Source of the DNA: a virus
Virus record (IMG/VR): IMGVR_UViG_3300035494_000060
Location: 1 to 64,000 of that record
Length of the DNA stretch: 64,000 nucleotides
Strand: one strand, 5' to 3'
The notes beneath the pieces are model-generated. The model saw nothing but the letters and a program-made list of their open reading frames with translations, was not told the origin of the DNA and did not search any database. Positions 1-64,000 of the stretch are shown here, one piece after another. Position 1 is the stretch's first letter; every line of letters starts with the position of its first letter. A program made the position numbers and the translations under genes.

Positions 1-1050
1 GCGCTTGTCATAGTTCTCGTACAGCGAATCCTTGGCCTGCTCGCTGCCAAAGCGCTCAACCTTGATGTCCACCTTGCCCGAGCTGTTCATGTCGCCGCTG
101 GTGCTGTGCACCTCGACGATGGCCGCCCGAGTCTGGCTCCGCGCCTTGCCGGATAGGACGTCATTCAGGTTGTCGCGGCTGGTGGTGGTCATGGCGCCGC
201 CGCCGACAAAGACAATGGCCGCCGGGATGCCACCGGCTTCGAAGAAGTCCAGGTTGGTCTCCTCGGCCTGCCGGCTGCCGAGCACGGACGGCATCTGGTT
301 GAGCCAGCGCGGGACGAAGTACGGAGACTTGGGCGCCGGGTGCACGCCGAACATGATCACTTCGCTGGCGCGGTCCTTGGCCGGCAGCTGGCGCCCCGCT
401 GGCTGTACCTCACCCGTGGACACGCTGACATCGACTGGGCAGCCGAACTGCTTGAAGTACACCGGACGCCCTGAGCCAGGGTCCTGCACGAACAGGCGGT
501 AGGGCAGGGCGGTCGTGACCTCTCGGTTCCCGGCCATGCGCAGGGTGGTCTTGATCGGCTCGCCCAGCTTCAGCAGGCGCATGCTGGCCACGGGGAGGTG
601 GCGGACCATCGCAATGGCACCCTGGGGCGTGCGGATGACTTCCATGAAGCCGTAGCCCACCGACTCCAGGTCTCGGCGGATCGCCCGGCGCACGCTGACA
701 AAGGAGGTGCGAGGGTACGGCTCCTTGAAGAAGTTGGTGATCCGGGCAATCTCCGGGTCCTCGTCATACTCCTCCGCATTGCCCGGGGAGTTGATCTGGA
801 ATCCGGTGCCGTCGATATTCACCTCCATGGCCTCGATGCACTGGGCCAGGGTGTTGTTCTCGAAACAAATGCGCTGGAGCCGCTCCGGGTCGTAGGGCGG
901 GGTCAGGACCTGGTGGGAGTGGTTCTTCACCAGGGTGGTGAAGCCGGAGTCCCAGTCGTTCTCGTTGGCGTTGGACTGGGCCAATTCGGCCTTCTTCACC
1001 AGTGTGACGGTGGAGCCCGGCTGGGCCTTATGGGTATCGGTCTCGCTCAT
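1..1050 (-). CDS. phage portal protein (Phage_portal/PBSX-like), first 350 codons; 3' end lies beyond the window start
   Basis: Hand-translated from ATG 1050 (MSETDTHKAQ...) to position 1 with no stop. GGAG lies 6 nt upstream. Portal-core-like stretch PYFVPRWLNQMPSVLGSRQAEETNLDFFEAGGIPAAIVFVGGG. Absent from the ORF track because it is open-ended. Confidence 0.75.
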   Translation of the reverse strand, partial: MSETDTHKAQPGSTVTLVKKAELAQSNANENDWDSGFTTLVKNHSHQVLTPPYDPERLQRICFENNTLAQCIEAMEVNIDGTGFQINSPGNAEEYDEDPEIARITNFFKEPYPRTSFVSVRRAIRRDLESVGYGFMEVIRTPQGAIAMVRHLPVASMRLLKLGEPIKTTLRMAGNREVTTALPYRLFVQDPGSGRPVYFKQFGCPVDVSVSTGEVQPAGRQLPAKDRASEVIMFGVHPAPKSPYFVPRWLNQMPSVLGSRQAEETNLDFFEAGGIPAAIVFVGGGAMTTTSRDNLNDVLSGKARSQTRAAIVEVHSTSGDMNSSGKVDIKVERFGSEQAKDSLYENYDKR

Positions 1051-1052
1051 GG

Positions 1053-3422
1053 TTAGCTCCAGGCGGGCAGGTTGTCGAGGTCAGGTTTTTCCAGCATGTC
1101 CGCCAAGTTTGGCCCCACTTCGTAGTCAACCTCAAACTTCAATTGCGGCTTCCACCCAAAATACTCGGTGATCGGCAGGTTCTCCATGATGCGCTGGACC
1201 TCGGGGACCCAGGTCTTCAGCTCGTCGATCTTGACGTAGGCTGTCAGGGCATCGTGGGTCATAAGGAAGAACTGGCAGCCCTCAGGCGTGCCGTGTTCCC
1301 GCTCAAACTCGGCCATGGCCAGCTGCGACAGGTCGGAGAGGGTCGACTGTACCGGGGAGTTCACGGCCTGCCGCTCCGCCTTCGACACGACATCGTAGAA
1401 GCTCGATGCCAGCTGTGGGAGGTGGCGGATGCGCCCCAACGGGGAGCGGATCATCTGGTGCTTCTTGGCGTAGCGTATTGAGTTCTCGTGCCACTTCGGC
1501 AGCATCGGGTACTCGTCGAAGAACGCCGCATGCTGGAACTCGGCCTCCTTCAGGCTGATGTGCACCCCATAGGTGTCTCGCGCATAGTTCTGGTAGCCCG
1601 CCGGCTGCATGCCGTAGATCAGGCCGAAGTTGCCGGCCTTCCCACCCTGGCGAATCTTCTTGATCAGTTTCTTGGCCGCCTCGTCGTCAGAGGCCTTCAT
1701 GGCCAGGGCCTGCTCCAGGGTGTAGCCGTTCAGCTTGGCGCCGGTGGCGAGGTGCAGGTCAATCTTCGCCTCGTACACCTCGATCATCCGGGTCTCGTTG
1801 GCGAGGCAGGCGGTAATGCGCAGCTCGCCCTGGGAGTAGTCCCAGTTCACGATCACGTAGCCCTCGGGGGCGTCATAGCACTCCCGCAGGCGGTGAGCCC
1901 AGGCGCTGTGCTTGGGGATGGTCTGCACGGCGGGGTCCTTGGCGGCGAGGCGCCCGGTCACGGTGCCGGATTCGCCCGAGTCGCCATAGTCGCCACGGTA
2001 CTGCACGTAAGTCGGGTGGAAGCGGCCGTCCGGGCACATGTGCGCCATGAAGCCATCGACGAAGGTCCCGAGGGTCTTGGTTGCCGAGTTGTAGCGCTTG
2101 AGGATGCCCATGAACTCCAGGGCCTCCGGCTCGTCTTCGAACATCTTCAGGTGATTCATGGCGGTGGAGGGCAGCCCATCCTTCGCCGTGACCATCTTCG
2201 GGGTGAGGTTGAGCCCATAGCCGGTGAACAGGAAGTCCCTGATCAGCGCCGCACGGGTCAGGGACAGGTTGTCCCGGTACTTGATGCGCAGCCGGCGCGG
2301 CATCATCGCCAGGGCTTCCTTCTCGGCGGCTGCGATCTCGGCCTTCAAGTCGCCGCGCAGAATCTCGACTTTCACCGGGTTAACGTGGATGCCCACGTGC
2401 TCCATGTTGTGGAACGCCAGGGTCGCCGGGTGCAGCAGCTTGACGTAGAAGGTCGCCAGCTTCTGGTCCTGCAACAGCTCCGAGGTCATGGAGTCGGCCA
2501 CCTGGTAGCAGGCATCGGTGTCGCCGCCCGCGTACTCCAGCAGGTCGTCATCCGGGATCAGGTCCATGCGGCCCTTGTCATACTTCTCGTTGAACTCCGC
2601 ATCATAGCCACCCATGTTGGTGCGCTGGTTGGCGTGCGCGGTCAGGCTGTTACTGCTGTTCTCGTCGAGCAGCGATCCGACCAGGGTGGTATCCATGCTG
2701 AAATTGGTGCACCGGATGCCCCACTTGTGGCGAATCCAGCGCAGGTCGTACTTGAAGTTCGCCCCCCGGACCTTGATGCGCGGGTGGGTCAAGAGCCATT
2801 CGATCTGTGAGTGCAATTGGTTGCACGGCTGGTCGTGCAAGCCCTTGAAGCGGATAGCGTCCGCCTGCCCAGGCTTGTAGGTGAAGCTGATGCTGACAAT
2901 GAACTTCTCGGGGTCAAAGGCATTGAGGCCGACCGTCTCCAAGTCACAGGTCAGGGTCACGGCCTTGGGGCTAGAGTCCAGGCGCTTCTTGATCCAGGCG
3001 ATCAGGTCGCTGAAGTCTGTAACCCAGCGGTAGTGCCCTGTCTGCGGGGCCAAGGTGCCGGTCTCATGCAGGCGCATGGCCAAGCGCAGGTCCCACTGGA
3101 TGTCGATCAGGCGGCCATAGTCCGTCCAGACCAGGGAGGCGTCGTAGCTCGCCAGGGTCCGGGCGGTCCCGGTGGGGTACTCGACCATGAAGACCTTCCC
3201 CCGGTTTGACCCCAGGGTGCTCTTCTTCCTGGCCAGCTTTTGCTCTTCCAGCAGCTCCAGTGCTGACTTGCCCGTGAGCAGCACGACATCCTTCTCGGCG
3301 TCCAGCTCGGGCAGGTGCCCAACAGACGCCACAAACTGGTGGCCCACCCCACTGCCACGCAGGACCGGCCCCCAAAACCGTTTGATGGCGTCCTGCTTGG
3401 ACTTCGTGATCACGTAGAGCAT
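1053..3422 (-). CDS. family A DNA polymerase with 3'-5' exonuclease domain
   Basis: ORF 1053..3467, start reset to ATG 3422 (MLYVITK) after GGAGGG. Exo I CDLETVGL, motif A DYSQGELRI, motif B RQGGKAGNFGLIYGM, motif C LMTHDAL. Confidence 0.9.
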   Translation of the reverse strand: MLYVITKSKQDAIKRFWGPVLRGSGVGHQFVASVGHLPELDAEKDVVLLTGKSALELLEEQKLARKKSTLGSNRGKVFMVEYPTGTARTLASYDASLVWTDYGRLIDIQWDLRLAMRLHETGTLAPQTGHYRWVTDFSDLIAWIKKRLDSSPKAVTLTCDLETVGLNAFDPEKFIVSISFTYKPGQADAIRFKGLHDQPCNQLHSQIEWLLTHPRIKVRGANFKYDLRWIRHKWGIRCTNFSMDTTLVGSLLDENSSNSLTAHANQRTNMGGYDAEFNEKYDKGRMDLIPDDDLLEYAGGDTDACYQVADSMTSELLQDQKLATFYVKLLHPATLAFHNMEHVGIHVNPVKVEILRGDLKAEIAAAEKEALAMMPRRLRIKYRDNLSLTRAALIRDFLFTGYGLNLTPKMVTAKDGLPSTAMNHLKMFEDEPEALEFMGILKRYNSATKTLGTFVDGFMAHMCPDGRFHPTYVQYRGDYGDSGESGTVTGRLAAKDPAVQTIPKHSAWAHRLRECYDAPEGYVIVNWDYSQGELRITACLANETRMIEVYEAKIDLHLATGAKLNGYTLEQALAMKASDDEAAKKLIKKIRQGGKAGNFGLIYGMQPAGYQNYARDTYGVHISLKEAEFQHAAFFDEYPMLPKWHENSIRYAKKHQMIRSPLGRIRHLPQLASSFYDVVSKAERQAVNSPVQSTLSDLSQLAMAEFEREHGTPEGCQFFLMTHDALTAYVKIDELKTWVPEVQRIMENLPITEYFGWKPQLKFEVDYEVGPNLADMLEKPDLDNLPAWS
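2812..2825. repeat. 14-bp palindrome copy (TGCAAT-N2-ATTGCA family)
   Basis: TGCAATTGGTTGCA inside the polymerase gene, read as C-N-Q-L-H. Confidence 0.9.
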
Positions 3423-3435
3423 TGTCCCCTCCATA

Positions 3436-3465
3436 CAACAAAAGGCCGCAGGTCTCCCGGCGGCC
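3436..3465 (-). terminator. intrinsic terminator or attenuator directly upstream of the polymerase RBS
   Basis: Minus strand GGCCGC-N10-GCGGCC followed by TTTTGTTGT, then ATGGAGGGGACAATG. Confidence 0.55.
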
Positions 3466-3485
3466 ATGGTGTCAAGCGTTGGTTA

Positions 3486-3938
3486 TCACAGCTGGCCCGC
3501 TAGGCCGTCGAGTTGTGCCCGTACCCATTTTGCATCCACCTGGTGGGAGGTGTACTTCGCCACCAGCATGGGGATGAAGTAGTCCTCGATGTTCTCCGGG
3601 GTGCACATGCCGCCGGCCTTCAGCACCGCGTCCGGTACGCGGTCGACGGACTCGCCCTTCTCGTAGTCGAGCACCAGCAGGGTAGCGCGTTTGTCATCAG
3701 CGATACAGAGCGCGAAGCCCAGGTTCGACGGCCCACGGAGCACCACAGCCGCAGCGGTGGAGTCCAGTCGGGAGTCCCATACGATGAACTTGATCGGGAT
3801 CGAAAGCCCCTCGGCCAGTTTCAGCTGCATCTTCACGTGGCCATCGAACTTCTCACCGTTGCAGCTGAGGGTGGTGGCCCCCAGCGTGTCCACGAGTGCG
3901 GTGGCAATCACCATGTTCTTGCTATTGGCGTTCGTCAT
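3486..3938 (-). CDS. hypothetical protein
   Basis: ORF-track 150 aa. Its ATG overlaps the upstream stop by 1 nt (TGATG). No motif recognised. Confidence 0.6.
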   Translation of the reverse strand: MTNANSKNMVIATALVDTLGATTLSCNGEKFDGHVKMQLKLAEGLSIPIKFIVWDSRLDSTAAAVVLRGPSNLGFALCIADDKRATLLVLDYEKGESVDRVPDAVLKAGGMCTPENIEDYFIPMLVAKYTSHQVDAKWVRAQLDGLAGQL

Positions 3939-4186
3939 CAGTTCTGAGCCTTCTTCACGTGGACCCCTACCAGACGGGGCTTTTCATTCTCGATGGTGGT
4001 GGTGATGTCCAGACTGGCCACCTTGACCCCGAGGAACATCAGGTCTGCCTTGTGGTCCCGGCGCACGCCATTCACGATGCCATCGGTGATGACCAGCTCG
4101 GCGGTGTCGGGGAAGCCCCCCAGGATCGTGAGACCCTGGAAGCGTTGGCCAATCTTGGCGTGGTACAGCTCTTTGAGGTCGGTCAT
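3938..4186 (-). CDS. hypothetical protein
   Basis: ORF-track 82 aa. ATGA start/stop overlap with the upstream gene. Confidence 0.55.
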   Translation of the reverse strand: MTDLKELYHAKIGQRFQGLTILGGFPDTAELVITDGIVNGVRRDHKADLMFLGVKVASLDITTTIENEKPRLVGVHVKKAQN

Positions 4187-5037
4187 GCGCCGCTCCCTAG
4201 TTGTTCGCCGCTAAGGGCTTGAGTGATGATTGCGCCGCATGCGCGGATCAGATAGACAGCCCATCCAAGTGTGGCTGCCATGTCGGTGGTGCTCTTGATG
4301 TCCCCCAGGTGGATCGACAGGTAGCCGTCTGACTTGTTGAATCCTTGCGCAACCAGAGCGCCAGACACCTTGGGGAGCCCGGGGCCCTCCAGACGGATAG
4401 ACAGGGTGTCACCCTTCCAGCGGGCCGCACCCTTGACATCCCCCAGCATGAACACTCGGTAGACCGACCCCTTGCTGGTGGCCATGACCGGCTGGTTGAG
4501 GGCTGTAGCCTTGGCCAGGGCGCAGTCAGGTACTTGATTGTTGAGCACGCCATGGGGGGAGGACGTCGCCACGATGTACTGCTCCGTGGGGGCCTGAGTC
4601 AGGTCAAGCTCGAAGTAGGAGGGGCTACCCCCCACGCCCTTCGCTCCCCCCTTGAACTTAGCGCCCAGGGTCTGCCACGCATCCGCGAACGGGCTGGGTG
4701 CCTCGTCGCCATCCTGTGGGGGTAGGGGGTCCGGCTCCATTGGCTGGGCGATGACCGGGTGAGTGGTTTGTGTCTCCACCACGGGTATCCCTATGGAATT
4801 GCAGATCATCTGCAAGCTAGGGCTGGTGTGGTGGTTGCCCATGAACTTGTTTTTGCCGACCCCGATCACGTAGCCGGCCTTGCCCGCATTGATCGCCAGG
4901 GTCCCGATCCCGCCGTTGTCGTAGTAGGACTTCAGCGACTCATGCAGGTCGGCCAGCAGGTGGTTAGGGAGCACGCCCTTCAGCGCGCCGACCTTCTCCT
5001 GGATGGTCCCCTTGTTGATCTTGATGGTTACCGCCAT
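4183..5037 (-). CDS. hypothetical protein with MAVTIK N-terminus
   Basis: ORF 4183..5049, start reset to ATG 5037 after CATGGAGGGGCAC. N-terminus MAVTIKINKG. Lies downstream of promoter 5072..5100. Confidence 0.65.
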   Translation of the reverse strand: MAVTIKINKGTIQEKVGALKGVLPNHLLADLHESLKSYYDNGGIGTLAINAGKAGYVIGVGKNKFMGNHHTSPSLQMICNSIGIPVVETQTTHPVIAQPMEPDPLPPQDGDEAPSPFADAWQTLGAKFKGGAKGVGGSPSYFELDLTQAPTEQYIVATSSPHGVLNNQVPDCALAKATALNQPVMATSKGSVYRVFMLGDVKGAARWKGDTLSIRLEGPGLPKVSGALVAQGFNKSDGYLSIHLGDIKSTTDMAATLGWAVYLIRACGAIITQALSGEQLGSGA

Positions 5038-5071
5038 GTGCCCCTCCATGATTCCGTTTCGCTATGGGGGT

Positions 5072-5100
5072 ATTCTCGCACCCCCAGGCGTGTTCGTCAA
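5072..5100 (-). promoter_or_regulatory. conserved sigma70-like promoter P1
   Basis: TTGACG-N17-GAGAAT, followed by CATGGAGGG RBS. The TGA stop of gene 5097..5768 lies inside the -35. Confidence 0.7.
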
Positions 5101-5768
5101 ACGAATAGGCTGCGCGGGGTCTTGATCGGGGACAGGCCGATGTAGTTCTTCGCCTTGCTGCCGCCCTTGGGCGAGACTTTCGAGCTGGTGGGCGGGAAGT
5201 CCTTGAAGGCCTTGCCCGAGTGGCTGGCATGGCCATACCCGTCCCACCCCTTCGATTTGTACCCGTCAATCTTCTTGATGCCGAAGTGCTTGTGCAGGAA
5301 GTTGACCTGTGGGGTGGTCTCCACCGCGTGATCGCAATAGTGCTTGCGGACGTAGGTGATCGCGTCCTTCTCGCCGGTCATGTGGGCCACCAGGGCCGCC
5401 AGGACGGTGCCGGTGCGCCCGTGGCCACCGATGCAGCCGACAAACACCTTCTTGCCCGCCAGGATTTGAGAAGCCACGTACTCGATCATCTTGGCGAAGC
5501 GTATGGGGTCCTCCGGGGCGGTCATGTCCTTGATCAGGTACGGATGCACCTCGGGGGTTGGCTTGTCGCTGCCTGCATCGTCCCAAGGGGCCTTGCCGGC
5601 TACCGATCTGTATCCCCAATCCAGCGGGATGATGACATCGTGCTCCTGGTAGGCCGGGGTTGGGCTGGTGCACGACCCTCCGCTGACATAGTAGGTTTGG
5701 CCCCCTACCACAATCGGCATTTTCGGGTGCTTGGTGTGGCAGCCGCCACTGTACAGGTTGGTGACCAT
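5097..5768 (-). CDS. cysteine-based (CX5R) dual-specificity-type phosphatase
   Basis: P-loop VFVGCIGGHGRTG (C-X5-R-T/S-G) with an upstream acidic IKDMTAPED. AGGAG RBS before ATG 5768. Confidence 0.65.
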   Translation of the reverse strand: MVTNLYSGGCHTKHPKMPIVVGGQTYYVSGGSCTSPTPAYQEHDVIIPLDWGYRSVAGKAPWDDAGSDKPTPEVHPYLIKDMTAPEDPIRFAKMIEYVASQILAGKKVFVGCIGGHGRTGTVLAALVAHMTGEKDAITYVRKHYCDHAVETTPQVNFLHKHFGIKKIDGYKSKGWDGYGHASHSGKAFKDFPPTSSKVSPKGGSKAKNYIGLSPIKTPRSLFV

Positions 5769-5780
5769 GGTGGTTCTCCT

Positions 5781-6953
5781 TTAGGCCGTTCTGGCCAGCT
5801 TGACTACTGGGTATTTGTGGGTGCCGACGCGGGCGAACTTCTGGGTCGGGGTGGTTCCGCCAGGGGTCTTCACGTGGCCCCCCCAGACCAGATTGCACAC
5901 AGCCTCGACCACGTTGTGCTGGATGATGCCCTTGGCGCACTTCTGGAAGTCCTCCTGGGTGGACCCAGACTCCGCAAACAGGGACACAAGCATGGCCTGG
6001 TCGGAGTCCTTCGTCATCAGCGCGGTGACCTGCTTACAGGCCATGCTCTGAGCCCCGCTGCCTGACATGGTTGGCGACTTCGAACTGAAGATGCCGGTCC
6101 AGTTGACCCGAGCCTCCCAGGCCTCACCGTGCTCGGCCAGGGCCGCCTGATACACCCCGTGCGGCGTGTCGACCCCTGGGTACTTCTTGCCCTGGTTGGT
6201 GGTGACGTAGCGACCTATCTGGCCTATGCGCTGGATGTCCAGGTACAGATTGAACTCCGACCCATAGTTGCCAAACATGTAGCCCTTATTGAAGATCGGC
6301 CCATTGTTGTGGCAGAGGGTGTAGCTGGTGTCGACCATGGCATGCAGGTTGATGTCGCCATTGGCGTACTTGAACAGGGTGTCTGCGATGTTGGCCCACG
6401 GCTTGCCACCGTAGCCCCCACCAAAGACACCATGGTAGAAGATCGCCTCCAGGGTGCCGGCGAACTCGCGCAGCGGGATCGCATTCAGCTTCGGCATGGC
6501 GTTCGGGTCAAACAGCATCTGAGCCGTGCCGGAAGACCCGAGGGTGGCGGCCTTCTCGGTGTAGGTCTGGACCCAGGTCTTGATCCCAGGGAGCCCACGC
6601 TGCTGAAGGCGGTGCTTCATGTCGATGTTGCACATCAGGTCCGCCTTGTAGTGCACGTGACGGACTTCGCGGGCGATGATCATCAGCATGTAGAGGAGGG
6701 AGAGCCCGCAACAGTCCACCAGCTCGGTGTAGCACATGCGGTTGGCATTCTTCACCGCCGGGGAGGGCACCAGCTTGCCCGCATCGCGCAGGCGCCGGAC
6801 CTTCATCAGGTACTCGGTCGCCATGTAGAACCGGATCAAGGTGCCCTCGGGCGAGGCATGGGTCTTGTGCAGGTTGAATCTACGGAAGTTGGCCAGGGTG
6901 AGGTCGCTGGGGGCTGGCCGGAAAAGCGGGGAATTGAGCAGCATGTCTAGCAT
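5781..6953 (-). CDS. hypothetical protein (390 aa, orphan)
   Basis: ATG 6953 lies 8 nt after GGAGGG and downstream of P2. Gly-rich stretch FGGGYGGKPWANIAD. No family recognised. Confidence 0.7.
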   Translation of the reverse strand: MLDMLLNSPLFRPAPSDLTLANFRRFNLHKTHASPEGTLIRFYMATEYLMKVRRLRDAGKLVPSPAVKNANRMCYTELVDCCGLSLLYMLMIIAREVRHVHYKADLMCNIDMKHRLQQRGLPGIKTWVQTYTEKAATLGSSGTAQMLFDPNAMPKLNAIPLREFAGTLEAIFYHGVFGGGYGGKPWANIADTLFKYANGDINLHAMVDTSYTLCHNNGPIFNKGYMFGNYGSEFNLYLDIQRIGQIGRYVTTNQGKKYPGVDTPHGVYQAALAEHGEAWEARVNWTGIFSSKSPTMSGSGAQSMACKQVTALMTKDSDQAMLVSLFAESGSTQEDFQKCAKGIIQHNVVEAVCNLVWGGHVKTPGGTTPTQKFARVGTHKYPVVKLARTA

Positions 6954-6990
6954 TAGCGCGTCCCTCCATGTGGTGATCGCTATAGGGTCT

Positions 6991-7020
6991 ATTTTCTCAG
7001 GGCCCTGCCGTGTTCGTCAA
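6991..7020 (-). promoter_or_regulatory. conserved sigma70-like promoter P2
   Basis: TTGACG-N18-GAAAAT with an extended TGn. The upstream gene reads through it. Confidence 0.65.
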
Positions 7021-7407
7021 GCGGTTTGTGCACGCGCACGGGCGGTTGACAGGGGTGTCACCGGCGCCGCCACAGGCGGGGCAACCCTCGCCATGGCAGG
7101 TCTGGCACTCCTCATACACGAGGAAGGTGCCGCGCCCCTCGCAGTGAGTGCAATTGGTTGCAATCACCCCCAGGCGGCGGGAGTCCTCCAGGGACCCGTC
7201 TACCACCCGCACGCCAATCGCCCTGAACCTGTGGGTCAGGTGGGCATGGGTGTAGGGCATGGCCCGGCGCAGAACCTCGTCGGTGGTCAGGAGCGGGTAC
7301 AGCTCCTCCACCAGGGCTTGCAGCTGGGCCTCGGCAGCGGGGGTCCTGCGGACATCACGCACGGTACGGCACCTCGTCACGGCGCACGTTGATGTGCTTC
7401 GGGACAT
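6997..7407 (-). CDS. DnaJ-type cysteine-rich (CxxCxGxG) zinc-finger protein
   Basis: Repeats CTHCEGRG, CQTCHGEG, CPACGGAG. Start uncertain: ATG 7407, or GTG 7362 four nt before the upstream TGA. Confidence 0.55.
   Translation of the reverse strand: MSRSTSTCAVTRCRTVRDVRRTPAAEAQLQALVEELYPLLTTDEVLRRAMPYTHAHLTHRFRAIGVRVVDGSLEDSRRLGVIATNCTHCEGRGTFLVYEECQTCHGEGCPACGGAGDTPVNRPCACTNRLTNTAGP
7149..7162. repeat. 14-bp palindrome copy
   Basis: TGCAATTGGTTGCA inside 6997..7407, read as A-T-N-C-T. Confidence 0.9.
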
Positions 7408-7657
7408 CGAAGATCACGCGGGCTTGGTCCATCGCGCCACGGGTGCCCGCCCCGATCAGAATGTCCGGCATGACCTCGATCAGCTCCTGCTGGGTGATCA
7501 GGTACTCGTGGGCCGCGCCCTGGCACTCCACCTCGACGGTGAAGCTGCGGGTGGTGTGAATCTGCTTGACGGTGAGGGTCCCGCGTTGCTTCGGGTTCTG
7601 GACGTTCTCGCCCACGTGAACCTTCTTGCCGATTTCCAGACCTAGTGCGAGTGGCAT
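7355..7657 (-). CDS. hypothetical protein with CsrA-like terminal segments
   Basis: ORF 7355..7729, start reset to ATG 7657 after AAAGGAG. LALGLEIGKKVHVGENV and ARVIFDVPKHINVRRDEV resemble CsrA beta1-2 and beta4-5. Confidence 0.55.
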   Translation of the reverse strand: MPLALGLEIGKKVHVGENVQNPKQRGTLTVKQIHTTRSFTVEVECQGAAHEYLITQQELIEVMPDILIGAGTRGAMDQARVIFDVPKHINVRRDEVPYRA

Positions 7658-7661
7658 GGGG

Positions 7662-8063
7662 TCACGCTCCTTTGAAGATGGCCACGGCTGCGGTGGTGAG
7701 GCGCCAGGTGCTGCCCCCTTCCACGCCACGCCGTTCGATGGTTCGGTACACCAGGCCCTTCCCCAGCAAGATGGTCAGCTGGGAGGCGGTGTCGCTGTTG
7801 TTCTGCCTGAGCTGGACGGCCAGCTCCTTGGTAGACGCCTCGGCCAATAGCCTGAGCGCCTGCAAGCATATCGAGAGCTTGGAGCCTTGGCGAGGTAGCC
7901 GCACCTCGTTGGCCGGCAGCCCCGTGTGGATCGTGACCCCCTCGCGGGTGGTGCGCTCGATGGCACGCTGATACCCGCAGAGGCACTTGATCCAGACGTC
8001 GCCAACTGTCGTGTGCAGTCCAGCGCGTCCTGTGCACTTCGGGCACTCGATATGCAGCGTCAT
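7662..8063 (-). CDS. zinc-ribbon plus winged-helix (MarR-like) DNA-binding protein
   Basis: CPKC...CLCG at the N-terminus. C-terminal stretch LLAEASTKELAVQLRQNNSDTASQLTILLGKGLV looks like a wHTH. Confidence 0.6.
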   Translation of the reverse strand: MTLHIECPKCTGRAGLHTTVGDVWIKCLCGYQRAIERTTREGVTIHTGLPANEVRLPRQGSKLSICLQALRLLAEASTKELAVQLRQNNSDTASQLTILLGKGLVYRTIERRGVEGGSTWRLTTAAVAIFKGA

Positions 8064-8075
8064 TCATTTCCCTCT

Positions 8076-9908
8076 TCACCCGAGCAGGCCCTCCAGCGCC
8101 TCGTCAAGGTGAATGGCTGGCAGGGCAATGCTTTTGGACACTAGCCCCGCCTTTTGCAATTGCGCCAGGACATGCGGGCCCCCGAGCGCATTGTAAACAT
8201 AACTTTGTGCAATCACACCCTCCACCGATGCACTTAATTGCAATAGCTCCCCCAGGTTCGTCGGGGTGATGACCGCCTGCGCGCCCCCCGCGTACTGGTT
8301 GAACATGCCTATGAGGAACTCCCCCTCCTTCGTGAGGCCATGGGCCTCCGGCATCAGCCCATGCCCCGAGTCGGGGTCGTCCCAGCAACTGGTGACGGAC
8401 TGGAACACGTCTTCGAAGGGGGTGCCCTTGGCAATGACGCAGCCCGGGTGCCCGATCCCATCCCCCTTGGCGGCCTTCAGCATGCCCATCAGGACGTCCA
8501 GGCCCGCAGCGGTCTCCAGCTCGGGGTGGCCCATGTAGACGGCCCCGGTCAGACCATCGACGGTGATCTTCTGGCCCGCCGGGATGCCGGTCACGCCCGC
8601 GCAGCCGACCACGCAGGTCTTGTCCATGCCCCGGGCCACCACGGCGGCGTGGCAGGTAATCCCACCTGTGCTGGTGAGGATCGCCACGGACTTGACCATC
8701 ATCGGGAAGTCATCCGGGGAGGTTTCGTCCGCAATCAGGATGCCCTGGCCCTGCGCCGCCTCCAGCTGCTGCATGTTGAAACAGGCGATGCCGTGCACGG
8801 CCCCACCTCCCGCCGCCAGGCCGGTGAAGTCGGCCTTCGCGGACCCGGCCACGGTCGATACGCTGAGGCTCGGCACGATGCTCAGGGGGATGCGCTTGAG
8901 GGCGGCCTGTAGCGACAGGCGCCCGGCCTTCCACAGGTCCTGCGCGATGACCACGTGAGCGGTGGCGGTGCGCTTGGCCGTGCGGGTCTGGAGCACGTAG
9001 AGCTTGCCGGATTCGATGGTGAACTCGACGTCCTGGGCATCGTTGAAGTGCTCCTCCAGGGCCACGGCCAAATCAAGCACCTGCTCGTACAGGGCGGTGT
9101 CCAGGGTCTCCAGGTTCTTCGGGGTGACGGCCCCGGACACCACGTCCTCGCCCTGGCCGCACACCACGTACTCCCCCACCATCTTGTTCTCCCCGGTGGC
9201 TGGGTCGCGGGTGAACATGACACCGGAGGCCGACTTCTCGTCCCGGTTGCCGAACACCATCTTCTGGATGACCACGGCGGTGCCCCAGTTGTCCGGGATG
9301 TTGTGCTTGGCCCGGTACACGCGGGCGCGCTCGGAGTTCCAGCTGTCAAACACAGCCCGGATCGCCTGGGATACCTGCGCCAGAATCGAGTTGGGGAACG
9401 GGCCCGCCAACTGTTCGAACAGGTCTCGGTGGTGCTCGTACCGGCCCATGGCGTCCAGGTCTTCGCAGTGGTAGTCCTCCTTGGCGTGGCCGCGCACGGT
9501 GACGCCGAACATTTCGATCAGGCGGCCCCAGCTGTCGTAGGCGGCCTCCTTGCCGATGGCGTTGGCCAAGTGCCCGATGGTCTGCTCGGTGATGCCCACG
9601 TTCAGGATCGTGTCCATCATGCCGGGCATGCTGACCCGCGCGCCGGAGCGTACTGACACGCACGGGTTGGACTGGGTGAACAGCACCCCGTCGCTCTTGT
9701 CCAGGGCTTCTTGCGCCAGGGCTTGGCAGTAGTGGGCCCGGTTGGTCGAGTCCAGCTTCAGGTAGTCGACGCAGCATTGCGTGGGGATGATGATGGCCTC
9801 GGGCACTGGCAGCTTGAGGTCCTGGGACATGACAGCAAGGCCATAGCCCTTCCCGCCCAGGTGCTCCTTGGTCATCAGTTTGTCGGGGATTTCGTTGAGC
9901 AGGTACAT
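8076..9908 (-). CDS. PPDK/PEP-synthase-like dikinase (ATP-grasp plus phosphohistidine swivel domain) lacking the PEP/pyruvate TIM-barrel
   Basis: ORF 8076..9923, start reset to ATG 9908. GGKGYGLAVM nucleotide-binding motif, RTAKRTA, swivel motif GGITCHAAVVARGMDKTCVVG. About 610 aa, versus about 870 aa for PPDK. C-terminal ~150 aa unassigned. Confidence 0.8.
   Translation of the reverse strand: MYLLNEIPDKLMTKEHLGGKGYGLAVMSQDLKLPVPEAIIIPTQCCVDYLKLDSTNRAHYCQALAQEALDKSDGVLFTQSNPCVSVRSGARVSMPGMMDTILNVGITEQTIGHLANAIGKEAAYDSWGRLIEMFGVTVRGHAKEDYHCEDLDAMGRYEHHRDLFEQLAGPFPNSILAQVSQAIRAVFDSWNSERARVYRAKHNIPDNWGTAVVIQKMVFGNRDEKSASGVMFTRDPATGENKMVGEYVVCGQGEDVVSGAVTPKNLETLDTALYEQVLDLAVALEEHFNDAQDVEFTIESGKLYVLQTRTAKRTATAHVVIAQDLWKAGRLSLQAALKRIPLSIVPSLSVSTVAGSAKADFTGLAAGGGAVHGIACFNMQQLEAAQGQGILIADETSPDDFPMMVKSVAILTSTGGITCHAAVVARGMDKTCVVGCAGVTGIPAGQKITVDGLTGAVYMGHPELETAAGLDVLMGMLKAAKGDGIGHPGCVIAKGTPFEDVFQSVTSCWDDPDSGHGLMPEAHGLTKEGEFLIGMFNQYAGGAQAVITPTNLGELLQLSASVEGVIAQSYVYNALGGPHVLAQLQKAGLVSKSIALPAIHLDEALEGLLG
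8229..8242. repeat. 14-bp palindrome copy
   Basis: TGCACTTAATTGCA inside the dikinase gene, read as L-Q-L-S-A. Confidence 0.9.
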
Positions 9909-9944
9909 TGCCGTTCCCTCCATGTAGTGTTCGGCGTAGTGGAT

Positions 9945-9973
9945 ATTCTCGCGCTGACCCCTCCGTTCGTCAA
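9945..9973 (-). promoter_or_regulatory. conserved sigma70-like promoter P3
   Basis: TTGACG-N17-GAGAAT, then CATGGAGGGAACGGCAATG. The upstream gene's TGA stop lies inside the -35. Confidence 0.7.
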
Positions 9974-10266
9974 GCGGTGGTGAGGCCAGCCAGCTTCAGA
10001 AGGGCACGGCGGGTCTGGATGCTCATGCTATTGGTTTCGTCGGCGGTCTTCACCGCACCCCGGACCCAGCCCTTCAGGTACTCCTCCGGCTTGGTCGCTG
10101 CGATCTTCTTGGCCCGATCCAGGGTCTCGACATCCGCATCCACCTTCACCGGGTTGCCTTTGGCCTTGGCAGCCTTTGGCTTTGCCTGGGGGGTGTCCGG
10201 TGCTGGGGCCGGTGCTGGGGCCGGTGCAGGCGCAGCCGGGTCCTTCTTCTTAATCACTACAGCCAT
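9970..10266 (-). CDS. hypothetical protein with MAVVIKKK N-terminus and a (PA)n linker
   Basis: ORF 9970..10287, start reset to ATG 10266. MAVVIKKKDPAAPAPAPAPAPAPD. Confidence 0.6.
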   Translation of the reverse strand: MAVVIKKKDPAAPAPAPAPAPAPDTPQAKPKAAKAKGNPVKVDADVETLDRAKKIAATKPEEYLKGWVRGAVKTADETNSMSIQTRRALLKLAGLTTA

Positions 10267-10447
10267 CGACGCCTCCACGTACTCCATAACCCTTCATGCT
10301 TGCCGCCAGGATGGCCTCGCGGGCCGTCCCCTCTTGCGCCACGATGTCCCCCGTTTCGAGGACGACGCGCCACGTGCCGGCGCCATACTGCAACTTGCCG
10401 TAGGTGAACACCTTCGGCTGAGCCTTCTTCTTGATGGTTACTGCCAT
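10250..10447 (-). CDS. hypothetical protein with MAVTIKKK N-terminus
   Basis: ORF 10250..10555, start reset to ATG 10447, which overlaps the upstream stop (ATGGCAGTAA). Confidence 0.55.
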   Translation of the reverse strand: MAVTIKKKAQPKVFTYGKLQYGAGTWRVVLETGDIVAQEGTAREAILAASMKGYGVRGGVDGCSD

Positions 10448-10725
10448 AGCTTGATCACTCGGGCCTCCAGGGCCTTCAGTTTCTGACGGTGGGCGATTGC
10501 GACGGCCTTCCCCGACGCCCCCATGCGAGTCATGGCATCCACGACTCCCGACCATCCTGACATCGCGTCCAGGGTGAGCCGGTTGGCCTGGGCCATGCGC
10601 TCGTCACGTTCGACGGAGCCCATGTCCAAGCCTACGCGGTAGGCGGCGGATAGGGCGTCAGTGGGTGATATGGACCCCTGCTCCAGCTGTTGCAGCAGGT
10701 CTTCGAGATACGGATGCGACACCAT
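10438..10725 (-). CDS. hypothetical protein
   Basis: ORF-track 95 aa. GGGAG lies before ATG 10725. Overlaps the 3' end of the XRE gene by 68 nt. Confidence 0.5.
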   Translation of the reverse strand: MVSHPYLEDLLQQLEQGSISPTDALSAAYRVGLDMGSVERDERMAQANRLTLDAMSGWSGVVDAMTRMGASGKAVAIAHRQKLKALEARVIKLWQ

Positions 10726-10960
10726 GCTTCTCCCAGGTGAGGCGGTAGCCCAGGGCTTCCGCTACTCGGCAGATGGTGTCGAGTCGGGGATTCTTGACCT
10801 TGCCCGAGGCCCACCCATTGAGTGTGGACGCCGACACTTTAGCCGTTTCTGCGAGGTCCGTCCGCTGGTGCGCGTGGGTCTTTTCGATGTCGCGTAGCAC
10901 GAGGTCCATCAGGTCCTGCTGGCTGGCGGTGCGCTCGTGGTTCTGGCGAGTGTTGGTCAT
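10658..10960 (-). CDS. XRE/Cro-type helix-turn-helix regulator
   Basis: ORF 10658..10975, start reset to ATG 10960 after CATGGAGGG. HTH stretch DLAETAKVSASTLNGWASGK. Confidence 0.7.
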   Translation of the reverse strand: MTNTRQNHERTASQQDLMDLVLRDIEKTHAHQRTDLAETAKVSASTLNGWASGKVKNPRLDTICRVAEALGYRLTWEKHGVASVSRRPAATAGAGVHITH

Positions 10961-10987
10961 GCGTGCTCCCTCCATGTGGTGCAGTGG

Positions 10988-11257
10988 TTAAGCGGTCTCC
11001 GCCTCCCGTGGCGCTATCAGCGTCGGGTCCATCAGGTAGCGGTCAAACAGGGCCTTCAGGGCTTCCCGGCGGTAGTGGTCGACCGGGTGCCCCAGCGAGG
11101 CATAGAACTTCGGGTCCTCATAGGCCAGCACCCCCTTCTCCAGAACCACGCGGGTAGCACCCGGCAGCTCAGCATCGTGTGCCAGCGCCGAGGTCAAGGC
11201 GGTCTTGTAGTCGCGGGCCAGCAAGGGCAGTACGACAAGGGTGGCTAAGGTTTCCAT
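10988..11257 (-). CDS. hypothetical protein
   Basis: Lies within ORF 10988..11602. Start ATG 11257 (METLATL) is 6 nt after GGAGG and downstream of P4. Confidence 0.6.
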   Translation of the reverse strand: METLATLVVLPLLARDYKTALTSALAHDAELPGATRVVLEKGVLAYEDPKFYASLGHPVDHYRREALKALFDRYLMDPTLIAPREAETA

Positions 11258-11293
11258 GGGGCCCCTCCGTAGGGGTGTGAGTCCGTAAGTCAC

Positions 11294-11322
11294 AGTCTCG
11301 CACCCCGACTTGCGTTCGTCAA
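11294..11322 (-). promoter_or_regulatory. conserved sigma70-like promoter P4
   Basis: TTGACG-N17-GAGACT. A palindrome lies 5 bp upstream. Confidence 0.7.
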
Positions 11323-11327
11323 GCGAG

Positions 11328-11341
11328 TGCAATTGGTTGCA
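11328..11341. repeat. 14-bp palindrome copy
   Basis: TGCAATTGGTTGCA, 5 bp upstream of the P4 -35. Confidence 0.9.
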
Positions 11342-11343
11342 AT

Positions 11344-11715
11344 CTATTCGGTGTGCCAGCCCGTGACTTCGCCCCGGGCGTCGGTGAACAGGTGACTGAA
11401 GAGTTCGGCCTTCTGCACCAGGGAAAGTTCCATCCATGTGGCCGCTGGGATCAGGAACGCCAGCCTCCCGTCTCCGGTGCCGCCCAGCTCGGGGGTGACC
11501 TTCACGTGTCGGCCAAGCTCGGCTTTCCCCGCCAGGGAGGCTGCCGCCGGGCTGTCCATCACCGTGGTGTACATGGGCTGGGTCTTGCCACAGTCGATGC
11601 ACTCCCGCACGCGCGGGCCATAGTAGTTGACCCAGGTGTGCTTGCCATCATTGGCATTCGGACAGGCGAACTTTCGCAGGGGAATGCAATTAGCTGCAAC
11701 GGCGCTCAGGTCCAT
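11344..11715 (-). CDS. hypothetical protein (Cys-containing)
   Basis: ORF 11344..11814, start reset to ATG 11715 after AGGAG. Confidence 0.55.
   Translation of the reverse strand: MDLSAVAANCIPLRKFACPNANDGKHTWVNYYGPRVRECIDCGKTQPMYTTVMDSPAAASLAGKAELGRHVKVTPELGGTGDGRLAFLIPAATWMELSLVQKAELFSHLFTDARGEVTGWHTE
11685..11698. repeat. 14-bp palindrome copy
   Basis: TGCAATTAGCTGCA inside 11344..11715. Confidence 0.9.
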
Positions 11716-12046
11716 GCGGGTGCTCCTCAGTGTCTGGAAAGGTGGGTTGGAATCGGGATGGCGCGTACTCCAGGAGCCAACCGGCATCGAGTACCTTCCG
11801 GCGCCCGTTGTCATCCTTCAGTTCGTCCGTCATGGCCCGGAGCATGTGGAACACGGCCAGCGCCGTGGCACGCACCGGGGTGACGGCTTCATGTGCATCG
11901 GTGAACAGGGGGAACTGGCCCCATACCGTCACGCGCCAGTAGTGTGGGACGGTCCTCAGGATGTGGGGGATGGAGGCCAGCACCTCCTCGGACCCCCTGG
12001 CATCGTTGTCGGAGAACTTGTAAGAGAGGGCCCCCTTGATCTTCAT
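11690..12046 (-). CDS. hypothetical protein
   Basis: ORF-track 118 aa. ATGA overlap with the upstream gene. Confidence 0.55.
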   Translation of the reverse strand: MKIKGALSYKFSDNDARGSEEVLASIPHILRTVPHYWRVTVWGQFPLFTDAHEAVTPVRATALAVFHMLRAMTDELKDDNGRRKVLDAGWLLEYAPSRFQPTFPDTEEHPHGPERRCS

Positions 12047-12369
12047 GGTGCGTCCTTATGCCCCGCGTCTCGGGCTGCTAGCTCACCCGCCAGGGCGGTG
12101 TAGCCGGCGCCATCAACGAAGCTGTCATGGTGGTAACCGGGCGCGCTGTAGCGGCGCACGATCTTGAGTAGGTTCTGGATTTCAGCGATGTCACGCCCGG
12201 ACAGCTGCGCCGCGCCCTTTCGATCAGCGGCGGCGTTGAACATGGTGGCCACCCGGTCGAAGCTGCGCTCCGGCGCCCCCTGGGCGTTCGGGTCGTACTG
12301 GGTGCTGGCGTGGGTCAGGACCTCACGGGCCTCGGTGAGCAGGTCGGCTGCGGGGTTAGCATAGGACAC
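12043..12369 (-). CDS. hypothetical protein (resembles the small phage DUF6378-type domain)
   Basis: ORF-track 108 aa. Pattern F..VA..F......LSGRDIAEI...KIVR......HHDSFVDGAGY. Family assignment is from memory only. Confidence 0.55.
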   Translation of the reverse strand: MSYANPAADLLTEAREVLTHASTQYDPNAQGAPERSFDRVATMFNAAADRKGAAQLSGRDIAEIQNLLKIVRRYSAPGYHHDSFVDGAGYTALAGELAARDAGHKDAP

Positions 12370-12550
12370 AGAACTTCTCCCGCTTCAGGACACGGATCAC
12401 GGTCAGGGAGACCATGGGGTCCTGGCTTTGGCTCAATTCCCGCAACAGGCGGCGGGCGGTGGCCAGCTCGGATTTGACCTCGACATAGGCCGCTTCAAGG
12501 TCGCCTCCGAACTCCTCCAGAAGGCGGTCGGTGTTGGTTGGGGCTGGCAT
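12356..12550 (-). CDS. hypothetical protein
   Basis: ORF 12356..12661, start reset to ATG 12550, 8 nt after AGGAG. Confidence 0.45.
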   Translation of the reverse strand: MPAPTNTDRLLEEFGGDLEAAYVEVKSELATARRLLRELSQSQDPMVSLTVIRVLKREKFCVLC

Positions 12551-12564
12551 CGGTACTGCTCCTA

Positions 12565-12792
12565 TCAGGGGAGTCGAGCCCACTCCCCCAAGGCTTGGTC
12601 GGTCATGTCGGTGGTGAGCTTGCTCTGGTGCTCGTCGGTTGCCACGTCGCATTTCGAGCATACCACCACCACACCTCTACGGAACTTCCCGCGCAGCTTG
12701 CTGTATCGGACCCCGAGGATCAGCTTTCCACCGCAGCGGCAGGGCTTGCTCAGGGGGTCGACGGGCTCCCGGCGGGTGATGCGGACGGCCAC
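12565..12792 (-). CDS. zinc-ribbon protein with MAVRIT N-terminus
   Basis: ORF-track 75 aa. CRCG...CSKC. Confidence 0.55.
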   Translation of the reverse strand: MAVRITRREPVDPLSKPCRCGGKLILGVRYSKLRGKFRRGVVVVCSKCDVATDEHQSKLTTDMTDQALGEWARLP

Positions 12793-12793
12793 C

Positions 12794-13075
12794 TCAGTGC
12801 AGGGTGTGGGTTGTGACCTTCAGGGCGACCACGCCGGGGCCCACGTCCTTCTGGATGCGCGCCAGGAGGGCACGCTTGAAGTTGGCGAAGGCACGCTTGG
12901 CCTCCGGGCTCCGCGCCAGCATGGCTTCGTTCGAATAGGCGTCCGAGAACTCCAGGATTTCGAAGGCGGCCTTGCGGATTTCGTCGTCAGTCTTGTCCGC
13001 ATTCGGCTGGCTCAGGAACTGGGTGTAGGCCTCGCACTTGGCGATCAACTCGGCATCGTTAAGCATGGTGTTCAT
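12794..13075 (-). CDS. hypothetical protein
   Basis: ORF 12794..13174, start reset to ATG 13075 after AGGAGG. Lies downstream of P5. Confidence 0.6.
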   Translation of the reverse strand: MNTMLNDAELIAKCEAYTQFLSQPNADKTDDEIRKAAFEILEFSDAYSNEAMLARSPEAKRAFANFKRALLARIQKDVGPGVVALKVTTHTLH

Positions 13076-13661
13076 TGGGGTGCCCCTCCTTGTGTGTTGC
13101 CCCATTCTGACCTTTGGGGCTTTGTTTGTCAAGTGGTTGCCAGGCTGCCCGGTGCGCCCGCATGCGCTTCTCAAACGTCCCCATCGGGATGCCCATCAGG
13201 TACGCGATCTGCCGGTAGGTCTTGCCCTGGCTCCGGTGCTCGCGGACCTGCTGCCAATAGGTCGACTGGTAGTCGTAGACCTCGGGGTACTTCTCCTTCC
13301 AGTAGCGATCACTTGCGGCCTGGGCCTTCTCCAGGTTGCGCAGGCTGGCGGCACGATGCGCCGGCGTGTCTGTGGCGGTCGGGTGGGTCTCCAGGTAGGC
13401 CGCATGGTCGTACTTGGGCCAGTCAATCCCAGGGTCTATGCGCCGCAGCATGGCCAGGAACTGCCCCTCGGTGAATCCGAGCAGGTCACCCGCGTGCACC
13501 TTGCAGTAGCCCAGGCTGGCGAGCTTCTCCAGCACCTTCAGGAAGGGGACGCCGTACTCGGCCTCGGCGGCTTCCACCAGGGCCAGGGTGGCCGGTGACA
13601 CCCGGCCTAGCAGCGGGCGACCGGAGTCCACTCGCTGCTTGCTTGGATCGCGCTGGCTCAT
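13059..13661 (-). CDS. putative HTH DNA-binding protein
   Basis: ORF-track 200 aa. C-terminal GKTYRQIAYLMGIPMGTFEKRM resembles a sigma70 region-4/LuxR-type HTH. Its 3' end reads through P5. Confidence 0.55.
   Translation of the reverse strand: MSQRDPSKQRVDSGRPLLGRVSPATLALVEAAEAEYGVPFLKVLEKLASLGYCKVHAGDLLGFTEGQFLAMLRRIDPGIDWPKYDHAAYLETHPTATDTPAHRAASLRNLEKAQAASDRYWKEKYPEVYDYQSTYWQQVREHRSQGKTYRQIAYLMGIPMGTFEKRMRAHRAAWQPLDKQSPKGQNGATHKEGHPNEHHA
13104..13132 (-). promoter_or_regulatory. conserved sigma70-like promoter P5
   Basis: TTGACA-N17-CAGAAT. Confidence 0.65.
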
Positions 13662-13957
13662 AGGTGGGTATACAGGCCGGTGTGCTCGGTGAAGGCTACT
13701 TGCAGCTGATCAGCGTAGATGCCTTCAGTGGACGACTTCACCTTGACCGTCATGCCCCGCACGAACAGGAACTGCATGTCGTAGGTGTCAGCGGCATTCA
13801 GGGTGATGCGGACCTTGTTCACGCCCTTGCAGTTGCGGCCCACCTTGAACTGGACTCCGCTTTTGATGGCGTAGATGTCCTTGGCGCCGGTCATGCTGGT
13901 GAAGCGGCGGCCTCCCAGCTGGGCGAGGATGGTTTCAGCGATTTGCATGTCTGACAT
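13658..13957 (-). CDS. hypothetical protein
   Basis: ORF 13658..14092, start reset to ATG 13957 after CATGGAGGGTCACCCA. Lies downstream of P6. Confidence 0.65.
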   Translation of the reverse strand: MSDMQIAETILAQLGGRRFTSMTGAKDIYAIKSGVQFKVGRNCKGVNKVRITLNAADTYDMQFLFVRGMTVKVKSSTEGIYADQLQVAFTEHTGLYTHL

Positions 13958-14001
13958 TGGGTGACCCTCCATGTAGGTGGGGCGGCGTGCCCCATGTGGT
14001 A

Positions 14002-14031
14002 ATTCTCGCGCCGCCCCCCCATGTTCGTCAA
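14002..14031 (-). promoter_or_regulatory. conserved sigma70-like promoter P6
   Basis: TTGACG-N18-GAGAAT. A palindrome lies 8 bp upstream. Confidence 0.7.
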
Positions 14032-14204
14032 GCGGTTCGTGCAATTGATTGCACAGGGCGGGATGCCCGTTCGGCCTCCTTGAATGCGTCATCGAGCAGC
14101 TTGGTCAGGTAGGCCTCGTCGATCACGACGCCAGCCCGACTTTGCTGTAGCAGGTGGTGGATCACCGGCGCCCCGCGTACTTTCTGCTTTGGGTCCAACG
14201 TCAT
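14028..14204 (-). CDS. hypothetical small protein (58 aa, below the ORF-track cutoff)
   Basis: Hand-translated MTLDPKQKVRGAPV...SIARTA. ATGA overlap with the upstream stop. Its own TGA stop lies inside the P6 -35. Confidence 0.45.
   Translation of the reverse strand: MTLDPKQKVRGAPVIHHLLQQSRAGVVIDEAYLTKLLDDAFKEAERASRPVQSIARTA
14040..14053. repeat. 14-bp palindrome copy
   Basis: TGCAATTGATTGCA (perfect arms), 8 bp upstream of the P6 -35. Confidence 0.9.
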
Positions 14205-14407
14205 TCCGCCCCGGACCCCTTCAGATCGACAAAGGAATACCCGTCCGGCATCGGCATCACCTCCAGGCGCCCGCTGTCGGTCAAGCTGCTGACCATGGCC
14301 ATGGCGTAGGACCAGCGTTCCTCCGGCAACAGAACCAGGTGCGGCCTCCCGTCAATCTCTACCACGATGCTGACTTTGCTGATGTCCTTGGTGGTCTTCT
14401 CAGTCAC
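14201..14407 (-). CDS. hypothetical protein
   Basis: ORF-track 68 aa. Tightly packed with its neighbours. Confidence 0.55.
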   Translation of the reverse strand: MTEKTTKDISKVSIVVEIDGRPHLVLLPEERWSYAMAMVSSLTDSGRLEVMPMPDGYSFVDLKGSGAE

Positions 14408-14636
14408 TGTGTGCTCCTTGTTGCTTCAGGATGGTGAGGCAGCGCTTGCAGGGGCGGCATCCGACCTTGCTCGGGTCCAGGGTGCTGGCGCCCATGCTGC
14501 TGGGGTTGGCGTGGCACAGGGCCCCGCCGTCGCGGATCGCGTGTGCGGTCCCATTCCGGTGCCCATCGGGAGTCTCCGAGGGGGCCCACCAGATGTAGGT
14601 CCCGGCCACGTGGACAGGTGGGGTCAGTGTGGCCAC
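14400..14636 (-). CDS. hypothetical Cys-rich protein
   Basis: ORF-track 78 aa with GTG start. High third-position GC. CHANP...CRPCKRC. Confidence 0.5.
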   Translation of the reverse strand: MATLTPPVHVAGTYIWWAPSETPDGHRNGTAHAIRDGGALCHANPSSMGASTLDPSKVGCRPCKRCLTILKQQGAHSD

Positions 14637-15055
14637 TTCAGGTCGTGCTCCGGGTTAAGGAATGCAATCACGTCCTCGGTCGGCAGCCGCGCCAGGAGAC
14701 GTCCGCCGGTGAGGCATTGGTAGACCACGCGGACGCTGGTGGTTCCATCCTCGCGTGGCATGAGGTCCACCGAGTAGCTGTCATGCAGCCAGCCATGGGT
14801 GCCGTAGATCATGTTCTCCCGGATGAAGTCGAACACCAACGGGGTCGGCTCCACGTAGATGAAGCGATCTGTCGGCGGGAATCCTTCGCGCTTCTTGATC
14901 AGGCCGCTGGTGACCCCGCCCATCACGAACAGCTCCTTGTGGGTGAGCTTCATGTTCAGGTGCTTCGGGGTGAACGGCTCAAAGGACCGGCTGAAGGTGA
15001 ACAGCTCCTCCATCCGGGTGACTTGCGGCATGTACAGGTGTGGGGTGGTTATCAC
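14624..15055 (-). CDS. hypothetical protein
   Basis: ORF 14624..15124, start reset to GTG 15055, 7 nt after ATGGAGGG. Confidence 0.55.
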   Translation of the reverse strand: MITTPHLYMPQVTRMEELFTFSRSFEPFTPKHLNMKLTHKELFVMGGVTSGLIKKREGFPPTDRFIYVEPTPLVFDFIRENMIYGTHGWLHDSYSVDLMPREDGTTSVRVVYQCLTGGRLLARLPTEDVIAFLNPEHDLKWPH

Positions 15056-15095
15056 GGTGTTGCCCTCCATGTTGGGGGATGGCCCCCAGGTTGTG

Positions 15096-15359
15096 TCAGC
15101 TTCGCTTGTTGATCCGCACGCCAAGGGGGCGAAGGGTCAGCCCCTCGTCCGCCAGGGTGCCCAGGTGGTGTGCACGGCCACGATCCTGGGTCGTGAAGTA
15201 GGGGTCCAGGATGTCGCAGAAACGCAACACCTCGCGGCCCACGCCCTCCACCAGTGCCAGGTAGAAGGTGAACACCTCCCCTCGGTAGTAGTGGGTGGCC
15301 CCCAGCTCCTTGGCCAGGGCCCGGGCCTCGCCCTCGTCGGCATAGGTGAAGTGCTCCAT
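15096..15359 (-). CDS. hypothetical protein
   Basis: ORF 15096..15545, start reset to ATG 15359, which overlaps the upstream TAA (TAATG). Confidence 0.55.
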   Translation of the reverse strand: MEHFTYADEGEARALAKELGATHYYRGEVFTFYLALVEGVGREVLRFCDILDPYFTTQDRGRAHHLGTLADEGLTLRPLGVRINKRS

Positions 15360-15667
15360 TACTTGGTGACCCTCACATGGCGGCGGATGTCCCACTTCTC
15401 CCACACGATGTCCCCCTCGGGGCTCTCGTCGACGGCGAGGTACAGCACGGTCTTGAGGATTTTCGCGCCCCGCAGCGGGGACTGGTGCGGCAGGTCGCGG
15501 TAGGTCAGGCGCACGGTGTGGGTGGCTCCGCGCTGCCCGGCCCATTCATCCGGCGCACCGTCCCAGTAGCAGAAGTGGTTCCCGGTGTCCTTCTCGTAGA
15601 ACGTGCCGTCAGCAGTCAGCTGGCACTTGAGGATGGCATTGCGGGTGTCGATGGGAAGGACTTGCAT
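15359..15667 (-). CDS. hypothetical protein
   Basis: ORF-track 102 aa. AGGAG lies 8 nt before the ATG. Lies downstream of P7. Confidence 0.6.
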   Translation of the reverse strand: MQVLPIDTRNAILKCQLTADGTFYEKDTGNHFCYWDGAPDEWAGQRGATHTVRLTYRDLPHQSPLRGAKILKTVLYLAVDESPEGDIVWEKWDIRRHVRVTK

Positions 15668-15710
15668 GTTCGGCGCTCCTGGTGATTGGGTTGGCCCCCG
15701 GTACAGACAC

Positions 15711-15739
15711 AGTATCTACGCCCGCCCTTTGTTCGTCAA
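15711..15739 (-). promoter_or_regulatory. conserved sigma70-like promoter P7
   Basis: TTGACG-N17-GATACT. A palindrome lies 8 bp upstream. Confidence 0.65.
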
Positions 15740-15747
15740 GTGGCGAG

Positions 15748-15761
15748 TGCAATTAAGTGCA
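15748..15761. repeat. 14-bp palindrome copy
   Basis: TGCAATTAAGTGCA, 8 bp upstream of the P7 -35. Confidence 0.9.
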
Positions 15762-15762
15762 A

Positions 15763-16047
15763 TCAGTCTAGGAGAGGATCATCGACCATGGACGGCATCA
15801 GGTCCCAGGCGGGCTGCCCAACCCTCGGGAACCAGCATTCGCCACGGCTCCGGTTGTGCGGGTAGGGGTAGGAGGAGCAACGGCAGGTGTAGGCCCGCCA
15901 GGGGCGGCTATTGGCCCACTTGTCGACGCGCAGCGGGCCATCGCAGCGCGGGCACACCGGAGGGCGGTCGTACCACTCAGGTGGCTGGTCCAGCGCCACA
16001 CGCTTGTCACATTTACGGCAGCGGCAATGCGTGCGGCTCACGGTCAC
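15763..16047 (-). CDS. zinc-finger protein
   Basis: ORF-track 94 aa. CRCRKC...CPRC...CRC. ATGA overlap with the upstream gene. Confidence 0.55.
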   Translation of the reverse strand: MTVSRTHCRCRKCDKRVALDQPPEWYDRPPVCPRCDGPLRVDKWANSRPWRAYTCRCSSYPYPHNRSRGECWFPRVGQPAWDLMPSMVDDPLLD

Positions 16048-16499
16048 TCCATCAGGGACTCTCGTGCGCTCTGGACCTCAGGCCGCACGAGAAACTTGGT
16101 CACATCCTTCAAGGGGTCGGGGTCACGCCCGGCTACCAGGGCATGGAGCAGCGCCAGCGCGTCACGGAGGATGCGAGACTTTACCGCTGAATGCGCCATG
16201 ATGACCAGCTTGATGCGGACAGCCAGCTCTGGCTTGACCCCCATCGCCATCATTTCCCGGAACAGGGAACTCCCCTCGCTCAGGTCGCCGCCTGGGACGT
16301 GCTCCATGGATCGGTGCCAGTCGTCCAGGCGCCGGCTCCATACCCTACCGTTGGGGCCCGAGTACACGACCTCCACCGGGTAGCGTTCAAGGTCAGTGCT
16401 GTGCTCGTTGGTGAGGGCCAGTACGACATACTGCATCTGGCTCTTGTAGTGCTTCCACTTGGTGCCCGGGATGACCGGGTGCAGGGTGGGTGTGTGCAT
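16044..16499 (-). CDS. DUF1653-like domain protein
   Basis: N-terminal KWKHYKSQMQYVVLALTNEHSTDLERYPVEVVYSGPNGRVWSRRLDDW matches the remembered DUF1653 pattern. Confidence 0.6.
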   Translation of the reverse strand: MHTPTLHPVIPGTKWKHYKSQMQYVVLALTNEHSTDLERYPVEVVYSGPNGRVWSRRLDDWHRSMEHVPGGDLSEGSSLFREMMAMGVKPELAVRIKLVIMAHSAVKSRILRDALALLHALVAGRDPDPLKDVTKFLVRPEVQSARESLME

Positions 16500-16527
16500 T
16501 GCAAGGCTCCTTGGGCGGGCTGGCCTA

Positions 16528-16944
16528 CTACCAGCGCCCCTCGATGATGGAGTTGGCGGCGATCATGATGTTGGTCCTCAGGGCCTCGGTCCAAGCGCCC
16601 CGGTAGTGCGACCATTGGTAGATCACGACCTCCACGTCTTCGAAGCGAAGCTCCATCTTGACGTCCCCGTTGATCCCGGTGGTGTCCACCCTCGTGACTG
16701 CCAGGGTGCGCCCATGGTTCTCCCAGCCACCCCCCAGGTAGTGGGCCCGGATGACGTGCATGGCGGTGCACACCGGGGTCATGTGGGCCCGCACCAGGGT
16801 GAACTTCTCCTCGGGCACCGCACGACGCACGGCAGACACCTCGTGCGCCAGGACTGGAATCAGGTCTTCTTGGTCTTTCGCAGTGAAGGCAACACCATCC
16901 CAGCCCAAGCCGGTCTGGATGCTGAACAGGTGAAATGCGTGCAT
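16528..16944 (-). CDS. hypothetical protein
   Basis: ORF 16528..16959, start reset to ATG 16944 after CATGGAGGG. Lies downstream of P8. Confidence 0.6.
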   Translation of the reverse strand: MHAFHLFSIQTGLGWDGVAFTAKDQEDLIPVLAHEVSAVRRAVPEEKFTLVRAHMTPVCTAMHVIRAHYLGGGWENHGRTLAVTRVDTTGINGDVKMELRFEDVEVVIYQWSHYRGAWTEALRTNIMIAANSIIEGRW

Positions 16945-16992
16945 CTGGTAACCCTCCATGAAGGGGACCGGGACGGCCCCCCAACACCCACT

Positions 16993-17021
16993 ATTCTCCT
17001 ACAACCCCCTGTGTTCGTCAA
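16993..17021 (-). promoter_or_regulatory. conserved sigma70-like promoter P8
   Basis: TTGACG-N17-GAGAAT. A palindrome lies 9 bp upstream. Confidence 0.7.
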
Positions 17022-17030
17022 GTCATCGGG

Positions 17031-17044
17031 TGCAGTTAATTGCA
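17031..17044. repeat. 14-bp palindrome copy
   Basis: TGCAGTTAATTGCA, 9 bp upstream of the P8 -35. Confidence 0.9.
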
Positions 17045-17051
17045 CACGCGG

Positions 17052-17540
17052 TCACAGCGCCGGCCAGTAATGACCACCCCCTCCGAGGCGGACCCCCAGG
17101 TACATCAAGGCAGCACGCCACCGCGCCACACCCTCTGCTCGTAGCGCCCGGTAGAAGATTCGGTCGCATTCCAGGCGGGGCAGGGCGCCCACCGTATACA
17201 GGTGGTCATGCAGGGCACTCGCGGCATTGCCGTACCCGGCGACTACCGCGTACAGCGCCAGGAGGATCAGCCCCAGGCCACCCATGAGGCTCGCCAACAG
17301 CGGAGCGGTTAGGAGCAGGGAGGCGGGGACGCTCAGGCCGGCGGCGGTGATCAAGGCCCCCACGCTGGCGGAACGGATGGACCGGATGCTGGCGAAGTTG
17401 GTGCTGGTGCCGGCCGCAACCACCTGCATGCCGTGCTTGGCATCGAAGAATATCAGCGGGGCTGACAGGCGCCACTCCCAGCGGCCCAGCTGCACGGTCG
17501 CCAGGGGTGTTGCAAAGTAGCTCTGGCCTACCGCATCCAC
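17052..17540 (-). CDS. DUF1353-like protein
   Basis: WEWRLSAPLIFFD...TNFASIRSIR...ALHDHLY...ECDRIFYRALRAEGV...YLGVRLGG. The ORF extends to 17675, but that N-terminal part has low GC3. GTG 17540 is proposed as the start. Confidence 0.55.
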   Translation of the reverse strand: MDAVGQSYFATPLATVQLGRWEWRLSAPLIFFDAKHGMQVVAAGTSTNFASIRSIRSASVGALITAAGLSVPASLLLTAPLLASLMGGLGLILLALYAVVAGYGNAASALHDHLYTVGALPRLECDRIFYRALRAEGVARWRAALMYLGVRLGGGGHYWPAL

Positions 17541-17704
17541 AGCAGGGTTCGGTTCAGCATCACGGACAGAACAGCGATCTGCTGGGAGGTCAGGTAAGGC
17601 ACCCCCGCAGCCCTCGCCAGCACACGCGCCTGCACAACATCCTTTGGTACTAGCACACATTCCATCGGCCTCCACGGCGTAAATTGACCGGGGTAGTGTG
17701 CCAT
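17528..17704 (-). CDS. hypothetical small protein
   Basis: Frame of ORF 17528..17725. By hand count, third-position GC is about 70% here versus about 45% in the overlapping frame. ATG 17704 lies 4 nt after the upstream TGA. Confidence 0.45.
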   Translation of the reverse strand: MAHYPGQFTPWRPMECVLVPKDVVQARVLARAAGVPYLTSQQIAVLSVMLNRTLLWMR

Positions 17705-17708
17705 GCGG

Positions 17709-17918
17709 TCACCAGTTCTGCCCATCTACCCGGCCCCCAAACACGAGGTCCCCGCAAGGGTCCAGGCGCGCCTCGACGTAGCACTCCCCGTCCTCGCCCA
17801 TCAGGGCCCGCAGGTTGTCGGTCTGCTCGACAAAGAACGCCAGCTTGCCATCCTCGGAGGTGGCCAGGAGCGGCCCCTCGGTGGAGTCGTTGGCCGGGCG
17901 CTTGAGCTTGATCAGCAT
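17709..17918 (-). CDS. hypothetical protein
   Basis: ORF-track 69 aa. 7-nt overlap with the upstream gene. Confidence 0.5.
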   Translation of the reverse strand: MLIKLKRPANDSTEGPLLATSEDGKLAFFVEQTDNLRALMGEDGECYVEARLDPCGDLVFGGRVDGQNW

Positions 17919-18130
17919 GCGAGGGCCTCCTCAGGGTGGGGGATCAGCAGGACACCGCCGAACTCGCGCACGCGGTCGCGCATGGCGTCCTCGCCAATGC
18001 CGTCCATGGTGAAGTTGACGATGTAGCTGTCACCGATCTGCGTCCCATCGGCTTCGAACTCGACCAGCTGAGGTGCGGTGATGAAGTTGGCCAGCTCGTC
18101 CGCCGACATGAACAGGGCTCCGTAGATCAT
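17912..18130 (-). CDS. hypothetical acidic protein
   Basis: ORF-track 72 aa. ATGA overlap with the upstream gene. Confidence 0.5.
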   Translation of the reverse strand: MIYGALFMSADELANFITAPQLVEFEADGTQIGDSYIVNFTMDGIGEDAMRDRVREFGGVLLIPHPEEALAC

Positions 18131-18390
18131 GCGCGCTTCCCCCAGTAGAGTTTCACGGCTGGACCCTCGGCCCCCTCGATCAGGTCCTCCCAGGGCCAGT
18201 GGTTGGCCAAGTTGGCCTCGATTTCGGCATTGCTGAAGCGGTTCGGGGAGACCTTCACTTCCTGGCCATTCACACCTTTGACAATGATGCGGAAGCGCTT
18301 GAAGGGCGCCTGGTCACGGGAGGGCAGGCCGGCGGCTTCAACGCGATTGAAACGGGCCATGTCGAGGAGGGAGGGGGCAAAAGCGGTCAT
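18127..18390 (-). CDS. hypothetical protein
   Basis: ORF-track 87 aa. AGGAG lies before the ATG. Lies downstream of P9. Confidence 0.6.
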   Translation of the reverse strand: MTAFAPSLLDMARFNRVEAAGLPSRDQAPFKRFRIIVKGVNGQEVKVSPNRFSNAEIEANLANHWPWEDLIEGAEGPAVKLYWGKRA

Positions 18391-18437
18391 GTGCTACTCC
18401 TTGGTGAGGTGGGGAATTTGCGTCCCCCGATGTACAC

Positions 18438-18466
18438 AGTCTCGCTAGTCCCCCTTTGTTCGTCAA
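18438..18466 (-). promoter_or_regulatory. conserved sigma70-like promoter P9
   Basis: TTGACG-N17-GAGACT. A palindrome lies 9 bp upstream. Confidence 0.7.
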
Positions 18467-18475
18467 GTGGTGGAG

Positions 18476-18489
18476 TGCAATTAGTTGCA
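18476..18489. repeat. 14-bp palindrome copy
   Basis: TGCAATTAGTTGCA, 9 bp upstream of the P9 -35. Confidence 0.9.
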
Positions 18490-18494
18490 CGAAT

Positions 18495-18758
18495 TTAGCG
18501 GGCGGTGGCTATCCAGTGAATCCAGCCCACCTGGTTGGTCCCATCGCCGCGCAGCCCGGCTTGGGCCTCCATGTACTCGTCGACCACGCGGGCCAGGTCC
18601 ATGGGGTTGGCCTTGCGCTTGGTCCTGAAGGTCAAGGAATCCAGGGCACCGTCCTGCCACATCACCTTCATCGACACCGACCAGATGCGCGGCGTCCGAT
18701 CCAGGCCCTTGGACTTCTCGATGATCCGCGTCCGGCTGTCAAAGCTGATCCTGGCCAT
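18495..18758 (-). CDS. hypothetical protein
   Basis: ORF-track 87 aa. 1-nt start/stop overlap. Confidence 0.55.
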   Translation of the reverse strand: MARISFDSRTRIIEKSKGLDRTPRIWSVSMKVMWQDGALDSLTFRTKRKANPMDLARVVDEYMEAQAGLRGDGTNQVGWIHWIATAR

Positions 18759-18979
18759 CAGTAGCCTCCAGGCCGGCGGCCAGGGTGGCAGGTCACGTCA
18801 CCCTCGCGGACTGCGTACCAGTGCAATTGGTTGCACCGAGGGCACTGCATTTCCTTGCCGTCCACGATCAAGTCAAGGCGCCCCATGTCGGCTCGGCAGC
18901 GCCCGCAGCGCAGCCCGAACGGCCCACGCAACATGGCGTCCGGGGTGATGACGGTTCCGGTGTGCACTCTAGTCGACAT
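18758..18979 (-). CDS. zinc-ribbon protein
   Basis: ORF-track 73 aa. CGRC...CPRC. Confidence 0.55.
   Translation of the reverse strand: MSTRVHTGTVITPDAMLRGPFGLRCGRCRADMGRLDLIVDGKEMQCPRCNQLHWYAVREGDVTCHPGRRPGGY
18822..18835. repeat. 14-bp palindrome copy
   Basis: TGCAATTGGTTGCA inside 18758..18979, read as C-N-Q-L-H. Confidence 0.9.
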
Positions 18980-19283
18980 TCTCAGGCTCCCCTAGTGGCC
19001 AGCGTTCTCCGGGGCGCGGGCCCCATACGGCGGTGCGCCGTTCCATTTCAACCTCCCGATAGAAGCCCTCCGGCGTGTGGTATCGGGGGAAGGTGTCCAG
19101 CCGGGCCAGGGCGGCGCCCGCCTGTGACTTCGACATCGCCGGGGTCCATCCGATCCGCTGCTTGGCAGTCTGTACGATCTGCCCGATCCGACTGGGGTTC
19201 AGGCCGTAGAGGGCCGCCAGCTCGGCATAGGTCCGACCACACAAGTGATCCATCAGGATGCGCTTATTCCTCAGGCTGACCAT
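18969..19283 (-). CDS. HTH protein (sigma70 region-4/LuxR-like)
   Basis: RNKRILMDHLCGRTYAELAALYGLNPSRIGQIVQTAKQRI. Confidence 0.55.
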   Translation of the reverse strand: MVSLRNKRILMDHLCGRTYAELAALYGLNPSRIGQIVQTAKQRIGWTPAMSKSQAGAALARLDTFPRYHTPEGFYREVEMERRTAVWGPRPGERWPLGEPENVD

Positions 19284-19962
19284 AGGCCCCCTCGTCTGGC
19301 AGTGGGCCCTCGTAGAGGTAGGCTTGGAGGTCCCACCCGTCGATCTGGCTGCTCTCGTAATCGCGGCTGATATTGGTGGCGCCGAAGGTGTAGAACGCCC
19401 CCAGCTTGAAGCCCCCCTCAGGCTCGTGCACCCCAGCCAGGATGTCCGAGCCGGCTTGGCTTATGTCCTCGGCCAGGATGTCGTACTGACCCGCCCGCAC
19501 CCGCACCAGCTTCTTGCCGAAGACCACCTCGCCATCGGAGGTCAGGCCAAGGTCACGACTACCCACCACCACGTAAATGGCCGGGTCCGGGTCGTCAGCC
19601 TCCTGGGCCTGCGGGGCGAGGGACAGCGGAGCTGGGGGTGGCGCCATGACGGGCGGGACCGCCGGCACGGGTACGGAAGCCGGCAGGGGCTGTGGCGCCT
19701 GGGAGCCATACCAGTCAAACACGGAGTCATAGCTCCCTTGGATGGTGGGCGGTACAGCCACCTCGACCCAATCCGGTAGGGGCCACACAGACACCAGGCG
19801 CTGGCCCGAGTAGGCGTGGGCCTTGCCATCCTCGATCTTCAGCGTCCACCCGCCATTCTCCACCTCGGCCCGGGTGATCCGCCCATCGGGGCCACGCTGA
19901 ACATCACTCAGTAGCAGGTCGGGGCGGCAGCCCTCACGGGTTACCAGCAAAACTCGACTCAT
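19264..19962 (-). CDS. hypothetical protein with Pro-rich linker
   Basis: ORF 19264..20370, start reset to ATG 19962, 8 nt after AGGAG and 5 nt after the upstream stop. Confidence 0.6.
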   Translation of the reverse strand: MSRVLLVTREGCRPDLLLSDVQRGPDGRITRAEVENGGWTLKIEDGKAHAYSGQRLVSVWPLPDWVEVAVPPTIQGSYDSVFDWYGSQAPQPLPASVPVPAVPPVMAPPPAPLSLAPQAQEADDPDPAIYVVVGSRDLGLTSDGEVVFGKKLVRVRAGQYDILAEDISQAGSDILAGVHEPEGGFKLGAFYTFGATNISRDYESSQIDGWDLQAYLYEGPLPDEGAYGQPEE

Positions 19963-19967
19963 GGGGG

Positions 19968-20966
19968 TCACTCCTGGGTATAGGCGCTGGCGCGCTGGTT
20001 GACTACGGTCTCGGGCACGAAGGACCAGCGACTGCCAGGCTCCATGTCCTTGTATTCGTTCTGGTAGTAGCGGGCGGCGCGCAGCTGGCGGAAGTGCCAG
20101 GGCCGCAGGTAGGCCTTCTGTAGCCGCTTGGGGTCCTGGCGCTTGCCGGCGGCCGGGCTGGTCATCGAGTAGGGGGCCAACCCACAGGCCGGCGGGTGCC
20201 CGATCAGCTTCACGCCCCGCTCGCTTGGGTAGCCCCGGTGCAAGCGCTGGCCGTGTGTCGCCTGGTTGTACACCCCTAGGGCGGCGATCAGGCGCAACAC
20301 GTGGTACTGGACCCGGGCCTCGGCGTCTGACATGGCCCAGCGGTGTCGGACCTCGGGGTTGGCCATGCACTTACTCAGCGTCTGCCGGAAGGCATCGAAG
20401 TCCCGGCTGGACAGCAGCAGGGGGAAGTCGGATTGAGGCAGCGCGGTGCGGGCATAGGTGCCATCGACGTCCAGGTAGGTGACCGACACGGCGCGCTGAC
20501 CCTTGAAGCCATCATGGAAGGAGGCCGTCACGCCCATGTACTCGCCCATGGCCACTGTGGCGGCAGCGCGGCTCTCCGGGGTCGACCAGTTGACCAGAAC
20601 GGACGGGATCACGGTGCCGTCCACCTTGAAGCCCTCGGGCATGGCCAGCACGAACGAATCGAAGGGCAGGGCAAAGCCCGCCGGGGTGTCCATGCTGAAG
20701 CGCGACCGGGACAGGGACTCCATCAGCTCGACGGCGGCGGGGAACAGGGTCACGCACTCGTCCTGGCGCCAGCAGTGCTCGTCGGACAGGACCAACCACG
20801 TGATTTCCCCAGGCTGGGTTCCCAGGCTGCCCGGCACCAGTTGCCGGAGGATGTCGCGGTCGGTGTAGCGGCTGCTGTCGGACCCCATGCCCCGGCGCAC
20901 TTGCTTGACGAAGCGCTCCAGGGCCGAAGGGTAGATGGCATAGCGGTTCTTGCGTTCTTGGCTCAT
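19968..20966 (-). CDS. hypothetical protein (332 aa)
   Basis: ORF 19968..21005, start reset to ATG 20966 after AGGTGG. ATGA overlap with the small upstream ORF. Confidence 0.65.
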   Translation of the reverse strand: MSQERKNRYAIYPSALERFVKQVRRGMGSDSSRYTDRDILRQLVPGSLGTQPGEITWLVLSDEHCWRQDECVTLFPAAVELMESLSRSRFSMDTPAGFALPFDSFVLAMPEGFKVDGTVIPSVLVNWSTPESRAAATVAMGEYMGVTASFHDGFKGQRAVSVTYLDVDGTYARTALPQSDFPLLLSSRDFDAFRQTLSKCMANPEVRHRWAMSDAEARVQYHVLRLIAALGVYNQATHGQRLHRGYPSERGVKLIGHPPACGLAPYSMTSPAAGKRQDPKRLQKAYLRPWHFRQLRAARYYQNEYKDMEPGSRWSFVPETVVNQRASAYTQE

Positions 20967-21115
20967 TTCAGCCACCTGGGTATGCGGTTGTAGACTCGGG
21001 GCCACTTGGCTTCAGCCACCGACACGAAGGGGCCCCCGAGGATGGCCAGGGCGGTGCTGCCTATCGCCAGCCACTTGAGCAGCTCCAGCACCATGGGCCC
21101 GTATTGCAGGGTCAT
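20963..21115 (-). CDS. small membrane protein (50 aa, below the ORF-track cutoff)
   Basis: Hand-translated MTLQYGPMVLELLKWLAIGSTALAILGGPFVSV.... ATGA overlaps at both ends. Confidence 0.45.
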   Translation of the reverse strand: MTLQYGPMVLELLKWLAIGSTALAILGGPFVSVAEAKWPRVYNRIPRWLK

Positions 21116-21426
21116 TCCACCCACCACACGCTGTCGACCTCCAGCAGGGGGTCACCGTGGCGCGGGTGGCCACCTTCCTCCTTGCCAGTGTTCGGGTTGC
21201 GATAGGGCGGGTTGTCGAACTGGGTCTTCACCACGTTGGCCACGCCATCGGCGGTGAGCTGGTCCCTGGCCTGGATCAGCAGGGCGTTCTGGACCACCCA
21301 GGGCAGCGAGTCAGGCGCGCACAGGTGGACCGTGCAAAAGCGGCCACCATGGCGGCGCTTTTCAATGATCAGGCTGAACTTCTTGGCGGCGCGTGTGATC
21401 GCGCTGGTCACGTTGGAATCGTTCAT
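21112..21426 (-). CDS. hypothetical protein
   Basis: ORF 21112..21510, start reset to ATG 21426 after CATGGAGGG. Lies downstream of P10. Confidence 0.6.
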   Translation of the reverse strand: MNDSNVTSAITRAAKKFSLIIEKRRHGGRFCTVHLCAPDSLPWVVQNALLIQARDQLTADGVANVVKTQFDNPPYRNPNTGKEEGGHPRHGDPLLEVDSVWWVE

Positions 21427-21460
21427 CGAGTACCCTCCATGCGGTTGTTTCGATGGGGTG

Positions 21461-21489
21461 ATTCTCGCACCCCTAGCTGTGTTCGTCAA
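21461..21489 (-). promoter_or_regulatory. conserved sigma70-like promoter P10
   Basis: TTGACG-N17-GAGAAT. Confidence 0.7.
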
Positions 21490-21748
21490 GCGGTGAGGCG
21501 GGGCGACCAATCAGCTCGCAGTGCGCGGCCCACCAGGCTCGGAACTCACTGGGCAGATACCAGGACACCGAGCCCTTGCGCTTGTTCTTCAGCTGGGGCC
21601 GGGGGCGTTCCAGCTTGGTCTGAGCCAAGTGCCCGCGCAGCGCATTGGCCGTGATGCCCAGCTCTGCCGCCAGCTCGACGAAGGACCTCAGAGGCTCGCG
21701 CTTCTGGCCCTTCAGCCGGTTCATGGTGGTGTAGGGAACCATCCTCAT
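21473..21748 (-). CDS. putative HTH protein
   Basis: ORF-track 91 aa. LRSFVELAAELGITANALRGHL. ATGA overlap upstream. The 3' end reads into P10. Confidence 0.5.
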   Translation of the reverse strand: MRMVPYTTMNRLKGQKREPLRSFVELAAELGITANALRGHLAQTKLERPRPQLKNKRKGSVSWYLPSEFRAWWAAHCELIGRPASPLDEHS

Positions 21749-21993
21749 AGCTCATGATTCCTGTGCGCCCGGTACTCCAGCAGCTTCTCCCGAAGGTGCT
21801 CCTCCAGCAGGTCGAGGTCCTCCGCCGGGTTCTCGCTGTCCACCAGGGTGACCGCCAGAGTGCCGGTGCCGGTGCACACGGTGACTTCGGTGTCGATGCC
21901 ATCCATGTTGCTGGCCAGACCCTCGGCGTACCACAGCTCGTCAGTGTCGCTGAAGGCCACGCGCAGCTGGTGCAGGCGGGTGAAATTGATCAT
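21745..21993 (-). CDS. hypothetical acidic protein
   Basis: ORF 21745..22068, start reset to ATG 21993 after CATGGAGGG. Lies downstream of P11. Confidence 0.6.
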   Translation of the reverse strand: MINFTRLHQLRVAFSDTDELWYAEGLASNMDGIDTEVTVCTGTGTLAVTLVDSENPAEDLDLLEEHLREKLLEYRAHRNHEL

Positions 21994-22038
21994 AGGTGAG
22001 CCCTCCATGTTGGGTGCGGGTGTCCGCTTGATGGACGT

Positions 22039-22068
22039 ATTCTCCCGCACCCGTACTCTGTTCGTCAA
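22039..22068 (-). promoter_or_regulatory. conserved sigma70-like promoter P11
   Basis: TTGACG-N18-GAGAAT. A palindrome lies 8 bp upstream. Confidence 0.7.
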
Positions 22069-22076
22069 ACAGTCCG

Positions 22077-22090
22077 TGCAGTTAATTGCA
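22077..22090. repeat. 14-bp palindrome copy
   Basis: TGCAGTTAATTGCA, 8 bp upstream of the P11 -35. Contains the TAA stop of 22082..22309. Confidence 0.9.
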
Positions 22091-22309
22091 GCGGTTTCTG
22101 GCCTCCAGGTCCGCTTTCAGTTGACCTATCAGTAGGGCCTGGTCCCGGCACAGCTGCTCAAGGTTGTCACCGACCACCTTGGCCTCCGCCACCAGTTTCT
22201 TGGCATTGTCGACGGCCTCCGCGCTCCGGCTGAGGTGGCGTTGCAGGTGGATGTGGGCCAGCACGACGCCCATTAGGACGCCTACCGCGAAGAACAGGGT
22301 GTCGCTCAT
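22082..22309 (-). CDS. membrane-anchored coiled-coil protein
   Basis: ORF-track 75 aa. N-terminal LFFAVGVLMGVVLAHI. ATGA overlap upstream. Confidence 0.5.
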   Translation of the reverse strand: MSDTLFFAVGVLMGVVLAHIHLQRHLSRSAEAVDNAKKLVAEAKVVGDNLEQLCRDQALLIGQLKADLEARNRCN

Positions 22310-22812
22310 GAAGAGACCCCCGGTGCCTGGGAGAGGAACTCGGCCACGCGCGCATGGATGCGGCGTTCAAACTCGCGGCGCTCCGCCAGGTCCAGGGCGC
22401 CCTCGACTGCCGTGGTCACACGCTGGTCGAGACCGGCCTCGTACTCGGCGGACAACTCGCTGATCAGGGTGGTGACGCGGGACACCACGTTGTCTCGGAA
22501 CGCCTTTCTGGCCGCGTCCGCCAGTGCCGTGGCCAGGGGGCTGCCATCAGGGACGTGCACCTTGCCCAGGGGCCCCAGGTGGCCACCCTGGAAATACTCA
22601 GCCACCAGGGCCTTGTAATCCAGCTCCTGGGTGGTAGCGGCCACCAGGGTGCGCAGGTATTCCCGCATGTCGTCGGTGAGGGCGCCCTTGACGAATTGCT
22701 TGGCCGCCGTGGAAAGGATGTGGTTTTGCAGTTGCACCCGGACTTCTGAACCTTCAGGGAACAGGGCCTGAATGGCCTCGTGGTCCAGCTTGAGTGTTAC
22801 GTTGGTCATCAT
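22306..22812 (-). CDS. hypothetical protein
   Basis: ORF-track 168 aa. CATGGAGGGTTCATGATG. Lies downstream of P12. Confidence 0.65.
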   Translation of the reverse strand: MMTNVTLKLDHEAIQALFPEGSEVRVQLQNHILSTAAKQFVKGALTDDMREYLRTLVAATTQELDYKALVAEYFQGGHLGPLGKVHVPDGSPLATALADAARKAFRDNVVSRVTTLISELSAEYEAGLDQRVTTAVEGALDLAERREFERRIHARVAEFLSQAPGVSS

Positions 22813-22850
22813 GAACCCTCCATGGGGGCCGGCGTGGCCCCGACTCGCTC

Positions 22851-22879
22851 AGTCTCACACCGTGATGTGTGTTTGTCAA
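22851..22879 (-). promoter_or_regulatory. conserved sigma70-like promoter P12
   Basis: TTGACA-N17-GAGACT. A palindrome lies 20 bp upstream. Confidence 0.65.
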
Positions 22880-22899
22880 GCGGTCGGGGTGCCGGCGAG

Positions 22900-22913
22900 T
22901 GCAATCAGTTGCA
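22900..22913. repeat. 14-bp palindrome copy
   Basis: TGCAATCAGTTGCA, 20 bp upstream of the P12 -35. Contains the stop of 22905..23099. Confidence 0.9.
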
Positions 22914-23099
22914 CGGTAGGCCCTGCTCCTCCAGGCGGGCGCGGTGGTCCAGATAGTCCTGGGCCCCTTGGTCAAAGCTGTCATAGGTGCCGAAGGTCCG
23001 GCTCTCGTGAATCAGGTGCTCCACCCGCTCGATGCCCTCCTCCTGATACACCCTCTCGGCGGCCTTCAGGCCTTCGAACCAGCGTGTATCCCGCTTCAT
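22905..23099 (-). CDS. hypothetical protein
   Basis: ORF 22905..23147, start reset to ATG 23099, which overlaps the upstream TAA (TAATG). Confidence 0.5.
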   Translation of the reverse strand: MKRDTRWFEGLKAAERVYQEEGIERVEHLIHESRTFGTYDSFDQGAQDYLDHRARLEEQGLPCN

Positions 23100-23362
23100 T
23101 ACTCGGTCCCCGCCAGCCACCCTGGCTCTGTTGCTTCCGCCAGCCATTCGCGCATGGACCCAATGTCCTCCTTGGTGTCGCAGCTGACCCAGCGCTTATC
23201 CAGGGTGGCCTCGTCGACTTCACCGGAATCGTCCTCGTGGCCCTCGACCAAATCTGGGTCGCCTATGAGGTCGTTGTGCAGTTGGATGGCCTCCTGTAGA
23301 GAGGTGGCCGCGTAATAGTCATGGTCGCCCACGTAGTAGGCTTTCAGCTCGGTTTCTGCCAT
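23099..23362 (-). CDS. hypothetical acidic protein
   Basis: ORF 23099..23521, start reset to ATG 23362 (MAETELK). Confidence 0.5.
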   Translation of the reverse strand: MAETELKAYYVGDHDYYAATSLQEAIQLHNDLIGDPDLVEGHEDDSGEVDEATLDKRWVSCDTKEDIGSMREWLAEATEPGWLAGTE

Positions 23363-23625
23363 TTGATCTGCTCCAGGGTGGCGGGGTCCACTGGGATCAT
23401 CAGAATCCCTGTATCGGCCCAGGTGGATGGTTGCTTGCATTTGCGGCAGGTCAGGGTGAGGTGATGGGGTGCCGGGGTGTCTTCCTCGCACCTCAGCCAC
23501 CCGCCTAGCGGGCCCTGCCACGTACCGCAGTGGACACAGGCCTGATCGCAGTGGTGGGCGGCCATGTAGGCCTCATGCGCCTTGCGCTCGGCGTACCGGA
23601 CCAGCCAGTTCCAGAACCTCAGCAT
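23344..23625 (-). CDS. Cys/His-rich protein
   Basis: ORF-track 93 aa. HHCDQACVHCG...CRKC. Confidence 0.5.
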   Translation of the reverse strand: MLRFWNWLVRYAERKAHEAYMAAHHCDQACVHCGTWQGPLGGWLRCEEDTPAPHHLTLTCRKCKQPSTWADTGILMIPVDPATLEQIKWQKPS

Positions 23626-23993
23626 CAGGGCCTCCCCCTCAGGTTGGAGTCGTGGGTGGCCGCGACGTCGACCTCGTAGCCTTGGCGCATGTAGCGAGCA
23701 GACGACTCCCGCCCGGTCACTACGGTGCCGCCGCTGGCCTTACGCAGGACAATCACCTCAGGTTGAGGCCCCACGAAGTCCCCGCGCCGCAGCCGCTCGC
23801 GCAGGGCACTGACGTCCTCCCCACGCAACCAGGCCTGGCACTCGGATTGGTCCCCCAGCCATTCCAAGGTGGCGGCCACCTCCGGGTACTCGCCCAGCCA
23901 CTGGCGTGCCAGTTGCAGGTGGTGCCGGTAGCGCTCCAGACGCTCCAACTCCAGTGCCCTAGCCCGGCGGGCCCGCAAGTATCGGCCTAGCAT
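23625..23993 (-). CDS. hypothetical protein
   Basis: ORF-track 122 aa. Tightly packed with its neighbours. Confidence 0.5.
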   Translation of the reverse strand: MLGRYLRARRARALELERLERYRHHLQLARQWLGEYPEVAATLEWLGDQSECQAWLRGEDVSALRERLRRGDFVGPQPEVIVLRKASGGTVVTGRESSARYMRQGYEVDVAATHDSNLRGRP

Positions 23994-24400
23994 GACGCTC
24001 CCTCCTTCCGCAATCCAAGTTCACGCCCGACTTGCTCCAGGTGGTCGAAGAAGGGCTTCGAGCGCTCCGCGTCTATAAAGGCACACAGGTGTGGCAGTTC
24101 CCCCTCGCAGCCCATCCGGGCCACGTAGCGGGCCCATTCGGCCTGCACGTCCGGGCGGCTGAAGTTCTCCAGCATCCAGGTCAGGCGCCCGTCCATCCGG
24201 TGCACCTCGTTGTCCAGGCGTCGCTCTTGGTCCCGTGCAATTAAGTGCACGTTGCCTACCGTGTGCACGGTCTTGCAGCGTGGACAGGTCCCGTTCAGAT
24301 AGGCGTGCTCCCTGTCGAGGCCGTCCGCTCCGTCTCTGTGAAAGGTCAGGTACTGGTGGCGATCCACCTTGTGCCCAAACAGCATGCAGATCAGGTTCAT
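23987..24400 (-). CDS. hypothetical zinc-binding protein
   Basis: ORF-track 137 aa. MLFGHK...CPRC. ATGA overlap with the DHFR stop. Confidence 0.55.
   Translation of the reverse strand: MNLICMLFGHKVDRHQYLTFHRDGADGLDREHAYLNGTCPRCKTVHTVGNVHLIARDQERRLDNEVHRMDGRLTWMLENFSRPDVQAEWARYVARMGCEGELPHLCAFIDAERSKPFFDHLEQVGRELGLRKEGASC
24236..24249. repeat. 14-bp palindrome copy
   Basis: TGCAATTAAGTGCA inside 23987..24400, read as V-H-L-I-A. Confidence 0.9.
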
Positions 24401-24783
24401 TGAGGGTTGGCTCCTGGGGGGAAGAGGGGCGGCAACCAGGTGTCCGCCGGGCCATCATAGTTGACCCGGTTGATGTAGCAGCGGTCCACGTGGGGCATCC
24501 ACGTCGCGTAGGTCTTGGCCCCGCCGATGATGTAGAGGTCCCCGCCGCCGCGTTCGGCGTGCTCGGCCATGATCTTCTCCGGGGTGTCCCCCCGCCCCAT
24601 CACCCGCAGGTATCGCCCCGGCAGCGGGGGCAGCTTCTTCGCGGTGTTGTACCCCACCACCAGGGTGTGGCCCATGGTCACCTTTCGGAACCAGGCGAGG
24701 TCGTCCGGGTCGTGCCAGGGCAGCTCCCCATTGAGACCCAGCTGACCCCGCCGGCCTGCCGCCGCAATCATGATGACGGTCAT
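24397..24783 (-). CDS. dihydrofolate reductase (short form)
   Basis: IMIAAAGRRGQLGLNGELPWHDPDDLAWFRKVTMGHTLVVGYNT and LYIIGGAKTY. Confidence 0.8.
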   Translation of the reverse strand: MTVIMIAAAGRRGQLGLNGELPWHDPDDLAWFRKVTMGHTLVVGYNTAKKLPPLPGRYLRVMGRGDTPEKIMAEHAERGGGDLYIIGGAKTYATWMPHVDRCYINRVNYDGPADTWLPPLFPPGANPQ

Positions 24784-25898
24784 TCATCACCCTTGGCGGA
24801 CAGGGCGGCTCGGGCTGCGCCAGCGCGACTTCTTGCGTAGCCTCGGACATCGGCCATGTCCTGCATGAACTCGTCTTTCCCGGCGCCGTTGCTGATTGTT
24901 TCCAGGGACTGCGCAGCATCGGCCAGCGCTTCCACCAGCCCACTCTGCTCCGGCTGCGGGGCGGTCTTGGACTCCAACGCCCTGACGCCAAGTTCTAGCG
25001 CCTCGCCGCGCGCTTTCTTGATCGGCGCCTCGGCGGCTTCTGCCAGCACCTTCGGGTCGGCTCCGCGCTGATGCAGCATCATGGCGAAGTTGGCCACGTC
25101 TTCGAATGTGCCGGCGTTGCCTTTGCCCAGGTGCTCGACCAGCAGCTGCGCAAGGAACTCGACGCTGCATACGTTCGGATCATCCCAGCCTCCTCGGCCC
25201 TTGGCACGAGACTTCGCCAGCTTGGCCTTCATGGCGGCGGCGAAGCGGTCGACGGCTGCATCGTCTGGATGCTGCGGGGCGGTCTGCGCGATGGGGGCGG
25301 CGTAGAGTGGGAATGTCCAGTGCGCACAAGCCTTGCGCGACCATGTAAGCCCGCCAGGTGACGGCTTGCGCCTCCCTTCAAGTTCATCTACGACCATTGG
25401 ATTGATGAAAACGAGCGGCTGCTGCTCGGTCTGCGCGATGGGGGCCACGTCGCCCGCTTTCAGCTCGTTCGGCCCAAGGGTCGGGTCCTCTACCACGGTG
25501 ATACCACAGACCTCGCGTGTCACCGGCGCAATGGGGTAGAACTTGCCCGGGCGTTCCGTAATCTCCCCCACCTTGAAATCGCTCAGGGCCCACTGACTGC
25601 CGGACCAGAAGAGGACCCGCTCAGGTGACACCTTGTACCACCCGAACTCGGTGCAATGGGTAGCCCCCGGCGGCACGATGGGGGCAGGCTGAGGGCGCTC
25701 ATACAGAGGGTGCAACCTGGCTACCCCAGCCTCGGGCGACACCGACGAGTTCCAGGCCAGGGCCCAGTCCTCACAGCTTGAGCGACTGCCCTCGTGCACA
25801 CGCCTTCCATTCACGCGCACCAGGTAGGTAGAGGGCTTCAACGTCTGTTCGCACCCGCAATGCGTCGGGTGTCCTTGCGGCATTTGGCAGTTAGGCAT
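24780..25898 (-). CDS. hypothetical protein (372 aa) with an internal repeat
   Basis: ORF-track 372 aa. 18-nt perfect direct repeat at 25281..25298 and 25428..25445 (APIAQT motif twice). Confidence 0.65.
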   Translation of the reverse strand: MPNCQMPQGHPTHCGCEQTLKPSTYLVRVNGRRVHEGSRSSCEDWALAWNSSVSPEAGVARLHPLYERPQPAPIVPPGATHCTEFGWYKVSPERVLFWSGSQWALSDFKVGEITERPGKFYPIAPVTREVCGITVVEDPTLGPNELKAGDVAPIAQTEQQPLVFINPMVVDELEGRRKPSPGGLTWSRKACAHWTFPLYAAPIAQTAPQHPDDAAVDRFAAAMKAKLAKSRAKGRGGWDDPNVCSVEFLAQLLVEHLGKGNAGTFEDVANFAMMLHQRGADPKVLAEAAEAPIKKARGEALELGVRALESKTAPQPEQSGLVEALADAAQSLETISNGAGKDEFMQDMADVRGYARSRAGAARAALSAKGDE

Positions 25899-26238
25899 CG
25901 TCGTTCTCCGGGTCGAGGATGGTCAGTACGGCGTCCAGCTGTTCCATGGTGTACTGGATGTCATGGCGGCGCATCAGGTTGCGCAATCGGGTCTGCTTGG
26001 CCACCCGCTCCTGCTCTCTGTGGTACTCCTCCCAGCTGGGCCACAGGGTGCCAGGGCTTGAGTAACCTCGGCCATCCATGCGCCCGGTGTGGATGTCGAA
26101 GCGGGCATTGATGTACCCGGCACCGGAGAGGCCAGCCCACTTGCGACCCAGGCTGGTGATGGTGACCTCCATGGCGGGGCGTCTACTGTCATTCGGGACC
26201 AGAATCATGGTCTGGCCTATGTGGTACTTCTGCATCAT
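25891..26238 (-). CDS. hypothetical protein
   Basis: ORF-track 115 aa. ATGA overlap with the small upstream ORF. Confidence 0.55.
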   Translation of the reverse strand: MMQKYHIGQTMILVPNDSRRPAMEVTITSLGRKWAGLSGAGYINARFDIHTGRMDGRGYSSPGTLWPSWEEYHREQERVAKQTRLRNLMRRHDIQYTMEQLDAVLTILDPENDDA

Positions 26239-26366
26239 CGGTTCCCCCTACAGCGGCACGGGTAGCCCTTCCGATTGAAGGTCCCGCAGTGGTGGCATTC
26301 AATCCGCCCATGGCGGGACAGGGCCCGCAGCACCCGGTACAACCAATCCCCCAGCCGGCTCAGCAT
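26235..26366 (-). CDS. small Cys-rich protein (43 aa, below the ORF-track cutoff)
   Basis: Hand-translated MLSRLGDWLYRVLRALSRHGRIECHHCGTFNRKGYPCRCRGNR. Coupled to neighbouring genes at both ends. Confidence 0.35.
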   Translation of the reverse strand: MLSRLGDWLYRVLRALSRHGRIECHHCGTFNRKGYPCRCRGNR

Positions 26367-26437
26367 GGCAGGCCGCCTGGAGTCGTGGTGTGGCAATACA
26401 CGTCGATCCTCAGGTCATTGGGGTTCAGCGCTTTCAT
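26360..26437 (-). CDS. 25-codon leader ORF
   Basis: ATG 26437 after CATGGAGGGTACTG, immediately downstream of P13. MKALNPNDLRIDVYCHTTTPGGLPC. Confidence 0.25.
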   Translation of the reverse strand: MKALNPNDLRIDVYCHTTTPGGLPC

Positions 26438-26470
26438 CAGTACCCTCCATGGGTGTTGGCCGATAGAGTC

Positions 26471-26499
26471 AGTCTCCCCTACCGGCCTTTGTTCGTCAA
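26471..26499 (-). promoter_or_regulatory. conserved sigma70-like promoter P13
   Basis: TTGACG-N17-GAGACT. A palindrome lies 7 bp upstream. Confidence 0.7.
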
Positions 26500-26506
26500 G
26501 TAGTTG

Positions 26507-26520
26507 TGCAATTGATTGCA
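26507..26520. repeat. 14-bp palindrome copy
   Basis: TGCAATTGATTGCA (perfect arms), 7 bp upstream of the P13 -35. Confidence 0.9.
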
Positions 26521-26895
26521 CTACGCACGGGGCAACGCCCTGGAGCACGACACCCCAAAGTAGGCCATCTCATACTCAGAGGTCTGGCGCGGGTTCCAGG
26601 GCAACGGCGTGTCGCCATCCCACTTGCCGCACAAGTCCTCAGCACTTTCGAGCAGGGCTTCCACGGCCCAGTCCTCGTTGATGATCTCCTGGACCTCGGC
26701 CAGGGCGGCAATGTCGACCCCGGCGGCGATCAGTTCGTCCCCGCAGATACGTTCACGCAACTGGGCCAGCACGGCCCCGCAGGAGACCCCCTTCTGGGTG
26801 ACCACGGCAATCACGTGCATCTGCACAGGGGGCGGGCCGGCGTTGATGCTCTGCTGACCCAGGAAGACAAGGCGCAGTTCGAAGGGGCGGCTCAT
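26521..26895 (-). CDS. hypothetical protein
   Basis: C-terminal part of the composite ORF 26521..27429. Start ATG 26895 has an ATGA overlap with 26892..27173. Confidence 0.5.
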   Translation of the reverse strand: MSRPFELRLVFLGQQSINAGPPPVQMHVIAVVTQKGVSCGAVLAQLRERICGDELIAAGVDIAALAEVQEIINEDWAVEALLESAEDLCGKWDGDTPLPWNPRQTSEYEMAYFGVSCSRALPRA

Positions 26896-27173
26896 GCGAC
26901 CTCCTGAATCACTTCGTCGGCGGAACGGTCCCAGGCGGCGGACGCCGAGAGGCCCTTGGACTTGCTGACCCAGTTCAGCAGCTCGCACGCGGTCATGCGC
27001 GTGTCTACCCACAGCAGGGTATGGTCTTCTAGGTAGGCCCCACGGTTTTCTACCCCTTCGGTGGTAGCCAGCGAACGCAGACGCTTGGCCAGGGTGGCGG
27101 CGCAGCCCGGGCTCACGGCCAGGGCCAGGCGGTTGATGGGGGCGGTGTACAGCGATTTGATGCGGACGGCCAT
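26892..27173 (-). CDS. hypothetical protein with MAVRIK N-terminus
   Basis: ORF-track 93 aa. Confidence 0.55.
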   Translation of the reverse strand: MAVRIKSLYTAPINRLALAVSPGCAATLAKRLRSLATTEGVENRGAYLEDHTLLWVDTRMTACELLNWVSKSKGLSASAAWDRSADEVIQEVA

Positions 27174-27194
27174 CGGCGCGCTCCTTTTCTCGGG

Positions 27195-27380
27195 TTACTT
27201 GGCTTCGGTGAGCTGGACTTCCAGGTTCAGGCCCTGGTGGTGGATGAAGTGGAACTGGCCCGCTCGATAGAGGCGATACCACTGGCCCGCCAGCTGCACC
27301 ATGTAGCCGCTGGACTGGACGTCGCGGTTCTTGTGCGCTTTCAGGGGCAGCCGGGTGCCGTCGAAATGGGCCTGGGTCAT
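27195..27380 (-). CDS. hypothetical small protein
   Basis: ORF 27195..27515, start reset to ATG 27380 (ATGA overlap). Confidence 0.45.
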   Translation of the reverse strand: MTQAHFDGTRLPLKAHKNRDVQSSGYMVQLAGQWYRLYRAGQFHFIHHQGLNLEVQLTEAK

Positions 27381-27802
27381 ACGCCGTCCTCGTCGCCCTC
27401 TTCGGCAGAGGTCTCCTGGACTTCTGCAATCAGTTGCACCGCCGCGATCCGCGCATAGACGTCGCCCAGGGGTCGGCCCCGGGTAGGGCTGAACACGCGG
27501 CAGGTGTAGAAGCACCCATTCAGGTCCGGCTCCCGCTCGGGCAAGCGCGTACCGTGGACGTCGAAGTAGCGGGCATCATGGGGGCAGTGGTGGTTCGGGC
27601 GCCGGTACACGCCGTCCTGGCTCTCCTCGATCTTCTCGTCACACAGCCCCAGGTTGCACTCGGTGTACTTGTCGCCCACGGCGTCGGAGTCCTCCCCGGT
27701 CAGCGGCAGGCGGTCGCGGGCTCGCTGCTTGAGGTCCAACAGGGACTGGTTGTAGCTGGCATCGGATTGGTACAGCGGCAGCTTGCTGATGTCACGGCTC
27801 AT
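27377..27802 (-). CDS. hypothetical protein
   Basis: ORF-track 141 aa. ATGA overlap upstream. Confidence 0.55.
   Translation of the reverse strand: MSRDISKLPLYQSDASYNQSLLDLKQRARDRLPLTGEDSDAVGDKYTECNLGLCDEKIEESQDGVYRRPNHHCPHDARYFDVHGTRLPEREPDLNGCFYTCRVFSPTRGRPLGDVYARIAAVQLIAEVQETSAEEGDEDGV
27425..27438. repeat. 14-bp palindrome copy
   Basis: TGCAATCAGTTGCA inside 27377..27802, read as V-Q-L-I-A. Confidence 0.9.
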
Positions 27803-28149
27803 GGCGTGGTTCCTTCAGGTTGGGCGGTGGATTGGGCGCGCTGCTCGGCCCCCAGTTCGCGCACGATGCGGCTCAGGGCCGTGTCTATGTGGTCGTCTTG
27901 CAGGCCGGCGGCGTACACGCTGTTGATCCAGGTCTGGCCATCCACGTGGCTCGGCTCCAGCAGGCGCGGCTGGGTGCGCCAGCGCGGGTGATCATCCGCA
28001 AAGGAGCGCTGGGCGTTGACCTCGTGGAACACGGTGTAGATCGACGTCCTGGCCAGCTGGTCCACGGGGCAGAGCACGTGGTACTTCTCGCGCAGGAGCA
28101 GGGCCATGTCTGCCTTCAGCTGGTTGAACATCGGTAATGGCATCTTCAT
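27799..28149 (-). CDS. hypothetical protein
   Basis: ORF-track 116 aa. CATGGAGGGATACCACGATG. Lies downstream of P14. Confidence 0.6.
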   Translation of the reverse strand: MKMPLPMFNQLKADMALLLREKYHVLCPVDQLARTSIYTVFHEVNAQRSFADDHPRWRTQPRLLEPSHVDGQTWINSVYAAGLQDDHIDTALSRIVRELGAEQRAQSTAQPEGTTP

Positions 28150-28192
28150 CGTGGTATCCCTCCATGTGGCGTGTGATTCGCCGTAGGCCCCT

Positions 28193-28222
28193 ATTCTCCC
28201 GCACCCGCCCCTTGTTTGTCAA
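28193..28222 (-). promoter_or_regulatory. conserved sigma70-like promoter P14
   Basis: TTGACA-N18-GAGAAT. A palindrome lies 10 bp upstream. Confidence 0.65.
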
Positions 28223-28232
28223 GTGGTGGTGG

Positions 28233-28246
28233 TGCAGTTAATTGCA
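28233..28246. repeat. 14-bp palindrome copy
   Basis: TGCAGTTAATTGCA, 10 bp upstream of the P14 -35. Confidence 0.9.
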
Positions 28247-28495
28247 CTAGCGGACGGCGCAGAAGTCGCTGCGCACCTCGTACTGGCAGCGCACCTTCAT
28301 GCCAGGGCGCAGGGTGTGCGGGAGGGGGCACTTCACCACGTGGCGCACCTGAAGCCAGGGGCACACGTGCTGAGGTTGGATAGGTTCCCGGCGGACCTCC
28401 GCCAGGACGGGCGCTCCCAGCTGAAACGCCAGGGCTGTGAGGTAGACCGCCAGGGCGGTGCCTGCAAGTTGCCAGCTGAGGTACTGGGAGCGCAT
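28247..28495 (-). CDS. hypothetical membrane protein
   Basis: ORF-track 82 aa. Hydrophobic N-terminus. Starts 4 nt after the dUTPase stop. Confidence 0.4.
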   Translation of the reverse strand: MRSQYLSWQLAGTALAVYLTALAFQLGAPVLAEVRREPIQPQHVCPWLQVRHVVKCPLPHTLRPGMKVRCQYEVRSDFCAVR

Positions 28496-28498
28496 GGG

Positions 28499-28927
28499 TC
28501 AGGCCTTCCCTGTCGAGCCCAGGCCGCCTTCACCGCGCGGGGTGTCGGACAGCTCCTCGACCTCCTCCAGCTCTTCGCTGAAGTAGTCGACGATGGTCAG
28601 CTGGGCAATGCGCTCGCCCGCTTCGATGGTGTAGGCCAGGGCGCCGGTGTTGTGCAGGATCGCCTTCACCTCGCCCCGGTAGTCGGAGTCGATGTTGCCG
28701 GGGGCATTGACGATGGTGATGCCATGCTTGTGCGCCAGCCCTGAGCGGGGGCAGAGCAGCCCCACCTTGCCCCCCGGGATTTCCCAGGCGAAGCCCGTGC
28801 CCAGGGTCATCCGCTCGCCGCCTTGCAGGGTGTAGCCCTCCACGGTGCGCAGGTCGTAGCCGGCGGCGTGGGCGCTGGCGCGGGAGGGAAGGGGCAGGTC
28901 ATGGCTGCCGATACGCTTGATCTTCAT
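28499..28927 (-). CDS. dut: dUTP diphosphatase (trimeric dUTPase)
   Basis: ORF 28499..28951, start reset to ATG 28927 after AGGAG. AAGYDL, PRSGLAHKHGI, GNIDSDYRGEV, RIAQL. Confidence 0.9.
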   Translation of the reverse strand: MKIKRIGSHDLPLPSRASAHAAGYDLRTVEGYTLQGGERMTLGTGFAWEIPGGKVGLLCPRSGLAHKHGITIVNAPGNIDSDYRGEVKAILHNTGALAYTIEAGERIAQLTIVDYFSEELEEVEELSDTPRGEGGLGSTGKA

Positions 28928-28947
28928 GGTGTCTCCTCGATGGTTGT

Positions 28948-29250
28948 TCAAATGGCCCGTCCACCACGCTGGTGGTAGGCCAACAGGCGGGCCGCAGTCT
29001 CCTTGACCCAGGCGTCTGCCGGCAAGTGGTAGCCGGTGGAGCCGTCGAAGTCCTTGAAGGCCTCGTCATAGAAGCCAATCTCGCACCAGCCCCATTTGGC
29101 CAGATCGTTGGCCCACTCCTGCCAGCGGTCATCACTGACGATGGCCTCGTCCAGGTGGTAGTAGAGGTAGGAGTGGATCAGCATCTGTGACCGGCGGCGC
29201 TTGATCAGCTCGGGGGTCACTCGCTCCTTTCGCTTGATGGTGACCGCCAT
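28948..29250 (-). CDS. hypothetical protein with MAVTIKRK N-terminus
   Basis: ORF-track 100 aa. Confidence 0.6.
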   Translation of the reverse strand: MAVTIKRKERVTPELIKRRRSQMLIHSYLYYHLDEAIVSDDRWQEWANDLAKWGWCEIGFYDEAFKDFDGSTGYHLPADAWVKETAARLLAYHQRGGRAI

Positions 29251-29252
29251 GG

Positions 29253-29447
29253 CTACACGGCCCCCCGTTTGGTGTAGGAACGAATCAGCCGTTCGGTGTC
29301 ATCCTGGCGCTGCCGCAGCGTGCACTCGGCGTGCTCGGTGAACAGGCTGGTGTAATAGGCCGCTGGCTTGCCGGTGACGTCCTTGGCCGCCCGCTCTGCT
29401 GCGCTGGGTTTCAGGACTACTGGCCGCCCACACAGGGTGCAGTTCAT
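29253..29447 (-). CDS. hypothetical small protein
   Basis: ORF 29253..29519, start reset to ATG 29447 (ATGA overlap). MNCTLCGRP. Confidence 0.45.
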   Translation of the reverse strand: MNCTLCGRPVVLKPSAAERAAKDVTGKPAAYYTSLFTEHAECTLRQRQDDTERLIRSYTKRGAV

Positions 29448-29707
29448 ACCGCCTCCGCCTTCTTGATGGCGGCACGGGCGCGCTTGGCTTCGTTCCAATC
29501 GCGGTCGGGTTGAACGCAATTCAGCAACTCCTTGCAGGAGGCCAAGAGGTCGTCCGCTGCCAGGGCGGCCTTGGGCTTAACCCGGCTGTCGAGGGCGGCG
29601 CACACGGCGGCATGCTGGTCCAGGGTGACACTGCCGGACTGGGTGGAGCTGTAGCCGCTCGCCGCCTTCAGCGTGTAGCGGTAGGTGGCTGGTTCAGGTT
29701 TCGACAT
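29444..29707 (-). CDS. hypothetical protein
   Basis: ORF-track 87 aa. Confidence 0.5.
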   Translation of the reverse strand: MSKPEPATYRYTLKAASGYSSTQSGSVTLDQHAAVCAALDSRVKPKAALAADDLLASCKELLNCVQPDRDWNEAKRARAAIKKAEAV

Positions 29708-29747
29708 GACGCTCTCCTTGAAGGGGGGCGCACGGCCCCCTGTAGGG

Positions 29748-29999
29748 TTATTGGAAGTGGGTTCCGAGGAAGACTTCCTCAGCGACGGCGACCTGCTGGG
29801 TGTAGGTCAGGGCCCGGAACTCGGCCAGCTCGCCCGCGTCGGCGCGTCCCATGAGTTCCAGGCGGTCGGCGTCCAGCACCAGCTCGATCACCGTGGCGCG
29901 GGGTACAGCGGTCAGCTCCGGCTGGGCGGCGAAGACGTCATACCCCACCTGCTGCCAGACCCGCTCCATCGCCCGCTTTACCGATTCGAATTTGCCCAT
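29748..29999 (-). CDS. hypothetical protein
   Basis: ORF-track 83 aa. CATGGAGGGACACTAGATG. Lies downstream of P15. Confidence 0.6.
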   Translation of the reverse strand: MGKFESVKRAMERVWQQVGYDVFAAQPELTAVPRATVIELVLDADRLELMGRADAGELAEFRALTYTQQVAVAEEVFLGTHFQ

Positions 30000-30046
30000 C
30001 TAGTGTCCCTCCATGAGGGCCGGGGGTGATCCCCGGCCGCAGACAC

Positions 30047-30075
30047 AGTATCTCGCACCGCCCTATGTTCGTCAA
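30047..30075 (-). promoter_or_regulatory. conserved sigma70-like promoter P15
   Basis: TTGACG-N17-GATACT. A palindrome lies 8 bp upstream. Confidence 0.65.
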
Positions 30076-30083
30076 GCGGTTGG

Positions 30084-30097
30084 TGCAATTGATTGCA
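30084..30097. repeat. 14-bp palindrome copy
   Basis: TGCAATTGATTGCA (perfect arms), 8 bp upstream of the P15 -35. Confidence 0.9.
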
Positions 30098-30099
30098 CG

Positions 30100-30348
30100 C
30101 TAATCTGGGATGCCTTCCAGCAGCAGGTCTACCTTGCGCAGCAGCTCCAGGCGCCGCGCTGGGCCACCCATCGGGCCCTCGGCCAGGACCTCCTGGGCCT
30201 GGACCAGCAGCGCGTACATGGCCGGCGCCATGTGGCAGACCCTGAAATACTCGTTTGGGCTCAGGGCTTCGAAGGCGCTGTTCCGCACGGCCACCATTTC
30301 GGCGTTGTGCTGGGCGTGGTTGGGGTACTCGTGGCTATCGCTGGGCAT
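30100..30348 (-). CDS. hypothetical protein
   Basis: ORF-track 82 aa. Confidence 0.5.
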   Translation of the reverse strand: MPSDSHEYPNHAQHNAEMVAVRNSAFEALSPNEYFRVCHMAPAMYALLVQAQEVLAEGPMGGPARRLELLRKVDLLLEGIPD

Positions 30349-30351
30349 GGG

Positions 30352-31017
30352 TCAATTTCCCGTGGATGGGTTGCGGAGGACTTGGCTGTGGCCTGTCAGG
30401 GGGAAGAGGCGGACGATCAGTTCGTCCCCGGCCTCAGCGTCCTTCAGGTAGCGCGTAGCCTCCTGCTCAACGCTGATGAACATGGCCAGAACCTCGGCGC
30501 GGGTCAGGTAGCGCCAGCGCTGGGCGGCCTTGCGGTAGCCCCGGCGCATCCAGTGCAGGGTTAGGCGCAGGGCCTCCTGGGCGCGGTCGACGTCCAGGGG
30601 TTCATCCTGCATCGAGAGGACCTCGCTGTGCATGACCGCCAGGGTGCGCTCCGCCAGCTGCTGCAACCGATCCTCGTCTCCCTCCTCCCACAAGTGGGGG
30701 CTGCGGGTCGGTGCCACGTCCATGTCCCGCTCCAGCAGGAAGTAGGCCAGATCATGCGACATGTTCTCCGAGAAGCGGGTCTCTCGCCGGCCGGTCTCGG
30801 CCCAGTAGTTGGCCATGTCGTCCCCCCGGATGTAGAGGGCGGCGCCAAAGGCCAGCAGTTCCGACTCCAGGGTTCCGTCGAGGTCGAAATGCTCCATGGC
30901 ATCGTGGGCGACCCCCAGGCCGCTGCTGGGTTCGAAACACTCGGGCGCGCCGGCTATCTGCCAGCCTTCGATGCCGCTCGGATGGGTGTCGCAGAAGGTG
31001 AAGCGCTTGCTGATCAT
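30352..31017 (-). CDS. hypothetical protein (221 aa)
   Basis: ORF 30352..31068, start reset to ATG 31017 after CATGGAGGGGCCCAAC. Lies downstream of P16. Confidence 0.65.
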   Translation of the reverse strand: MISKRFTFCDTHPSGIEGWQIAGAPECFEPSSGLGVAHDAMEHFDLDGTLESELLAFGAALYIRGDDMANYWAETGRRETRFSENMSHDLAYFLLERDMDVAPTRSPHLWEEGDEDRLQQLAERTLAVMHSEVLSMQDEPLDVDRAQEALRLTLHWMRRGYRKAAQRWRYLTRAEVLAMFISVEQEATRYLKDAEAGDELIVRLFPLTGHSQVLRNPSTGN

Positions 31018-31050
31018 GTTGGGCCCCTCCATGTGGGTGGTGATGGGGAG

Positions 31051-31079
31051 ATTCTCGCCTCCCCCCATGCGTTCGTCAA
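31051..31079 (-). promoter_or_regulatory. conserved sigma70-like promoter P16
   Basis: TTGACG-N17-GAGAAT. Confidence 0.7.
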
Positions 31080-31086
31080 GCGGTGG

Positions 31087-31266
31087 TTACTCGTTCACGC
31101 CCAGGACCGGAGGCTGCCCGTACCACAGATGGCGCTCCACGACGGTGGACTCGATGCCATCCGCCACCAGGGCATCGCTGAAGCGCTGGGCATCCTCGGG
31201 ATGGGCGAACACGGCATAGATGCGGCCCGGGCAGTTGCCGGTGTCTTCTACCAGATGGACGTTCAT
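31087..31266 (-). CDS. hypothetical small protein (59 aa, below the ORF-track cutoff)
   Basis: Hand-translated MNVHLVEDTGNCPGRIYAVFAHPEDAQRF...GVNE. ATGA overlap with the RNase H stop. Confidence 0.45.
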   Translation of the reverse strand: MNVHLVEDTGNCPGRIYAVFAHPEDAQRFSDALVADGIESTVVERHLWYGQPPVLGVNE

Positions 31267-31784
31267 AAGGTCTCCTTGCAGTTAATTGCATTCGGGTACA
31301 GCAGCTTGTCGCGCTGGCGGCGCATGTGCTTCCTCGCCTCGTTGTCGCACCAGGTGTTGACCCAGTTGCGCGGGGTGCCGATGCCCTTATGGGCGGGCAC
31401 ATGGTTGATCTTGAGCCAGCAGTCCCAGGCGTCGAGCTGAGCCAGGGCGTCAGCCACCACACGCCCCACCTCCGGGATGGCCATGGACGCGGTGTAGCTC
31501 TCCAGCGCCTGCTTCACCCCCAGGCAGTCGACCACCAGCACCAGCCGGGTGGACCGGCCCCGCTCCAGGCGGCGGGCGAACTCGTTCTCGCCGGCCAGCT
31601 CCTGAATGGCGGTGCAGGCGGCCAGGATTTCCGCGCTATTGGAATCCGGGGCAATCAGGGCAAAGGCCCGCTGCAAGCGCAGGTCGCCATCCCCGCGTGC
31701 CCAAAAGGCGCCACCGGCGGCCTTGGTCTGCGGGCAATGGCTGGCGTCGGTGAAGACGGTGATGTTCTCGATGCTCACTCGCAA
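31263..31784 (-). CDS. RNase H-like nuclease
   Basis: VFTDASH, SAEILAACTAI, LVVDCLG, HVPAHKG...NTWCDNEA. This D-E-D-D arrangement is typical of RNase HI. Confidence 0.7.
   Translation of the reverse strand: MRVSIENITVFTDASHCPQTKAAGGAFWARGDGDLRLQRAFALIAPDSNSAEILAACTAIQELAGENEFARRLERGRSTRLVLVVDCLGVKQALESYTASMAIPEVGRVVADALAQLDAWDCWLKINHVPAHKGIGTPRNWVNTWCDNEARKHMRRQRDKLLYPNAINCKETL
31277..31290. repeat. 14-bp palindrome copy
   Basis: TGCAGTTAATTGCA at the RNase H 3' end, read as A-I-N-C-K. Confidence 0.9.
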
Positions 31785-32119
31785 CCCTCCAGCTGTTCGC
31801 AGAGCCAGACCAGCAGGCGCATCCTGGCACGGCCATACTCAGTTTTCTGATCCCACTGGCAACCGAGGAAGCAGCCCTCGGAGTACGCCATGAAGGCCGG
31901 GTCCGGGTGCAACCCCTCCATGCCATATCCGGGGACGGTGTAGTCAGCCCGTCCCGTGCCCTCTGGCCACTTCTCCAGCAGCGGGCCCAACAGGCGGTAG
32001 GCTGCGGGGGACACCCGCTGGGCCTGCACGGCGCGGCAGATGCCATGCGCTGGCACGCGGGAGGTCGGCTGGTAGCGGACGGTCTGAAGGGCCGCCAACA
32101 GTTCCTGCTCGGGGCTCAT
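31775..32119 (-). CDS. hypothetical protein (paralogue of 32116..32511)
   Basis: ORF 31775..32197, start reset to ATG 32119 (ATGA overlap). Shared C-terminal pattern TEYG.xR..LL.WL...LE. Confidence 0.55.
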   Translation of the reverse strand: MSPEQELLAALQTVRYQPTSRVPAHGICRAVQAQRVSPAAYRLLGPLLEKWPEGTGRADYTVPGYGMEGLHPDPAFMAYSEGCFLGCQWDQKTEYGRARMRLLVWLCEQLEGCE

Positions 32120-32511
32120 ACGTGGTCCTCCAGGGTGGTGATCAGCCATTCCAACAGTTCCCAGCGCAGCTGGCCGTACTCGGTACTGACGTCCCACATG
32201 TTCGGGTCCTCCTTGTAGAGGGTCTCGTCAAATATCCGCATGGAGTGGGTCGGCATGCCGCAGTCATAGCGCTTCTCGTCGCACCCGGCATCCTGGCGGG
32301 ACGGTGGGATCGGGTACACCGGGTCACCGCTGTAGAGGGGCCAAAGGGTCACCAGGCCGGAGAGCACGAGGGTCCGGCAGTAGCGGTGCACAGGCCCCAG
32401 CTGCGCGTCGACGTTGGCGCAGAGGCCCATTTCAAGGTCTAGGGTCTCGGGGTTGTCCTTCAGTGACTTCAGGGCGGCCAGGACTCGGGCGGCTGCGGTG
32501 GGTTGACTCAC
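32116..32511 (-). CDS. hypothetical protein (paralogue of 31775..32119)
   Basis: ORF-track 131 aa. ATGA overlap upstream. Confidence 0.55.
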   Translation of the reverse strand: MSQPTAAARVLAALKSLKDNPETLDLEMGLCANVDAQLGPVHRYCRTLVLSGLVTLWPLYSGDPVYPIPPSRQDAGCDEKRYDCGMPTHSMRIFDETLYKEDPNMWDVSTEYGQLRWELLEWLITTLEDHV

Positions 32512-32720
32512 GGTTGACCTCCATTGATCAGGTGCTCGGCCTCGCAGATTTCCGCCTGCTCCAGGGCATTCGGACCTTCAAAGGCGCGGTTACAGATGCT
32601 ACAGCTATGCGGGGTGGGCTCGGGGGCCTTGGTCCCCCACACCAGGGCGAACACGATCCCGAGGATCGCCAGGATGCCCAGCGTCTCCAGGGCGAGCTGG
32701 AAGTAGTCCCCCGGGGTCAT
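32508..32720 (-). CDS. small membrane protein with a Cys motif
   Basis: ORF-track 70 aa. LGILAILGIVFALVWG. ATGA overlap. Confidence 0.5.
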   Translation of the reverse strand: MTPGDYFQLALETLGILAILGIVFALVWGTKAPEPTPHSCSICNRAFEGPNALEQAEICEAEHLINGGQP

Positions 32721-33061
32721 AGGGCCTCCTGGGTAATCCAGCCTTCGTTGAGCCCGCGTTGCAGACCCTCGTCATTGACCAGCACGACCCACCACCAGTC
32801 TTCGGTGTTGCCCATCTTGCGCGGGCCCATGCAGAAGGCGATGGCGGGCTCGCCAAAGAACGCTGAGGGGTCGAAGTCGTCCGAGTGGCCCTGCTCGGTG
32901 ACCGTGGCCCCCAGGTGCAGCTCGTAGCCCCGCTCGCGGGTCAGGCCTTGCAGCCGGTAGCGCACGCCGTCTTTCACGCAGCCCTTGAAGGCTGAGGGGC
33001 GGCGGAACTCGTCGATGCACCCGCCCAGGGTGCCCTTCTTGGTGATCGGGAATATCTTCAT
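32717..33061 (-). CDS. hypothetical protein
   Basis: ORF-track 114 aa. Confidence 0.55.
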   Translation of the reverse strand: MKIFPITKKGTLGGCIDEFRRPSAFKGCVKDGVRYRLQGLTRERGYELHLGATVTEQGHSDDFDPSAFFGEPAIAFCMGPRKMGNTEDWWWVVLVNDEGLQRGLNEGWITQEAL

Positions 33062-33109
33062 CGGGATGGTCCTTCCATGATGGGCCCCGCGTGTGGGCCC
33101 GGTGGTGAA

Positions 33110-33469
33110 TCAGCTCGGGCAATGAACCGGACGACCCAGGAAGGTCTCCAGCTGCTCCTGGATGCCACGCAGGGCTTCGACGGCGCGGTTGTACTCCGCG
33201 TGGGTGATCTGCCCCAGGCGCAGGCGGTCCTGCTCGACCAGGGTGTAGGTGTTGCCTTCCACCCCTTCGACGATGACCTGGAAGTCCTCCAGGGTGTGGC
33301 AGTCGAAGTCCCCGCCCAGCATGCGGGTGATGCTGGCATAGAAGGCCTGGGCCTGCTCGTCGTCGCAGCTGAACAGCTCGCAGAGGCCGTCCTCGTCTTC
33401 CAGGTGCAGGGCCTGCATCCGGTGCTTGAGGATGTCCTTCTGCAACTCGGTCAGGTTGAAAGTGGTCAT
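33110..33469 (-). CDS. hypothetical acidic protein
   Basis: ORF 33110..33532, start reset to ATG 33469 after CATGGAGGG. Lies downstream of P17. Confidence 0.6.
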   Translation of the reverse strand: MTTFNLTELQKDILKHRMQALHLEDEDGLCELFSCDDEQAQAFYASITRMLGGDFDCHTLEDFQVIVEGVEGNTYTLVEQDRLRLGQITHAEYNRAVEALRGIQEQLETFLGRPVHCPS

Positions 33470-33517
33470 GCGGTGTCCCTCCATGATCCCCGGCGGGTGT
33501 CGCCGGGGTACGGTTCT

Positions 33518-33546
33518 ATTCTGGACCCCCAACCTACGTTCGTCAA
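33518..33546 (-). promoter_or_regulatory. conserved sigma70-like promoter P17
   Basis: TTGACG-N17-CAGAAT. A palindrome lies 8 bp upstream. Confidence 0.65.
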
Positions 33547-33554
33547 GCGGTAAA

Positions 33555-33568
33555 TGCAGTTAATTGCA
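33555..33568. repeat. 14-bp palindrome copy
   Basis: TGCAGTTAATTGCA, 8 bp upstream of the P17 -35. Confidence 0.9.
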
Positions 33569-33617
33569 CGGGCCCACCCCGCGCACGGTGTCCAGGTTGG
33601 CCGGCGTCTTACCGTGG

Positions 33618-34130
33618 TCAGCAGGCCCCCTCGGCGTGTGGGTTCGGTGCATTCAGTTGCACGAGCACGGGGTCGGTGTGCTCGCTGATCAGGCCTGCCT
33701 GCTTCGCCCAGTTGAAATAGCTGGGGTCATGGCGGTACACGTAGCCCACGTGCTTGCCCTTGTACTTGCCACAGGGCATGACGGCGTTGTTCACCTCCCT
33801 GGCGAGGCGCAGGGCGCGTTCCGGCTCGGTCTCCGGGTGGATGGCGTGGCCCGGCAGCTCGCCGCGCACGAACTCGTAGAGGGTGGTTCCCTGGTGAGGC
33901 TTGCCAAGTCCGCCCATGGCCCGGTTAAAGGCCCCGACCTCCTTGCCGATCCAGGCGTCCATCCCGGCCCGCTCGACTTGCAGCCACTTGGTGTTGTTCA
34001 TCGGCCCCCCGCCATAGGGGTTGGTGGTTTGCAGGTAGTCTGACTGACCCTCGTAGACCAGCGACAGCGGGCGGCAGTAGTCACCGCGCTGGATCACGTC
34101 ACGCCCCTCAAGGTACTGGATGGTCTTCAT
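33618..34130 (-). CDS. hypothetical protein with DUF3820-like C-terminal motif
   Basis: Part of ORF 33618..34364. Start ATG 34130 (ATGA overlap). MPCGKYKGKHVGYVYRHDPSYFNWA. Confidence 0.55.
   Translation of the reverse strand: MKTIQYLEGRDVIQRGDYCRPLSLVYEGQSDYLQTTNPYGGGPMNNTKWLQVERAGMDAWIGKEVGAFNRAMGGLGKPHQGTTLYEFVRGELPGHAIHPETEPERALRLAREVNNAVMPCGKYKGKHVGYVYRHDPSYFNWAKQAGLISEHTDPVLVQLNAPNPHAEGAC
33648..33661. repeat. 14-bp palindrome copy (variant)
   Basis: TGCATTCAGTTGCA inside the 3' end of 33618..34130. Confidence 0.75.
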
Positions 34131-34567
34131 GCTGTATGTGCCTCGATGTGCTCGCGCAGGAGGATGCTCAGGAAGCTGACCTCGCTGCGCCCGGTGAGCC
34201 GTCCGCGCTGTTTGCCATTGGGCTTGGGGTTGGCCCGCCTCCAGGCGCGCTTGGCCTCCAGGTCGGCCTGGTGCTGGGCCTTGGCCTTCTCGCACAGCTG
34301 GTCGTACAGGGCCCGCTCCAGGTGCTTGCCGGTGCTCAAGGTGTAGGACCAGCCGAACATCCAATAGTCATAGCCGCTGATCGCACCCTCGGGCGGGCAG
34401 TACCACTTCACGTGGCTGTAATGCCCCCGGTGGATGGTGATGCGGCCCAGGCTGCACCCGTCCTTGGTCTTCACGAACAGGCGCTGGTAATCCGGGTGGC
34501 CGGTGTTCTGGAGGCCGCTGTTCAGGCCGGCGATGGCCAGGAGCCGCTGAATCTCCAGGACGTTCAT
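34127..34567 (-). CDS. hypothetical protein
   Basis: ORF-track 146 aa. ATGA overlap upstream. Confidence 0.55.
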   Translation of the reverse strand: MNVLEIQRLLAIAGLNSGLQNTGHPDYQRLFVKTKDGCSLGRITIHRGHYSHVKWYCPPEGAISGYDYWMFGWSYTLSTGKHLERALYDQLCEKAKAQHQADLEAKRAWRRANPKPNGKQRGRLTGRSEVSFLSILLREHIEAHTA

Positions 34568-34785
34568 GCCTGGGCCCCTTGCAGCATGGCGGGGACGTCA
34601 CGCATGGCGCCTTCCACGAGCTGGCGGAAGTAACGGGCCGTGGCCCCCTCGGGATCGTTCACCACAGCGTCCATGACGGCCTCATGGGTGACGCCCGCCT
34701 TCTTCGCCATCATGGTCATGGCCTCCAGGGAGGCGGTGGCGGCGATGCGCAGTTGCAGCTCGGATACTTGGACTTGTGCAGACAT
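34564..34785 (-). CDS. hypothetical protein
   Basis: ORF 34564..34800, start reset to ATG 34785 after CATGGAGGG. Lies downstream of P18. Confidence 0.55.
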   Translation of the reverse strand: MSAQVQVSELQLRIAATASLEAMTMMAKKAGVTHEAVMDAVVNDPEGATARYFRQLVEGAMRDVPAMLQGAQA

Positions 34786-34831
34786 GTTCAGACCCTCCAT
34801 GTGCGGGGCGATGTGCCCTCTCGATGTGGTT

Positions 34832-34861
34832 ATTCTCCCGCACCCCCACCCTGTTCGTCAA
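34832..34861 (-). promoter_or_regulatory. conserved sigma70-like promoter P18
   Basis: TTGACG-N18-GAGAAT. A palindrome lies 10 bp upstream. Confidence 0.7.
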
Positions 34862-34871
34862 GCGGTGGAGG

Positions 34872-34885
34872 TGCAGTTAATTGCA
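34872..34885. repeat. 14-bp palindrome copy
   Basis: TGCAGTTAATTGCA, 10 bp upstream of the P18 -35. Confidence 0.9.
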
Positions 34886-34888
34886 AAT

Positions 34889-35263
34889 TTAACGGGACAG
34901 CTGCTCGATGATAGAGGCCTTGGCCGCACGCAGGTGCAGGGCCATCAGGTTGGCGGATGTGGAGGACGAAGCCGGGATGTGGCGACAGTCTTGCAGCAGT
35001 TCGCGGGTCAGGTCCTCGCGGATCATGTCCAGGGCCTCCCCCTCGTCGGCGTGCTCAGCGAGCAGGGCGGCGTGCCTGTCGAGGACGGAGCGGCAGACCT
35101 TCTGGCGGGCGGCAGCCTCGTAGGCGACTTCGGCCCACTCCAGGGCGTACACCGGGTCGTTCAGCAGGGACTGGCTGAACTTGGTCAGGTTCTCCTCGGC
35201 GCTTTCCAGAACGGCCTTAACAGTGAGAAGGGTGAGGCTGGCGCTGGTGAGGGGAGTATTCAT
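34889..35263 (-). CDS. hypothetical protein
   Basis: ORF 34889..35362, start reset to ATG 35263 (MNTPLTS). Confidence 0.55.
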   Translation of the reverse strand: MNTPLTSASLTLLTVKAVLESAEENLTKFSQSLLNDPVYALEWAEVAYEAAARQKVCRSVLDRHAALLAEHADEGEALDMIREDLTRELLQDCRHIPASSSTSANLMALHLRAAKASIIEQLSR

Positions 35264-35290
35264 CTGGTTGGCCCTTTCGTTGGTGGTGGA

Positions 35291-35304
35291 TGCAGTTAAT
35301 TGCA
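35291..35304. repeat. 14-bp palindrome copy
   Basis: TGCAGTTAATTGCA in the short promoter-less intergenic gap 35264..35331. Confidence 0.9.
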
Positions 35305-35331
35305 CTAAGAGGGTGATCAGCGGGGAGGGGG

Positions 35332-35574
35332 TCAGGCTTCTACGCCGATGGCCTTGAACCACTCGGCTTCTTCGGCGGTGTGGCCGTCGCTAACCGAGAG
35401 CAGACCGAGGATGGATTCGAACCAGACATCGACGAAAGCATCGGTGAACTCCTTGTTGGCGTCGAAACGATTGCCCCAACCAACAGTGTCGGCTGCGTTA
35501 TCGGCTGCCCGGCTGTCGATGTCGATGACTGCATCGGTATCGCGGGCCAGGTTGAAGATTTCGCGGCGGTTCAT
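35332..35574 (-). CDS. hypothetical acidic protein
   Basis: ORF 35332..35589, start reset to ATG 35574 after CATGGAGGG. Lies downstream of P19. Confidence 0.55.
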   Translation of the reverse strand: MNRREIFNLARDTDAVIDIDSRAADNAADTVGWGNRFDANKEFTDAFVDVWFESILGLLSVSDGHTAEEAEWFKAIGVEA

Positions 35575-35619
35575 TGTGTTTCCCTCCATGTCCGGGGAGG
35601 AGTTCCCCGGTACAGCTCT

Positions 35620-35648
35620 ATTCTCGCAACCCCCCTCCCGTTCGTCAA
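35620..35648 (-). promoter_or_regulatory. conserved sigma70-like promoter P19
   Basis: TTGACG-N17-GAGAAT. A palindrome lies 8 bp upstream. Confidence 0.7.
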
Positions 35649-35656
35649 ACAGTAAT

Positions 35657-35670
35657 TGCAGTTAATTGCA
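35657..35670. repeat. 14-bp palindrome copy
   Basis: TGCAGTTAATTGCA, 8 bp upstream of the P19 -35. Confidence 0.9.
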
Positions 35671-35673
35671 CAG

Positions 35674-35700
35674 AAAAAAGCCCCTGCTGGAGGGGCTTCT
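35674..35700 (-). terminator. intrinsic terminator after the packaging/deacetylase operon
   Basis: Minus strand AGCCCCT-CCAGC-AGGGGCT followed by TTTTTTC. Flanked on both sides by palindrome copies. Confidence 0.7.
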
Positions 35701-35713
35701 GCAATTGGTTGCA
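35700..35713. repeat. 14-bp palindrome copy
   Basis: TGCAATTGGTTGCA between the deacetylase stop (35715) and the terminator. Confidence 0.9.
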
Positions 35714-35714
35714 A

Positions 35715-36392
35715 TCAGGCGCGGAGGCGGATGACGTGGAGCAGCTCGGCATACTCACAGGCGGACTCGACCCCACGCAGGCGCGCCAGGGCGTCGGCGG
35801 CGTAGGTGCTGATCAGGTCCTCGGGTCCGCGCATCTGCGAGTGGTGCTGGTTCAGGGCCTCACGCTTGAGGTCCATCTGCTCGCTGATGTCGACGTACAT
35901 CCCGCCACGCCCCACGGTGAACTCCGCGCCCGGGCCCCAGCCGGTGGCCGGGTACTCGTAGGCCAGGACCTTCTCCACGTAGCGGGTGGCGGCACGCGGG
36001 CGGCAGGCGGCCATGGCGGCCCGGTGGGTGACCTCGTGGTCCTGGTGGGCAGAGGGCAGGGGCAGCAGTATCTCGCGGGGCTTGAGGTCCGCGATGGCGC
36101 CCTCGATCTTGCCGATCACCTCCTTGAGCGGGAGGGTGTCGAGCATGGTGTCCTTGTTCACGAAGCCATAGTGCACGCCATAGGCCCCCAGGACCTTGGC
36201 CGCCGCGTCTGCCTCCTCCAGGCGCACATGCCACCGCACGGTGTGGCCGGTGTCGAGGTGGGTGATGTCGCCCAAGGCCATGATCAGCACGTGCACCTCG
36301 GCGCCCTGCTGAGCGCGCTTGGCCATGTAGCCGCCACAGCCCAGCTCGGCGTCGTCAGAGTGGGGGGCAATCACCAGAATACGGTCAGGCAT
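35715..36392 (-). CDS. PIG-L/LmbE-family N-acetylglucosaminyl deacetylase
   Basis: ILVIAPHSDDAELGCGG and SAHQDHEVTH motifs. Confidence 0.8.
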   Translation of the reverse strand: MPDRILVIAPHSDDAELGCGGYMAKRAQQGAEVHVLIMALGDITHLDTGHTVRWHVRLEEADAAAKVLGAYGVHYGFVNKDTMLDTLPLKEVIGKIEGAIADLKPREILLPLPSAHQDHEVTHRAAMAACRPRAATRYVEKVLAYEYPATGWGPGAEFTVGRGGMYVDISEQMDLKREALNQHHSQMRGPEDLISTYAADALARLRGVESACEYAELLHVIRLRA

Positions 36393-38295
36393 CGGCCTGT
36401 TCTCCTTTGGTCTTGTTGGCGTCCGCTTTCTTCGGCTCTCGCACGGACGGGGGAATGTTGACGGGGGAAATGTCGTGCTCCAGCCAGATCGACATCTGCT
36501 GGGTCAGGCCCACCACCACGCCGGCCAGGGCGTCTGCACAGTCCTTGGAGCCGGTGGAGGGGTGGTCGATCTTGCTCTTCTTCGGGTCATACTCCACGGA
36601 CAGCAGCTCGCGGCGCAGGCGGGGGTGCTCGGGCAGGCGCAGGCGCCCGTCATAGATCGCCGCCTTCAGCAGGGCGTAAGGGGTCAGGTTGGTATCCATC
36701 GAGCGCATGCCGGTGATGAAGCCTTGCTGGCGCAGGGTCTGGAGCGAGTCCACCGACTGGAAGCTGTCGAAGCTGACCCACTTGATGTTCAGGCCCATGC
36801 CGCGCAGCTTATAGAGCATTTCACGGATGCGGTAGAAGAGGATTTCACCGCCCTGAGGTGGCGCCACTTCCAGGGTGAAGTCGGCGGTGATCTCCGGCCA
36901 TGTCTCGATGCAGTCGCCACGGTCGATGTTCTTGAAGCCTGACACGTGGCCGCAGGCTATCCCGGTGCTGTCTCCGCTGACCGAGAGGTCGATGTGGACC
37001 CAGCGCGGCTTGTGGCCGTCGACGATGCGGTTCTTGAAGGCCTTGATCTTGTAGGCCTGGAAGTCGGTCATCACGTCCGACAGCACGCTCAGGTAGTCTG
37101 GCCGCATGCAGCGGGCCAGGGCCTCGGTGTCCAGAATGTACGGGTGCTTGGCCAGGGTCGACACACCGGCGATCTCCCGCAGGGCATTGGTGATGTCCTT
37201 CTGGAACTCGGTCTTGTACTCCACGGGGATCGGCATCACCAGGGCGCGGTCCTCCGCCGTCAGCCCCGCCAGCGACTCCAGCACACGGGGCTTGCGGAAC
37301 TCGTCCCCGATGAACACGAGGAACGTGTCATCCGAGTAGGAGCCCTTGGGCTTCACCTCCCAGGCGCGCTTGTCGTAGATGAAGATGTTGGTGGAGCCGC
37401 GCTCCGCGATCTGCTGCTTCGACTCCTCTTCCTTGATGTCGGTGAACTGGCCCGGGAAGCGCTTGGACGACACGAGGCACAGCATGCCGTAGGTCTTGCC
37501 CCCCTTGATGAAGCGCGACTTGCGCCGGCGGGCGATGGAGTTGTAGAGGGCCCAGGCCTGGTCATAGGAGCCGCCGTCCACGGAGGCCTTCGACTTCTCG
37601 ATCACCGCCATGTAGTTCACTTCGTCGAGGATGCCGCCCATCACGTTCTGGCCGATGGCCGCCGTCTCCTGGCCGCTGAGGGGCAGCACCTCGATCCGGT
37701 TGGGGAAGACCAGCTTCGACTCGATGTCCTTGTCAAACGGCCAGACGTCCTTGAAGTAGTGGCTGCTCTCCATCAGCGAGCGGAAGCGGTTGTACTCCAG
37801 GGCCTTGGCGTGGGTGGCGCTGAGGGACTGGAACACGTAGAGGATTTCCGAGGCGCTGTCCAGGGAGAAGAACTTGTGGGGGTCCCGCATGCAACTGAGG
37901 ATGTACAGCTGGTAGGCGATGGCGTAGTGGGCTGCCGTGGTCTTGCCCGAGCCAATGCCGCCGGTGAACACGGCCTCGATGTACTTGCCGCTGGCCAGTT
38001 CCTCCAGCTCCTCCATGATCTTCGGGTAGACCGTGCCCTTCTTGTCCAGGAAGTAGGGGTCTTCGATGAACGTGCGGATGTCGACCGGCGTGTGCTTGTA
38101 CACGGTCATGTCCGCCATCCGCCGCATGTCCCCCGAGGCCAGGGAGCCCAGCAGGTTGCGCAGCCAGTGCTCGCGGGCCGCTGGGTCGCTGATGCCTTGG
38201 GCAATGGCTTCGATGCTCGGCCACTTCGGCCCCAGGACCTTCTGGAGCGTTGCAATCAATTGCACGGGGGTGAGGCGGGCCAGCGCGTCAGTCAT
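36385..38295 (-). CDS. terL: terminase large subunit
   Basis: ORF 36385..38310, start reset to ATG 38295. Walker A GGIGSGKT, Walker B GGILDEVNY. Nuclease-domain acidic residues in HIDLSVSGDSTGIACG and GSKDCADALAG. Confidence 0.85.
   Translation of the reverse strand: MTDALARLTPVQLIATLQKVLGPKWPSIEAIAQGISDPAAREHWLRNLLGSLASGDMRRMADMTVYKHTPVDIRTFIEDPYFLDKKGTVYPKIMEELEELASGKYIEAVFTGGIGSGKTTAAHYAIAYQLYILSCMRDPHKFFSLDSASEILYVFQSLSATHAKALEYNRFRSLMESSHYFKDVWPFDKDIESKLVFPNRIEVLPLSGQETAAIGQNVMGGILDEVNYMAVIEKSKASVDGGSYDQAWALYNSIARRRKSRFIKGGKTYGMLCLVSSKRFPGQFTDIKEEESKQQIAERGSTNIFIYDKRAWEVKPKGSYSDDTFLVFIGDEFRKPRVLESLAGLTAEDRALVMPIPVEYKTEFQKDITNALREIAGVSTLAKHPYILDTEALARCMRPDYLSVLSDVMTDFQAYKIKAFKNRIVDGHKPRWVHIDLSVSGDSTGIACGHVSGFKNIDRGDCIETWPEITADFTLEVAPPQGGEILFYRIREMLYKLRGMGLNIKWVSFDSFQSVDSLQTLRQQGFITGMRSMDTNLTPYALLKAAIYDGRLRLPEHPRLRRELLSVEYDPKKSKIDHPSTGSKDCADALAGVVVGLTQQMSIWLEHDISPVNIPPSVREPKKADANKTKGEQADA
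38251..38264. repeat. 14-bp palindrome copy
   Basis: TGCAATCAATTGCA (perfect arms) in terL codons 11-15, read as V-Q-L-I-A. Confidence 0.9.
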
Positions 38296-38965
38296 TGGCC
38301 ACCTCCCCATCGATCACGTCGCCCAGCCCCAGCTCCATCAGGGCTTGCTGGGTGGCCATGGCCAGCTGCTGGTTCACGGTTCTGGAGTCTTCCACGTACT
38401 TGGCCCCATCGGTGTCTCTGAGGTGTGCCGTCATATCGAACTTGCGCGACACGCGGCGGAGCAGGCCGGTCTCCATCTGGAGGCGGGCCAGTTCGGACAG
38501 GGTGTCCTTGTACAGGCGGATGTCAGCCGAGAGGCTGGTGATCAGGGTGGGCAGTGACTGCTCGCGCACCAGCATCTTGGAGACCCTGCCCTTCTGCGCC
38601 ATGCACAGCTGTTGCAGCTCCAGCATGACGTCGAACTTCTCCTCCAGGTCGGCCAGGATGATCTTGCGCCGCCCATCATCGAGGGTCTCGCTGTACACCG
38701 CCAGCCGGGTGGCGAGTTCCTTGTCCTTGTAGCGCTGGAGCTGGCGGGACAGGGTGAGCTGCTGGATGTCCTGGAACAGCCCCCAGTCGTCCTGGATGAT
38801 GGCGGCCACCTTGAGGCAGGCGTCACCTTTGATCAGCATCTGCTCCACCGCAGCCAGTCGCTCATGCCCCAGCCCCTTGATCCGCTCAAAGGGCTTACGA
38901 CTTGGGTTGCGCTTCTTGGTGCCCTTCTTGGGCCCCGGCTTTTTCCGGGCAGGCGTGGTGGTCAT
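38288..38965 (-). CDS. putative terminase small subunit
   Basis: Lies immediately upstream of, and overlaps, terL. Basic N-terminus followed by an HTH-like segment. The call rests on position and composition. Confidence 0.5.
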   Translation of the reverse strand: MTTTPARKKPGPKKGTKKRNPSRKPFERIKGLGHERLAAVEQMLIKGDACLKVAAIIQDDWGLFQDIQQLTLSRQLQRYKDKELATRLAVYSETLDDGRRKIILADLEEKFDVMLELQQLCMAQKGRVSKMLVREQSLPTLITSLSADIRLYKDTLSELARLQMETGLLRRVSRKFDMTAHLRDTDGAKYVEDSRTVNQQLAMATQQALMELGLGDVIDGEVAND

Positions 38966-38974
38966 CTTGGCCCC

Positions 38975-39799
38975 TTAGTTCAAGAAGTCGAGCGTGGGGA
39001 CGTCAGCGGTGAAGGTGCCTTCCACGTCCGGGCACTCGGCCAGCAGCGCCGCCACGGTCTCCTCGTCCAGGGATTCCAGCAGCTTGTGCATCAGGTGGTC
39101 CATCGACTTGTTGGCCGCCTTGGTCTGTGCAGCTAATTGCAAAAAGGTCTTCTTCTGGCCCGTCTGCATGCGCAGCCACACCGACTCCTTGCCACCGAAG
39201 TCCACGATCATGTAGCCGTGCGGCAGGGTGTCTCCGTGGGTGGTGAAGAGGTAGTTCAGCACCTTGGCCAGGTCATCCATGGTGCGAATCTCTTTGGCCG
39301 CGTCCTTGAAGGCCTGCTTCATGTCCTTGGGCAGGGACTTCTCGGTCGCCTTGATCAGCTTCTTGAACTCGGCCTCGTCGGTGAAACCGAACAGCTCGGC
39401 GGCCACGTCATCGGCGTACTTCTCGCTCAGGGAGTTGTACAGGGCCATGAACTTATCGGCGTTCATCTGGCCGTGAATGATGTTGTGACGGACCACCTGG
39501 AACTTCTCGGCGTCCTCGTCGAACTCGGGGTCGCTGATCACGGTGGCGGGGATGGTGTCGAAGCCCAGCAGCTTGGCGACCTCCAGGCGGTGGTGACCGC
39601 CCACTACGCGGTAGCGCCCCTTCTTGCTGGGGTGGGGCCGCACGAGGATCGGGTCGGTGATCCCCACGCGCTCCACGTTGTCATACAGCATGTTGAACTG
39701 GGCCTCGGACATTTCGTTCGGGTTCAGCTCGTTGTTGTCCAGCAGCTCGACATCAATGTCCAGGCGGTTCAGCTTCTTGGTCTTTTCTACGGCGCTCAT
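38975..39799 (-). CDS. ParB/Srx-fold N-terminal domain protein
   Basis: LNPNEMSEAQFNMLYDNVERVGITDPILVRP...YRVVGGHHRLEVAKLLG. ATGA overlap with the upstream gene. Confidence 0.75.
   Translation of the reverse strand: MSAVEKTKKLNRLDIDVELLDNNELNPNEMSEAQFNMLYDNVERVGITDPILVRPHPSKKGRYRVVGGHHRLEVAKLLGFDTIPATVISDPEFDEDAEKFQVVRHNIIHGQMNADKFMALYNSLSEKYADDVAAELFGFTDEAEFKKLIKATEKSLPKDMKQAFKDAAKEIRTMDDLAKVLNYLFTTHGDTLPHGYMIVDFGGKESVWLRMQTGQKKTFLQLAAQTKAANKSMDHLMHKLLESLDEETVAALLAECPDVEGTFTADVPTLDFLN
39128..39141. repeat. 14-bp palindrome copy
   Basis: TGCAGCTAATTGCA inside the ParB-like gene, read as L-Q-L-A-A. Confidence 0.9.
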
Positions 39800-41310
39800 T
39801 CGGCGTCCCCTTGTGCAATTGGTTGCAATACGCCGACCTGAGGTCCGGCATCCCTGACATTGTGGTGTGCAATTAGCTGCAATCTGAAGGTGTGCCAGTC
39901 GGTGATCCAGACCGAACGGAAGGCCTCGCGCTGGTTGTCCACCAACTTCTGCCCGAACGTGCGGATGTCCGGCTCACCGTCGACCATGCGTTGCAGCAGC
40001 GACAGCAGGGCCTCCGGCTGCGGCTGCAAGTAGGTGGCGGCCCGGCGGACCATTTCCTGCTCCTTGCCCAGGGCCTTCCACTCTTCGAACTCCTCGACCC
40101 ACTGCGCCAGCACCAGCTCCACGACCAGCGGGGTCCAGGTGTCGTTGCGCGATTGCAGCAGGGGCAGGAACTTCTCCCGCTGCCAGAGGACAAACTTCTT
40201 GTAGTGGGTGGCGTAGTCCTCATAGAACGCCCGGATCACTCCGTAGGCCTCGGTCGGGGTCTTGATGTAGAAGGGGTATTCGTCCCCCAGGGTGGCGCGG
40301 GCCCAGTCGCAATCGAGCACGGCCACCGGCAGCCCGAGGATCAGCGGCTCGACCAACGACAGGCTGTAGTCCTCCTCGTTGGAGAGGAACAAGCCCACGT
40401 CGCTCTCCTCGCGCACGATGCGCCAGAACTCCTCGCGCGGGGCCGGGTGGAACTCGATGAAGTCAGGCGGGTTCATGCCCTGACCCAGCCCCTTGGAGGC
40501 CGTGGTCATCATGCAGCGAATCTTGGTCTCTTCCTTGTTGCGCATGACCCAGTGTTTGGTCATCACGTCCCAAATGTCCTCGATGCGGTGGCCCCACACC
40601 ATGCGGCCCGAGAACGAAATGGTGAAGGGCTTCTCCCGCTTGATCACCTTCTCGACCACCGCCTTGGTCTTCGGCTGCACCTCGTCCACCTGGATCGGGG
40701 ACGACTCCACCAACACGGATTGCAGGCGACGGAGGAAGGCGGCACTGAAGTGGTCCCGAGCGATCTTGAGCATGTGGCGCTTCTGCCAGAAGGCGCAGAT
40801 GGCCACCAGGTCGGACTGGTAGTAGCCCAGGAGCGTCTGCTGATCGGAGACCTGCCCCGGGGCGATGGCCACCGCTGATTTGTAGGACATCATCGGCATG
40901 TCCTCCAGCAGCACAATCTTCTTCGCCCACCGCATGCCCTCGGCGCCCGGCTTGCAGCAGTTCATTCTGATCAGGGGGACCAACGCTGACTTGTTGGTGA
41001 CCAGGATGTCCCAGTCCCAATACTCGCCATCAATGGCATAGACCATTTCCAGTTCACGCGGCAGGCGACTGTACTCCCGGTAGCGATCCAGGATGCCTGG
41101 GGCCGGCGTGTACACGAACTGGATGCGCTCCACATGGGGCAGTGACTTCAGCCACTCCATGCACTCCTCGGGGATGTCGTCCGGGATCAGCCAGTAGGCG
41201 TACAGGTCTGGATGCTTGGGGGCTAGGTAGCTCCATATCTTCGCGTACTTGGAGGCTGAGGCGCAGCGGCTTGGAAAGGTCGTATAGATCGGGTCCAACA
41301 GCATTTTCAT
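39796..41310 (-). CDS. putative GT-B-fold glycosyltransferase (504 aa)
   Basis: C-terminal half GLFLSNEEDYSLSLVEPLILGLPVAVL resembles the GT1/GT4 E-x7-E region. Strong AAGGAGGG RBS. Confidence 0.5.
   Translation of the reverse strand: MKMLLDPIYTTFPSRCASASKYAKIWSYLAPKHPDLYAYWLIPDDIPEECMEWLKSLPHVERIQFVYTPAPGILDRYREYSRLPRELEMVYAIDGEYWDWDILVTNKSALVPLIRMNCCKPGAEGMRWAKKIVLLEDMPMMSYKSAVAIAPGQVSDQQTLLGYYQSDLVAICAFWQKRHMLKIARDHFSAAFLRRLQSVLVESSPIQVDEVQPKTKAVVEKVIKREKPFTISFSGRMVWGHRIEDIWDVMTKHWVMRNKEETKIRCMMTTASKGLGQGMNPPDFIEFHPAPREEFWRIVREESDVGLFLSNEEDYSLSLVEPLILGLPVAVLDCDWARATLGDEYPFYIKTPTEAYGVIRAFYEDYATHYKKFVLWQREKFLPLLQSRNDTWTPLVVELVLAQWVEEFEEWKALGKEQEMVRRAATYLQPQPEALLSLLQRMVDGEPDIRTFGQKLVDNQREAFRSVWITDWHTFRLQLIAHHNVRDAGPQVGVLQPIAQGDAE
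39814..39827. repeat. 14-bp palindrome copy
   Basis: TGCAATTGGTTGCA at the glycosyltransferase 3' end, 15 bp upstream of the ParB-like start. Confidence 0.9.
39868..39881. repeat. 14-bp palindrome copy
   Basis: TGCAATTAGCTGCA inside the glycosyltransferase gene, read as L-Q-L-I-A. Confidence 0.9.
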
Positions 41311-41351
41311 GTTGTCATTCCCTCCTTGTCAGTGTTGGTGTGGTGTCGCGC

Positions 41352-41381
41352 ATCTTACAGGTCGACTTCCTGTGCAATCAA
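41352..41381 (-). promoter_or_regulatory. candidate promoter of the glycosyltransferase-ParB-terS-terL operon
   Basis: TTGATT-N18-TAAGAT in the 204-bp non-coding gap. The -35 lies inside a near-palindrome copy. It differs from the P1-P25 family. Confidence 0.35.
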
Positions 41382-41386
41382 TTACA
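41373..41386. repeat. 14-bp palindrome, one-mismatch copy
   Basis: TGCAATCAATTACA overlapping the candidate -35. Confidence 0.55.
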
Positions 41387-41460
41387 AGTCTCTTCCCTAT
41401 GGTAATGACGTTCTTCTCCTCTCTCTTGTGTGTCTCTGTGACATGGGTTCTTTCCCCCCA

Positions 41461-41496
41461 CAAATGGAAAGCCCCCGGTGGTGTTCCGAGGGCTTC
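41461..41496 (-). terminator. candidate intrinsic terminator after the WbqC-like gene
   Basis: Minus strand AAGCCCTCGG-AACACCA-CCGGGGGCTT followed by a weak T tract, TCCATTTG. Confidence 0.4.
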
Positions 41497-41514
41497 TTGT
41501 GGTTCCGGGGGTAG

Positions 41515-42297
41515 TTAAGGTTCGTGGGTCAGGGGCCCCCATTCATAGACGGTCTCGGGTGTGACTTCCTCAGTGGATTCCCCCCAGGTGGGTGTGAGTA
41601 GTTCCCGCGTCTTCTTGGCCCCGATGGTCATCAGGGGATCAAGGATGGAGGTCATGCCATTGAGGTTCAGGGTTCCCGCCACGGTCTCGTAGCTGTCGGG
41701 CATCTTGTAGTTCTGGATGTGGAGTTCGATGCCCTTCTCCTTGAAGGCGGGCCGCCGGATGTAGTTGGTCATGGCCGCGCCGCCTCCCAGGTAGTCGGTG
41801 CCTCCCACGGCTTCCACCATCTTCGCTACCCACTCACTGGCATCCCATTCGGGTTGGCGGTCCCCGAGCAGAGCCCAGGCGTCCACGACTACCGCTTCGA
41901 TCCCGCACAGCTTGTTGGCCCAGTCCATGGTCGCGCCGGCGAAGACGGACAGGATCGGGGCCTCGCGTGCAATTAGCTGCAATCGTTCCAGCAGCTCCTC
42001 GCCGTGGTCCTTGTAGCCGGGGCACTTCCCGTAGTTGGCCTTCAGGGTCCCCTCAAACTTCTTGAGCCAGCGCATGGGCTGATCCAGCTCGATCTGGTTG
42101 AGCGGCCTGAAGTCCCGGTTCTTCAGCGGGACACTGAGCTTGGCGGGCCCCTGCTTGCTGAAGATGTCAGCGCGGGAGTGGTGGCCGAACTTGCTGTACT
42201 GGGCTTCCCCCATCAGCACGATGGCATCCACCAGGCGGAAGCGGTGCATCATGTAACAAGCCGGGAATAATAAAGTCTGGTTGCAGGTGACTTTCAA
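41515..42297 (-). CDS. WbqC-like family protein
   Basis: ORF-track 260 aa with TTG start. N-terminal FPACYMMHRFRLVDAIVLMGEAQYSKFGHHSRADI...LSVPLKN...W..KFEGTLKANYGKCPGY matches the remembered WbqC pattern. Confidence 0.55.
   Translation of the reverse strand: MKVTCNQTLLFPACYMMHRFRLVDAIVLMGEAQYSKFGHHSRADIFSKQGPAKLSVPLKNRDFRPLNQIELDQPMRWLKKFEGTLKANYGKCPGYKDHGEELLERLQLIAREAPILSVFAGATMDWANKLCGIEAVVVDAWALLGDRQPEWDASEWVAKMVEAVGGTDYLGGGAAMTNYIRRPAFKEKGIELHIQNYKMPDSYETVAGTLNLNGMTSILDPLMTIGAKKTRELLTPTWGESTEEVTPETVYEWGPLTHEP
41968..41981. repeat. 14-bp palindrome copy
   Basis: TGCAATTAGCTGCA inside the WbqC-like gene, read as L-Q-L-I-A. Confidence 0.9.
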
Positions 42298-42806
42298 TCT
42301 TCAATCTCCAGATGGGCCCACTTCCTGCCGGCCTTGATGTTGTAGGTGTAGCCCAAACTTATCCCGTATTGGGCGGCTAGAGCTTTAGGGTTCCCGCCGG
42401 CCAGCAGCGCCTTTTTCAGGGCCCTGGCTTGTTCTTCGGTCAGTTTGGCGTGTGGGTTGGCCTCACCAGGGTTCGAGTGATTCCTGCCCTTCTGGTGCAT
42501 GTCACGCATGTTGTCCAGCTGAGACCCAGCGAACAGGTGATCAGGTCGGGCACACGCGGGGTTGTCACAGGTATGGCAGACATGCAGCCCCTCGGGGATC
42601 GGCCCTTTGTGGGCCTCAAACATCAGACGATGCACGTAGATCATCTGGCCCGCGTCCGGGCTGTATATCATCCCGTAGCCTGCCGAAGACTTCCCATAGG
42701 GCCACTCCCAACAGCCCTCAGCGGGTTGTGGGAGGCGCCCCATCACGCGCTCTAGTGAGAGCTTATCCATAGGGCAGCAGGAGGGTCTGGTTGCAGGTGA
42801 CTTTCA
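42275..42806 (-). mobile_element. free-standing HNH homing-endonuclease insertion bounded by a 22-bp direct repeat
   Basis: GTCTGGTTGCAGGTGACTTTCA occurs at 42275..42296 and at 42785..42806. The repeat encodes the first 8 codons (MKVTCNQT) of the WbqC-like gene. GC looks locally lower by eye. Confidence 0.7.
42294..42770 (-). CDS. HNH homing endonuclease (HNH_3-type) with a C-terminal HTH
   Basis: CWEWPYGKSSAGYGMIY...YVHRLMFEAHKGPIPEGLHVCHTCDNPACARPDHLFAGSQLDNMRDM. Confidence 0.85.
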   Translation of the reverse strand: MDKLSLERVMGRLPQPAEGCWEWPYGKSSAGYGMIYSPDAGQMIYVHRLMFEAHKGPIPEGLHVCHTCDNPACARPDHLFAGSQLDNMRDMHQKGRNHSNPGEANPHAKLTEEQARALKKALLAGGNPKALAAQYGISLGYTYNIKAGRKWAHLEIED

Positions 42807-42807
42807 T
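42763..42807 (-). pseudogene. 14-codon remnant of the original WbqC-like 5' end (MKVTCNQTLLLPYG)
   Basis: Its ATG 42807 overlaps the methyltransferase TGA (ATGA). Its TAA stop lies 8 nt inside the HNH ORF. Confidence 0.55.
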
Positions 42808-43406
42808 AGCGGCTTACTCGGAATCAGCAGGAGGCGGTGCTTGTCCCCCGGCACCTGGGCGGCGATGCACTCGGACAGGGGGCAGCCAAAGGCTTCTTCG
42901 ATCTCCTCGTCCGTGTAGGAGCGGAACATGCCGTCATACTCGGGGGCGGGGTAGTAGGCCAGGGCGATGTAGCAGCCGGCCAGCTGGCGCAGTTCAGCGG
43001 CAAACCCCTTCAGGCCCCCCTCTGGCAGGGTCGACACCACGCCCACCGCTACAGCGACGTCATAGACGTTCTGCTCGTCGCGGATAAGGTCGCCCATCGT
43101 GCGGCACTCGATGCGGGCCTCCGGGTATTTGGACCGGCCTTCGTCTGCGATCCAGCGGATGGCGTCGATGCCGTGGTAGTCCGCCAGCGGCCTCGGGAAG
43201 TGGATGCTCAGGTCACCATAGCCACAGCCCACATCCAGAACATCGCTAGGGTACTCGCCCATCCGACCGATGATCATCAGTGCAATCAGTTGCAATCGCC
43301 GGGCGGGTAGGTCGGTGTTGGGCGACAGCAGGCCTTTCTGCTCACCCTTGTGGGCCTCCGCCTGCTGGTACATGGCGGCGTACTTTGGATCAATGGGTTG
43401 GGTCAT
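42804..43406 (-). CDS. class I SAM-dependent methyltransferase (small-molecule type)
   Basis: ORF 42804..43433, start reset to ATG 43406 (ATGA overlap). Motif I VLDVGCGYGDL. No DNA-methyltransferase DPPY or PC motifs seen. Confidence 0.75.
   Translation of the reverse strand: MTQPIDPKYAAMYQQAEAHKGEQKGLLSPNTDLPARRLQLIALMIIGRMGEYPSDVLDVGCGYGDLSIHFPRPLADYHGIDAIRWIADEGRSKYPEARIECRTMGDLIRDEQNVYDVAVAVGVVSTLPEGGLKGFAAELRQLAGCYIALAYYPAPEYDGMFRSYTDEEIEEAFGCPLSECIAAQVPGDKHRLLLIPSKPL
43281..43294. repeat. 14-bp palindrome copy
   Basis: TGCAATCAGTTGCA inside the methyltransferase gene, read as L-Q-L-I-A. Confidence 0.9.
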
Positions 43407-44446
43407 GGGTAGCTCCAGAAGGTGTTGGGCCATTGGTCATCGGGGTGCAGGCGCCCGAAGTTGCGGTGGGCAAGGCACATGCCCCACATGGCCCGGATGG
43501 TGCCGGCGAATCGCTCGTCATCGCCGTCCGTGTGGACTCCATCAGCAAAGTAGCTGGGGAAGTGTTTCTCGCTTGGGGTGTCCCAGTATTGGATGGCCTT
43601 GGCGATCAGGGGCTTCACCTCGGCCAGGGTGATCTTCGGCTCCATGGCCTGTAGTTCGTCAGAGCCGACCGGCTGGAACAGGCGAATCAGGGCTTGGCCG
43701 GTGTAGTTCCCGTCTGCTGACAGGTCCTTGAGGTTGTCCCGGTAGACCGCCAGGGTCCGCAGGGCGTCCTCCTTGCCCAGTTCGGTGGCCAGGGTGGTGA
43801 GTTCCTGGCACATGCGTGCCGCGTTCACCTTGCCCGCGTACAGGGCCTCCCAGGCGGCCACCGCCGTATCCATGTCGCCCGAGCGCACCGCCTCGGCCAT
43901 TTCGAGGTATTTCTCGTCCTCGGTGCGGCAGGCAAACACCTTGTGGTGGTTCAGGGCATTGCAGCGGCGGAAGGCCCGGATGTATTCGACCCCGCCCTCG
44001 TCGGCGTACCAGTTCGGGGTGCGGCAGAGGCGCATGACTTGCGCGCAGAGGTTGACCAGGGTGATGTTGGCGTAGTCCCGGCGCCATGCCGAGGTGCGCT
44101 CCATGGTGTACAGGGAAATGTTGTCCTCGCCGGCCATGATCATCACACGGCGTATCAGGCGAAACTTCTGGTCGGGGATGCGCCAGAGGTAGACCGCGTA
44201 TTTCACGGCCTCGTATTCCCAGCGTAGGCGCTGGCTCTTGATCAGCCCGGACATGGCCCGCCCGGGGGTTACCTTTCTGACTTTATCGCTCACTACGTGG
44301 CCCCTCATGTGTTTGCATGGTGTCTTCCGCTTCTTGAAGGCGGGGCAGGTGCAGGTCTTGGCCGCGATGTCGACCGTGTAGAAGACCCCAGGCTCGCTGA
44401 AGCTCTCCACTTGGATGGCGTTGCCGATCAGGTCCAACTGCTGCAT
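43403..44446 (-). CDS. SWIM zinc-finger protein (347 aa)
   Basis: ORF 43403..44551, start reset to ATG 44446, downstream of P20. CTCPAFKKRKTPCKH fits the CxC-Xn-CxH pattern. Confidence 0.6.
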   Translation of the reverse strand: MQQLDLIGNAIQVESFSEPGVFYTVDIAAKTCTCPAFKKRKTPCKHMRGHVVSDKVRKVTPGRAMSGLIKSQRLRWEYEAVKYAVYLWRIPDQKFRLIRRVMIMAGEDNISLYTMERTSAWRRDYANITLVNLCAQVMRLCRTPNWYADEGGVEYIRAFRRCNALNHHKVFACRTEDEKYLEMAEAVRSGDMDTAVAAWEALYAGKVNAARMCQELTTLATELGKEDALRTLAVYRDNLKDLSADGNYTGQALIRLFQPVGSDELQAMEPKITLAEVKPLIAKAIQYWDTPSEKHFPSYFADGVHTDGDDERFAGTIRAMWGMCLAHRNFGRLHPDDQWPNTFWSYP

Positions 44447-44474
44447 ATCCGCGCCCTCTGCGTCTTGACCCCTT

Positions 44475-44503
44475 ATTCTCCCACCCCCACCTATGTTTGT
44501 CAA
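44475..44503 (-). promoter_or_regulatory. conserved sigma70-like promoter P20
   Basis: TTGACA-N17-GAGAAT. A terminator lies just upstream. Confidence 0.7.
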
Positions 44504-44513
44504 ACGGTGGCCC

Positions 44514-44543
44514 ATAAAAAAGCCCCCTGGGGGAAGGGGGCTA
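44514..44543 (-). terminator. intrinsic terminator
   Basis: Minus strand AGCCCCCT-TCCC-CAGGGGGCT followed by TTTTTTA. Confidence 0.7.
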
Positions 44544-44562
44544 GGGTCCAACGAGGAGGGGG

Positions 44563-45429
44563 TTACATGGTCACTTCGAGGTCCACGCCAGGGAAGCAGG
44601 TCTCGAAGATTTCCAGCACCTTTTCGACACCGGCGGCTTTCATCAGTTCCGCCAGGGAGGGCTGCTTGGTCTTGTTGCTGCCGCCGGTCGCGTAGGACTG
44701 GCAGATGTGCTCCAGGGCCACCGCGTCGTACTCGGTGCCGTAGTCTTCCTTCGCCTTGTCGACGGTGGCTCGGATGACTTCCTTCTGGTCGGTGTGAACC
44801 TTGAAGGTCAGGGTGGTGATCGGGGAGCTGGGGGCCTCCGGCATTTCTGGAGCCGTGCCAGGAGTCTTCAGCGACTTGATGTACTCGATCAGCTCCAGGA
44901 CGGTCATGGTCTGAGCCTTCTCGACCAGGGCGTCCACGTTGTCGTTGTTCAGGATCGGGGACAGTTCCTTGAGCTTGGTCCAGCCCAGGCCCTGCACCTT
45001 CTCCCAGGCCACGCCCGACTCCACCAGATCGTTGTAAATCTGGATCAAGTACATCGCCTTGCGGTATTGCAGGCCGTACTCGGCATTGATGAACGCCTTG
45101 AAGCTATCGTGGCCGTGGCCTTCCCAGTAGCTCTTGGTCTGGATCAGTGCCAGGACGCCACCCAACTTGAAGTAGGTCTCGTCGACCGACTCCAGCAGGT
45201 CCTTGGCCGAGCTGATCGCCGCGTCCTCAGCCATGTTCTCGATTTCAGAGACAATGTTGACGATGACGTCCGTCTCTGCCGTGGCCTTGGCTTTCGCGGT
45301 GGCCTTCTTGGCCGCAGCCGGCTTCTTCTTCACGGCAGTGGTGGTGCCCGCTTCGGACTCAACCGCTGCTGCTTCGGTGGTGCCAACTGCTTCTTCTGCT
45401 GCTTCGGGTTTCTTCTTGGAAATTGCCAT
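44563..45429 (-). CDS. hypothetical protein with MAISKKK N-terminus and a Lys/Ala-rich tract
   Basis: ORF-track 288 aa. Lies downstream of P21. No family recognised. Confidence 0.65.
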   Translation of the reverse strand: MAISKKKPEAAEEAVGTTEAAAVESEAGTTTAVKKKPAAAKKATAKAKATAETDVIVNIVSEIENMAEDAAISSAKDLLESVDETYFKLGGVLALIQTKSYWEGHGHDSFKAFINAEYGLQYRKAMYLIQIYNDLVESGVAWEKVQGLGWTKLKELSPILNNDNVDALVEKAQTMTVLELIEYIKSLKTPGTAPEMPEAPSSPITTLTFKVHTDQKEVIRATVDKAKEDYGTEYDAVALEHICQSYATGGSNKTKQPSLAELMKAAGVEKVLEIFETCFPGVDLEVTM

Positions 45430-45473
45430 TTGGTGTTCCCTCCATGCGGGGTAAGGTTTGTTTCGACAGGGTT

Positions 45474-45502
45474 AGTCTCGCAATCCCCGCTATGTTCGTC
45501 AA
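45474..45502 (-). promoter_or_regulatory. conserved sigma70-like promoter P21
   Basis: TTGACG-N17-GAGACT. A palindrome lies 9 bp upstream. Confidence 0.7.
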
Positions 45503-45511
45503 GTAGTTGAG

Positions 45512-45525
45512 TGCAATTAGTTGCA
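45512..45525. repeat. 14-bp palindrome copy
   Basis: TGCAATTAGTTGCA, 9 bp upstream of the P21 -35. Contains the TAA stop of the RuvC-like gene. Confidence 0.9.
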
Positions 45526-46068
45526 GATTTTTTCCTTATGGAGAGCGTGCACCGCTTCCATATTCACCTGAGGCAAACCCAAGTTGGCCCCGTCATACGC
45601 CCGAGCGAAGAATGCCAGACCAACCGCGTCTGCTTCGTTATCGGTCGCGCAGGATACCCCAAAGCGCTGAAAAACGCTGAGCAGCATCATGTCCTTTTTC
45701 GCATTGCCCTTGCCGGAGACGAACTTCTTCAGGCTCGTCGGCGGCACTTCCAGGTAGTCCAGGCCGCACTGCATAAGGCGTAGACGCAGGATCGTGCCCA
45801 GTTCCACCATCGTCGCCTGGTTGAAGTTGGAGGCGAAACTGTAGCCCTCGATCACTGCTCGTGTGACCTTGTGGCGTGCAATCAGTTCCTCGATCTGATC
45901 TGCCAGCCACAGGGCCCGGGGGATTCCGGTCTTGCCCTTGGGGGTCTTGATTTCCCCCGACAGCTCCAGGCGGTCGCCTACGGTGACGGCATAGCCGCAC
46001 TTGGTTGAGGGGTCGACGGCCAGGGTGACCACCTCCCCTTTTGGCTTCTGTTTGATCGTGATGGCCAC
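45517..46068 (-). CDS. RuvC-like Holliday-junction resolvase
   Basis: GTG 46068 overlaps the upstream TAG by 1 nt, giving the N-terminus (M)AITIKQKPKG. LAVDPSTKCGYAV, VIEGYSF, DNEADAVGLAFFA. Confidence 0.75.
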   Translation of the reverse strand: MAITIKQKPKGEVVTLAVDPSTKCGYAVTVGDRLELSGEIKTPKGKTGIPRALWLADQIEELIARHKVTRAVIEGYSFASNFNQATMVELGTILRLRLMQCGLDYLEVPPTSLKKFVSGKGNAKKDMMLLSVFQRFGVSCATDNEADAVGLAFFARAYDGANLGLPQVNMEAVHALHKEKICN

Positions 46069-46991
46069 TAGGCGGGCTCCAGGTTCTTGAGCTTGATGAC
46101 TGTGCCCGGGTCGTACTTGCCGCTGAAGCAAGCCTTCACCGAAGAGCACCCCTGAGCCCGCTTGCAGAGGACGTTGGGGCAAATGCCGCTGGGTATGGTG
46201 CCCGTCTCGCGGAAGAGCTTCAAGGCCCGCGCCTTGTTCATGTAGACCCCGGTGGCGGTGTCATCCCGAACCACCGAGAACTCCTTGAAGGGGCTGAAGG
46301 CGGTGTCCGGGTGCTTGAACTTCATGCCGTCCGTCTTCACCCCGAAGCCCTTCATCATGTACAGCACCCGGGCGCGCTCGGTGTTGATGTGGCCGCGCAT
46401 GGGGTGGTCGCTGTCCTCGATCAGGCGGAGGTACAGGTTCGTCCGCAGCCGGTGCTCGGGCTTCGGGGCCATCAGGGTCTTGAAGTCATCCGCCTTGATC
46501 GACTTCAGCTCCACCACTTCCAGAGGCCCGGTATTGAGGTCGACCAACAGGTCTATCCCGCCAGAGGCCCCGGAGGTCTTGCTGATGAAGCGCACCTCCT
46601 CATAGCGGAAGGCGTCCTCCGCGCCGCAGCTGGAACACCAGCCCGGGCGCTTCTGGAACGTGTGCAATTGATTGCAGCGAACGCAGGTCCAATCCCCCAC
46701 GGCAATCGGAAGCGCCCACTTGTTGCAGAGCAGCTCAGCCAGTGAGTTGCCCATGTCGAAGGTGTAGCGCAGGGCCGTGCCTACGGCCTTGGGTTTGCGG
46801 GTGTCCGGGAACAGGTCCGCCAGGGCGTGCTCCCGGGGGCAGTAGGGCGTCTCCTCGTTGGTTATGTCTGAGGCATGGATGCGGGTCGCAGGGCGGGGCG
46901 GCTCGTAGGCCGCCATGTTGGCGTGTAGGGCGTGGATCAGCTCCGTCCCCACGGGCACGGCATTGAGCTTGACCTTCTGCACGAACTTCAC
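46068..46991 (-). CDS. PD-(D/E)XK (Cas4/RecB-like) exonuclease with Cys clusters
   Basis: GIDLLVD...LEVVELKSIK core. N-terminal YCPRE, C-terminal CPNVLCKRAQGC, and an inserted CVRC...CSSCG ribbon. Confidence 0.7.
   Translation of the reverse strand: MKFVQKVKLNAVPVGTELIHALHANMAAYEPPRPATRIHASDITNEETPYCPREHALADLFPDTRKPKAVGTALRYTFDMGNSLAELLCNKWALPIAVGDWTCVRCNQLHTFQKRPGWCSSCGAEDAFRYEEVRFISKTSGASGGIDLLVDLNTGPLEVVELKSIKADDFKTLMAPKPEHRLRTNLYLRLIEDSDHPMRGHINTERARVLYMMKGFGVKTDGMKFKHPDTAFSPFKEFSVVRDDTATGVYMNKARALKLFRETGTIPSGICPNVLCKRAQGCSSVKACFSGKYDPGTVIKLKNLEPA
46663..46676. repeat. 14-bp palindrome copy
   Basis: TGCAATTGATTGCA (perfect arms) inside the nuclease gene, read as C-N-Q-L-H. Confidence 0.9.
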
Positions 46992-47389
46992 TGGGCACCC
47001 CCTGTCAGGCGCAGGAAGTCAGCCTCGGGGATGGCGACCCAGGCGCCTTCCCGGCGGACCACCCCGGATTTGTCCGTGAACAGCAGCTGGAGTGCCGGGA
47101 CCTGGTTGAGAGAATTGGCCTCGTGGCTGATCTTCAGCAGCCACTCGTGCTTGACGCTCAGGCTGTCCTTGATGGTCTGCTTGTGCTCCAGGCGGAAGGC
47201 GAGGGCGGGGGACAGGAACACCCCATCCCCCTTGTCCCCATCGGTGGCGCCGGAGTTGGCGGTGGCCTTGGCGCCGATCCTGGCCATGGTACGGCTCTCG
47301 GTGTACTTGCCCAGGCAGTCGCCAGCCCCGAGCTTGCCCTTCCTGGCCACGGTCTTGCCCCTGAGGGTGGTGGGCTTGAGTGCCGACAT
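46988..47389 (-). CDS. hypothetical protein (possible small PD-(D/E)XK-type nuclease)
   Basis: ORF-track 133 aa. GATDGDKGD...RLEHKQT is weakly nuclease-like. Confidence 0.45.
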   Translation of the reverse strand: MSALKPTTLRGKTVARKGKLGAGDCLGKYTESRTMARIGAKATANSGATDGDKGDGVFLSPALAFRLEHKQTIKDSLSVKHEWLLKISHEANSLNQVPALQLLFTDKSGVVRREGAWVAIPEADFLRLTGGAQ

Positions 47390-48489
47390 CAGTCATCCCC
47401 CTCCTGGGCATCCACCATGGTCGCGCCCTCCAGTAGCCGGCGGCAGACGTCCGCCCTCACCTTATCCAGCAGACCCGGGGTGCCCATCACGTGCTCCTTG
47501 ATCTGCTTGATGGTGGGGAACTCCTCACCGTAGAACTGGAACTTGGTGCCCACCTTATCGAGCAGCCCGAGGCCTTTCAGCTTGTGCGTCAGCGGGTTCC
47601 AGTCGTCGCACTCGCCCACGGCCAGCCCCTTGTGCGGGATGACCACCATTTTGTACTCGAAGTTGGTCTGGAGGATCGGCACCTTCCACTTGCGGATGAT
47701 GCAGGTGGTGACCTTCATGGCTGGCAGGACCGGATTGACCTCCTTGACCACTTCGTTCTTGCCGTAGAGGCGGATGGTCATCGAGCTGGCGAACATCAGC
47801 GGTTTGCCCCCGGGCATGGTCTCCGGGTCACCGTGCATCACCCCGATCTTGAGGCGAATCTGGTTGACCGCGATGAAGGTGGGGAACCGGCCCTGCTTCT
47901 TCGCTTTCATCTGCCCCAGGACGATCTTGCGGGCCAGCTTGCCCACCACCAGGGAGGCCCCCCCGACGATGGCGCCCTCGGCGGACTTCTCGGTCTCGGC
48001 GTGGGTGACCAGGGCGGCGATGCTGTCGAAGATGATCAGCCCGATGTTGTCCGCCTCCATGAGCATGTCAGCGATGTCCACGGCCTGCTCGGCAAAGTCA
48101 GGTTGGATGATGTGCAGCTTGTTGAGGTTGACGCCCATCTTCTTGGCCCAGGCCGGGTCGAAGGCATTCTCCAGGTCGACGAACACGCACTCCTCGTCGG
48201 GCCAGAGGCGCTGGTGGTTGGCAATGGTCTTCAGAATCAGGTTGGTCTTGCCCGAGGACTCCGGGCCATAGACGATGCTGATCTTTCCTCGGGGGAATCC
48301 ACCCCCGGTGGCGATGTCGACATCGAGCAACCCGGTCGGGATTCGCTCAACGACCACGTTCTCGGCCTCGCTGGCCAGCAGAGAGACGCCATCCCCCAGC
48401 TTGTCCTTGACCCCTTTGAGCAGGCTGCTGACGCTGCTTTTGGAGAGCGGCTTGGCCTCTCCGTTCTTACCCTTCACGCTTACTGCCAT
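47389..48489 (-). CDS. RecA-family recombinase
   Basis: ORF 47389..48681, start reset to ATG 48489 (MAVSVKGKNG). LDVDIATGGGFPRGKISIVYGPESSGKT and GLIIFDSIAAL. Confidence 0.85.
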   Translation of the reverse strand: MAVSVKGKNGEAKPLSKSSVSSLLKGVKDKLGDGVSLLASEAENVVVERIPTGLLDVDIATGGGFPRGKISIVYGPESSGKTNLILKTIANHQRLWPDEECVFVDLENAFDPAWAKKMGVNLNKLHIIQPDFAEQAVDIADMLMEADNIGLIIFDSIAALVTHAETEKSAEGAIVGGASLVVGKLARKIVLGQMKAKKQGRFPTFIAVNQIRLKIGVMHGDPETMPGGKPLMFASSMTIRLYGKNEVVKEVNPVLPAMKVTTCIIRKWKVPILQTNFEYKMVVIPHKGLAVGECDDWNPLTHKLKGLGLLDKVGTKFQFYGEEFPTIKQIKEHVMGTPGLLDKVRADVCRRLLEGATMVDAQEGDD

Positions 48490-48509
48490 GGTGCCCCCAA
48501 ATGCCCCAG

Positions 48510-48938
48510 TCAGGCCTGATTCAACACTTCTTCCATCTTGCGGTTCACCCAGTCCTGACCGAAGGCTAGCGCCGTGTCTATGCCCTCCAGAGGGACCGGG
48601 ATGTTGATGCTCACCTGCACCTTGAAGCTGTTGTAGTCCCCCAGGTTGCGGGTGGCCCCAGCACTGAAGCCCACGTTGCACAGTGGCTGGTCGGAGGAAA
48701 CGGAGTACAGGTGCTCCTCGGTGAAGGTTTCAGCCCCCGACTTCTTCTCGTGGGTGGTGATGGTCGCCTTGGCGTTCTTGGACTTCAGGTCCCCGCCCGC
48801 GCCTTGCTCGTCCCAGGGCATGGATTCGGCAGGGGCTGCGCCCTTCTTCTTCGCCACAGCGCCGCTGGGCTTCTTCTCTTGGGTGTCGTCAGGCGGGGTG
48901 GCGCCGGCTTTGGTCTTGAGCTTAATGGCCACTGTCAT
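48510..48938 (-). CDS. hypothetical protein with MTVAIKLK N-terminus
   Basis: ORF 48510..49007, start reset to ATG 48938. Confidence 0.55.
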   Translation of the reverse strand: MTVAIKLKTKAGATPPDDTQEKKPSGAVAKKKGAAPAESMPWDEQGAGGDLKSKNAKATITTHEKKSGAETFTEEHLYSVSSDQPLCNVGFSAGATRNLGDYNSFKVQVSINIPVPLEGIDTALAFGQDWVNRKMEEVLNQA

Positions 48939-49287
48939 GCTCCTTGTAGAAGGCGGTGATCTTTGCAACATCTGAGGCGGTGAACAGGCGCGCATGGTAC
49001 TCGCCAATCTCCGGCCATGGGATGTTGCCCTTGGTGCCGTGCCACTTCAGGGACTCCACGGTCTTTCCGACCTTGGCCGCCACCTCGGAAGTGGTGAACG
49101 TGTTCGCCGGGCGAGCCGGCTTGGCAGTTGCGCCCGCATTGCGACGCTTTTCCTGCACGGCCTCCAGTTGGGCCTTGCGGTACTCGGGGTCGTTCTTGTA
49201 GCGCTCGCGGCGCTTGCGGTTGTATTCGTCTCGGTTCTTGTCGTACCAGCGGGTGAAGGTGCTGGTGCCTGCGGTGTCGTTACTCAT
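48922..49287 (-). CDS. putative MerR/excisionase-type HTH protein
   Basis: Part of ORF 48922..49755. Start ATG 49287. FTTSEVAAKVGKTVESLKWH. Confidence 0.5.
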   Translation of the reverse strand: MSNDTAGTSTFTRWYDKNRDEYNRKRRERYKNDPEYRKAQLEAVQEKRRNAGATAKPARPANTFTTSEVAAKVGKTVESLKWHGTKGNIPWPEIGEYHARLFTASDVAKITAFYKEHDSGH

Positions 49288-49301
49288 GGGGTGGGTTCCT
49301 T

Positions 49302-50711
49302 TCAGATAGTGATTTTCTTCACCGGCGCCTGCTTGGATTTGTAGAACTTCATGCGCTGGTTGTGAAAGCCCGTCAGTACCGTGGAATCCCGATCTACTAG
49401 GTCTATGACTGTCGGGTCCTTCTTGCCCTCGTAGGGCCTCAGAATGCGCCCGACAACCTGCAACACGTCCGACTTCGGACTCACCAGCACCGCTGTATCG
49501 AACCAGGGGAGGTTCACGGCTTCGCTGGTCATCTGGTACGTGGTGCAGAGGACCGTCTTCTCTGCTGCCTCCTGGCGTGCCGCCTCCTTCATCCCGCCGG
49601 TGAGGTAGCCAACCTCCCCAGCCCCCAACACCTTGGCTATCTCGGCCCCCACGGCCTTCATGTAGTCCAGGGTGGTGAAGAACAGGATGATCCTGCGCCC
49701 GCGCTCGGCGGATATGCAGGTCAGCTTGACCGCGATCTGCGTCCGCCCGTGGCACTTGATCATGCCCTTCTCAAGCATGACGGTGCGCCCGTGCGGAGGT
49801 TCGACCTTGGTCAGTTTCTTCTCCTTGGTCAGCTTGTTGACCACCAGCCGGCGCGGCAGCTTGTACGGGGTGTCGACCGCCAGCACCTTGAATGGCAGCG
49901 GCATTGCCTCGGACTTCACCAGTGTCGGCCCGATGAACATCTTGAACAGCCGCTCGCGGCGATCCTTGCGCTCGGGGCGCGCTGACAGGCCGATCATGCT
50001 GCGGCAGCTGAGGTTCCACATGACCTGGGTGAAGTAGTCGGAGCCCAGGCGGTGCACCTCGTCGAAGATGGCCAGCCCGAACGCTTCATAGACCCAGGAC
50101 GGATACCGGCCCGGCTTGCATAGCGACTGGAGCATGGCGATCACGACTGGCCTACCCTGCACGTTGCACTTGTCGCCCTGTATCAGGCCGATGTCTGTGC
50201 GGTGCAGGCCGAGCACGACCTCCATGGCCTCGACCCATTGCCCGATGATCATTTCCTTGTTGACCACGATCAGGGTGGAACGTTTGCAATTAAGTGCAAT
50301 CGCGGACCCGACATAGGTCTTACCGAAGCCGGTCGGGGCCTCGATGATGTGGTTCCTGCCGGCCAGGAGCAGGGAGGTGCTCTCGTCAACCACGCGCTGC
50401 TGCTCGGCGTCCTTGGCCTTGAACGTGCCCCCGAACTGCACCGGGATGCCCCGACTACGGCGGTCGTCATCACAGGGCGGCACGGCAGCGGGCGGGACGT
50501 AGATCAACCCCTCCTCGCGCCGGTAGGCCTGGTAGAACTTGTCGTCGTCCTCCGCACCCGGGTCAGCGAACATGTTCTTGAAGGTGAGCGCCTTGGCCAG
50601 CGCCGGGCTGTACTTGTAGGCCGCGCCCAGGTCGATGAACAGGGGCGGCTCGTGGGTGATAAGGGAGGGGGCTTTCACCCCGCCCCCCTGCTTCGCGTGC
50701 TTAAAGATCAT
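49302..50711 (-). CDS. SF2 DEAD/DEAH-box helicase
   Basis: ORF 49302..50915, start reset to ATG 50711. Motif I APTGFGKT, motif II FDEVH, motif III GLSARP. Confidence 0.8.
   Translation of the reverse strand: MIFKHAKQGGGVKAPSLITHEPPLFIDLGAAYKYSPALAKALTFKNMFADPGAEDDDKFYQAYRREEGLIYVPPAAVPPCDDDRRSRGIPVQFGGTFKAKDAEQQRVVDESTSLLLAGRNHIIEAPTGFGKTYVGSAIALNCKRSTLIVVNKEMIIGQWVEAMEVVLGLHRTDIGLIQGDKCNVQGRPVVIAMLQSLCKPGRYPSWVYEAFGLAIFDEVHRLGSDYFTQVMWNLSCRSMIGLSARPERKDRRERLFKMFIGPTLVKSEAMPLPFKVLAVDTPYKLPRRLVVNKLTKEKKLTKVEPPHGRTVMLEKGMIKCHGRTQIAVKLTCISAERGRRIILFFTTLDYMKAVGAEIAKVLGAGEVGYLTGGMKEAARQEAAEKTVLCTTYQMTSEAVNLPWFDTAVLVSPKSDVLQVVGRILRPYEGKKDPTVIDLVDRDSTVLTGFHNQRMKFYKSKQAPVKKITI
50285..50298. repeat. 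14-bp palindrome copy
   Basis: TGCAATTAAGTGCA inside the helicase gene, read as I-A-L-N-C-K. Confidence 0.9.
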
Positions 50712-51477
50712 CGTCGCTGACGCCGCCGGCTGCCGGCTCGTCTTCGAAGGCGGCGTTGGACGGAGTACCCGGACCACCGAAGCCCTGCTCGCGCAGTTCC
50801 TTGGCCGACACGTAGGGCAGCTCCTCCTCGTAGTTCGCCGGGGTGAAGTCGGCGTCCTTGTAGTGAGCGGCCAGCTCCTCCAGCGTGTGCTTCTCGCTGA
50901 AGTCGAACAGCCCACCGACCGCCGCGTCCTTGTCGCTCTCGCGTGACACGTCGAAGGTGCAGCCCGCCAGACCGCCGCGCTTGGTAGCGATCTTCTGGAG
51001 CATCTTGTAGGTGTTGCGCTTGGCGATCAGCAGCTTCTTCACGTCCTTGTACACCTTGTTCTTCCCCTTGTACGGGGTGTGCACGATGACCGTGAACGCC
51101 GCCACCAGGGAAGGCTCGTCGCCACCCTCGCAGATCGGGCACGGCTCCTCGTCCGAGGTGCAAACGAAGTGGTTGTTCCAGCTGCCATTGATGTGCAGGC
51201 GGTGCTCGCGGTAGATCGGCGCCATGAGCACGCCATCGTCATCGAGGTCGCCGTCGACGAAGGTAATCTCGGACTCCTCGCCGGGTTTCAGGAAGAAACG
51301 GAACAGCTTGGAGGACTCGGCCTTCTTCTGTTCGGCTTTCTTCTCTTCCTCTTCGAAGGCGTGGGCGGCTTTCTTGCCCGCCATCATCCAACTGGGCTTT
51401 TTGCCCGCGCCGCCGGTGGCAGCTGCTTTGGTCTTGACGGCTTCTTCTGTGGTTTTGCTCTTTTTCGTAATTGCCAT
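50701..51477 (-). CDS. T4 gp32-like zinc-containing ssDNA-binding protein
   Basis: FRFFLKPG...EHRLHINGSWNNHFVCTSDEEPCPICEGG gives a His+3Cys pattern. Acidic tail DEPAAGGVSDDDL. N-terminus MAITKKSK. Confidence 0.65.
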   Translation of the reverse strand: MAITKKSKTTEEAVKTKAAATGGAGKKPSWMMAGKKAAHAFEEEEKKAEQKKAESSKLFRFFLKPGEESEITFVDGDLDDDGVLMAPIYREHRLHINGSWNNHFVCTSDEEPCPICEGGDEPSLVAAFTVIVHTPYKGKNKVYKDVKKLLIAKRNTYKMLQKIATKRGGLAGCTFDVSRESDKDAAVGGLFDFSEKHTLEELAAHYKDADFTPANYEEELPYVSAKELREQGFGGPGTPSNAAFEDEPAAGGVSDDDL

Positions 51478-51513
51478 GATATGGCTCCTGTGAGACCGGA
51501 ATGGTCGGCTGGC

Positions 51514-51542
51514 AGTGTATGACTTGACAATCTGTTTGTCAA
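51514..51542 (-). promoter_or_regulatory. conserved sigma70-like promoter P22
   Basis: TTGACA-N17-TACACT. Confidence 0.6.
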
Positions 51543-52508
51543 TCAGTCCAGCAAGTCGGACAGCACTCGCTGGATTTCCTCGATGGGGGTGTCACCCGCA
51601 TCCCCCTCTTCTTCGGTGGGCTCCACGTGGTCGATGTGCGCCGTGTGGCCCAGGTGCTTGTCGATCAGCTCCCTGGCCATGTCCCCGGCTTTCCCCGCAT
51701 CGAACCACGTGATGATGTGATGGGCTGACCGCAGCCGGCGCAGCTTCAGCGGCGGCATGTTCACGGAGTGGGCGGCAAGGACGTTGGTGTTGACGTGCAT
51801 GATCTTGGCGAGGTCGAAGCCACCCTCGGTGACGATCACCGGGTAGCCCAGGTCGACATTCTGCTCATTCAGCCAGATGTGGGGGTTGCTGTGCTTCTCG
51901 GGCCCGTGGGTGTAGCCCAGCCAGCGCAGCTCACTCTCGCCGGTGACGTCCCGCCCATGGAGACCGCACAGGGTCCCGGCCCAGTCCCGGATCGGAAAGC
52001 AGAGGCGCTTGCGCTTGGTGTCGAAGCGCAGGTCCAGGGCCTTGGCCACCTCCAGGCTGATGCCGCGCTGAGCCAGATAGGGGTGGTTGACACCGGGCAA
52101 GAACGTGGCCAGCCACTCCTCGGGGAACGGGTGCAGCTTGGTGATGCCGGTGCCGCTCGCGGCTTCCTCGTAGTCGGGGATGTCGTAGTCGCTCGACGCC
52201 AGCTCCTCGTCCGCCAGCAGCTCCATGGCCGCTTTGAAGTCCACCACCGCACAGTCCTCGGGGGAGTGCAGCTTGACCTCGCGCATGTCCATCACCAGGT
52301 CGTGAAGGTCCCCATGGGTGCCGCAGCTGAAGCAGTTAAAGTGCGACTGCCCCTCAGTGACACTAATTGCAAACGAGGGCTTGCGGTCGAAGCCCTTCTG
52401 GTGCTTCCAGGGGGCGTAGGGGCAGCGCCCGAGGACCCACCCCGGACGCTTACCGACTTGCTCCAGTCCCATCGCCTTGTAGAACTTGAGGACGTCGTTT
52501 TCGAGCAT
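51543..52508 (-). CDS. DNA primase (zinc finger plus TOPRIM)
   Basis: CPYAPWKHQ...HFNCFSCGTHGD zinc motif. TOPRIM motifs VIVTEGGFD and ITWFDAGKAG. Confidence 0.8.
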   Translation of the reverse strand: MLENDVLKFYKAMGLEQVGKRPGWVLGRCPYAPWKHQKGFDRKPSFAISVTEGQSHFNCFSCGTHGDLHDLVMDMREVKLHSPEDCAVVDFKAAMELLADEELASSDYDIPDYEEAASGTGITKLHPFPEEWLATFLPGVNHPYLAQRGISLEVAKALDLRFDTKRKRLCFPIRDWAGTLCGLHGRDVTGESELRWLGYTHGPEKHSNPHIWLNEQNVDLGYPVIVTEGGFDLAKIMHVNTNVLAAHSVNMPPLKLRRLRSAHHIITWFDAGKAGDMARELIDKHLGHTAHIDHVEPTEEEGDAGDTPIEEIQRVLSDLLD

Positions 52509-52512
52509 CGGG

Positions 52513-53001
52513 TCAGGCCTTCGGCACGTACTTCAGGGTGCGGCTTTCGGTGGTGACCTTCTCGATGTACTTGGAGGCCTCGTCCTCGCTCAGGGTCTTG
52601 TCGATGGCGGACAGGGAGACATCGCAGAGGTCGAAGAACAGGCCCTCCTGGATGCCCTCGATGGCGTGGTACAGGCCTTCCTTGTCCTTGATGACGCGGG
52701 ATTGGCGCCCGGCGCTGAACACGATGGCGTACTTGTCGCCCTCGATGGTCACCGGAACCGAGGTGTCGGCCAGGGCATCGGCGTTGGCCGCCTTGACCTC
52801 CTTGATCAGCTTGGCCTGCTGATCGGTCAGCCCCTTGAGTTGGGCCTTCAGCTCAGCGATCTGGAGGTCCAGGCCGGCGGCCGCGTCCACGGCTTCGGCT
52901 ACGGGGTCGTGGGTCAGTTGCTTCTTGAGGTCCTTGGCCGCGCTGCCCTTCTTGCTGGTGCTGGTGGCTTTGGTGGTCTTCTTCTGGATCGTGACGGTCA
53001 T
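52513..53001 (-). CDS. hypothetical coiled-coil protein with MTVTIQKK N-terminus
   Basis: ORF 52513..53016, start reset to ATG 53001 after CATGGAGGG. Lies downstream of P23. Confidence 0.6.
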   Translation of the reverse strand: MTVTIQKKTTKATSTSKKGSAAKDLKKQLTHDPVAEAVDAAAGLDLQIAELKAQLKGLTDQQAKLIKEVKAANADALADTSVPVTIEGDKYAIVFSAGRQSRVIKDKEGLYHAIEGIQEGLFFDLCDVSLSAIDKTLSEDEASKYIEKVTTESRTLKYVPKA

Positions 53002-53040
53002 GGTGCGCCCCTCCATGAGGGTTGAGTGGTGTGAGTGGAT

Positions 53041-53069
53041 AGTCTCACACCCCCACCTTTGTTCGTCAA
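53041..53069 (-). promoter_or_regulatory. conserved sigma70-like promoter P23
   Basis: TTGACG-N17-GAGACT. A terminator lies just upstream. Confidence 0.7.
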
Positions 53070-53081
53070 GTGGTTGGGCAT

Positions 53082-53108
53082 AAAAAAGCCCTCGGTGAGG
53101 AGGGCTTT
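53082..53108 (-). terminator. intrinsic terminator after dnaB
   Basis: Minus strand AGCCCTC-CTCACC-GAGGGCT followed by TTTTTTAT. Confidence 0.75.
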
Positions 53109-53176
53109 CTGGTCATGGGGGCCAACCCTGTCCAGGGCTCGTCCAAGCGGGGGAGCGTTGTGCCGAGCTGGAGCGA

Positions 53177-53205
53177 ACATTACCGAACGGCGGATGGCCC
53201 GTCAA
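53177..53205 (-). promoter_or_regulatory. candidate promoter of a short non-coding transcript
   Basis: TTGACG-N17-TAATGT, 10 bp after the dnaB stop and about 70-90 nt upstream of terminator 53082..53108. No ORF or RBS lies between them. Confidence 0.3.
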
Positions 53206-53214
53206 TACCCTAGA

Positions 53215-54474
53215 TCACAGGAATTGCAGCTCCTCGATCTTGTTCTCGTCGTACTCGTCGAAGTTCATGGTGAGGAAGTCCCAGTTCATCAGGAACTCCC
53301 CGACTTCGCCGTTCCGGCCCTTGAGGATCGAGCACTTGCGGCGGATGGCCGTCTCGATGCCCTCGTGCTCCAGCAGGCCCAGCACCACGGTGGACACCTG
53401 GCCGATGACGTCCGAATAGCCGATGTCCTCCAGGCCGGGGTCACCCTCGCCCTTCTTCTTCGACTTCTTCGCGGCTTCCCGGTTGAACTGCCAGGAGGTG
53501 GCGACCGGGATGTTCAGCAGACCGGCAAGGTCGGACTTGAAGGCCTCGGCGTTCTCGGCCACGCGGTCGTACTTGTTGATCTTGCTGTTCGGGTGGCGCA
53601 CCAGGTAGGCACCGTCGATCACGATGAACTGCGGCTCCAGCTGTTGAGCCAGCATCATGATGTCGTCCACCGTGGCGGTCAGGTTCCCGTCGACCACGTA
53701 CAGGCTCGACTCGGCAGCCTCCAGGGCCATCATGCTCTCGGTGAACTGCTTGAGGCCCTTGCTGGTAAGCTCGGCGTTCTTCAGGTTGGTCAGCGACTTG
53801 TGGGTGTGCATAGCGGCCAGACGTTGAAGGATCGGCAACGGCTTCATTTCCATCGACACGAACAGGCCGGTCTTGTTCTGGTAGAACGCTTGCAGGGCCA
53901 TCCTCAGCATCATGAAGGTCTTACCCAGTGCCGGGCGCCCGACTACGGATATGACATCGCCGCCGAGCATGCCCCCCATCATCTGGTCCAGGGAGCCCCA
54001 GCCGGTCAGGATGCCGTAGTCATCGCCCTGAGTCAGCTTCTCCTTGTAGGCCTGGAGCAGGGGCGCCGCCGATTCCTTGAAGTCCACGATGTTGAGACCG
54101 CTGGCGCTGGTGGTGATCCGCGACACCGTGCGCTTCAGCTCCTCGAACGCGGCCAGAGGGTCCAGGCCGGACTTGTTCATCAGGGGCTTGACCTCGGCAA
54201 TCGAGGCGGCCAGTTCCCGGTGAATCCAGCGCTTGCGCAACTCCTCGATGTAGTAGCCCGAGACCTCGGTGGCCTTGGGCAGGCTCTCCCCGTGCCAGCC
54301 CTCGACCATGGCGCGTGACGGCAGGCCCCCGAACTTCCTCAGGTGCTGGATAGCCCGCTCGTACAGCTCACGCTCTAGTGGATCAAAATGCTCGGGGTTC
54401 AGTGTGGTCCCCAACAGTCCCTTCACGCTTCCGCTATCAATAACGGATGCAATTAACTGCAATCCAATGCTCAC
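53215..54474 (-). CDS. dnaB: replicative DnaB-family helicase
   Basis: GTG start. Walker A VVGRPALGKT, Walker B FIVIDGAYL, plus a DnaB-like N-terminal domain. Confidence 0.9.
   Translation of the reverse strand: MSIGLQLIASVIDSGSVKGLLGTTLNPEHFDPLERELYERAIQHLRKFGGLPSRAMVEGWHGESLPKATEVSGYYIEELRKRWIHRELAASIAEVKPLMNKSGLDPLAAFEELKRTVSRITTSASGLNIVDFKESAAPLLQAYKEKLTQGDDYGILTGWGSLDQMMGGMLGGDVISVVGRPALGKTFMMLRMALQAFYQNKTGLFVSMEMKPLPILQRLAAMHTHKSLTNLKNAELTSKGLKQFTESMMALEAAESSLYVVDGNLTATVDDIMMLAQQLEPQFIVIDGAYLVRHPNSKINKYDRVAENAEAFKSDLAGLLNIPVATSWQFNREAAKKSKKKGEGDPGLEDIGYSDVIGQVSTVVLGLLEHEGIETAIRRKCSILKGRNGEVGEFLMNWDFLTMNFDEYDENKIEELQFL
54448..54461. repeat. 14-bp palindrome copy
   Basis: TGCAATTAACTGCA in dnaB codons 5-9, read as L-Q-L-I-A. 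Confidence 0.9.
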
Positions 54475-54490
54475 TCGTTGTTCCCCGCCT

Positions 54491-55105
54491 TCAAAGTGCG
54501 TTCATGTAGTGTTCAGCGATCAGTTGGCAGACGTCATCGCCGTAGTCTTCACGGATTTGCTCGATCCCTTCGATACCGATGATGGTCTGCTTCTGCTCGC
54601 CATAGCGCTGGTACATCCAGTCGAGCAACAGCCCCACGAATCGCGGGTGGAGTTGGCCCCCCTTCTCCGGCGACACGTGAAAGTTCGGGATCAGCACCAC
54701 GGTGCCCTCGATGGCCAGCCCGCCCTTGAGCTGGTCGATCACCGACTGCAACGTCATGACGCGGGCGTCGATGAAGTTTCGGATCAGGGCACCGGCAATG
54801 GTCAGCATGCGCTCGTAGGTGTGGTGCTGGCCATGCAGGGCGAGCCCGGCGATGTCTTTGTCCACGAGGGTCTTGAACGTGCGGACCCAGTTCACCTCGG
54901 CCTGGGAGCACGTGCCCTTCATGCTGTGCTTGTACACGTACTGCGGTGGGATGTTGGCCGTCCTGGCGATACCAGGGAGGTCGGCCACTAACCGCCAGTG
55001 CACTTCGGGTTGGAGGATGCCCGGCTCGTAGAACTTCGCGGCAGCTTCCGTCTGCTTCACGATGTCTCCGGCCAGATCGGCGGACAAGGCGTTGACTTGG
55101 TACAT
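54491..55105 (-). CDS. hypothetical protein (helicase-loader position)
   Basis: ORF 54491..55117, start reset to ATG 55105 after GGAGAA. Lies between the initiator-like gene and dnaB. The loader role is inferred from position only. Confidence 0.5.
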   Translation of the reverse strand: MYQVNALSADLAGDIVKQTEAAAKFYEPGILQPEVHWRLVADLPGIARTANIPPQYVYKHSMKGTCSQAEVNWVRTFKTLVDKDIAGLALHGQHHTYERMLTIAGALIRNFIDARVMTLQSVIDQLKGGLAIEGTVVLIPNFHVSPEKGGQLHPRFVGLLLDWMYQRYGEQKQTIIGIEGIEQIREDYGDDVCQLIAEHYMNAL

Positions 55106-55118
55106 GTTGTTCTCCACG

Positions 55119-56255
55119 TCAGGGCTTGCCTGACAAGTTGTTCAGGAGCGCTTCCAGCTCCTCGACGGTGGCGATCCCCCCGGACGCCTGTGTGGCCGCT
55201 GTGGCCGCTTTCTCGGGTGCAGGAAGGCCCTGGGATGGCTTGGCCGCGTCGAACGTCTTCAGGGGCACGCTCGGGGCCTTCTCCAGGGACTTCTGGTACA
55301 GGTTGGTCAGGGCCTCGATGTTCTTCAGCACGAACCCCACACTCGGGACTGAAGGCACCGGGAACACACCGAAGGTGGATTCCAGCTTGGCCTTGACCGC
55401 TGACCAGTGCTCCAGCGCATAGGTCAGAACCGGCTCAGCCAGGCCCGCCGGGGTCCGCTTGATCACGTGCCGGAGCTGTCCAAGCTGGGCGGTGGTGAGC
55501 GGGGCCACGAATGACACGGCTGTGAAGTTGGCGAGCAGAAGTTCCCGCCACTTGTCGGCTAAGGCTGTGACACCTTTCGGCGCCGAAGGTTTCTTGTGCC
55601 CAGTCGACCCAGTGGCCTTGAACGCGGCCAGCTTCTCTTCAACGGTCGGCATAGTGAGGTTCCCCGTGCAATTAAGTTCAATCTGCTGGACGGCGGAAGT
55701 CAGGACGACTGCCCCCAGTTCGGCCAGGGCATCTTCCTTTCGACGGCCCCTAGTCTTCCTCCGCTCCCCGAAGGAGTTCTCCGAATCCACCCCTGAAATC
55801 TCGCTGATGGAATCAGCTCGTATAGCTCTGTCAGGATCAATAACCGGATCAAAAGCAGGATTGGGTGAAATGGGTTGCACCCCCCCACTGCAATGGGTTG
55901 CATCCCCCCCATGCAATGGGTTGCAGGGGTCCCCCTCCAAACCCAGGTCCTTTTCGACCTCGCGGTTGAGCAGGAAAGTATTGATCTGACCCTGAGCGGC
56001 GACCCGGCGAACAAGGCCTTTGTCCTCCAGGGCGGACAGGTGGTAACGGATCATGCGCGGGGTGAGGCCGACCATCTTGGCCAGCTTCCCGATGGAAACG
56101 CGGGAGGAGTCTGCTTGCTTGTAGGCATAGTTGGCGATGGCGACAAGCACCAGTTTTTGGACTGGCGGCAAGGCAGCCGTCTCCAAAGCCCAGGATATGG
56201 CTTGGATACTCAAACGGGTGGCCCCCGGAATGTGGTTGGACAGAAAAAGCCCCAC
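55119..56255 (-). CDS. replication-initiator-like winged-helix protein
   Basis: N-terminal LSIQAISWALETAALPPVQKLVLVAIANYA...VSIGKLAKMVGLTPRMIRYHLSALEDKGLV (HTH_36/DnaD-like pattern). Iterons lie inside the gene. Confidence 0.6.
   Translation of the reverse strand: MGLFLSNHIPGATRLSIQAISWALETAALPPVQKLVLVAIANYAYKQADSSRVSIGKLAKMVGLTPRMIRYHLSALEDKGLVRRVAAQGQINTFLLNREVEKDLGLEGDPCNPLHGGDATHCSGGVQPISPNPAFDPVIDPDRAIRADSISEISGVDSENSFGERRKTRGRRKEDALAELGAVVLTSAVQQIELNCTGNLTMPTVEEKLAAFKATGSTGHKKPSAPKGVTALADKWRELLLANFTAVSFVAPLTTAQLGQLRHVIKRTPAGLAEPVLTYALEHWSAVKAKLESTFGVFPVPSVPSVGFVLKNIEALTNLYQKSLEKAPSVPLKTFDAAKPSQGLPAPEKAATAATQASGGIATVEELEALLNNLSGKP
55667..55680. repeat. 14-bp palindrome, one-mismatch copy
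   Basis: TGCAATTAAGTTCA inside the initiator-like gene. Confidence 0.55.
55889..55902. repeat. 14-bp palindrome copy (iteron 2)
   Basis: TGCAATGGGTTGCA. Confidence 0.85.
55912..55925. repeat. 14-bp palindrome copy (iteron 3)
   Basis: TGCAATGGGTTGCA. Confidence 0.85.
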
Positions 56256-56313
56256 CTGGTTGAGGGGTGGGGCGCTTAGACAATCACACTACCGATCAGT
56301 TCGTCAAGCCGGA

Positions 56314-56895
56314 TCAGTACACGTCCTGATCGTCCTCGTCGTCGTCTTCGTCGTCATCCTTCACCGTGTACTCCCCGGTGGCCTTCTCGGGGAATTTCAG
56401 CTCGACCACGTTGCTCCCCTCAGGGATGGCGGCCGGCTCCAGGATGTTCACCGTGTCGAGCATGGCGTCCACGATGTACTCGACCGGGAGCATGTCCTCG
56501 ACGGTGACGGCGAGCGGGGCCTGAATTTTCGAACGGAGCAGCTCGCGCACCTCCAGCATGCCGGTGATCAGCTTGTCGCGCAGCGCATCCTTGGCGGATG
56601 CCAGGATGCTGCTCGGGCACTTCAACGCACCCATTTCGAAGCTGAAGCGCTCGGCGTCCATTTTGGTCCAGGGCAGGTCGGTCATGAACAGGCCGGACTC
56701 CGGGGTGGGCATGGGCATGCCATTCTCGGTGACCGCGCGGATGCGCAGACCCATCACACGGTCTTGACCGGCATAGCCAAACAGCGGCTTGGCCAGGATC
56801 AAGATAGAGCCCGCCTTGAGCAAGCACACATAGTCCGGGCTGCCTTCGGTGCCGGTGTACATTGTTGCCTTAGGGGTTTCGTTGACTTCTTGCAT
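56314..56895 (-). CDS. hypothetical protein with poly-acidic C-terminus
   Basis: ORF 56314..56907, start reset to ATG 56895 after CATGGAGGG. Tail KDDDEDDDEDDQDVY. Lies downstream of P24. Confidence 0.6.
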   Translation of the reverse strand: MQEVNETPKATMYTGTEGSPDYVCLLKAGSILILAKPLFGYAGQDRVMGLRIRAVTENGMPMPTPESGLFMTDLPWTKMDAERFSFEMGALKCPSSILASAKDALRDKLITGMLEVRELLRSKIQAPLAVTVEDMLPVEYIVDAMLDTVNILEPAAIPEGSNVVELKFPEKATGEYTVKDDDEDDDEDDQDVY

Positions 56896-56938
56896 GTTGC
56901 CCTCCATGTGGGCCGGTTGGTGTTGGTTCTGAGGTTCC

Positions 56939-56967
56939 AGTCTGAGCTAGAGGTTCATGTTCGTCAA
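56939..56967 (-). promoter_or_regulatory. conserved sigma70-like promoter P24
   Basis: TTGACG-N17-CAGACT. Confidence 0.65.
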
Positions 56968-58077
56968 GTAGTTGCGCAGCCAGGTTTTCGTCTGGTTGTG
57001 CACACGAGCCGGGTTGTCATCGGTGGTGGAGTCCATGCCCTTCAGGGCCTCCTTGAGGAGGTGAGGGTAGCCCAGTTCCTCCAGGGTGGCTTTGATGATC
57101 GGAGGGCGCGGCACGGCGCTCGGCATCACGCTCACGGTGTCGATACGCCCCGGGCGCAACAGCTCCTGTGGAATCTTGGTCATGTCGTTCGCCGTGACCA
57201 CCAACAGGGCGGCGCTGGTGCGTTCCTGCATCCACCACAGCAGCTGAGCCAGCATGCGCGGGGCAGAGCCAGAGTTGTCATCCGAGAATAGCTTGTCCAT
57301 TTCGTCGATCAGCGCCACACAGGCCCCGATCTGATCCAGGGTGGCCAGGGCCGCACGCAGGCTGGCCTCGGCCTCCCCCTGCCACTTGGACATCATGCTG
57401 GAGACGTCCAGGCGGTACAGAGGCACCCCCAGCTGGTTGGCCAGGTACTTGGCCGCCTGGGACTTGCCGGTGCCGGGCTCGCCATGCAACAGAATCCCGC
57501 GATCCGCCAGCATGGGGCGGTGGAACAGGAACCCTCGCATGTCATGCAGCCAATGGGACAGCATCATCGGCGGGTGGTAGTGCACTTCCTTCGTCGGGAT
57601 CAAGAACAGGCCGCGCACGGTCGGGCGGATGGCCTCGCGGGCACGCAGTAGCGCCCGGTGCGTCACTTCGTCACCGCACAGTGCCAGGGCGGCGGTGGCT
57701 TCCATGAAGGTCAGGCCTTGGAGGGCGTCCGCCAGGGTCTGCAAGGTCTCGTCGTCAGCATCGAGCATGGAGTCGAGCCAGGTGATCATGGCGCCTCGTG
57801 TCGGCAGCAGTTCACCGGCGTCTATCGCGTAGAACTGCCAGTCCAGGTCGTCAGGCGGGTTGATCAGGAACAGGGTGACCTCAGATTCCTTCATGGTCTT
57901 GTAGAGGTCACCGAGGTCTCGGTTGTCGTAGTCGACCATGTAGAAGGCGGCACCCGAGCCAGTCCCGTACTCGGTCACCTTCATGCCGCTCACCAGGGTC
58001 AGCGTGCGGGCCACGTGGGCCAGGTCCCGGCAGGCGAGCTTCACCATCGGGATGCCGCTCGTTATCAGGTCATTCAT
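56947..58077 (-). CDS. classical AAA+ ATPase (FtsH/Cdc48-type module)
   Basis: ORF 56947..58221, start reset to ATG 58077. Walker A GEPGTGKS, Walker B ALIDEMD, second region of homology VVTANDMTKIPQELLRPGRID. Confidence 0.85.
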   Translation of the reverse strand: MNDLITSGIPMVKLACRDLAHVARTLTLVSGMKVTEYGTGSGAAFYMVDYDNRDLGDLYKTMKESEVTLFLINPPDDLDWQFYAIDAGELLPTRGAMITWLDSMLDADDETLQTLADALQGLTFMEATAALALCGDEVTHRALLRAREAIRPTVRGLFLIPTKEVHYHPPMMLSHWLHDMRGFLFHRPMLADRGILLHGEPGTGKSQAAKYLANQLGVPLYRLDVSSMMSKWQGEAEASLRAALATLDQIGACVALIDEMDKLFSDDNSGSAPRMLAQLLWWMQERTSAALLVVTANDMTKIPQELLRPGRIDTVSVMPSAVPRPPIIKATLEELGYPHLLKEALKGMDSTTDDNPARVHNQTKTWLRNYLTNMNL

Positions 58078-58095
58078 GCGCTCTAGTCTCCAGAT

Positions 58096-58109
58096 TGCAA
58101 TTGGTTGCA
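58096..58109. repeat. 14-bp palindrome copy
   Basis: TGCAATTGGTTGCA in the ~90-nt 5' leader between P25 and the AAA+ start. Confidence 0.9.
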
Positions 58110-58179
58110 CGCAGGAGGGCAGGCGCGGCCTGTCTGTGTCCCCTCCATGCTGTCCGAGGTAGCCCCCGGATATGCCGCT

Positions 58180-58209
58180 ATTCTCCCAACCACCACCTGT
58201 GTTTGTCAA
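58180..58209 (-). promoter_or_regulatory. conserved sigma70-like promoter P25
   Basis: TTGACA-N18-GAGAAT. A terminator lies just upstream. Confidence 0.7.
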
Positions 58210-58219
58210 GCGGTTGGAC

Positions 58220-58261
58220 AAAAAAATCCCCCTGATCCTAGTGGGGGGAGGAGTCAGGGGG
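58220..58261 (-). terminator. intrinsic terminator after the lysis cassette
   Basis: Minus strand CCCCCTGA-N18-TCAGGGGG followed by ATTTTTTTG. Confidence 0.6.
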
Positions 58262-58283
58262 CGAGCAAGGAGTCTGGCAACAC

Positions 58284-58610
58284 TCAGTCAACTGTCACGG
58301 TAATGACGGCCTGATTATGCGCGGCGAGGCAGCGCTTGTAAACGGCCAACCTCGACTTGTAGGCCTGGATCACAGTCTTCACCTGCGCCAGCCCAACGGA
58401 CATGCGTTCGTAGTCGGCCAGGGGGAGCAGCAGGACAGGCTCGCCTTCGATCACCACCAGCTTGAAGGTCGGGGCATGCAGGCTGGGCCTCAGGACCAGG
58501 GGGTCTGGACCGCAGTCGATGGCCCGTGGCCTGGGGGCAGCCACCTGGTGGGGAGTGCAACCAACTGCAAACAGCAGCCCCAGGAGGACCACCAGGAGGA
58601 AGCGGATCAT
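58284..58610 (-). CDS. o-spanin (outer-membrane lipoprotein)
   Basis: Signal peptide plus lipobox LLGLLFAVGC. ATGA overlap with the i-spanin gene. Confidence 0.65.
   Translation of the reverse strand: MIRFLLVVLLGLLFAVGCTPHQVAAPRPRAIDCGPDPLVLRPSLHAPTFKLVVIEGEPVLLLPLADYERMSVGLAQVKTVIQAYKSRLAVYKRCLAAHNQAVITVTVD
58556..58569. repeat. 14-bp palindrome copy (variant)
   Basis: TGCAACCAACTGCA across the lipobox codons. Confidence 0.7.
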
Positions 58611-58975
58611 AGCGCGTCCTCCAGGTCCTTGAAGGCCTTCTGCGTGGCGGTGTTGATGCGATTCTCGACCAGGCCGGGCTTGGCCACCGCGAGCCGGCTG
58701 AGGTCGTGCTTGGCGAGGGTAGTCTGGAGCTGCTGGAGCTTCGTGTGCTGGGCTTCCACTTCCGTGTGCAGGTCAGCGGTGGCCGCCTCCACTTCGCCGG
58801 CGACGATGGCGCGTATCTCCTCCTCGCCCTGTAGCTGCTCCACCTGTGTGGTCAGCTTCCCGTTCTCCTCCTTCAACAGGGCGCGGTCGAAGTAGAGTTC
58901 AGTTCCCCACATCAGCAGGGCGCCCAGCAGCATCAGGGCGATCATCGAGCCTATATCCTTGAGTAGGGTCAGCAT
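58607..58975 (-). CDS. i-spanin (N-terminal TM plus coiled coil)
   Basis: IGSMIALMLLGALLMWG followed by a long heptad-like region. Confidence 0.6.
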   Translation of the reverse strand: MLTLLKDIGSMIALMLLGALLMWGTELYFDRALLKEENGKLTTQVEQLQGEEEIRAIVAGEVEAATADLHTEVEAQHTKLQQLQTTLAKHDLSRLAVAKPGLVENRINTATQKAFKDLEDAL

Positions 58976-59249
58976 TGTTCCGTGCCTCCGAGTAGAACTT
59001 GAACACCGCCGCTTGCAGGGCGGATATGGGGGTCAGGACGGCGCCAATGACTGCACCAACGTCCCAGGAAACGTCCTTGACCGGGATCGCAAAGGCCCAT
59101 TCATACGCCACCCAGGTCAGGTACAGCGTGAAGAACAGGACCATGCGGCGAATGATACGGCTGTCATCGACCTGCCGCCATAAGCCATTCAGTAGAGCGT
59201 GAAGGACCGACCATGCCCCTTCCACGTGGTAGATGATGCGCTGGTACAT
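58899..59249 (-). CDS. holin-like two-TM protein
   Basis: ORF-track 116 aa. MVLFFTLYLTWVAYEWAFAI and VGAVIGAVLTPISALQAAV. Overlaps the i-spanin start by 77 nt. Confidence 0.45.
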   Translation of the reverse strand: MYQRIIYHVEGAWSVLHALLNGLWRQVDDSRIIRRMVLFFTLYLTWVAYEWAFAIPVKDVSWDVGAVIGAVLTPISALQAAVFKFYSEARNNADPTQGYRLDDRPDAAGRPADVGN

Positions 59250-59264
59250 GGTCGGCCTCGTGGG

Positions 59265-59774
59265 TCAGAAGTAGAACTTGAGCACGCCATAGCGGAACAG
59301 GTGGCGTTCGCTCTGCCGGCGACGGGTCAGGCCAGGGATCGCGGTCAGCTTCCCATTGATGCGACCCTTGTTCCAGACGAGGAACTGGTCTCCCGCGCCA
59401 ACCACGTCACCGGCGGCCCACTTGCGCAACAGGGTGGAGTCAGCGATGTCCCCCATGACCCCATCGTGCACGCCGGCTCCGCAGTTGAAGATGATGGACA
59501 CCAGGGCATCGAACTGATCCTGGGTCGGTTGGATGTTGTAGTCGTCCAGCAAGCCATTGGCGTCGTCCTCGGCCCAGATCACGTCCTTGCGCAGCAGGGC
59601 ATCCGCCGCCTGAGCCGACATCGGGGTGACGAAGGTCTCACCCTTGCGGATCAGGTGGCCCCAGCCAATGGTCATGTGCCCGGTCGAGTCCTGGTAGGGG
59701 TGGGTGGCATGGCCGCCCTTGGGCCCCTGCTCGAAGTGCTTGATCAGTTCCAAGCCTGTGCTGCTGAGCTTCAT
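59265..59774 (-). CDS. endolysin, GH24 (T4/lambda-type) lysozyme
   Basis: GLELIKHFEQG...PYQDSTGHMTIGWGH carries the E-D-T catalytic triad pattern. Confidence 0.85.
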   Translation of the reverse strand: MKLSSTGLELIKHFEQGPKGGHATHPYQDSTGHMTIGWGHLIRKGETFVTPMSAQAADALLRKDVIWAEDDANGLLDDYNIQPTQDQFDALVSIIFNCGAGVHDGVMGDIADSTLLRKWAAGDVVGAGDQFLVWNKGRINGKLTAIPGLTRRRQSERHLFRYGVLKFYF

Positions 59775-60181
59775 CTAGGCGCTCCTGTCGTGGTTTGCGG
59801 GTCAGCGGCGCGAGCGTGCTGGCGCGTGTATCGGACGCGGAGCAGGATCACGGCAAGCAGGGTGCCAAGCTGGAACAACAGCGTGACGATGGGGTAGGCA
59901 AACAGATTGAACACCACCCCAAGATTGGCGCTGATTATCAGGCCGATCATCAGGGTGAAGGGGAGCCCGGACATGCCGGACTCGGCATCGCTGTGATGCT
60001 CCTTGATCAGCGCACCACCGAACAGGAAGCACATCAGGGCGCAGGCGACCCCGAGCGTTCGGGTCATCTGCAAGGTGCCCTGGGCAATGGTGTCCCCGAT
60101 CAGGACCCCCAACGCCAGGAACACCACCACAGCACTTGAAAGTTCAACATGCGCCATCCAGCAGAGCAGTCGGTTTTTCAT
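59771..60181 (-). CDS. four-TM membrane protein (holin candidate)
   Basis: ORF-track 136 aa with four hydrophobic segments. ATGA overlap with the endolysin start. Confidence 0.5.
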   Translation of the reverse strand: MKNRLLCWMAHVELSSAVVVFLALGVLIGDTIAQGTLQMTRTLGVACALMCFLFGGALIKEHHSDAESGMSGLPFTLMIGLIISANLGVVFNLFAYPIVTLLFQLGTLLAVILLRVRYTRQHARAADPQTTTGAPR

Positions 60182-60191
60182 GGTTGGGGGC

Positions 60192-60488
60192 CTACTTTTT
60201 GAAGGGGTGGGCAGCCGTGTCGTGGCGGTACTGCTCCGCCCCGAGTTCGGCCATGCGGATTTGCAGCTGGACGATCTGTGCTCCTAGCTCGTCGAGCTTG
60301 GCTGAGTGGCGATCCAGGCGGGCCTCCACTCGACGGCCACTGTCCTGGGCCTCCTTCAAGCCGTTGTGAAGGGGTGCGACCTGTGTGGCCACGTAGTACC
60401 CGAGCAACAGCGCTCCCACGGCGACGACCAGCCGCCACCCTACGGTGACACCATTTGGCTGGACGTTGATTTCTTCAGCACCGGACAT
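60192..60488 (-). CDS. single-TM coiled-coil membrane protein
   Basis: ORF-track 98 aa. WRLVVAVGALLLGYYVA. AGGAG RBS. Confidence 0.45.
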   Translation of the reverse strand: MSGAEEINVQPNGVTVGWRLVVAVGALLLGYYVATQVAPLHNGLKEAQDSGRRVEARLDRHSAKLDELGAQIVQLQIRMAELGAEQYRHDTAAHPFKK

Positions 60489-60556
60489 CGGGGGCTCCTA
60501 GTGGTCAAGCCCGGAGCGAGTAGGCTCCGCAGCTGAGTGCCAGCTTATGGCCACCT

Positions 60557-60586
60557 AACAAAAAGGGCACCCGAAGGCGCCCTTGT
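60557..60586 (-). terminator. intrinsic terminator between the tail-fibre and lysis genes
   Basis: Minus strand AAGGGCGCC-TTCG-GGTGCCCTT followed by TTTGTT. Confidence 0.65.
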
Positions 60587-60589
60587 TTT

Positions 60590-60603
60590 TGCAGTTAAGT
60601 GCA
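60590..60603. repeat. 14-bp palindrome copy (variant)
   Basis: TGCAGTTAAGTGCA abutting the terminator. Confidence 0.75.
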
Positions 60604-60765
60604 CTAGGCCCAACCGCCCCGGTTACCGGATGGAGCCACGGGGGCCTTCTCACGAATGACCACGGCCCGGAACACCATGCCGCCGACGCCCACTACCAGC
60701 CTGGCCACACGTGCGGCAGGGGCTGGGCCATTGTCCAACACGCGAGTGGCAGTATAGGTGGCCAT
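60604..60765 (-). CDS. hypothetical small protein (53 aa, below the ORF-track cutoff)
   Basis: Hand-translated MATYTATRVLDNGPAPAARVARLVVGVGGMVF.... AGGGGTGA lies before the ATG, 2 nt after the upstream stop. Confidence 0.3.
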   Translation of the reverse strand: MATYTATRVLDNGPAPAARVARLVVGVGGMVFRAVVIREKAPVAPSGNRGGWA

Positions 60766-60767
60766 GA

Positions 60768-61910
60768 TCACCCCTTATACAAGCTGAACTGATGTTGCGA
60801 GGTTATCCCAGGCGACACATACGTTTCATCCCCCACCACCAGTTCGTCCAAGTACGACAGCAGCACGCTGGACGTGTGTGCGTTCTCGGGGGAGACATAC
60901 GCGGGGGCCACCTTCGGTAGCTTGATGATGGGCTTGACGGTGGAGGAGTACACGTCCACCCCACTTAGAACCAGACCGATGCTGGACTCTAGCCAACCAC
61001 GTTCAGTGACAGTGTTGTCTGCCTTAGATGTGGTCGAATAGACAGACGTCCCAACTAGGTCGAAGGCCCACCGGATGGCGCGGGCTGACGTGGTGGTGTA
61101 GGGGTTCCATCCCCCAGGCATCCCGAACTCACTGGACAGAGGTTCAGTAAAGCTGCCGTAGGCATTACCAACACCCCTAGCAAACGTGATGCCCCGTGCA
61201 GTCTTGGAGCTGTCTGACGTTGTGAGGTTCACGGGACCAGGCAGGCTGACGTTATACGAGTAGAAGGACGCCACCAGAGGGAACGGCCAATTCTCGGGGG
61301 TAGCCCACGCCCCCAGCTCGGCGCGAGGCACGTCATACATGCGGATCAGCTGCTGATGCGTGGTTCCATAGTGAGCATAGATACAGGTCATGCCCTGAAT
61401 GCTTGACACCTGGAGCTGCATTTCCCCCGTTGAGATAGGGCCCGACGAAAACAACCCATTGATGGTGGAGGCGGTGCTGCTTGTCCCGGCCGTAAACAGC
61501 ACAGTGTTTGAGTTTGAATCAGCCCCAAACGCGGACGCACCGAACTGGTCAGATACCGCGAACCCTGTGACGTCTATTGGAGCGGGCCGCTTAGCCACCG
61601 GGTCCCAGGCACCGCAGGTCCAGCTGTTGTAGTTGAGGGTCCCGGACACGTCCGTAAGGATCAGGCCCATGGTCTTTGGGATGCCACCATCGTCGACACC
61701 CTCAAACACGAAGTGTTTACGGGTGGCGGTGTCCGCCAGCGCTTGAACAAAGGTCCAGGTGGCAGCCTCCTTGATCACCAATTCGGTGGCGGCCACGTCC
61801 ACAGAGGTCAAACTCGCAGCACTGACTACAGCACCCGTGAGCAGCCCCTTCAGGTCATTGGCCAGCTCAGTGAGGGTGGCCCCGTTCTTCAACGTCATCT
61901 TGCAATACAT
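60768..61910 (-). CDS. hypothetical structural protein (tail-fibre-associated)
   Basis: ORF-track 380 aa. AGGAG lies 7 nt before ATG 61910. Ser/Thr/Gly-rich. GC visibly lower, about 50-55% by eye. Confidence 0.5.
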   Translation of the reverse strand: MYCKMTLKNGATLTELANDLKGLLTGAVVSAASLTSVDVAATELVIKEAATWTFVQALADTATRKHFVFEGVDDGGIPKTMGLILTDVSGTLNYNSWTCGAWDPVAKRPAPIDVTGFAVSDQFGASAFGADSNSNTVLFTAGTSSTASTINGLFSSGPISTGEMQLQVSSIQGMTCIYAHYGTTHQQLIRMYDVPRAELGAWATPENWPFPLVASFYSYNVSLPGPVNLTTSDSSKTARGITFARGVGNAYGSFTEPLSSEFGMPGGWNPYTTTSARAIRWAFDLVGTSVYSTTSKADNTVTERGWLESSIGLVLSGVDVYSSTVKPIIKLPKVAPAYVSPENAHTSSVLLSYLDELVVGDETYVSPGITSQHQFSLYKG

Positions 61911-61936
61911 GGTGTTTCTCCTACTACTTGAGGCGG

Positions 61937-63016
61937 TCAGGCGCGTGGGAACGCTTCGGATGGTGGGGTGAAGGCTTCCGTATACCGGGCCACGCCCTTA
62001 GTCAAGCGGAACTCGTCTATATGCCCTGTCAGGTAGCGCATGTTACGGGGGTGCCCACCCAAAGATAGATGGGTCTGATCATAGGACACAGCATCGGCGG
62101 TAAGACTAGCCTCTAGTACACCATCCACGAACAGACGCACCACACCCCCGGTTCTGGTAACTGCTAAATGGTAGTACCGCCCGGTTTCCACCACAGTAGT
62201 CCCAGATAGAGTGCCCTCTTTGGCAATCGCAATCAGGGTCCCCGATACGGAGATAGCTAGTGTTAGGTCTAGCGTCAACAGAGTCCCATCTAATTCACCA
62301 TGCAGAGCCAGGATGACCCGGTTGAAGTCAGTGGTTGGGATGGTAGTGACATTAACGAAGACCTCAGCTGTGTAATCCCCCACCCCAAATGCCAGCGATG
62401 GATCAGAGCCTGTAATACGATCCCCACCACTGGCTGCGAATGCCCCTGCCCCGAACTTAGGAGTCGAAGACATCGAATTGGTGGACCCGGTTAGGGACGG
62501 CCCCACGTCAAGGGCTAGAGGTGTCGAGTCAAACCCGGCCAGCGCCACTACCGTGCTGAAAGGGGGCTCACCAACCGGCCCTGGCACGGGGTCTGGCGTG
62601 GATTCTGGGGTGCCCATCGTTAGGTAGTCCACTCGGATGCCAAGTCCGGTGCCCGCGCCTGCAATCAGTTGCACGTCGAAGGCGGTCTCAGCCGGAAACT
62701 CGGGCAGGGCGGACAGGTCCACGACCTCGCCCTCGGTAGCCCCAGCGGCCACGGTCGGATGCGCAATGCCATTGGCGGCCAAGATGTCGGCCCCGTCGAC
62801 GATCAGGGTGGCCTTGTATTCGGTGCTCACAGGTTCGTCAGCCCATACACGCAGGGCGGTCAGCTTGATCGGATGGCCAGTGATGCGAGGCACGTCACTC
62901 GTGAACGGTACTACCGCCCCATCCTGAAAGTAGTAGAAGGAGTCAGGCTTAGGGCCCGAGCTTCCACCCGAACCGCCGGAGCCGCCTGCTTGGCCCGGCC
63001 TGTAAATCTTTACCAT
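61937..63016 (-). CDS. tail fibre / receptor-binding protein with C-terminal LamG-like lectin domain
   Basis: Gly-rich N-terminus. C-terminal YYHLAVTRTGGVVRLFVDGV...LTGHIDEFRLTKGVARY fits the concanavalin/LamG pattern. Confidence 0.6.
   Translation of the reverse strand: MVKIYRPGQAGGSGGSGGSSGPKPDSFYYFQDGAVVPFTSDVPRITGHPIKLTALRVWADEPVSTEYKATLIVDGADILAANGIAHPTVAAGATEGEVVDLSALPEFPAETAFDVQLIAGAGTGLGIRVDYLTMGTPESTPDPVPGPVGEPPFSTVVALAGFDSTPLALDVGPSLTGSTNSMSSTPKFGAGAFAASGGDRITGSDPSLAFGVGDYTAEVFVNVTTIPTTDFNRVILALHGELDGTLLTLDLTLAISVSGTLIAIAKEGTLSGTTVVETGRYYHLAVTRTGGVVRLFVDGVLEASLTADAVSYDQTHLSLGGHPRNMRYLTGHIDEFRLTKGVARYTEAFTPPSEAFPRA
62660..62673. repeat. 14-bp palindrome copy
   Basis: TGCAATCAGTTGCA inside the tail-fibre gene, read as V-Q-L-I-A. 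Confidence 0.9.
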
Positions 63017-63021
63017 GGGGA

Positions 63022-63351
63022 TTACTCCTGAGTGAATACGCGGGCGCCGGCTGCGAGGCCGATCACCTTGACGAAGTTGTACGGGATGGCGAACTCGACC
63101 AAGGCCTGGGTCTCGGAGGCGGTGTCGATTGTCTGGTAGTCGAGCCAGTCAGCGTCGCTATGCAGCTTGACCTGCACGATGACGCCCGCCATTGCAGGGG
63201 TCAGGCCGGTGAGGGACACGGCGTATGGCGCGCTGGCCACACCACTCTCGGTGGCATCGGCGCCTTGGCGGGCCGGGGTCAGGGCTTGATCGTAGATGCA
63301 GAACGCTCGGCGCTGCATCGACAGGCTGGATTGGATCACGTTCGCAGACAT
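63022..63351 (-). CDS. hypothetical structural protein
   Basis: ORF 63022..63402, start reset to ATG 63351 (MSANVIQ). Confidence 0.5.
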   Translation of the reverse strand: MSANVIQSSLSMQRRAFCIYDQALTPARQGADATESGVASAPYAVSLTGLTPAMAGVIVQVKLHSDADWLDYQTIDTASETQALVEFAIPYNFVKVIGLAAGARVFTQE

Positions 63352-63397
63352 GGCTGTAGGCCTCTCGGTGGGTGTACCGGAAAGCCTACAACTACCG

Positions 63398-63411
63398 TGC
63401 AATTAACGTCA
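63398..63411. repeat. 14-bp palindrome, one-mismatch copy
   Basis: TGCAATTAACGTCA. Contains the stop of 63409..63645. Confidence 0.5.
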
Positions 63412-63645
63412 CACGTAGAAAGTCGGGACGTCCTGGGCCGCGCCTATGATGCCGGTCACCATGTTGTTTCTGATCACCACCCGCTGGCCCTCGGTGGGGG
63501 TCAGGCCTGGGGCGGCGGGGAAGGCCTGGATGCCATCCCGGGTAGCCACGTGGACCAGGCCCTCGGCGTACCGGGTGACCTCGCCGGACAGCTCGGACTT
63601 CGGCATCAGGAGTTCGCGCAGGGCGAGCAGGGCTTGGTTGCTCAT
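63409..63645 (-). CDS. hypothetical structural protein
   Basis: ORF-track 78 aa. ATGA overlap upstream. Confidence 0.5.
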   Translation of the reverse strand: MSNQALLALRELLMPKSELSGEVTRYAEGLVHVATRDGIQAFPAAPGLTPTEGQRVVIRNNMVTGIIGAAQDVPTFYV

Positions 63646-63944
63646 GGCGTGGGCCTCACAAGGGTGACGTTGAGGAGCGTGGTGGGCCCCTGGGTCTGGA
63701 TCGAGAGGCCGACCACCTTGCCCCGGTAGGTCTCGCCCTGTAGCGCGTCGGAGACCTCCACCAGCTGGCCACGCTTCACCCCACTGCGATAGCGGCAGCT
63801 CAGGTAGACCTTCTGCAAGGCTGTGGAGCTGGCGTCAATCTCGACCCGCCCACGCTCGACCATGACCAGCTGATTCGACAGCAGGCCATCCACGATGTCG
63901 GGGCCCTGGTTCAGGCCCTCACCGCGCTGCACGAAGATGCCCAT
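63642..63944 (-). CDS. hypothetical structural protein
   Basis: ORF-track 100 aa. Starts 2 nt after the upstream stop. Confidence 0.5.
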   Translation of the reverse strand: MGIFVQRGEGLNQGPDIVDGLLSNQLVMVERGRVEIDASSTALQKVYLSCRYRSGVKRGQLVEVSDALQGETYRGKVVGLSIQTQGPTTLLNVTLVRPTP

Positions 63945-63945
63945 G

Positions 63946-64000
63946 TCACTGGCCCTCGATGTGGATCAGGATGTCGAAGGTGTCCCGCCCTGCCACCTGG
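63946..64000 (-). CDS. 3' end of an upstream (tail-module) gene; its start lies beyond the window end
   Basis: Open frame ...QVAGRDTFDILIHIEGQ ending at TGA 63946..63948. Confidence 0.35.
   Translation of the reverse strand, partial: QVAGRDTFDILIHIEGQ

Follow-up and report, generated by a model that had tools for sequence, protein, structure and literature searches.

The window, which is the whole 64-kb stretch of viral DNA that was analysed, has a GC content of 61-65% (an earlier note on this sequence had put it above 60% by eye) and contains 42 exact matches to TGCA-N6-TGCA, compared with 1.76 ± 1.30 (maximum 5) in 100 dinucleotide-preserving shuffles. Forty of these belong to a single motif family, (G/T)TGCA-A-Y-Y-R-A-T-TGCA-C; the other two, at 16757 (TGCATGGCGGTGCA) and 24264 (TGCACGGTCTTGCA), are GC-rich at the centre and seem to be chance occurrences. 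In all, 4-5 further sites differ from the family by a single base, and a PWM scan locates near sites at 41373, 55667, 55866, and 63398 as well as weaker ones at 45877 and 52358. The earlier note's total of about 44 sites is thus upheld once the PWM near sites are added, but its count of 40 exact sites becomes 42, two of them probably fortuitous. The family is oriented relative to the coding strand: 20 sites combine C at position 6 and A at position 9, against 2 with the mirror arrangement (binomial P about 1e-4). Another 7 sites are present in tail genes within the 10 kb past the right edge of the window (locus L149, from the same phage). The sites, listed without strand, and the genes of the candidate binding proteins are as follows.

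2812..2825: site TGCAACCAATTGCA (coding strand), within the DNA polymerase I gene
7149..7162: site within CDS 6997-7407
8229..8242: site within the dikinase-like gene 8076-9923
11328..11341: site 5 bp upstream of a -35 (TTGACG at 11322, minus strand)
11685..11698: site near the start of a small CDS, about 20 nt past the ATG
14040..14053: site, -35 (14031) 8 bp downstream
15748..15761: site immediately past a stop codon, -35 (15739) 8 bp downstream
17031..17044: site, -35 (17021) 9 bp downstream
18476..18489: site, -35 (18466) 9 bp downstream
18822..18835: site within a small CDS
22077..22090: site, -35 (22068) 8 bp downstream
22900..22913: site, -35 (22879) 20 bp downstream
24236..24249: site within a CDS; the adjoining 24264 match is probably chance
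26507..26520: site, -35 (26499) 7 bp downstream
27425..27438: site within a CDS
28233..28246: site, -35 (28222) 10 bp downstream
30084..30097: site, -35 (30075) 8 bp downstream
31277..31290: site at the 3' end of the preceding gene, immediately before RBS and ATG
33555..33568: site, -35 (33546) 8 bp downstream
33648..33661: TGCAACTGAATGCA, a weaker variant, with site 33555 lying 80 bp downstream
34872..34885: site, -35 (34861) 10 bp downstream
35291..35304: intergenic site, preceded by a stop codon and followed by RBS and ATG
35657..35670: site just past a terminator-like hairpin, -35 (35648) 8 bp downstream
35700..35713: site immediately past the PIG-L stop codon, upstream of the hairpin that precedes site 35657
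38251..38264: site in the terminase large-subunit gene, at its 5' end
38975..39799, minus strand: ParB_N protein with a KorB/Noc/ParB-like fold, second candidate binder or partner
39128..39141: site within the ParB-like gene
39814..39827: site, ParB-like start codon 15 bp downstream
39868..39881: site, ParB-like start codon 69 bp downstream
41373..41386: one-mismatch site TGTAATTGATTGCA (coding strand), intergenic, from the PWM scan
41968..41981: site within the WbqC-like gene
43281..43294: site within the methyltransferase-like gene
44563..45429, minus strand: p288, whose N-terminal tail is rich in Lys/Ala and whose all-alpha core (YRKAxYLI, GWTKLK) is conserved, leading candidate binder
45512..45525: site in the promoter of the p288 gene, -35 (45502) 9 bp downstream
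46663..46676: site within CDS 46068-46991
48922..49290, minus strand: small MerR/Xis-type HTH protein, conserved directly past the SF2 helicase gene, third candidate binder
50285..50298: site within the SF2 helicase gene
54448..54461: site at the extreme 5' end of the DnaB-like gene
55119..56255, minus strand: lambda-O-like replication initiator (wHTH), candidate binder
55667..55680: one-mismatch site within the initiator-like gene, from the PWM scan
55866..55925: three copies in tandem, repeating every 23 bp (TGCAACCCATTGCA twice, TGCAACCCATTTCA once), in the initiator-like gene
58096..58109: site in the AAA+ gene leader, about 30 nt before the start codon
58556..58569: site within the small CDS 58284-58610
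60590..60603: site immediately past a stop codon, terminator-like hairpin downstream
62660..62673: site within the tail gene 61937-63016
63398..63411: near site TGCAATTAACGTCA, from the PWM scan

The window has 26 conserved σ70-type promoters on the coding strand versus 3 on the opposite strand, with the consensus TTGAC[AG]AA-N17-GAGAAT/GAGACT; a promoter scan gave 6 promoter-like sites versus 1.2 in shuffles. A palindrome lies upstream of the -35 in 14 of the 26, at a distance of 5-10 bp except for one at 20 bp, which is the number reported previously; the other 12 have no site. Because the gap before the -35 ranges between 5 and 10 bp, the sites fall on different faces of the helix and are a poor match to those of a classical activator. 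Many sites are placed exactly between a stop codon and the following promoter or RBS, and those at 35700 and 35657 bracket a GC hairpin plus T-run, as expected from the earlier description of two sites flanking a terminator. At 35657, and in the related phage PG28, intergenic sites follow a terminator-like hairpin and precede the next -35, a position where the DNA is probably little transcribed.

The sites are under purifying selection at the DNA level. Within CDSs there are 26, compared with 5.2 ± 1.4 (maximum 9) after synonymous-codon shuffling and 0.64 under a codon-order shuffling null, and they use all three phases (7/13/6). Between PG28 and VH2_2019, 21 of 22 sites, including those in genes, are retained at orthologous positions, with identities of 98% in the arms, 94% in the centre, and 82% in the flanks; over long evolutionary distances site positions turn over, and density is maintained. 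The earlier note had argued that the constraint acts on the DNA rather than on the proteins, and had named codon-preserving nulls and conservation between related phages as checks; both results, together with the use of all three phases, bear this out. Compensatory pairs at positions 5/10 are absent from the window and from PG28, and one-sided changes are frequent. Since the half-sites vary independently and are never compensated, a hairpin is unlikely. The best reading of the palindrome is a binding site for a dimeric protein, as its shape had already suggested.

The palindrome array is clade-wide, being common to a large phage family with many hosts and genomes of 80-110 kb. Among cultured phages, the core GCAAT-N2-ATTGC occurs about every 2-3 kb in PG28 and DLP3 (34 sites in 82.7 kb and 35 in 96.9 kb, each versus about 1.3 expected from base composition for the same pattern), VH2_2019 (21 in 50 kb), KarBoss (6 in 25 kb), RHph_TM16 (7 in 25 kb), and the Vibrio phage ValSw4_1 (9 core sites in 24.5 kb). 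An identical core is shared by phages infecting Vibrio, Stenotrophomonas, and Rhizobium and by phages whose hosts are unknown, over a GC range of 40-64%. Dozens of IMG/VR contigs carry either this core or the lineage variants TGACAT, TGAAAT, GGCAAT, and TGCAGA, which were seen in 80 p288-centred loci; a palindrome-plus-promoter cassette was found in 55 IMG/VR stretches. Phage L338C has 11 copies of TGCAAC-N2-GTTGCA in 25 kb. VHS1 (2 sites in 40 kb) and SIO-2 (5 in 32 kb) have few sites, though both encode p288 and the MerR-like protein. No description of such an element was found in the literature, as far as it could be searched.

Site spacing is much more regular than chance. In the window a palindrome is found roughly every 1.6 kb, and the coefficient of variation of the spacing is 0.39 in PG28, 0.48 in DLP3, and 0.60 in the window plus L149 (P<=0.0002 for each). 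For 95% of the genome the nearest site is no more than about 1.6-2.0 kb away, and sites are present in all functional modules, tail genes included. The majority of the 35 DLP3 sites are deep within genes, structural genes among them, yet are regularly spaced. This regularity, the clade-wide presence, and the restriction of sites to only 14 of 26 promoters are points absent from the earlier note.

That note had named four possible binders, of which the protein at 44563..45429, p288, is the best and is now the leading candidate to bind the palindromes. It is found in all relatives examined, and in at least 10 phages a site and promoter lie directly upstream of its gene, with a phage-specific palindrome variant in each: at 45512 in the window, 6177 in PG28, 46771 in DLP3, and 3456 in L008, and also in L085, L098, L130 (TGAAAT type), L135, L338C (TGCAAC type), and L079. 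Its sequence weakly resembles the PF49 partition proteins of Borrelia (E 0.003, which does not reach the family cut-off), as well as DUF3102 and ParB-like viral models; a search of the PDB with its model gave no significant fold match. Its putative recognition helix (YRKAxYLI) is unchanged in phages with TGACAT, TGAAAT, and TGCAGA palindromes.

The ParB_N assignment of the protein at 38975..39799 holds. Its two-domain fold has as its best Foldseek match the KorB-KorA-DNA complex 8qa9 (E 1.7e-8), and its top matches are KorB-DNA, Noc-DNA, and ParB-CTP structures; its nucleotide-binding box is GGHHR, not the canonical GERRxR. However, it is dispensable for the motif: ValSw4_1 lacks the orthologue and still has its 9 core sites, and many IMG/VR relatives without an orthologue upstream of TerL have 0.3-0.8 sites per kb. 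The MerR-like protein is conserved clade-wide, and its HTH is highly variable among phages with the same palindrome. The remaining two earlier candidates are also weakened: motif-sharing relatives do not conserve the initiator's N-terminal wHTH, and no conservation was found for the XRE regulator (10658..10960). No phage protein convincingly co-varies with the motif variants.

Taken together, these observations lead us to favour, tentatively, a reading in which the palindromes form a genome-wide array of sites for a phage-encoded, sequence-specific, dimeric DNA-binding protein that both controls promoters and coats or organises the chromosome. The sites next to promoters, whose centres lie at about -47 to -53 (in one case near -63), would allow the protein to control the many promoters of the small-gene region (11-36 kb) and that of the binder's own gene, most likely by repression or timed shut-off. 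The regularly spaced in-gene sites may serve as nucleation or loading points from which binding, spreading, or bridging would extend over the whole chromosome. The likeliest binder would be the universal protein at 44563-45429, with the ParB/KorB-fold protein at 38975-39799 as an accessory partner carried by only some lineages. By analogy, the arrangement resembles those of RK2 KorB/OB and Noc/NBS. The RK2 comparison had been drawn before, and the layout (sites at the -35, near promoters, and in many cases promoter-distant) fits it, as does the KorB-like fold of the window's ParB-family protein.

An ordinary operator network, in which a repressor or activator of the classical HTH kind, such as an immunity repressor or the MerR-like protein, uses only the promoter-proximal and intercistronic sites and the in-gene sites are roadblocks or incidental, is unlikely. 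Such a network, comparable to the P1 C1 operators, phiC31 CIRs, or L5 stoperators, would suit the fixed short distance of sites from 14 of 26 promoters, the many sites lying exactly between a stop codon and a promoter or RBS, and the clade-wide conservation of a MerR-type HTH protein; in addition, stoperators follow a one-orientation rule, which the 20:2 orientation bias recalls. It does not fit the evenly spaced sites deep within DLP3 genes, the retention of in-gene sites between PG28 and VH2_2019, or an HTH that varies widely while the palindrome stays the same. Furthermore, immunity repressors tend to diverge quickly, but the core is constant over hosts and lifestyles.

Targeting of DNA modification is improbable. 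Here the ParB-fold protein would dock at the palindromes and recruit the adjacent ~500-aa glycosyltransferase together with WbqC, methyltransferase, PIG-L, and sugar-nucleotide enzymes; because the complex would modify processively for 1-2 kb on either side, evenly spaced sites would be needed, as is seen. The ParB-like gene is always flanked by the glycosyltransferase-like gene on one side and the terS-like and TerL genes on the other, and the order glycosyltransferase, (small gene), ParB-like, terS-like, TerL is kept in the window, L005, L008, PG28, DLP3, and RHph_TM16. DLP3 DNA is refractory to 15 of 15 restriction enzymes tested and thus is modified in an unknown way (PMC7326821), and phage ParB-fold domains are frequently fused to DNA methyltransferases (PMC12704722). 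However, motif density is normal in phages without the ParB-like orthologue, and SIO-2-type genomes such as ValSw4_1 keep the motif at such a density without the entire module. The Arthrobacter phage KellEzio has the glycosyltransferase-ParB pair but no TGCA-type motif, and the DLP3 authors suggest that the glycosyltransferase may act on protein or LPS (PMC7326821). The tight placement of sites beside the -35 would also be left unexplained.

We consider it very doubtful that the sites are dispersed centromeres for plasmid-prophage maintenance, bound by a ParB-type protein in the way that N15 uses four scattered SopB sites. In favour, DLP5 has been obtained as a phagemid and lysogens of DLP3 are stable (PMC7326821), each genome has two ParB-domain proteins, and p288 weakly resembles PF49 proteins. 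Against this, a non-exhaustive scan of the proteins revealed no ParA-type partner, 35-50 evenly spaced sites are far above what partition requires, PG28 and V-YDF132 are characterised as lytic, and promoter-adjacent placement is not accounted for.

There is still less to recommend a conserved host protein (a nucleoid-associated protein or global regulator of Proteobacteria) that the phage recruits or titrates. The identity of the core across hosts and base compositions, and the failure of any phage protein to co-vary convincingly with the variants, would be expected of such a protein, but sister lineages with distinct variants (TGACAT, TGAAAT, GGCAAT, TGCAGA, TGCAAC) fit a phage-evolved binder. 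A literature search by palindrome sequence yielded nothing relevant, and we know of no host operator consensus that matches it.

The tandem copies at 55866, 55889, and 55912 lie at about codons 110-130 of the initiator-like gene, with G-runs between them; the 23-bp spacing is as first described, and the first copy has one mismatch. The array resembles the lambda ori iterons. Bacterial Okazaki fragments are similar in length to the 1.6-2.8 kb site spacing, and a palindrome is usable on either strand; nevertheless, a replication role for the palindromes, as secondary initiator sites or as priming or helicase-loading points at about Okazaki-fragment spacing, is the least probable of the readings, given the unconserved DNA-binding domain of the initiator, the lack of an iteron-like cluster in PG28 and DLP3, the absence of the compensatory changes expected of a single-strand hairpin signal, and the fact that trinucleotides suffice for known primases. 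If the palindromes are instead sites for a phage-encoded dimeric protein, the tandem copies would represent a lambda-type origin that reuses the palindrome sequence family, and the initiator is probably a binder of this iteron subset only.

The 14-bp palindrome TGCA-N6-TGCA is found 42 times in the window by a regular-expression search of its 64 kb, as against 1.76 +/- 1.30 occurrences (maximum 5) in dinucleotide-preserving shuffles; the GC content of this DNA is 61-65%. The figure of about 40 exact sites in the earlier note is thus borne out, and 40 of the 42 form one family. (The matches at 16757 and 24264, whose centres are GC-rich, are probably chance hits.) With a weight matrix, further copies that have one mismatch are picked up at 41373, 55667, 55866, and 63398. 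Nearly all genes of the window are on the minus strand, and on the coding strand the sites give the consensus (G/T)TGCA-A-Y-Y-R-A-T-TGCA-C, an imperfect 16-bp palindrome (GTGCAATTAATTGCAC in its 16-mer form). On the coding strand the sites are biased in orientation, 20 having C6 together with A9 and 2 having the mirror form; in the cultured relative PG28, both orientations of the asymmetric forms are present. In the window it is nearly always the 5' arm, as read on the coding strand, that is the imperfect one (TGCAAC). Sites with a single perfect arm are the commonest kind, with 22 of the 34 PG28 sites combining one TGCAAT arm with one TGCAGT or TGCACT arm, and at the orthologous site PG28 21639 the imperfect arm is on the opposite side in the related phage VH2_2019.

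When the sites are located with a rough gene map of the window, 26 lie wholly within coding sequences, in all three phases (7/13/6), and about 16 are intergenic, even though only about 12% of the DNA is non-coding. Shuffling of synonymous codons leaves 5.2 +/- 1.4 sites within coding sequences (maximum 9), and shuffling of codon order leaves 0.64. Because codon shuffles leave far fewer sites than the 26 observed, the constraint is on the DNA, as had been claimed from the reading of the motif in different frames.

Several kinds of element might be under such a constraint. A mobile repeat of the MITE or REP type is rejected, since the flanks are not conserved past one base per side (bias beyond the 14-mer is seen only at position 0, G/T, and position 15, C); the in-gene copies, which are in frame with their host genes in all three phases, also count against insertions. 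A restriction-modification target, or the avoidance of one, is rejected because TGCA outside the motif is present at its expected frequency (254 versus 248 expected in the window extended by the overlapping metagenomic locus L149; 358 versus 351 in the Stenotrophomonas phage DLP3). The third possibility, a DNA or RNA hairpin serving as terminator, cruciform, or single-strand signal, predicts compensatory changes in the arms. However, positions 5 and 10 are complementary in only 20 of 40 window sites and 10 of 34 PG28 sites, and the deviations are all one-sided (G.T, A.C), with no compensatory G-C or C-G. Since the half-sites vary independently, a dimeric protein that tolerates one weaker half-site is favoured over a hairpin, and the sequence pattern argues for the palindrome as a candidate site for such a protein. 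The intergenic copies in PG28, like that at window position 35657, have a terminator-like hairpin on one side and the next -35 element on the other, in DNA that is probably little transcribed.

A conserved σ70-type promoter, TTGAC[AG]AA followed after about 17 bp by GAGAAT, GAGACT, or GATACT, is present 26 times on the coding strand of the window and 3 times on the other. At 14 of the 26, a palindrome ends 5-10 bp upstream of the -35 element (20 bp in one case). Thirteen of these 14 promoters are in the small-gene region at 11-36 kb, and the other precedes gene 44563-45429. Because the remaining 12 promoters have no palindrome, the element is an optional promoter-adjacent module and not a part of the promoter itself. 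The usual intergenic order is stop codon, palindrome, and -35 element; sites 35700 and 35657 lie on either side of a terminator-like hairpin. In relatives the palindrome is again found just upstream of TTGACAAA-type promoters, often past a terminator hairpin, and also within genes of every module. A promoter scan of 26-36.5 kb gave 6 promoter-like sites versus 1.2 in shuffles. The 26 near-identical promoters, of the form ccaccgc-TTGACGAAC-N17-GAGAAT/GAGACT, span 5100-58209, all on the minus strand; many have terminator-like hairpins upstream, and the small-gene region at 10-36 kb has an unusually dense multi-promoter layout.

The phage is essentially uncharacterised, since the nearest TerL relatives are 99% identical (on a 3.4-kb contig) and then 76%, with others down to 50%. 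A megablast search with 25 kb of the window against deposited phage records found no near-identical relative. (The window belongs to a contig of 85,432 bp, JGI/Logan, with 100% identity for proteins P0121 and P0241.) In TerL and PolA the phage shares about 50% identity with SIO-2/VHS1/PG28-type Vibrio siphophages, Stenotrophomonas phages DLP3 and DLP5, Rhizobium phage RHph_TM16, and Rhodobacter phage RcZahn, and the palindrome is present far above expectation across this clade.

Copies of the palindrome or its lineage variants in related phages, with the number expected
PG28: 34 sites in 82.7 kb; expected 1.25
DLP3: 35 sites in 96.9 kb, 25 of them perfect TGCAAT-N2-ATTGCA; expected 1.3
VH2_2019: 21 sites in 50 kb; expected 0.76
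KarBoss: 6 sites in 25 kb; expected 0.37
RHph_TM16: 7 sites in 25 kb; expected 0.35
RcZahn: 7 sites in 40 kb; expected 0.49
ValSw4_1: 9 sites of the form GCAA-N4-TTGC, outer base variable, in 24.5 kb; expected 0.36
L338C: 11 sites of the form TGCAAC-N2-GTTGCA in 25 kb; expected <0.01

The core common to the relatives is GCAAT-N2-ATTGC. A cassette of palindrome and promoter, TGCAATYRATTGCA-N3-14-TTGACAAA, is found in 55 stretches of IMG/VR DNA; these come from about 35 contigs, of which many measure 90-120 kb. In addition, 80 loci centred on homologues of p288, the product of gene 44563-45429, carry the family or lineage variants of it (TGACAT-, TGAAAT-, GGCAAT-, TGCAGA-, and TGCAAC-N2; TGCAA-N5; mixed arms). 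Searches of the literature by sequence and by phage name found no description of the element, the one for SIO-2 leading only to an unrelated paper on ValSw3-3; the string 'palindrom' is absent from the published accounts of DLP3 and RcZahn, and 'palindrom', 'promoter', and 'motif' from that of PG28.

The copies are spaced much more evenly than by chance. Inter-site gaps have a coefficient of variation (CV) of 0.39 in PG28, where none is shorter than 695 bp or longer than 4.5 kb (P<5e-5), and of 0.48 in DLP3 (P<5e-5). L149, which is the same phage and runs on for 10 kb to the right of the window, brings in 7 more sites, all of them in tail genes; the resulting 49 sites in 74 kb have a CV of 0.60 (P 0.0002), computed after merging clusters closer than 150 bp. 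In each genome 95% of the DNA lies within 1.6-2.0 kb of a site. Between PG28 and VH2_2019, 21 of 22 sites are kept, with identities of 98% in the arms, 94% in the centre, and 82% in the flanks. Over longer evolutionary distances positions are not kept: the site in the dikinase gene is at codon ~560 in the window, ~77 in PG28, and ~375 in DLP3. Selection is on coverage, not on any given position. Site orientation with respect to replichore in PG28, judged by eye, is not significant. The dikinase gene itself (8076-9923; pyruvate, phosphate dikinase-like, TIGR01828 E 6e-125, truncated relative to the 865-position model) is kept throughout the clade beside tyrosine-phosphatase-like genes. Two of the three indel breakpoints between PG28 and VH2_2019, which are ~80% identical, lie 60-100 bp downstream of a palindrome (PG28 31552/31654 and 45152/45214; VH2_2019 31684/31786 and 44578/44641). 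This could reflect exchange of gene cassettes at the sites, a comparison confounded by the preference of both indels and sites for intergenic DNA.

Among the proteins that the window shares with PG28 and DLP3, three might bind DNA. As a candidate binder, p288 ranks first, the ParB-like protein second, and the MerR-like protein third; these are listed together with the initiator.

38975-39799, minus strand, ParB-like (ParB_N) protein
44563-45429, minus strand, p288
48922-49290, minus strand, MerR-like protein
55119-56255, minus strand, lambda-O-like wHTH initiator

Every relative examined encodes p288, and so do 46 phage records. The protein combines a Lys/Ala-rich tail with an all-alpha core, modelled with confidence, in which YRKAxYLI and GWTKLK are invariant. 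In at least 10 phages a palindrome and promoter cassette, with the palindrome in that phage's own variant, lies directly upstream of the p288 gene, the pattern expected of an autoregulated DNA-binding protein. Searches of the PDB gave no significant fold match and no sequence match, and p288 has no profile similarity to the ParB-like family; there is a sub-threshold match to Borrelia PF49 partition proteins, and the model has weak structural similarity to DUF3102 and to ParB-like viral models. Two observations count against p288: its invariant helix is unchanged where the motif differs, and in VHS1 and SIO-2 the protein is present with few sites.

The ParB-family protein at 38975-39799 had been put forward earlier as a possible binder. 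Its family assignment stands. It matches Pfam ParB_N (E 1.5e-9) and the profiles of ParB and Noc (E 1e-13 to 1e-8); its AF2 model (pLDDT 82.8) has as top Foldseek matches KorB 8qa9 (KorB-KorA-DNA), Noc 7ol9 (Noc-NBS), and ParB-nucleotide structures, with 190-229 columns aligned; and it has the two-domain order of the family, with the NTPase domain at the N-terminus and the helical DNA-binding domain after it. The canonical GERRxR CTP-binding box is replaced by GGHHR in the window, in DLP3, and in the metagenomic loci L005 and L008, and by DGEHR in PG28; other members of the ParB fold bind ATP or GTP (PMC12704722), so the phage protein may still bind a nucleotide. A palindrome lies in or beside the gene in 4 of 5 phages examined. 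However, only 22 phage records contain the orthologue, and the motif persists without it: ValSw4_1 lacks it and has 9 core sites in 24.5 kb, and many motif-rich IMG/VR loci have no orthologue upstream of TerL. These same cases contradict the idea that motif density tracks the presence of the ParB-like protein, which the motif-poor SIO-2 and VHS1 and the motif-rich PG28 and VH2_2019 would fit. Other ParB_N-fold proteins are present in almost every locus. In the orthologue from L005, a TGACAT-type phage, the helical domain has no distinctive change.

The third candidate, a MerR/Xis-type HTH protein, is kept just after the SF2 helicase gene, and its HTH varies widely within one motif class. Its gene, which is unannotated and overlaps longest-ORF calls, encodes a basic N-terminal region (WY..N....RY..DPEYR) followed by the HTH, and directly follows the helicase gene in PG28, DLP3, SIO-2, and most IMG/VR relatives. 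The terS-like proteins, compared for co-variation with the motif variants, are heterogeneous and not one family.

The initiator, which matches PHROG 'replication initiation O-like' families, had also been named as a possible binder. Its N-terminal domain is not conserved, so that it is rejected as the common binder and would at most bind a subset of sites within its own gene. That subset consists of three tandem copies at 55866-55925 with 23-bp spacing and G-run spacers, at codons ~110-130; the earlier report of three such copies is confirmed, the first being a one-mismatch copy. Tandem repeats at about two helical turns inside an O-like wHTH initiator gene are the pattern of lambda-type origin iterons, and the layout is the classic one for such an origin. 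As in lambda gene O, the window copies lie just after the wHTH-coding part; unlike lambda, where the dispersed copies have no counterpart, they make up only 3 of ~45 sites, and the other ~42 do not have the iteron pattern. Each iteron consists of the palindrome plus G-runs. Among relatives, what the initiators have in common is limited to the C-terminal ~100 aa, and the DNA-binding N-domains appear to have been swapped.

The closest known layouts are those of the KorB/OB, Noc/NBS, L5 stoperator, P1 C1/phiC31, and N15 SopB systems. The likeness to KorB/OB of RK2 (IncP) suggested in the earlier note holds for the fold and the layout of sites, but not for the CTP box or for obligatory co-occurrence. 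As with KorB, a single replicon carries many copies of one palindrome, directly upstream of -35 elements, near promoters, or far away (14 sites lie 5-20 bp upstream of a -35 element and ~26 are in coding sequences or far from promoters), and the same replicon encodes a ParB-fold protein whose best structural match is the KorB-KorA-DNA complex. OB, however, is TTTAGC(G/C)GCTAAA, a 13-bp site present in 12 copies, while the phage site differs in sequence and is present in 42-49 copies, evenly spaced and mostly in genes; the phage ParB-like protein has GGHHR for GERRxR and is dispensable for the motif in relatives, and no KorA-like partner was identified in the phage. Noc/NBS of Bacillus subtilis likewise has a 14-16 bp palindrome in many copies chromosome-wide and a ParB-family protein without a ParA partner; the PG28 homologue is annotated 'nucleoid occlusion protein', and 7ol9 is the third-ranked fold match. 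NBS nevertheless differs in sequence, Noc acts on cell division via membrane binding, whereas the phage protein has no obvious membrane-targeting helix, and Noc sites are not known to be promoter-associated, as the phage sites in part are.

The stoperators of L5 and other cluster A phages share the dozens of short-site copies genome-wide, in short intergenic spaces and in genes, and an orientation bias with respect to transcription (20:2 in the window, with both orientations of the asymmetric forms in PG28). Stoperators, however, are asymmetric, 13 bp long, and recognised by an immunity repressor that binds as a monomer, whereas the phage sites are near-palindromic, evenly spaced, and kept across many host genera. 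The P1 C1 operators and the phiC31 conserved inverted repeats provide many operators for one phage protein, often by early promoters, but they are essentially intergenic and promoter-linked, with no regular spacing reported and no conservation across distant hosts. The SopB sites of N15 are dispersed inverted repeats bound by a ParB-family protein that also influence phage promoters, and some members of the present clade are likewise plasmid prophages; but N15 has four sites and SopA (ParA), and here there are 35-50 sites. The site sequence also differs from the parS consensus TGTTNCACGTGAAACA, and no ParA family match was seen among 38 window proteins scanned. None of these systems matches in sequence, and none of them is known to combine 35-50 copies per ~85-100 kb, regular spacing, in-gene sites in all frames, and multi-order conservation. 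Since the comparison with the KorB family succeeds for fold and layout and fails for the CTP box and co-occurrence, and since none of the systems compared matches in sequence or is known to have this combination of features, the array is best classed as a dispersed operator or parS-like array, kin to the known kinds.

Taken together, these results show that an array of short near-palindromes is selected, evenly spaced, and genome-covering, and that about one third of its copies are placed where RNA polymerase at a strong σ70-type promoter could be affected. Such an array might work as KorB/OB or Noc/NBS do, with a phage-encoded dimer nucleating at the sites. The promoter-proximal copies, which are centred at about -47 to -53 on variable helix faces, would have as their most plausible effect the repression or timing of promoters, both those of the small-gene region and the binder's own. 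The remaining copies would extend occupancy genome-wide, and the even spacing would imply an action range of ~1.5-2 kb on each side of a site.

Other roles would involve the genes around the ParB-like protein. The ParB-like gene is always accompanied by a gene for a glycosyltransferase-like protein of ~500 aa, the two lying immediately upstream of the terS-like and TerL genes, and this pair is also present in Arthrobacter phage KellEzio. It belongs to a sugar-modification block.

Window, 35715-44551, sugar-modification block
PG28, 7711-13718, sugar-modification block
DLP3, 64670-71229, sugar-modification block
RHph_TM16, 71447-76596, sugar-modification block
KellEzio, 53346-55780, glycosyltransferase-(small ORF)-ParB pair

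Upstream of terS-like and TerL, the block consists of SWIM, methyltransferase, WbqC, and ~500-aa glycosyltransferase genes, with PIG-L just downstream of TerL; DLP3 and RHph_TM16 add epimerase and aminotransferase genes. It always ends with the ParB-like gene, the part that recurs in KellEzio is the glycosyltransferase-(small ORF)-ParB pair, and SIO-2-type phages lack the whole block. An unlikely reading is that the sites load a phage 'chromatin' clamp or bridging protein (p288 with or without the ParB-fold protein) every 1.5-3 kb, coating the chromosome; in lineages that have the glycosyltransferase-ParB module, a DNA-modifying enzyme would travel with this coat and hypermodify the whole genome processively, and the sites would double as early-promoter switches. 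If true, this would be a new principle, in which viral DNA carries loader sites in cis, at regular intervals, that label it as self, both for protection and for timing. It is quite unlikely that the sites are loading points for a DNA-modification machine; two findings support such a role, namely that the glycosyltransferase and ParB-like genes stay paired and that DLP3 DNA is reported to withstand 15 restriction enzymes (PMC7326821). That they are dispersed centromeres of a plasmid prophage is very improbable; the plasmid-prophage lifestyle of DLP5 (PMC7326821) points that way. A conserved host protein as the binder is likewise very improbable.

The dispersed operator or parS-like array is real and appears undescribed. 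If this reading is right, it is an overlooked conserved cis-element in a widespread group of 80-110 kb siphophages, whose hosts are Vibrio, Stenotrophomonas, Rhizobium, and Rhodobacter and which includes many uncultured environmental lineages as well as the phage-therapy candidates DLP3, PG28, and V-YDF132. The element would organise the whole genome and gate about half of the window promoters, and would thus offer a direct way into the timing of gene expression in these phages. The orphan phage ParB-fold proteins, whose roles are largely unexplored according to a 2025 survey (PMC12704722), may be explained in part by it, and it may be relevant to the resistance of DLP3 DNA to restriction, which is so far unexplained. 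A quantitative prediction of the range of the bound factor, roughly 1.5-2 kb, follows from the even spacing. Because hosts are available in culture, a direct test in cultured relatives is possible now.

Three further observations were made among the relatives. RcZahn is reported to be circularly permuted, which suggests headful packaging in the clade. The metagenomic locus L079 (IMGVR_UViG_3300025572_000001) has 29 copies of (T)GCAATTAATTGC(A) in 20.6 kb; within its 12.5-15.1 kb, a cluster of at least 5 such copies in ~450 bp (14641-15083) may be an origin or centromere-like array. Finally, L091 (IMGVR_UViG_2708742415_000004), a p288-bearing relative without the TGCA family, has a different 20-bp palindrome, CTGGATCG-N4-CGATCCAG, which lies within direct repeats of ~108 bp and ~263 bp (1430-1660 and 7413-7690).

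Follow-up and report, generated by a model that had tools for sequence, protein, structure and literature searches.

A Peptide Shared by Twelve Genes

The window analysed here, a 64,000-nucleotide stretch of viral DNA, carries twelve genes whose products begin with similar peptides (hereafter, the tag). These are listed below with an AAA ATPase gene that enters the discussion as a candidate receptor.

5014..5037, minus strand: MAVTIKIN, on a 284-aa protein (gene 4183-5037), with GGAGG 5 nt upstream
10243..10266, minus strand: MAVVIKKK, on a 98-aa orphan (9970-10266), with an (AP)n linker after the tag; start ambiguous with respect to ATG 10287
10424..10447, minus strand: MAVTIKKK, on a 65-aa orphan (10250-10447) whose start overlaps the end of the upstream gene
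12769..12792, minus strand: MAVRITRR (GTG start), on a Cys-rich 75-aa orphan (12565-12792)
27150..27173, minus strand: MAVRIKSL, on a 93-aa orphan (26892-27173), with an AAGGAG SD
29227..29250, minus strand: MAVTIKRK, on a 100-aa Nlig-Ia (DNA-ligase N-terminal-like) protein (28948-29250), domain from residue 13
45406..45429, minus strand: MAISKKKP, a degenerate tag, on a protein of family f5 (44563-45429; phrog_17202)
46045..46068, minus strand: MAITIKQK (GTG start), on a RuvC-like resolvase (45517-46068), RuvC domain from residue 16
48466..48489, minus strand: MAVSVKGK, on RecA (47389-48489), as an N-terminal extension preceding the RecA N-helix
48915..48938, minus strand: MAIKLKTK (GTG 48932) or MTVAIKLK (ATG 48938), on a protein of family f4 (48510-48932/48938)
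51454..51477, minus strand: MAITKKSK, with a LAST-like KKSKTT, on the gp32-like SSB (50701-51477)
52978..53001, minus strand: MTVTIQKK, on a protein of family f9 (52513-53001), its gene lying between DnaB and primase
56947..58077, minus strand: classical AAA ATPase, untagged; candidate receptor

The initial annotation had reported that twelve otherwise unrelated proteins share this N-terminus, and all twelve peptides were found at the positions it gave, on the minus strand. Exact MAVTIKKK occurs at 10447 only, the other 11 being variants of M-[A/T]-[V/I]-x-[I/V/K]-K/T/Q-x-K. Once the first 10 residues are removed, the twelve proteins display no mutual similarity (all BLASTP E-values >0.1), in agreement with the description of the carriers as unrelated. 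The starts at 53001, 51477, 48489, 46068 (GTG) and 45429 are identical in independent gene calls for a matching public contig. For the f4 gene, both the independent caller and our own prefer GTG 48932 (SD spacing 7) to ATG 48938 (SD spacing 1), and either start retains the tag. The start at 10266 has GGAGG 6 nt 5' of it, our caller having chosen ATG 10287 upstream, while the weakest call of the set is 12792, a GTG with no SD located 1 nt past the upstream stop. The gene at 4183-5037 lies upstream of the DNA polymerase gene, and the C-terminal part of its product is 37% identical to DLP_5 gp077. In the window's f4 protein the tag is followed by a linker of ~60 aa and a conserved C-terminal domain of ~70 aa; other f5 members exhibit S-L-x-L-L-K-K-G at residues ~4-12, and the f9 protein of a close relative (L083) begins MAVTIQKK.

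The shared peptide is thus confirmed as real, and its extent is greater than first seen. Enrichment, raised at the outset as something to examine genome-wide and in related phages, is present at both scales. A broad pattern (^M[AGPST][VIL].[VILMFW] plus at least one K/R in positions 6-10) matched 11 of the 113 called genes in the window, against 0.99 expected from internal positions (binomial p 6e-9, or 0.002 allowing four candidate starts per gene). Nine of these matches are among the genes first reported, and two, at 8063 and 63944, are probable chance matches. A pattern closer to the reported peptides gave 10 matches against 0.06 expected in the window.

Distribution across Related Phages

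Across ~50 related siphovirus genomes (80-120 kb, 37-63% GC), 185 of 1605 genes (11.5%) start with M-[A/P/G]-[V/L/I]-x-[I/F/L/V]-K-K-K. Among 232 genes of more distant relatives none does so, and the rate at internal decoy positions is ~1%. For the clade the consensus reads M-[A>P>G]-[V/L/I]-[K/T/S]-[I/F/L/V]-K-K-K, of which MA[V/I]TIKKK is the window's version; it shifts between lineages (MPV, MGV, MAL, MAV). K occupies position 7 in 52% of tags and position 8 in 42%, and W/F is found in many. The main carriers are the gp32-like SSB (25 of 62 by the strict pattern), RecA (21/54), f4, a small protein encoded upstream of RecA (21/55), and f9 (21/48). RuvC, a Cas4-like nuclease, a ligase-like protein and small orphans carry the tag sporadically or in variable form, and Cas4-like and f5 proteins show [WF]LKK[AG]-type variants that resemble the SW[LM]KKG segment of the SSB. 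Primase (0/62), SF2 helicase (0/57) and the AAA ATPase (0/36) never match the strict pattern. Even SSB homologues just 45-55% identical nearly all begin MA[VIL]x[FWMI]xKKG. In annotated relatives, namely DLP_5 (MGVK[MIL]G), RcZahn and Vibrio phage KarBoss (46% GC), the tag occurs on the same syntenic genes, each phage having its own consensus.

The tag is concentrated in the replication/recombination module: 4-10 kb downstream of the AAA gene, in the DnaB-RecA stretch, 21% of genes are tagged, whereas in the upstream tail and lysis region the figure is 1.6%, equal to background. Among the roles first suggested, a replication-linked recognition or assembly signal is in our judgement the best reading. 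This distribution also bears on whether the tag could be a capsid-targeting sequence whose carriers are packaged and injected. T4 internal proteins do share such an N-terminal sequence, a precedent for one conserved peptide on diverse proteins (PMC3012670), and the tagged genes of DLP_5 include the portal and gp008. Nevertheless, the great majority of carriers are enzymes of replication and recombination, and no conserved Glu-type protease cleavage site lies behind the tag (E at most 6% at positions 9-12), making capsid targeting extremely improbable.

Selection on the Peptide

Within a genome, residues 2 and 3 of the tag are concordant across unrelated families (z = 5.8 and 4.9; 0 of 2000 permutations), as are SSB tags with the other tags (0 of 5000 permutations), although these p-values are overstated since there are fewer independent lineages behind the concordance than genomes counted. 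Copies in the window differ synonymously, and synonymous positions are free both within and between genomes. The motif is unchanged across 37-63% GC, and substitutions keep its hydrophobic (V/I/L/F/M/W) and basic (K/R) classes. The proposal that conservation acts on the peptide, with no copied DNA block involved, is therefore upheld. Given that residues 2-3 co-vary, synonymous codons are free and tagged genes show no extra AT near the start, the tag is a true short linear motif, under selection as a peptide rather than as an mRNA feature.

An effect on translation had been suggested as well, the Lys codons lowering mRNA structure at initiation. More generally, the peptide could be the by-product of an initiation or early-elongation enhancer or of an RNA operator, selected for low mRNA structure, for a downstream-box-like effect or for binding a RegA- or gp32-like translational repressor. 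Lys-rich, A-rich codons are known to enhance translation when they follow AUG (lambda cI MSTKKKP, the downstream box), many T4 replication genes form a translational regulon (RegA), and every gene in these phages dips in GC3 at codons 2-8. Yet tagged genes (-0.11) do not dip further than untagged ones (-0.13), and no dip is seen in the window's tagged genes. Selection on RNA also fits poorly with freely varying synonymous positions and an identical motif at 37% and 63% GC, with class-wise replacements that include W (TGG) for I/L/V/F, with whole lineages having Pro as second residue, and with related copies removed from the start codon (at residues ~4-12 in f5, and in long SSBs as a second copy). 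Nor does it account for the lack of the tag on primase, SF2 helicase and structural-region genes, including annotated DLP_5 capsid-region genes. The translational suggestion is not supported, and we regard an RNA-level origin as very unlikely.

A Disordered Tether and Its Candidate Partner

Residues 10-30 behind the tag are richer in disorder-promoting residues (66% vs. 52%, p = 6e-34). The f4 linker ranges from 0 to 90 aa, and a close relative preserves the tag despite indels in the linker; residues 1-25 of the SSB are disordered in an AlphaFold prediction. The tag thus forms the tip of a usually disordered N-terminal tether on replication and recombination proteins. In the window, the tags at 5037, 27173 and 29250 and that of RuvC have hardly any linker behind them or none, which counts against the docking reading given next. 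We infer, with a probability of about 0.6, that it serves as a common docking peptide, which would bring its carriers to a single shared partner in the phage DNA-metabolism machinery, preferably the ssDNA-bound gp32-like SSB. We think that the two main partner candidates are this SSB filament and the clade-specific p97-like AAA ATPase.

The SSB is preferred because its N-terminus has the motif where T4 gp32 has its cooperativity (LAST) peptide. Its family is gp32-like, with an H/CPIC zinc site, T4 gp32 (8gme_A) as top PDB fold match, and an acidic C-terminal tail ending D-x-L or IPF. In T4, gp32 molecules engage the core of their neighbour through the N-terminal KRKST peptide (PMC12893549). 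By analogy, client proteins might mimic the SSB N-terminal peptide and so plug into, cap or displace SSB filaments. Several observations count against this reading. Long-type SSBs have both the tag and a conserved SWxKKG segment, which suggests that the tag is an addition rather than the very element responsible for cooperativity; in tag-less outgroups the SSB retains MSWYKKG and other proteins are untagged; and for some carriers, such as the DLP_5 portal and gp008 and several window orphans, a connection with ssDNA is not apparent. Also against it, neither the SSB (partial r = 0.00) nor any other family yielded a signal in a mirror-tree comparison.

The composition of the tag would also suit an arm that simply binds ssDNA or the acidic C-terminal tail of the SSB, so that carriers would gather at replication intermediates or in a condensate and need no specific receptor fold. 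The K content at positions 7 and 8, the alternating hydrophobic/aromatic residues, the acidic SSB tail and the DNA-transaction roles of the carriers are all compatible with this, as is the presence of the T4 LAST sequence also within the ssDNA-binding trough of gp32 (PMC12893549). Such a sticker would not predict genome-specific co-variation of residues 2-3 or a required small residue at position 2, and the DNA-binding primase, SF2 helicase and f7 are never tagged; we find it improbable. Somewhat more doubtful still is a signal read by the host, either a DnaK/trigger-factor site or a ClpXP/Lon N-degron timing the turnover of replication proteins. A hydrophobic core with basic flanks recalls DnaK-binding motifs, T-I-K-I and A-I-K-L recall ClpX N-motif 1 (lambda O TNTAKI, Dps STAKL), and the tags are terminal and disordered. 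However, the ClpX match is loose and targeting of replication and recombination proteins only is left unaccounted for; moreover, since the chaperones and proteases of hosts are conserved, a consensus that shifts from genome to genome would be unexpected, except where it follows the host.

The phage's own p97/Cdc48-like AAA ATPase is the other candidate receptor. It might engage tagged disordered N-termini (of SSB, RecA, loaders and nucleases) to remodel or strip DNA-bound or filament-forming proteins, much as Vps4 acts on the terminal MIM motifs of ESCRT-III subunits and ClpX on MuA. The protein at 56947..58077 is a genuine translocase of the classical AAA type, combining a degenerate D1-like module with an active p97-D2-like module (pore loop K-W-Q-G-E-A-E); its best PDB matches are D2 modules of p97, Cdc48, VAT and AFG2 at 1e-29, and its family conserves Walker A, pore loop 1 (K-[YW]-x-G-E-S-E), Walker B and the SRH arginines. 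The ATPase is itself untagged, its gene heads the replication module, and free disordered termini are the usual entry point for AAA unfoldases. It is present on all tag-bearing contigs but one, whether in the SSB-centred locus or among the AAA matches, and none of the tag-less distant contigs (60-92 kb) appears among the best 80 of 108 AAA matches; phylogeny confounds this co-occurrence, since the pattern is also that of f9, f12 and an HTH protein. On the other hand, the N-terminal half, being a degenerate AAA module, has no recognisable peptide-binding adaptor domain, the mirror-tree signal is nil (partial r = 0.04), and we know of no phage that unfolds the SSB or RecA it encodes. Recognition by the ATPase is thus a tentative and rather unlikely reading, and docking to the gp32-like SSB remains the one we favour.

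Comparison with Known Systems

The initial annotation knew of no phage N-terminal tag of this form. That holds in part: the T4 capsid-targeting sequence and gp32 LAST are such peptides, but none was found that matches the motif, and in the literature we found no description of it or of a tag common to replication and recombination proteins. Downstream-box or Lys-codon enhancers (lambda cI MSTKKKP, the T7 gene 10 leader) also lie directly after the start codon and use Lys-rich codons, whereas the tag is conserved by amino-acid class, with free synonymous variation, independence from GC content and no extra AT3 bias. Hub-binding motifs (the SSB tip DDDIPF, clamp-binding QL[SD]LF, PIP boxes) are likewise short terminal peptides on flexible tethers; many unrelated proteins of a pathway bear them, they come and go readily in evolution, and in each case a single hub reads them. 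The tag differs in being N-terminal and basic/hydrophobic and fits none of their consensus sequences, its hub is a candidate only, and the SSB family here has an acidic C-terminal tip of its own. Tags read by AAA+ proteins (MIM/Vps4, ssrA and ClpX N-motifs, MuA/ClpX) are also disordered terminal peptides on polymer-forming or DNA-bound proteins, and here the gene of a classical AAA ATPase, its pore loop intact, lies beside the module; yet this protein is without an MIT-like adaptor domain, and its link to the tag is one of co-occurrence.

The T4 capsid-targeting sequence (IPI-III, Alt) is, like the tag, a conserved N-terminal peptide of ~10 residues on unrelated proteins, read by one phage structure (PMC3012670). 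Its carriers, however, are packaged head proteins from which it is cut by the prohead protease; here the carriers act in replication and recombination, the structural region is at background and no cleavage motif is present. T4 gp32 LAST (Lys-Arg-Lys-Ser-Thr), likewise short and basic, stands at the very N-terminal end of a gp32-type SSB, before the core, and docks on the core of the next SSB bound to the DNA (PMC12893549); the N-terminus of the window SSB is MAITKKSKTT. While the cooperativity role is known for T4 gp32, the tag described here adds an alternating hydrophobic pattern, has a second internal copy in long SSBs, and extends to RecA, RuvC, Cas4-like and other proteins.

Starts and Enrichment of the N-Terminal Tag

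In the window, one short N-terminal peptide (the tag, e.g. MAVTIKKK) recurs on a set of different proteins. The initial annotation had named twelve of them, with gene starts from 5037 to 53001, and all twelve peptides (12/12) are found at their coordinates; the shared N-terminal tag is confirmed. The genes and sites on which the argument draws are the following.

Start 5037, minus strand: tagged 284-aa protein, directly upstream of the DNA polymerase gene
9970-10447, minus strand: pair of adjacent small tagged genes
Start 29250, minus strand: tagged protein with an Nlig-Ia ligase-like domain
44563-45429, minus strand: tagged protein of family f5
Start 46068, minus strand: RuvC, tagged
Start 48489, minus strand: RecA, tagged
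48510-48932/48938, minus strand: f4, small tagged protein upstream of RecA
Start 51477, minus strand: gp32-like SSB, tagged (C-terminus at 50701-50780)
52513-53001, minus strand: f9, tagged protein between DnaB and primase
56947-58077, minus strand: AAA ATPase

The starts at 53001, 51477, 48489, 46068, and 45429 are identical in an independent gene caller's output for the matching contig (60 kb, from a public sequencing run). For f4 that caller favours GTG 48932 (MAIKLKTK), with the tag retained; the start at 10266 is ambiguous with respect to 10287, and the weakest call is 12792 (GTG, without SD). Mis-called starts, which would place the tag in the 5' UTR, are rejected: SD spacing is proper, the conserved SSB segment is in frame, and independent callers are concordant. 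A motif-blind gene caller gives 113 genes for the window, and 11/113 fit a broad pattern (^M[AGPST][VIL].[VILMFW], with one or more K/R in positions 6-10) against 0.99 expected from internal positions (p = 6e-9; p = 0.002 when four candidate starts per gene are allowed). A pattern closer to the peptide as first described yields 10 matches versus 0.06 expected, upholding enrichment in the window, and the carriers are, as had been proposed, otherwise unrelated, showing no mutual similarity once the first ten residues are cut. Tag-like N-termini without a small second residue occur at minus-strand starts 17918 (MLIKLKRP), 28927 (MKIKRIGS), 33061 (MKIFPITKKG), 46991 (MKFVQKVK, Cas4-like), and 3422 (MLYVITKSK, DNA polymerase), and the tagged genes in the window may exceed twelve. 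The small genes at 9970-10447 (98 aa, 65 aa) have 17 nt in common, and the second shares a further 10 nt with the end of the gene upstream of it; in the 98-aa protein an (AP)7 repeat directly follows the tag.

Conservation among Relatives

The window has 63% GC, and its minus strand holds nearly all genes. Its large terminase shares 50-57% identity with those of Stenotrophomonas phages DLP_3, DLP_5, and Summit, ~80-kb Vibrio siphoviruses, Rhizobium phage RHph_TM16, and Rhodobacter phage RcZahn, and the gp32-like SSB as query retrieves the same phage set. Megablast of the phage collection returned no near-identical phage, and a single-protein RecA scan of IMG/VR gave no match. In the direction of transcription, lysis genes are followed by the classical AAA ATPase, an HTH protein, f12, and DnaB; then by f9, primase, and the gp32-like SSB, leading to an SF2 helicase, f11, f4, and RecA; then by f7, a Cas4-like nuclease, RuvC, f5, terminase, and many small genes; and finally by one block that includes a kinase, ThyX, and a DNA polymerase of family-A type (f7, f11, and f12 are further protein families of the locus). 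In a close relative, L083, the SF2 helicase gene (3064-5463, versus 49302-50711 in the window) encodes 799 aa instead of 469 aa and matches the homing-endonuclease/intein families Hom_end and Hom_end_hint, which indicates a putative intein insertion that the window's helicase lacks. DLP_5 has an annotated suppressor tRNA-Sup-CTA with tRNA-Glu, tRNA-Gly, and tRNA-Ser at 50270-50861 (270-861 of locus L164).

SSB-like homologues on many contigs, only 45-55% identical, nearly all begin MA-[VIL]-x-[FWMI]-x-K-K-G, and in annotated genomes the tag sits on the same syntenic genes, each genome with its own flavour (DLP_5 also has it on portal and gp008). We sampled 78 IMG/VR loci around SSB homologues, using one gene caller for all, which gave 52 non-redundant clade genomes. 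In these the tag is on 185/1605 genes (11.5%), against decoy rates of 1.2% at internal Met-anchored positions and 0.8% at any internal position, and it is on 0/232 genes of more distant relatives with a common SSB-primase-RecA core. Lys reaches ~10% at the corresponding positions of untagged N-termini. Only small residues (A, G, P, S, or T) occupy position 2, and with such a residue there the initiator Met can be removed. No account of the motif turned up in searches of the literature.

Table. Residues of the tag in the clade (%)
Position 2: A 55, P 16, G 11, T 9, S 8
Position 3: V 41, L 37, I 22
Position 4: K 36, T 21, S 12
Position 5: I 37, F 19, L 16, V 12, M 8, W 8
Position 6: K 32
Position 7: K 52
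Position 8: K 42
Position 9 onward: A/P/T-rich

Table. Flavours of the tag by genome
DLP_5 (59% GC): MGVKMG (f9), MGVSWLKTG (SSB), MGVKMGK (f4), MGVKLPG (UvsX/RecA)
RcZahn: MALSFAKKGK, MPLKISTKK, MAVKVKSK, among others
Vibrio phage KarBoss (46% GC): MALNFVKK, MAIKVVKS, MAIHMTTKIKK, MGLKILKS, MAVKIVKK, MAVKILRT, MAITIMRGGK
L030, L056 (37-38% GC): MPV[TK]I.KK
DLP_5, L016, L022: MG[VL]
L007, L018, L020, L047, L052: MAL
Window: MA[VI]

As the lower rows illustrate, tags of unrelated families are alike inside one genome. Between families of the same genome, identity at residue 2 is 0.56 versus 0.37 permuted (z = 5.8; 0/2000 permutations) and at residue 3 it is 0.52 versus 0.35 (z = 4.9; 0/2000), p-values that are overstated since independent lineages are fewer than genomes; the pattern is visible in at least 3-4 separate lineages. 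The SSB N-terminus itself co-varies with the other tags of its genome (0.52 versus 0.36; 0/5000). A mirror-tree comparison found no family whose divergence follows that of the tag, the correlations being weak and none standing out.

A Peptide-Level Motif on a Usually Disordered Tether

The tag is a clade-wide, peptide-level N-terminal short linear motif on proteins of DNA replication and recombination. Selection on the peptide rather than on a copied DNA block had been proposed from codon usage, and synonymous codons do vary between tags both within and between genomes. A role in translation initiation through mRNA structure, also put forward initially, was not supported: the GC3 dip at codons 2-8 is alike in tagged (-0.11) and untagged (-0.13) genes and is absent in the window's tagged genes. 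The motif is constant across 37 to 63% GC, and its substitutions stay inside amino-acid classes. Most copies begin at codon 2, and related ones occur further into the protein: f5 has S-L-x-L-L-K-K-G at residues ~4-12, long SSBs bear a second copy, PSW[ML]KKG, 20-60 residues in, and Cas4-like proteins show a [WF]LKKA variant. Tag occurrence is moreover independent of the promoter/SD cassette. Free synonymous codons, independence from GC, class-wise substitutions, the equal GC3 dip, the copies off the start codon, and the independence from the cassette together argue against an mRNA feature. Spread of the tag as a copied DNA cassette or recombination linker is rejected on account of the differing codons and of a promoter/SD cassette that varies independently of it; phage-kinase phosphorylation sites are rejected as well, S/T occupying tag position 4 in only about a third of tags.

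The promoter cassette noted at the outset does exist: the window holds 22 copies of CATGGAGGG versus 1.4 expected, every one of them on the coding strand, and about 18-19 copies sit behind a near-identical sigma70-type promoter, (c)cgcTTGACGAACa - about 17 nt - gcGAGAATa. In its layout the promoter is followed by a ~30-nt leader (often GC-rich and hairpin-like) and then by CATGGAGGG as the SD, 5-9 nt before the start codon. On the minus strand, the cassette motif ends at 5050, 6970, 9924, 13973, 16960, 21441, 22009, 22824, 26451, 28166, 30015, 31033, 33485, 34801, 35590, 45446, 53017, 56908, and 58149. DLP_5 has an analogous CAATGGAGTGA ahead of many starts.

Past the tag, residues 10-30 are enriched in P/A/K/T/S/E/G/Q (66% versus 52%, p = 6e-34) and depleted of hydrophobic residues. 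The f4 linker between the tag and a conserved ~70-residue C-terminal domain ranges from 0 to about 90 residues; in f9 of L083 the tag is kept (MAVTIQKK versus MTVTIQKK) and the C-terminal domain is near-identical, with many substitutions and indels in the linker. In an AlphaFold monomer of the SSB, residues 1-25 are disordered (pLDDT about 45), followed by a helix and a confident core. The linker is short or absent in the window carriers 5037, 27173, 29250, and RuvC.

Carriers and Genomic Location

Families were counted as BLAST clusters with a stricter pattern, ^M[AG][VIL].[VILMFW]; the broad pattern gives larger counts, and 41 families are tagged in at least one genome.

Table. Tagged members per family (stricter pattern)
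SSB: 25/62
f4: 21/55
RecA: 21/54
f9: 21/48
Cas4-like: 6/57
RuvC: 4/47
f11: 4/45
Primase: 0/62
SF2 helicase: 0/57
f7: 0/50
f12: 0/44
AAA ATPase: 0/36

Untagged RecA starts straight at the RecA N-terminal helix, and the tag is thus an N-terminal extension of RecA. The set of tagged proteins differs between lineages in the family-by-genome table; since different lineages tag different proteins, the distribution points to the tag having been repeatedly gained and lost. In 80 further loci centred on the AAA gene, taken among the matches listed, the tag rate is 11/677 (1.6%) in the 10 kb upstream of that gene (tail, lysis, and small genes) and 83/390 (21%) at 4-10 kb downstream (the DnaB-to-RecA stretch). 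Some window tags outside the DnaB-RecA module are also in a DNA-metabolism context (5037, 29250), and the rest are on orphans. Searches of Pfam and PHROGs gave no family for f4 or f9, except for a PHROGs family of unknown function for f4, and their profile searches against PDB sequences gave no match; a Pfam scan of every f4 and f9 family member returned coiled-coil noise only, in f9, and f9, searched against a large database, matched just two close relatives.

Candidate Receptors

We read the tag as a common docking peptide, with a probability of roughly 0.6. As its partner the SSB filament is tentatively favoured over the AAA ATPase, which we consider unlikely; the candidate receptors could not be told apart by net charge. 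Lower still we rank direct binding to DNA or to an acidic tail, a host factor, an effect on translation, and capsid targeting. The SSB family has a conserved H...CPIC zinc site and an acidic C-terminal tail, its top PDB fold match is T4 gp32 (8gme_A), and its own tag, at residues 1-8, lies on the disordered tail before the core. Clients with the SSB's peptide could plug into the SSB-ssDNA filament. Docking of the tag in cis on the SSB core is not seen in AlphaFold, a result with no bearing on docking in trans. At the C-terminus, the family's acidic tail ends in a conserved D-x-L, and in some members the last residues are IPF, as at the C-terminal tip of E. coli SSB, which suggests that the SSB may bear a second, conventional partner-recruitment motif there.

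The AAA ATPase finds its best PDB matches in the D2 modules of p97, Cdc48, VAT, and AFG2 (1e-29), and its family conserves Walker A, a pore loop K-[YW]-x-G-E-S-E (KWxGE(S/A)E), Walker B, and the SRH arginines. The window copy is compact, with two modules: a C-terminal one that is p97-D2-like, bearing the SRH arginines and pore loop KWQGEAE, and residues 1-150, whose fold is that of a degenerate AAA+ module without Walker A. A substrate-binding adaptor domain was rejected, the N-terminal half being this degenerate module. In favour of the ATPase, the peptide is terminal, accessible, and disordered, as in AAA+ tags or degrons, and an unfoldase with translocating pore loops is encoded. Tag-less relatives are without the ATPase, among the AAA matches listed, an association inseparable from phylogeny because they are also without f9, f12, and the HTH protein. 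A second AAA paralogue occurs elsewhere in the DLP_5 and RcZahn genomes. On the ATPase reading, which we hold to be improbable, the clade would have a tag-and-receptor system of its own: a p97-like ATPase (degenerate D1 plus active D2) would read the genome-specific tag on filament-forming and DNA-bound proteins (SSB, RecA, loaders, and nucleases) and pull these out of nucleoprotein complexes or recycle them, and tag and receptor would co-evolve lineage by lineage. It would resemble Vps4 acting on ESCRT-III, or p97 in chromatin extraction, here viral and in DNA metabolism.

Significance and Comparison with Known Systems

Proteins of replication and recombination usually gather at hubs via short motifs at their ends, among them the SSB C-terminal tip and clamp-binding motifs. 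A different, N-terminal motif is apparently used by a whole clade of phages of alpha- and gamma-proteobacteria (Stenotrophomonas, Vibrio, Rhizobium, Rhodobacter) and many uncultured members; the SSB itself carries it, as do the recombinase and several unknown proteins, and the motif co-evolves within each genome. Should the SSB filament be the receptor, mimicry of its cooperativity peptide would provide a new hand-over of ssDNA from SSB to recombinase, nuclease, and helicase loader; should it be the AAA ATPase, no segregase with dedicated substrate tags would have been known from a phage before. The motif helps to assign f4, f9, f5, and the orphans to the DNA-metabolism network, offers a simple pull-down peptide for cultivable relatives, and aids the placement of start codons in clade genomes.

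Among precedents, the LAST peptide of T4 gp32, the capsid-targeting sequence (CTS) of T4, and hub-recruitment motifs such as the SSB C-terminal tip come closest. Like SSB-Ct, clamp-binding motifs, and the PIP-box, the tag is conserved, spans at most 10 residues in a disordered region, and occurs on unrelated proteins of one pathway; like them, it is gained and lost on different proteins and kept while its flanks drift (L083). Unlike QL[SD]LF, DDDIPF, and QxxLxxFF, the tag, M-[APG]-[VLI]-x-phi-K-K-K, is basic rather than acidic and has no Gln. A beta-clamp-binding motif is rejected, with no Gln, no consensus match, and the phage's own family-A-type polymerase. The T4 CTS is likewise a common N-terminal peptide on otherwise unrelated phage proteins (PMC3012670). 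Its carriers, however, are packaged inside the head and have structural-gene neighbours, whereas the tag is found at 21% in the DnaB-RecA segment versus 1.6% among tail and lysis genes, on RecA, SSB, RuvC, and the like; moreover, a prohead-protease site (L/I-x-E) follows the CTS, whereas tag positions 9-12 are A/P/T/K-rich, with E at most 6%. T4 gp32 owes its cooperativity to the LAST peptide (KRKST) at its N-terminus, which docks on the core of the neighbouring DNA-bound gp32 (PMC12893549), and the tag similarly lies at the extreme N-terminus of a gp32-type SSB, ahead of the DNA-binding core. Compared with LAST, (K/R)3(S/T)2, the window SSB (MAITKKSKTT) has KKSKTT, and the clade consensus, phi-x-phi-K-K-K/G, adds to its basic residues a hydrophobic part that LAST lacks. 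Whereas LAST is confined to the SSB, the tag extends to 41 families, including RecA, f4, f9, RuvC, and Cas4-like proteins.
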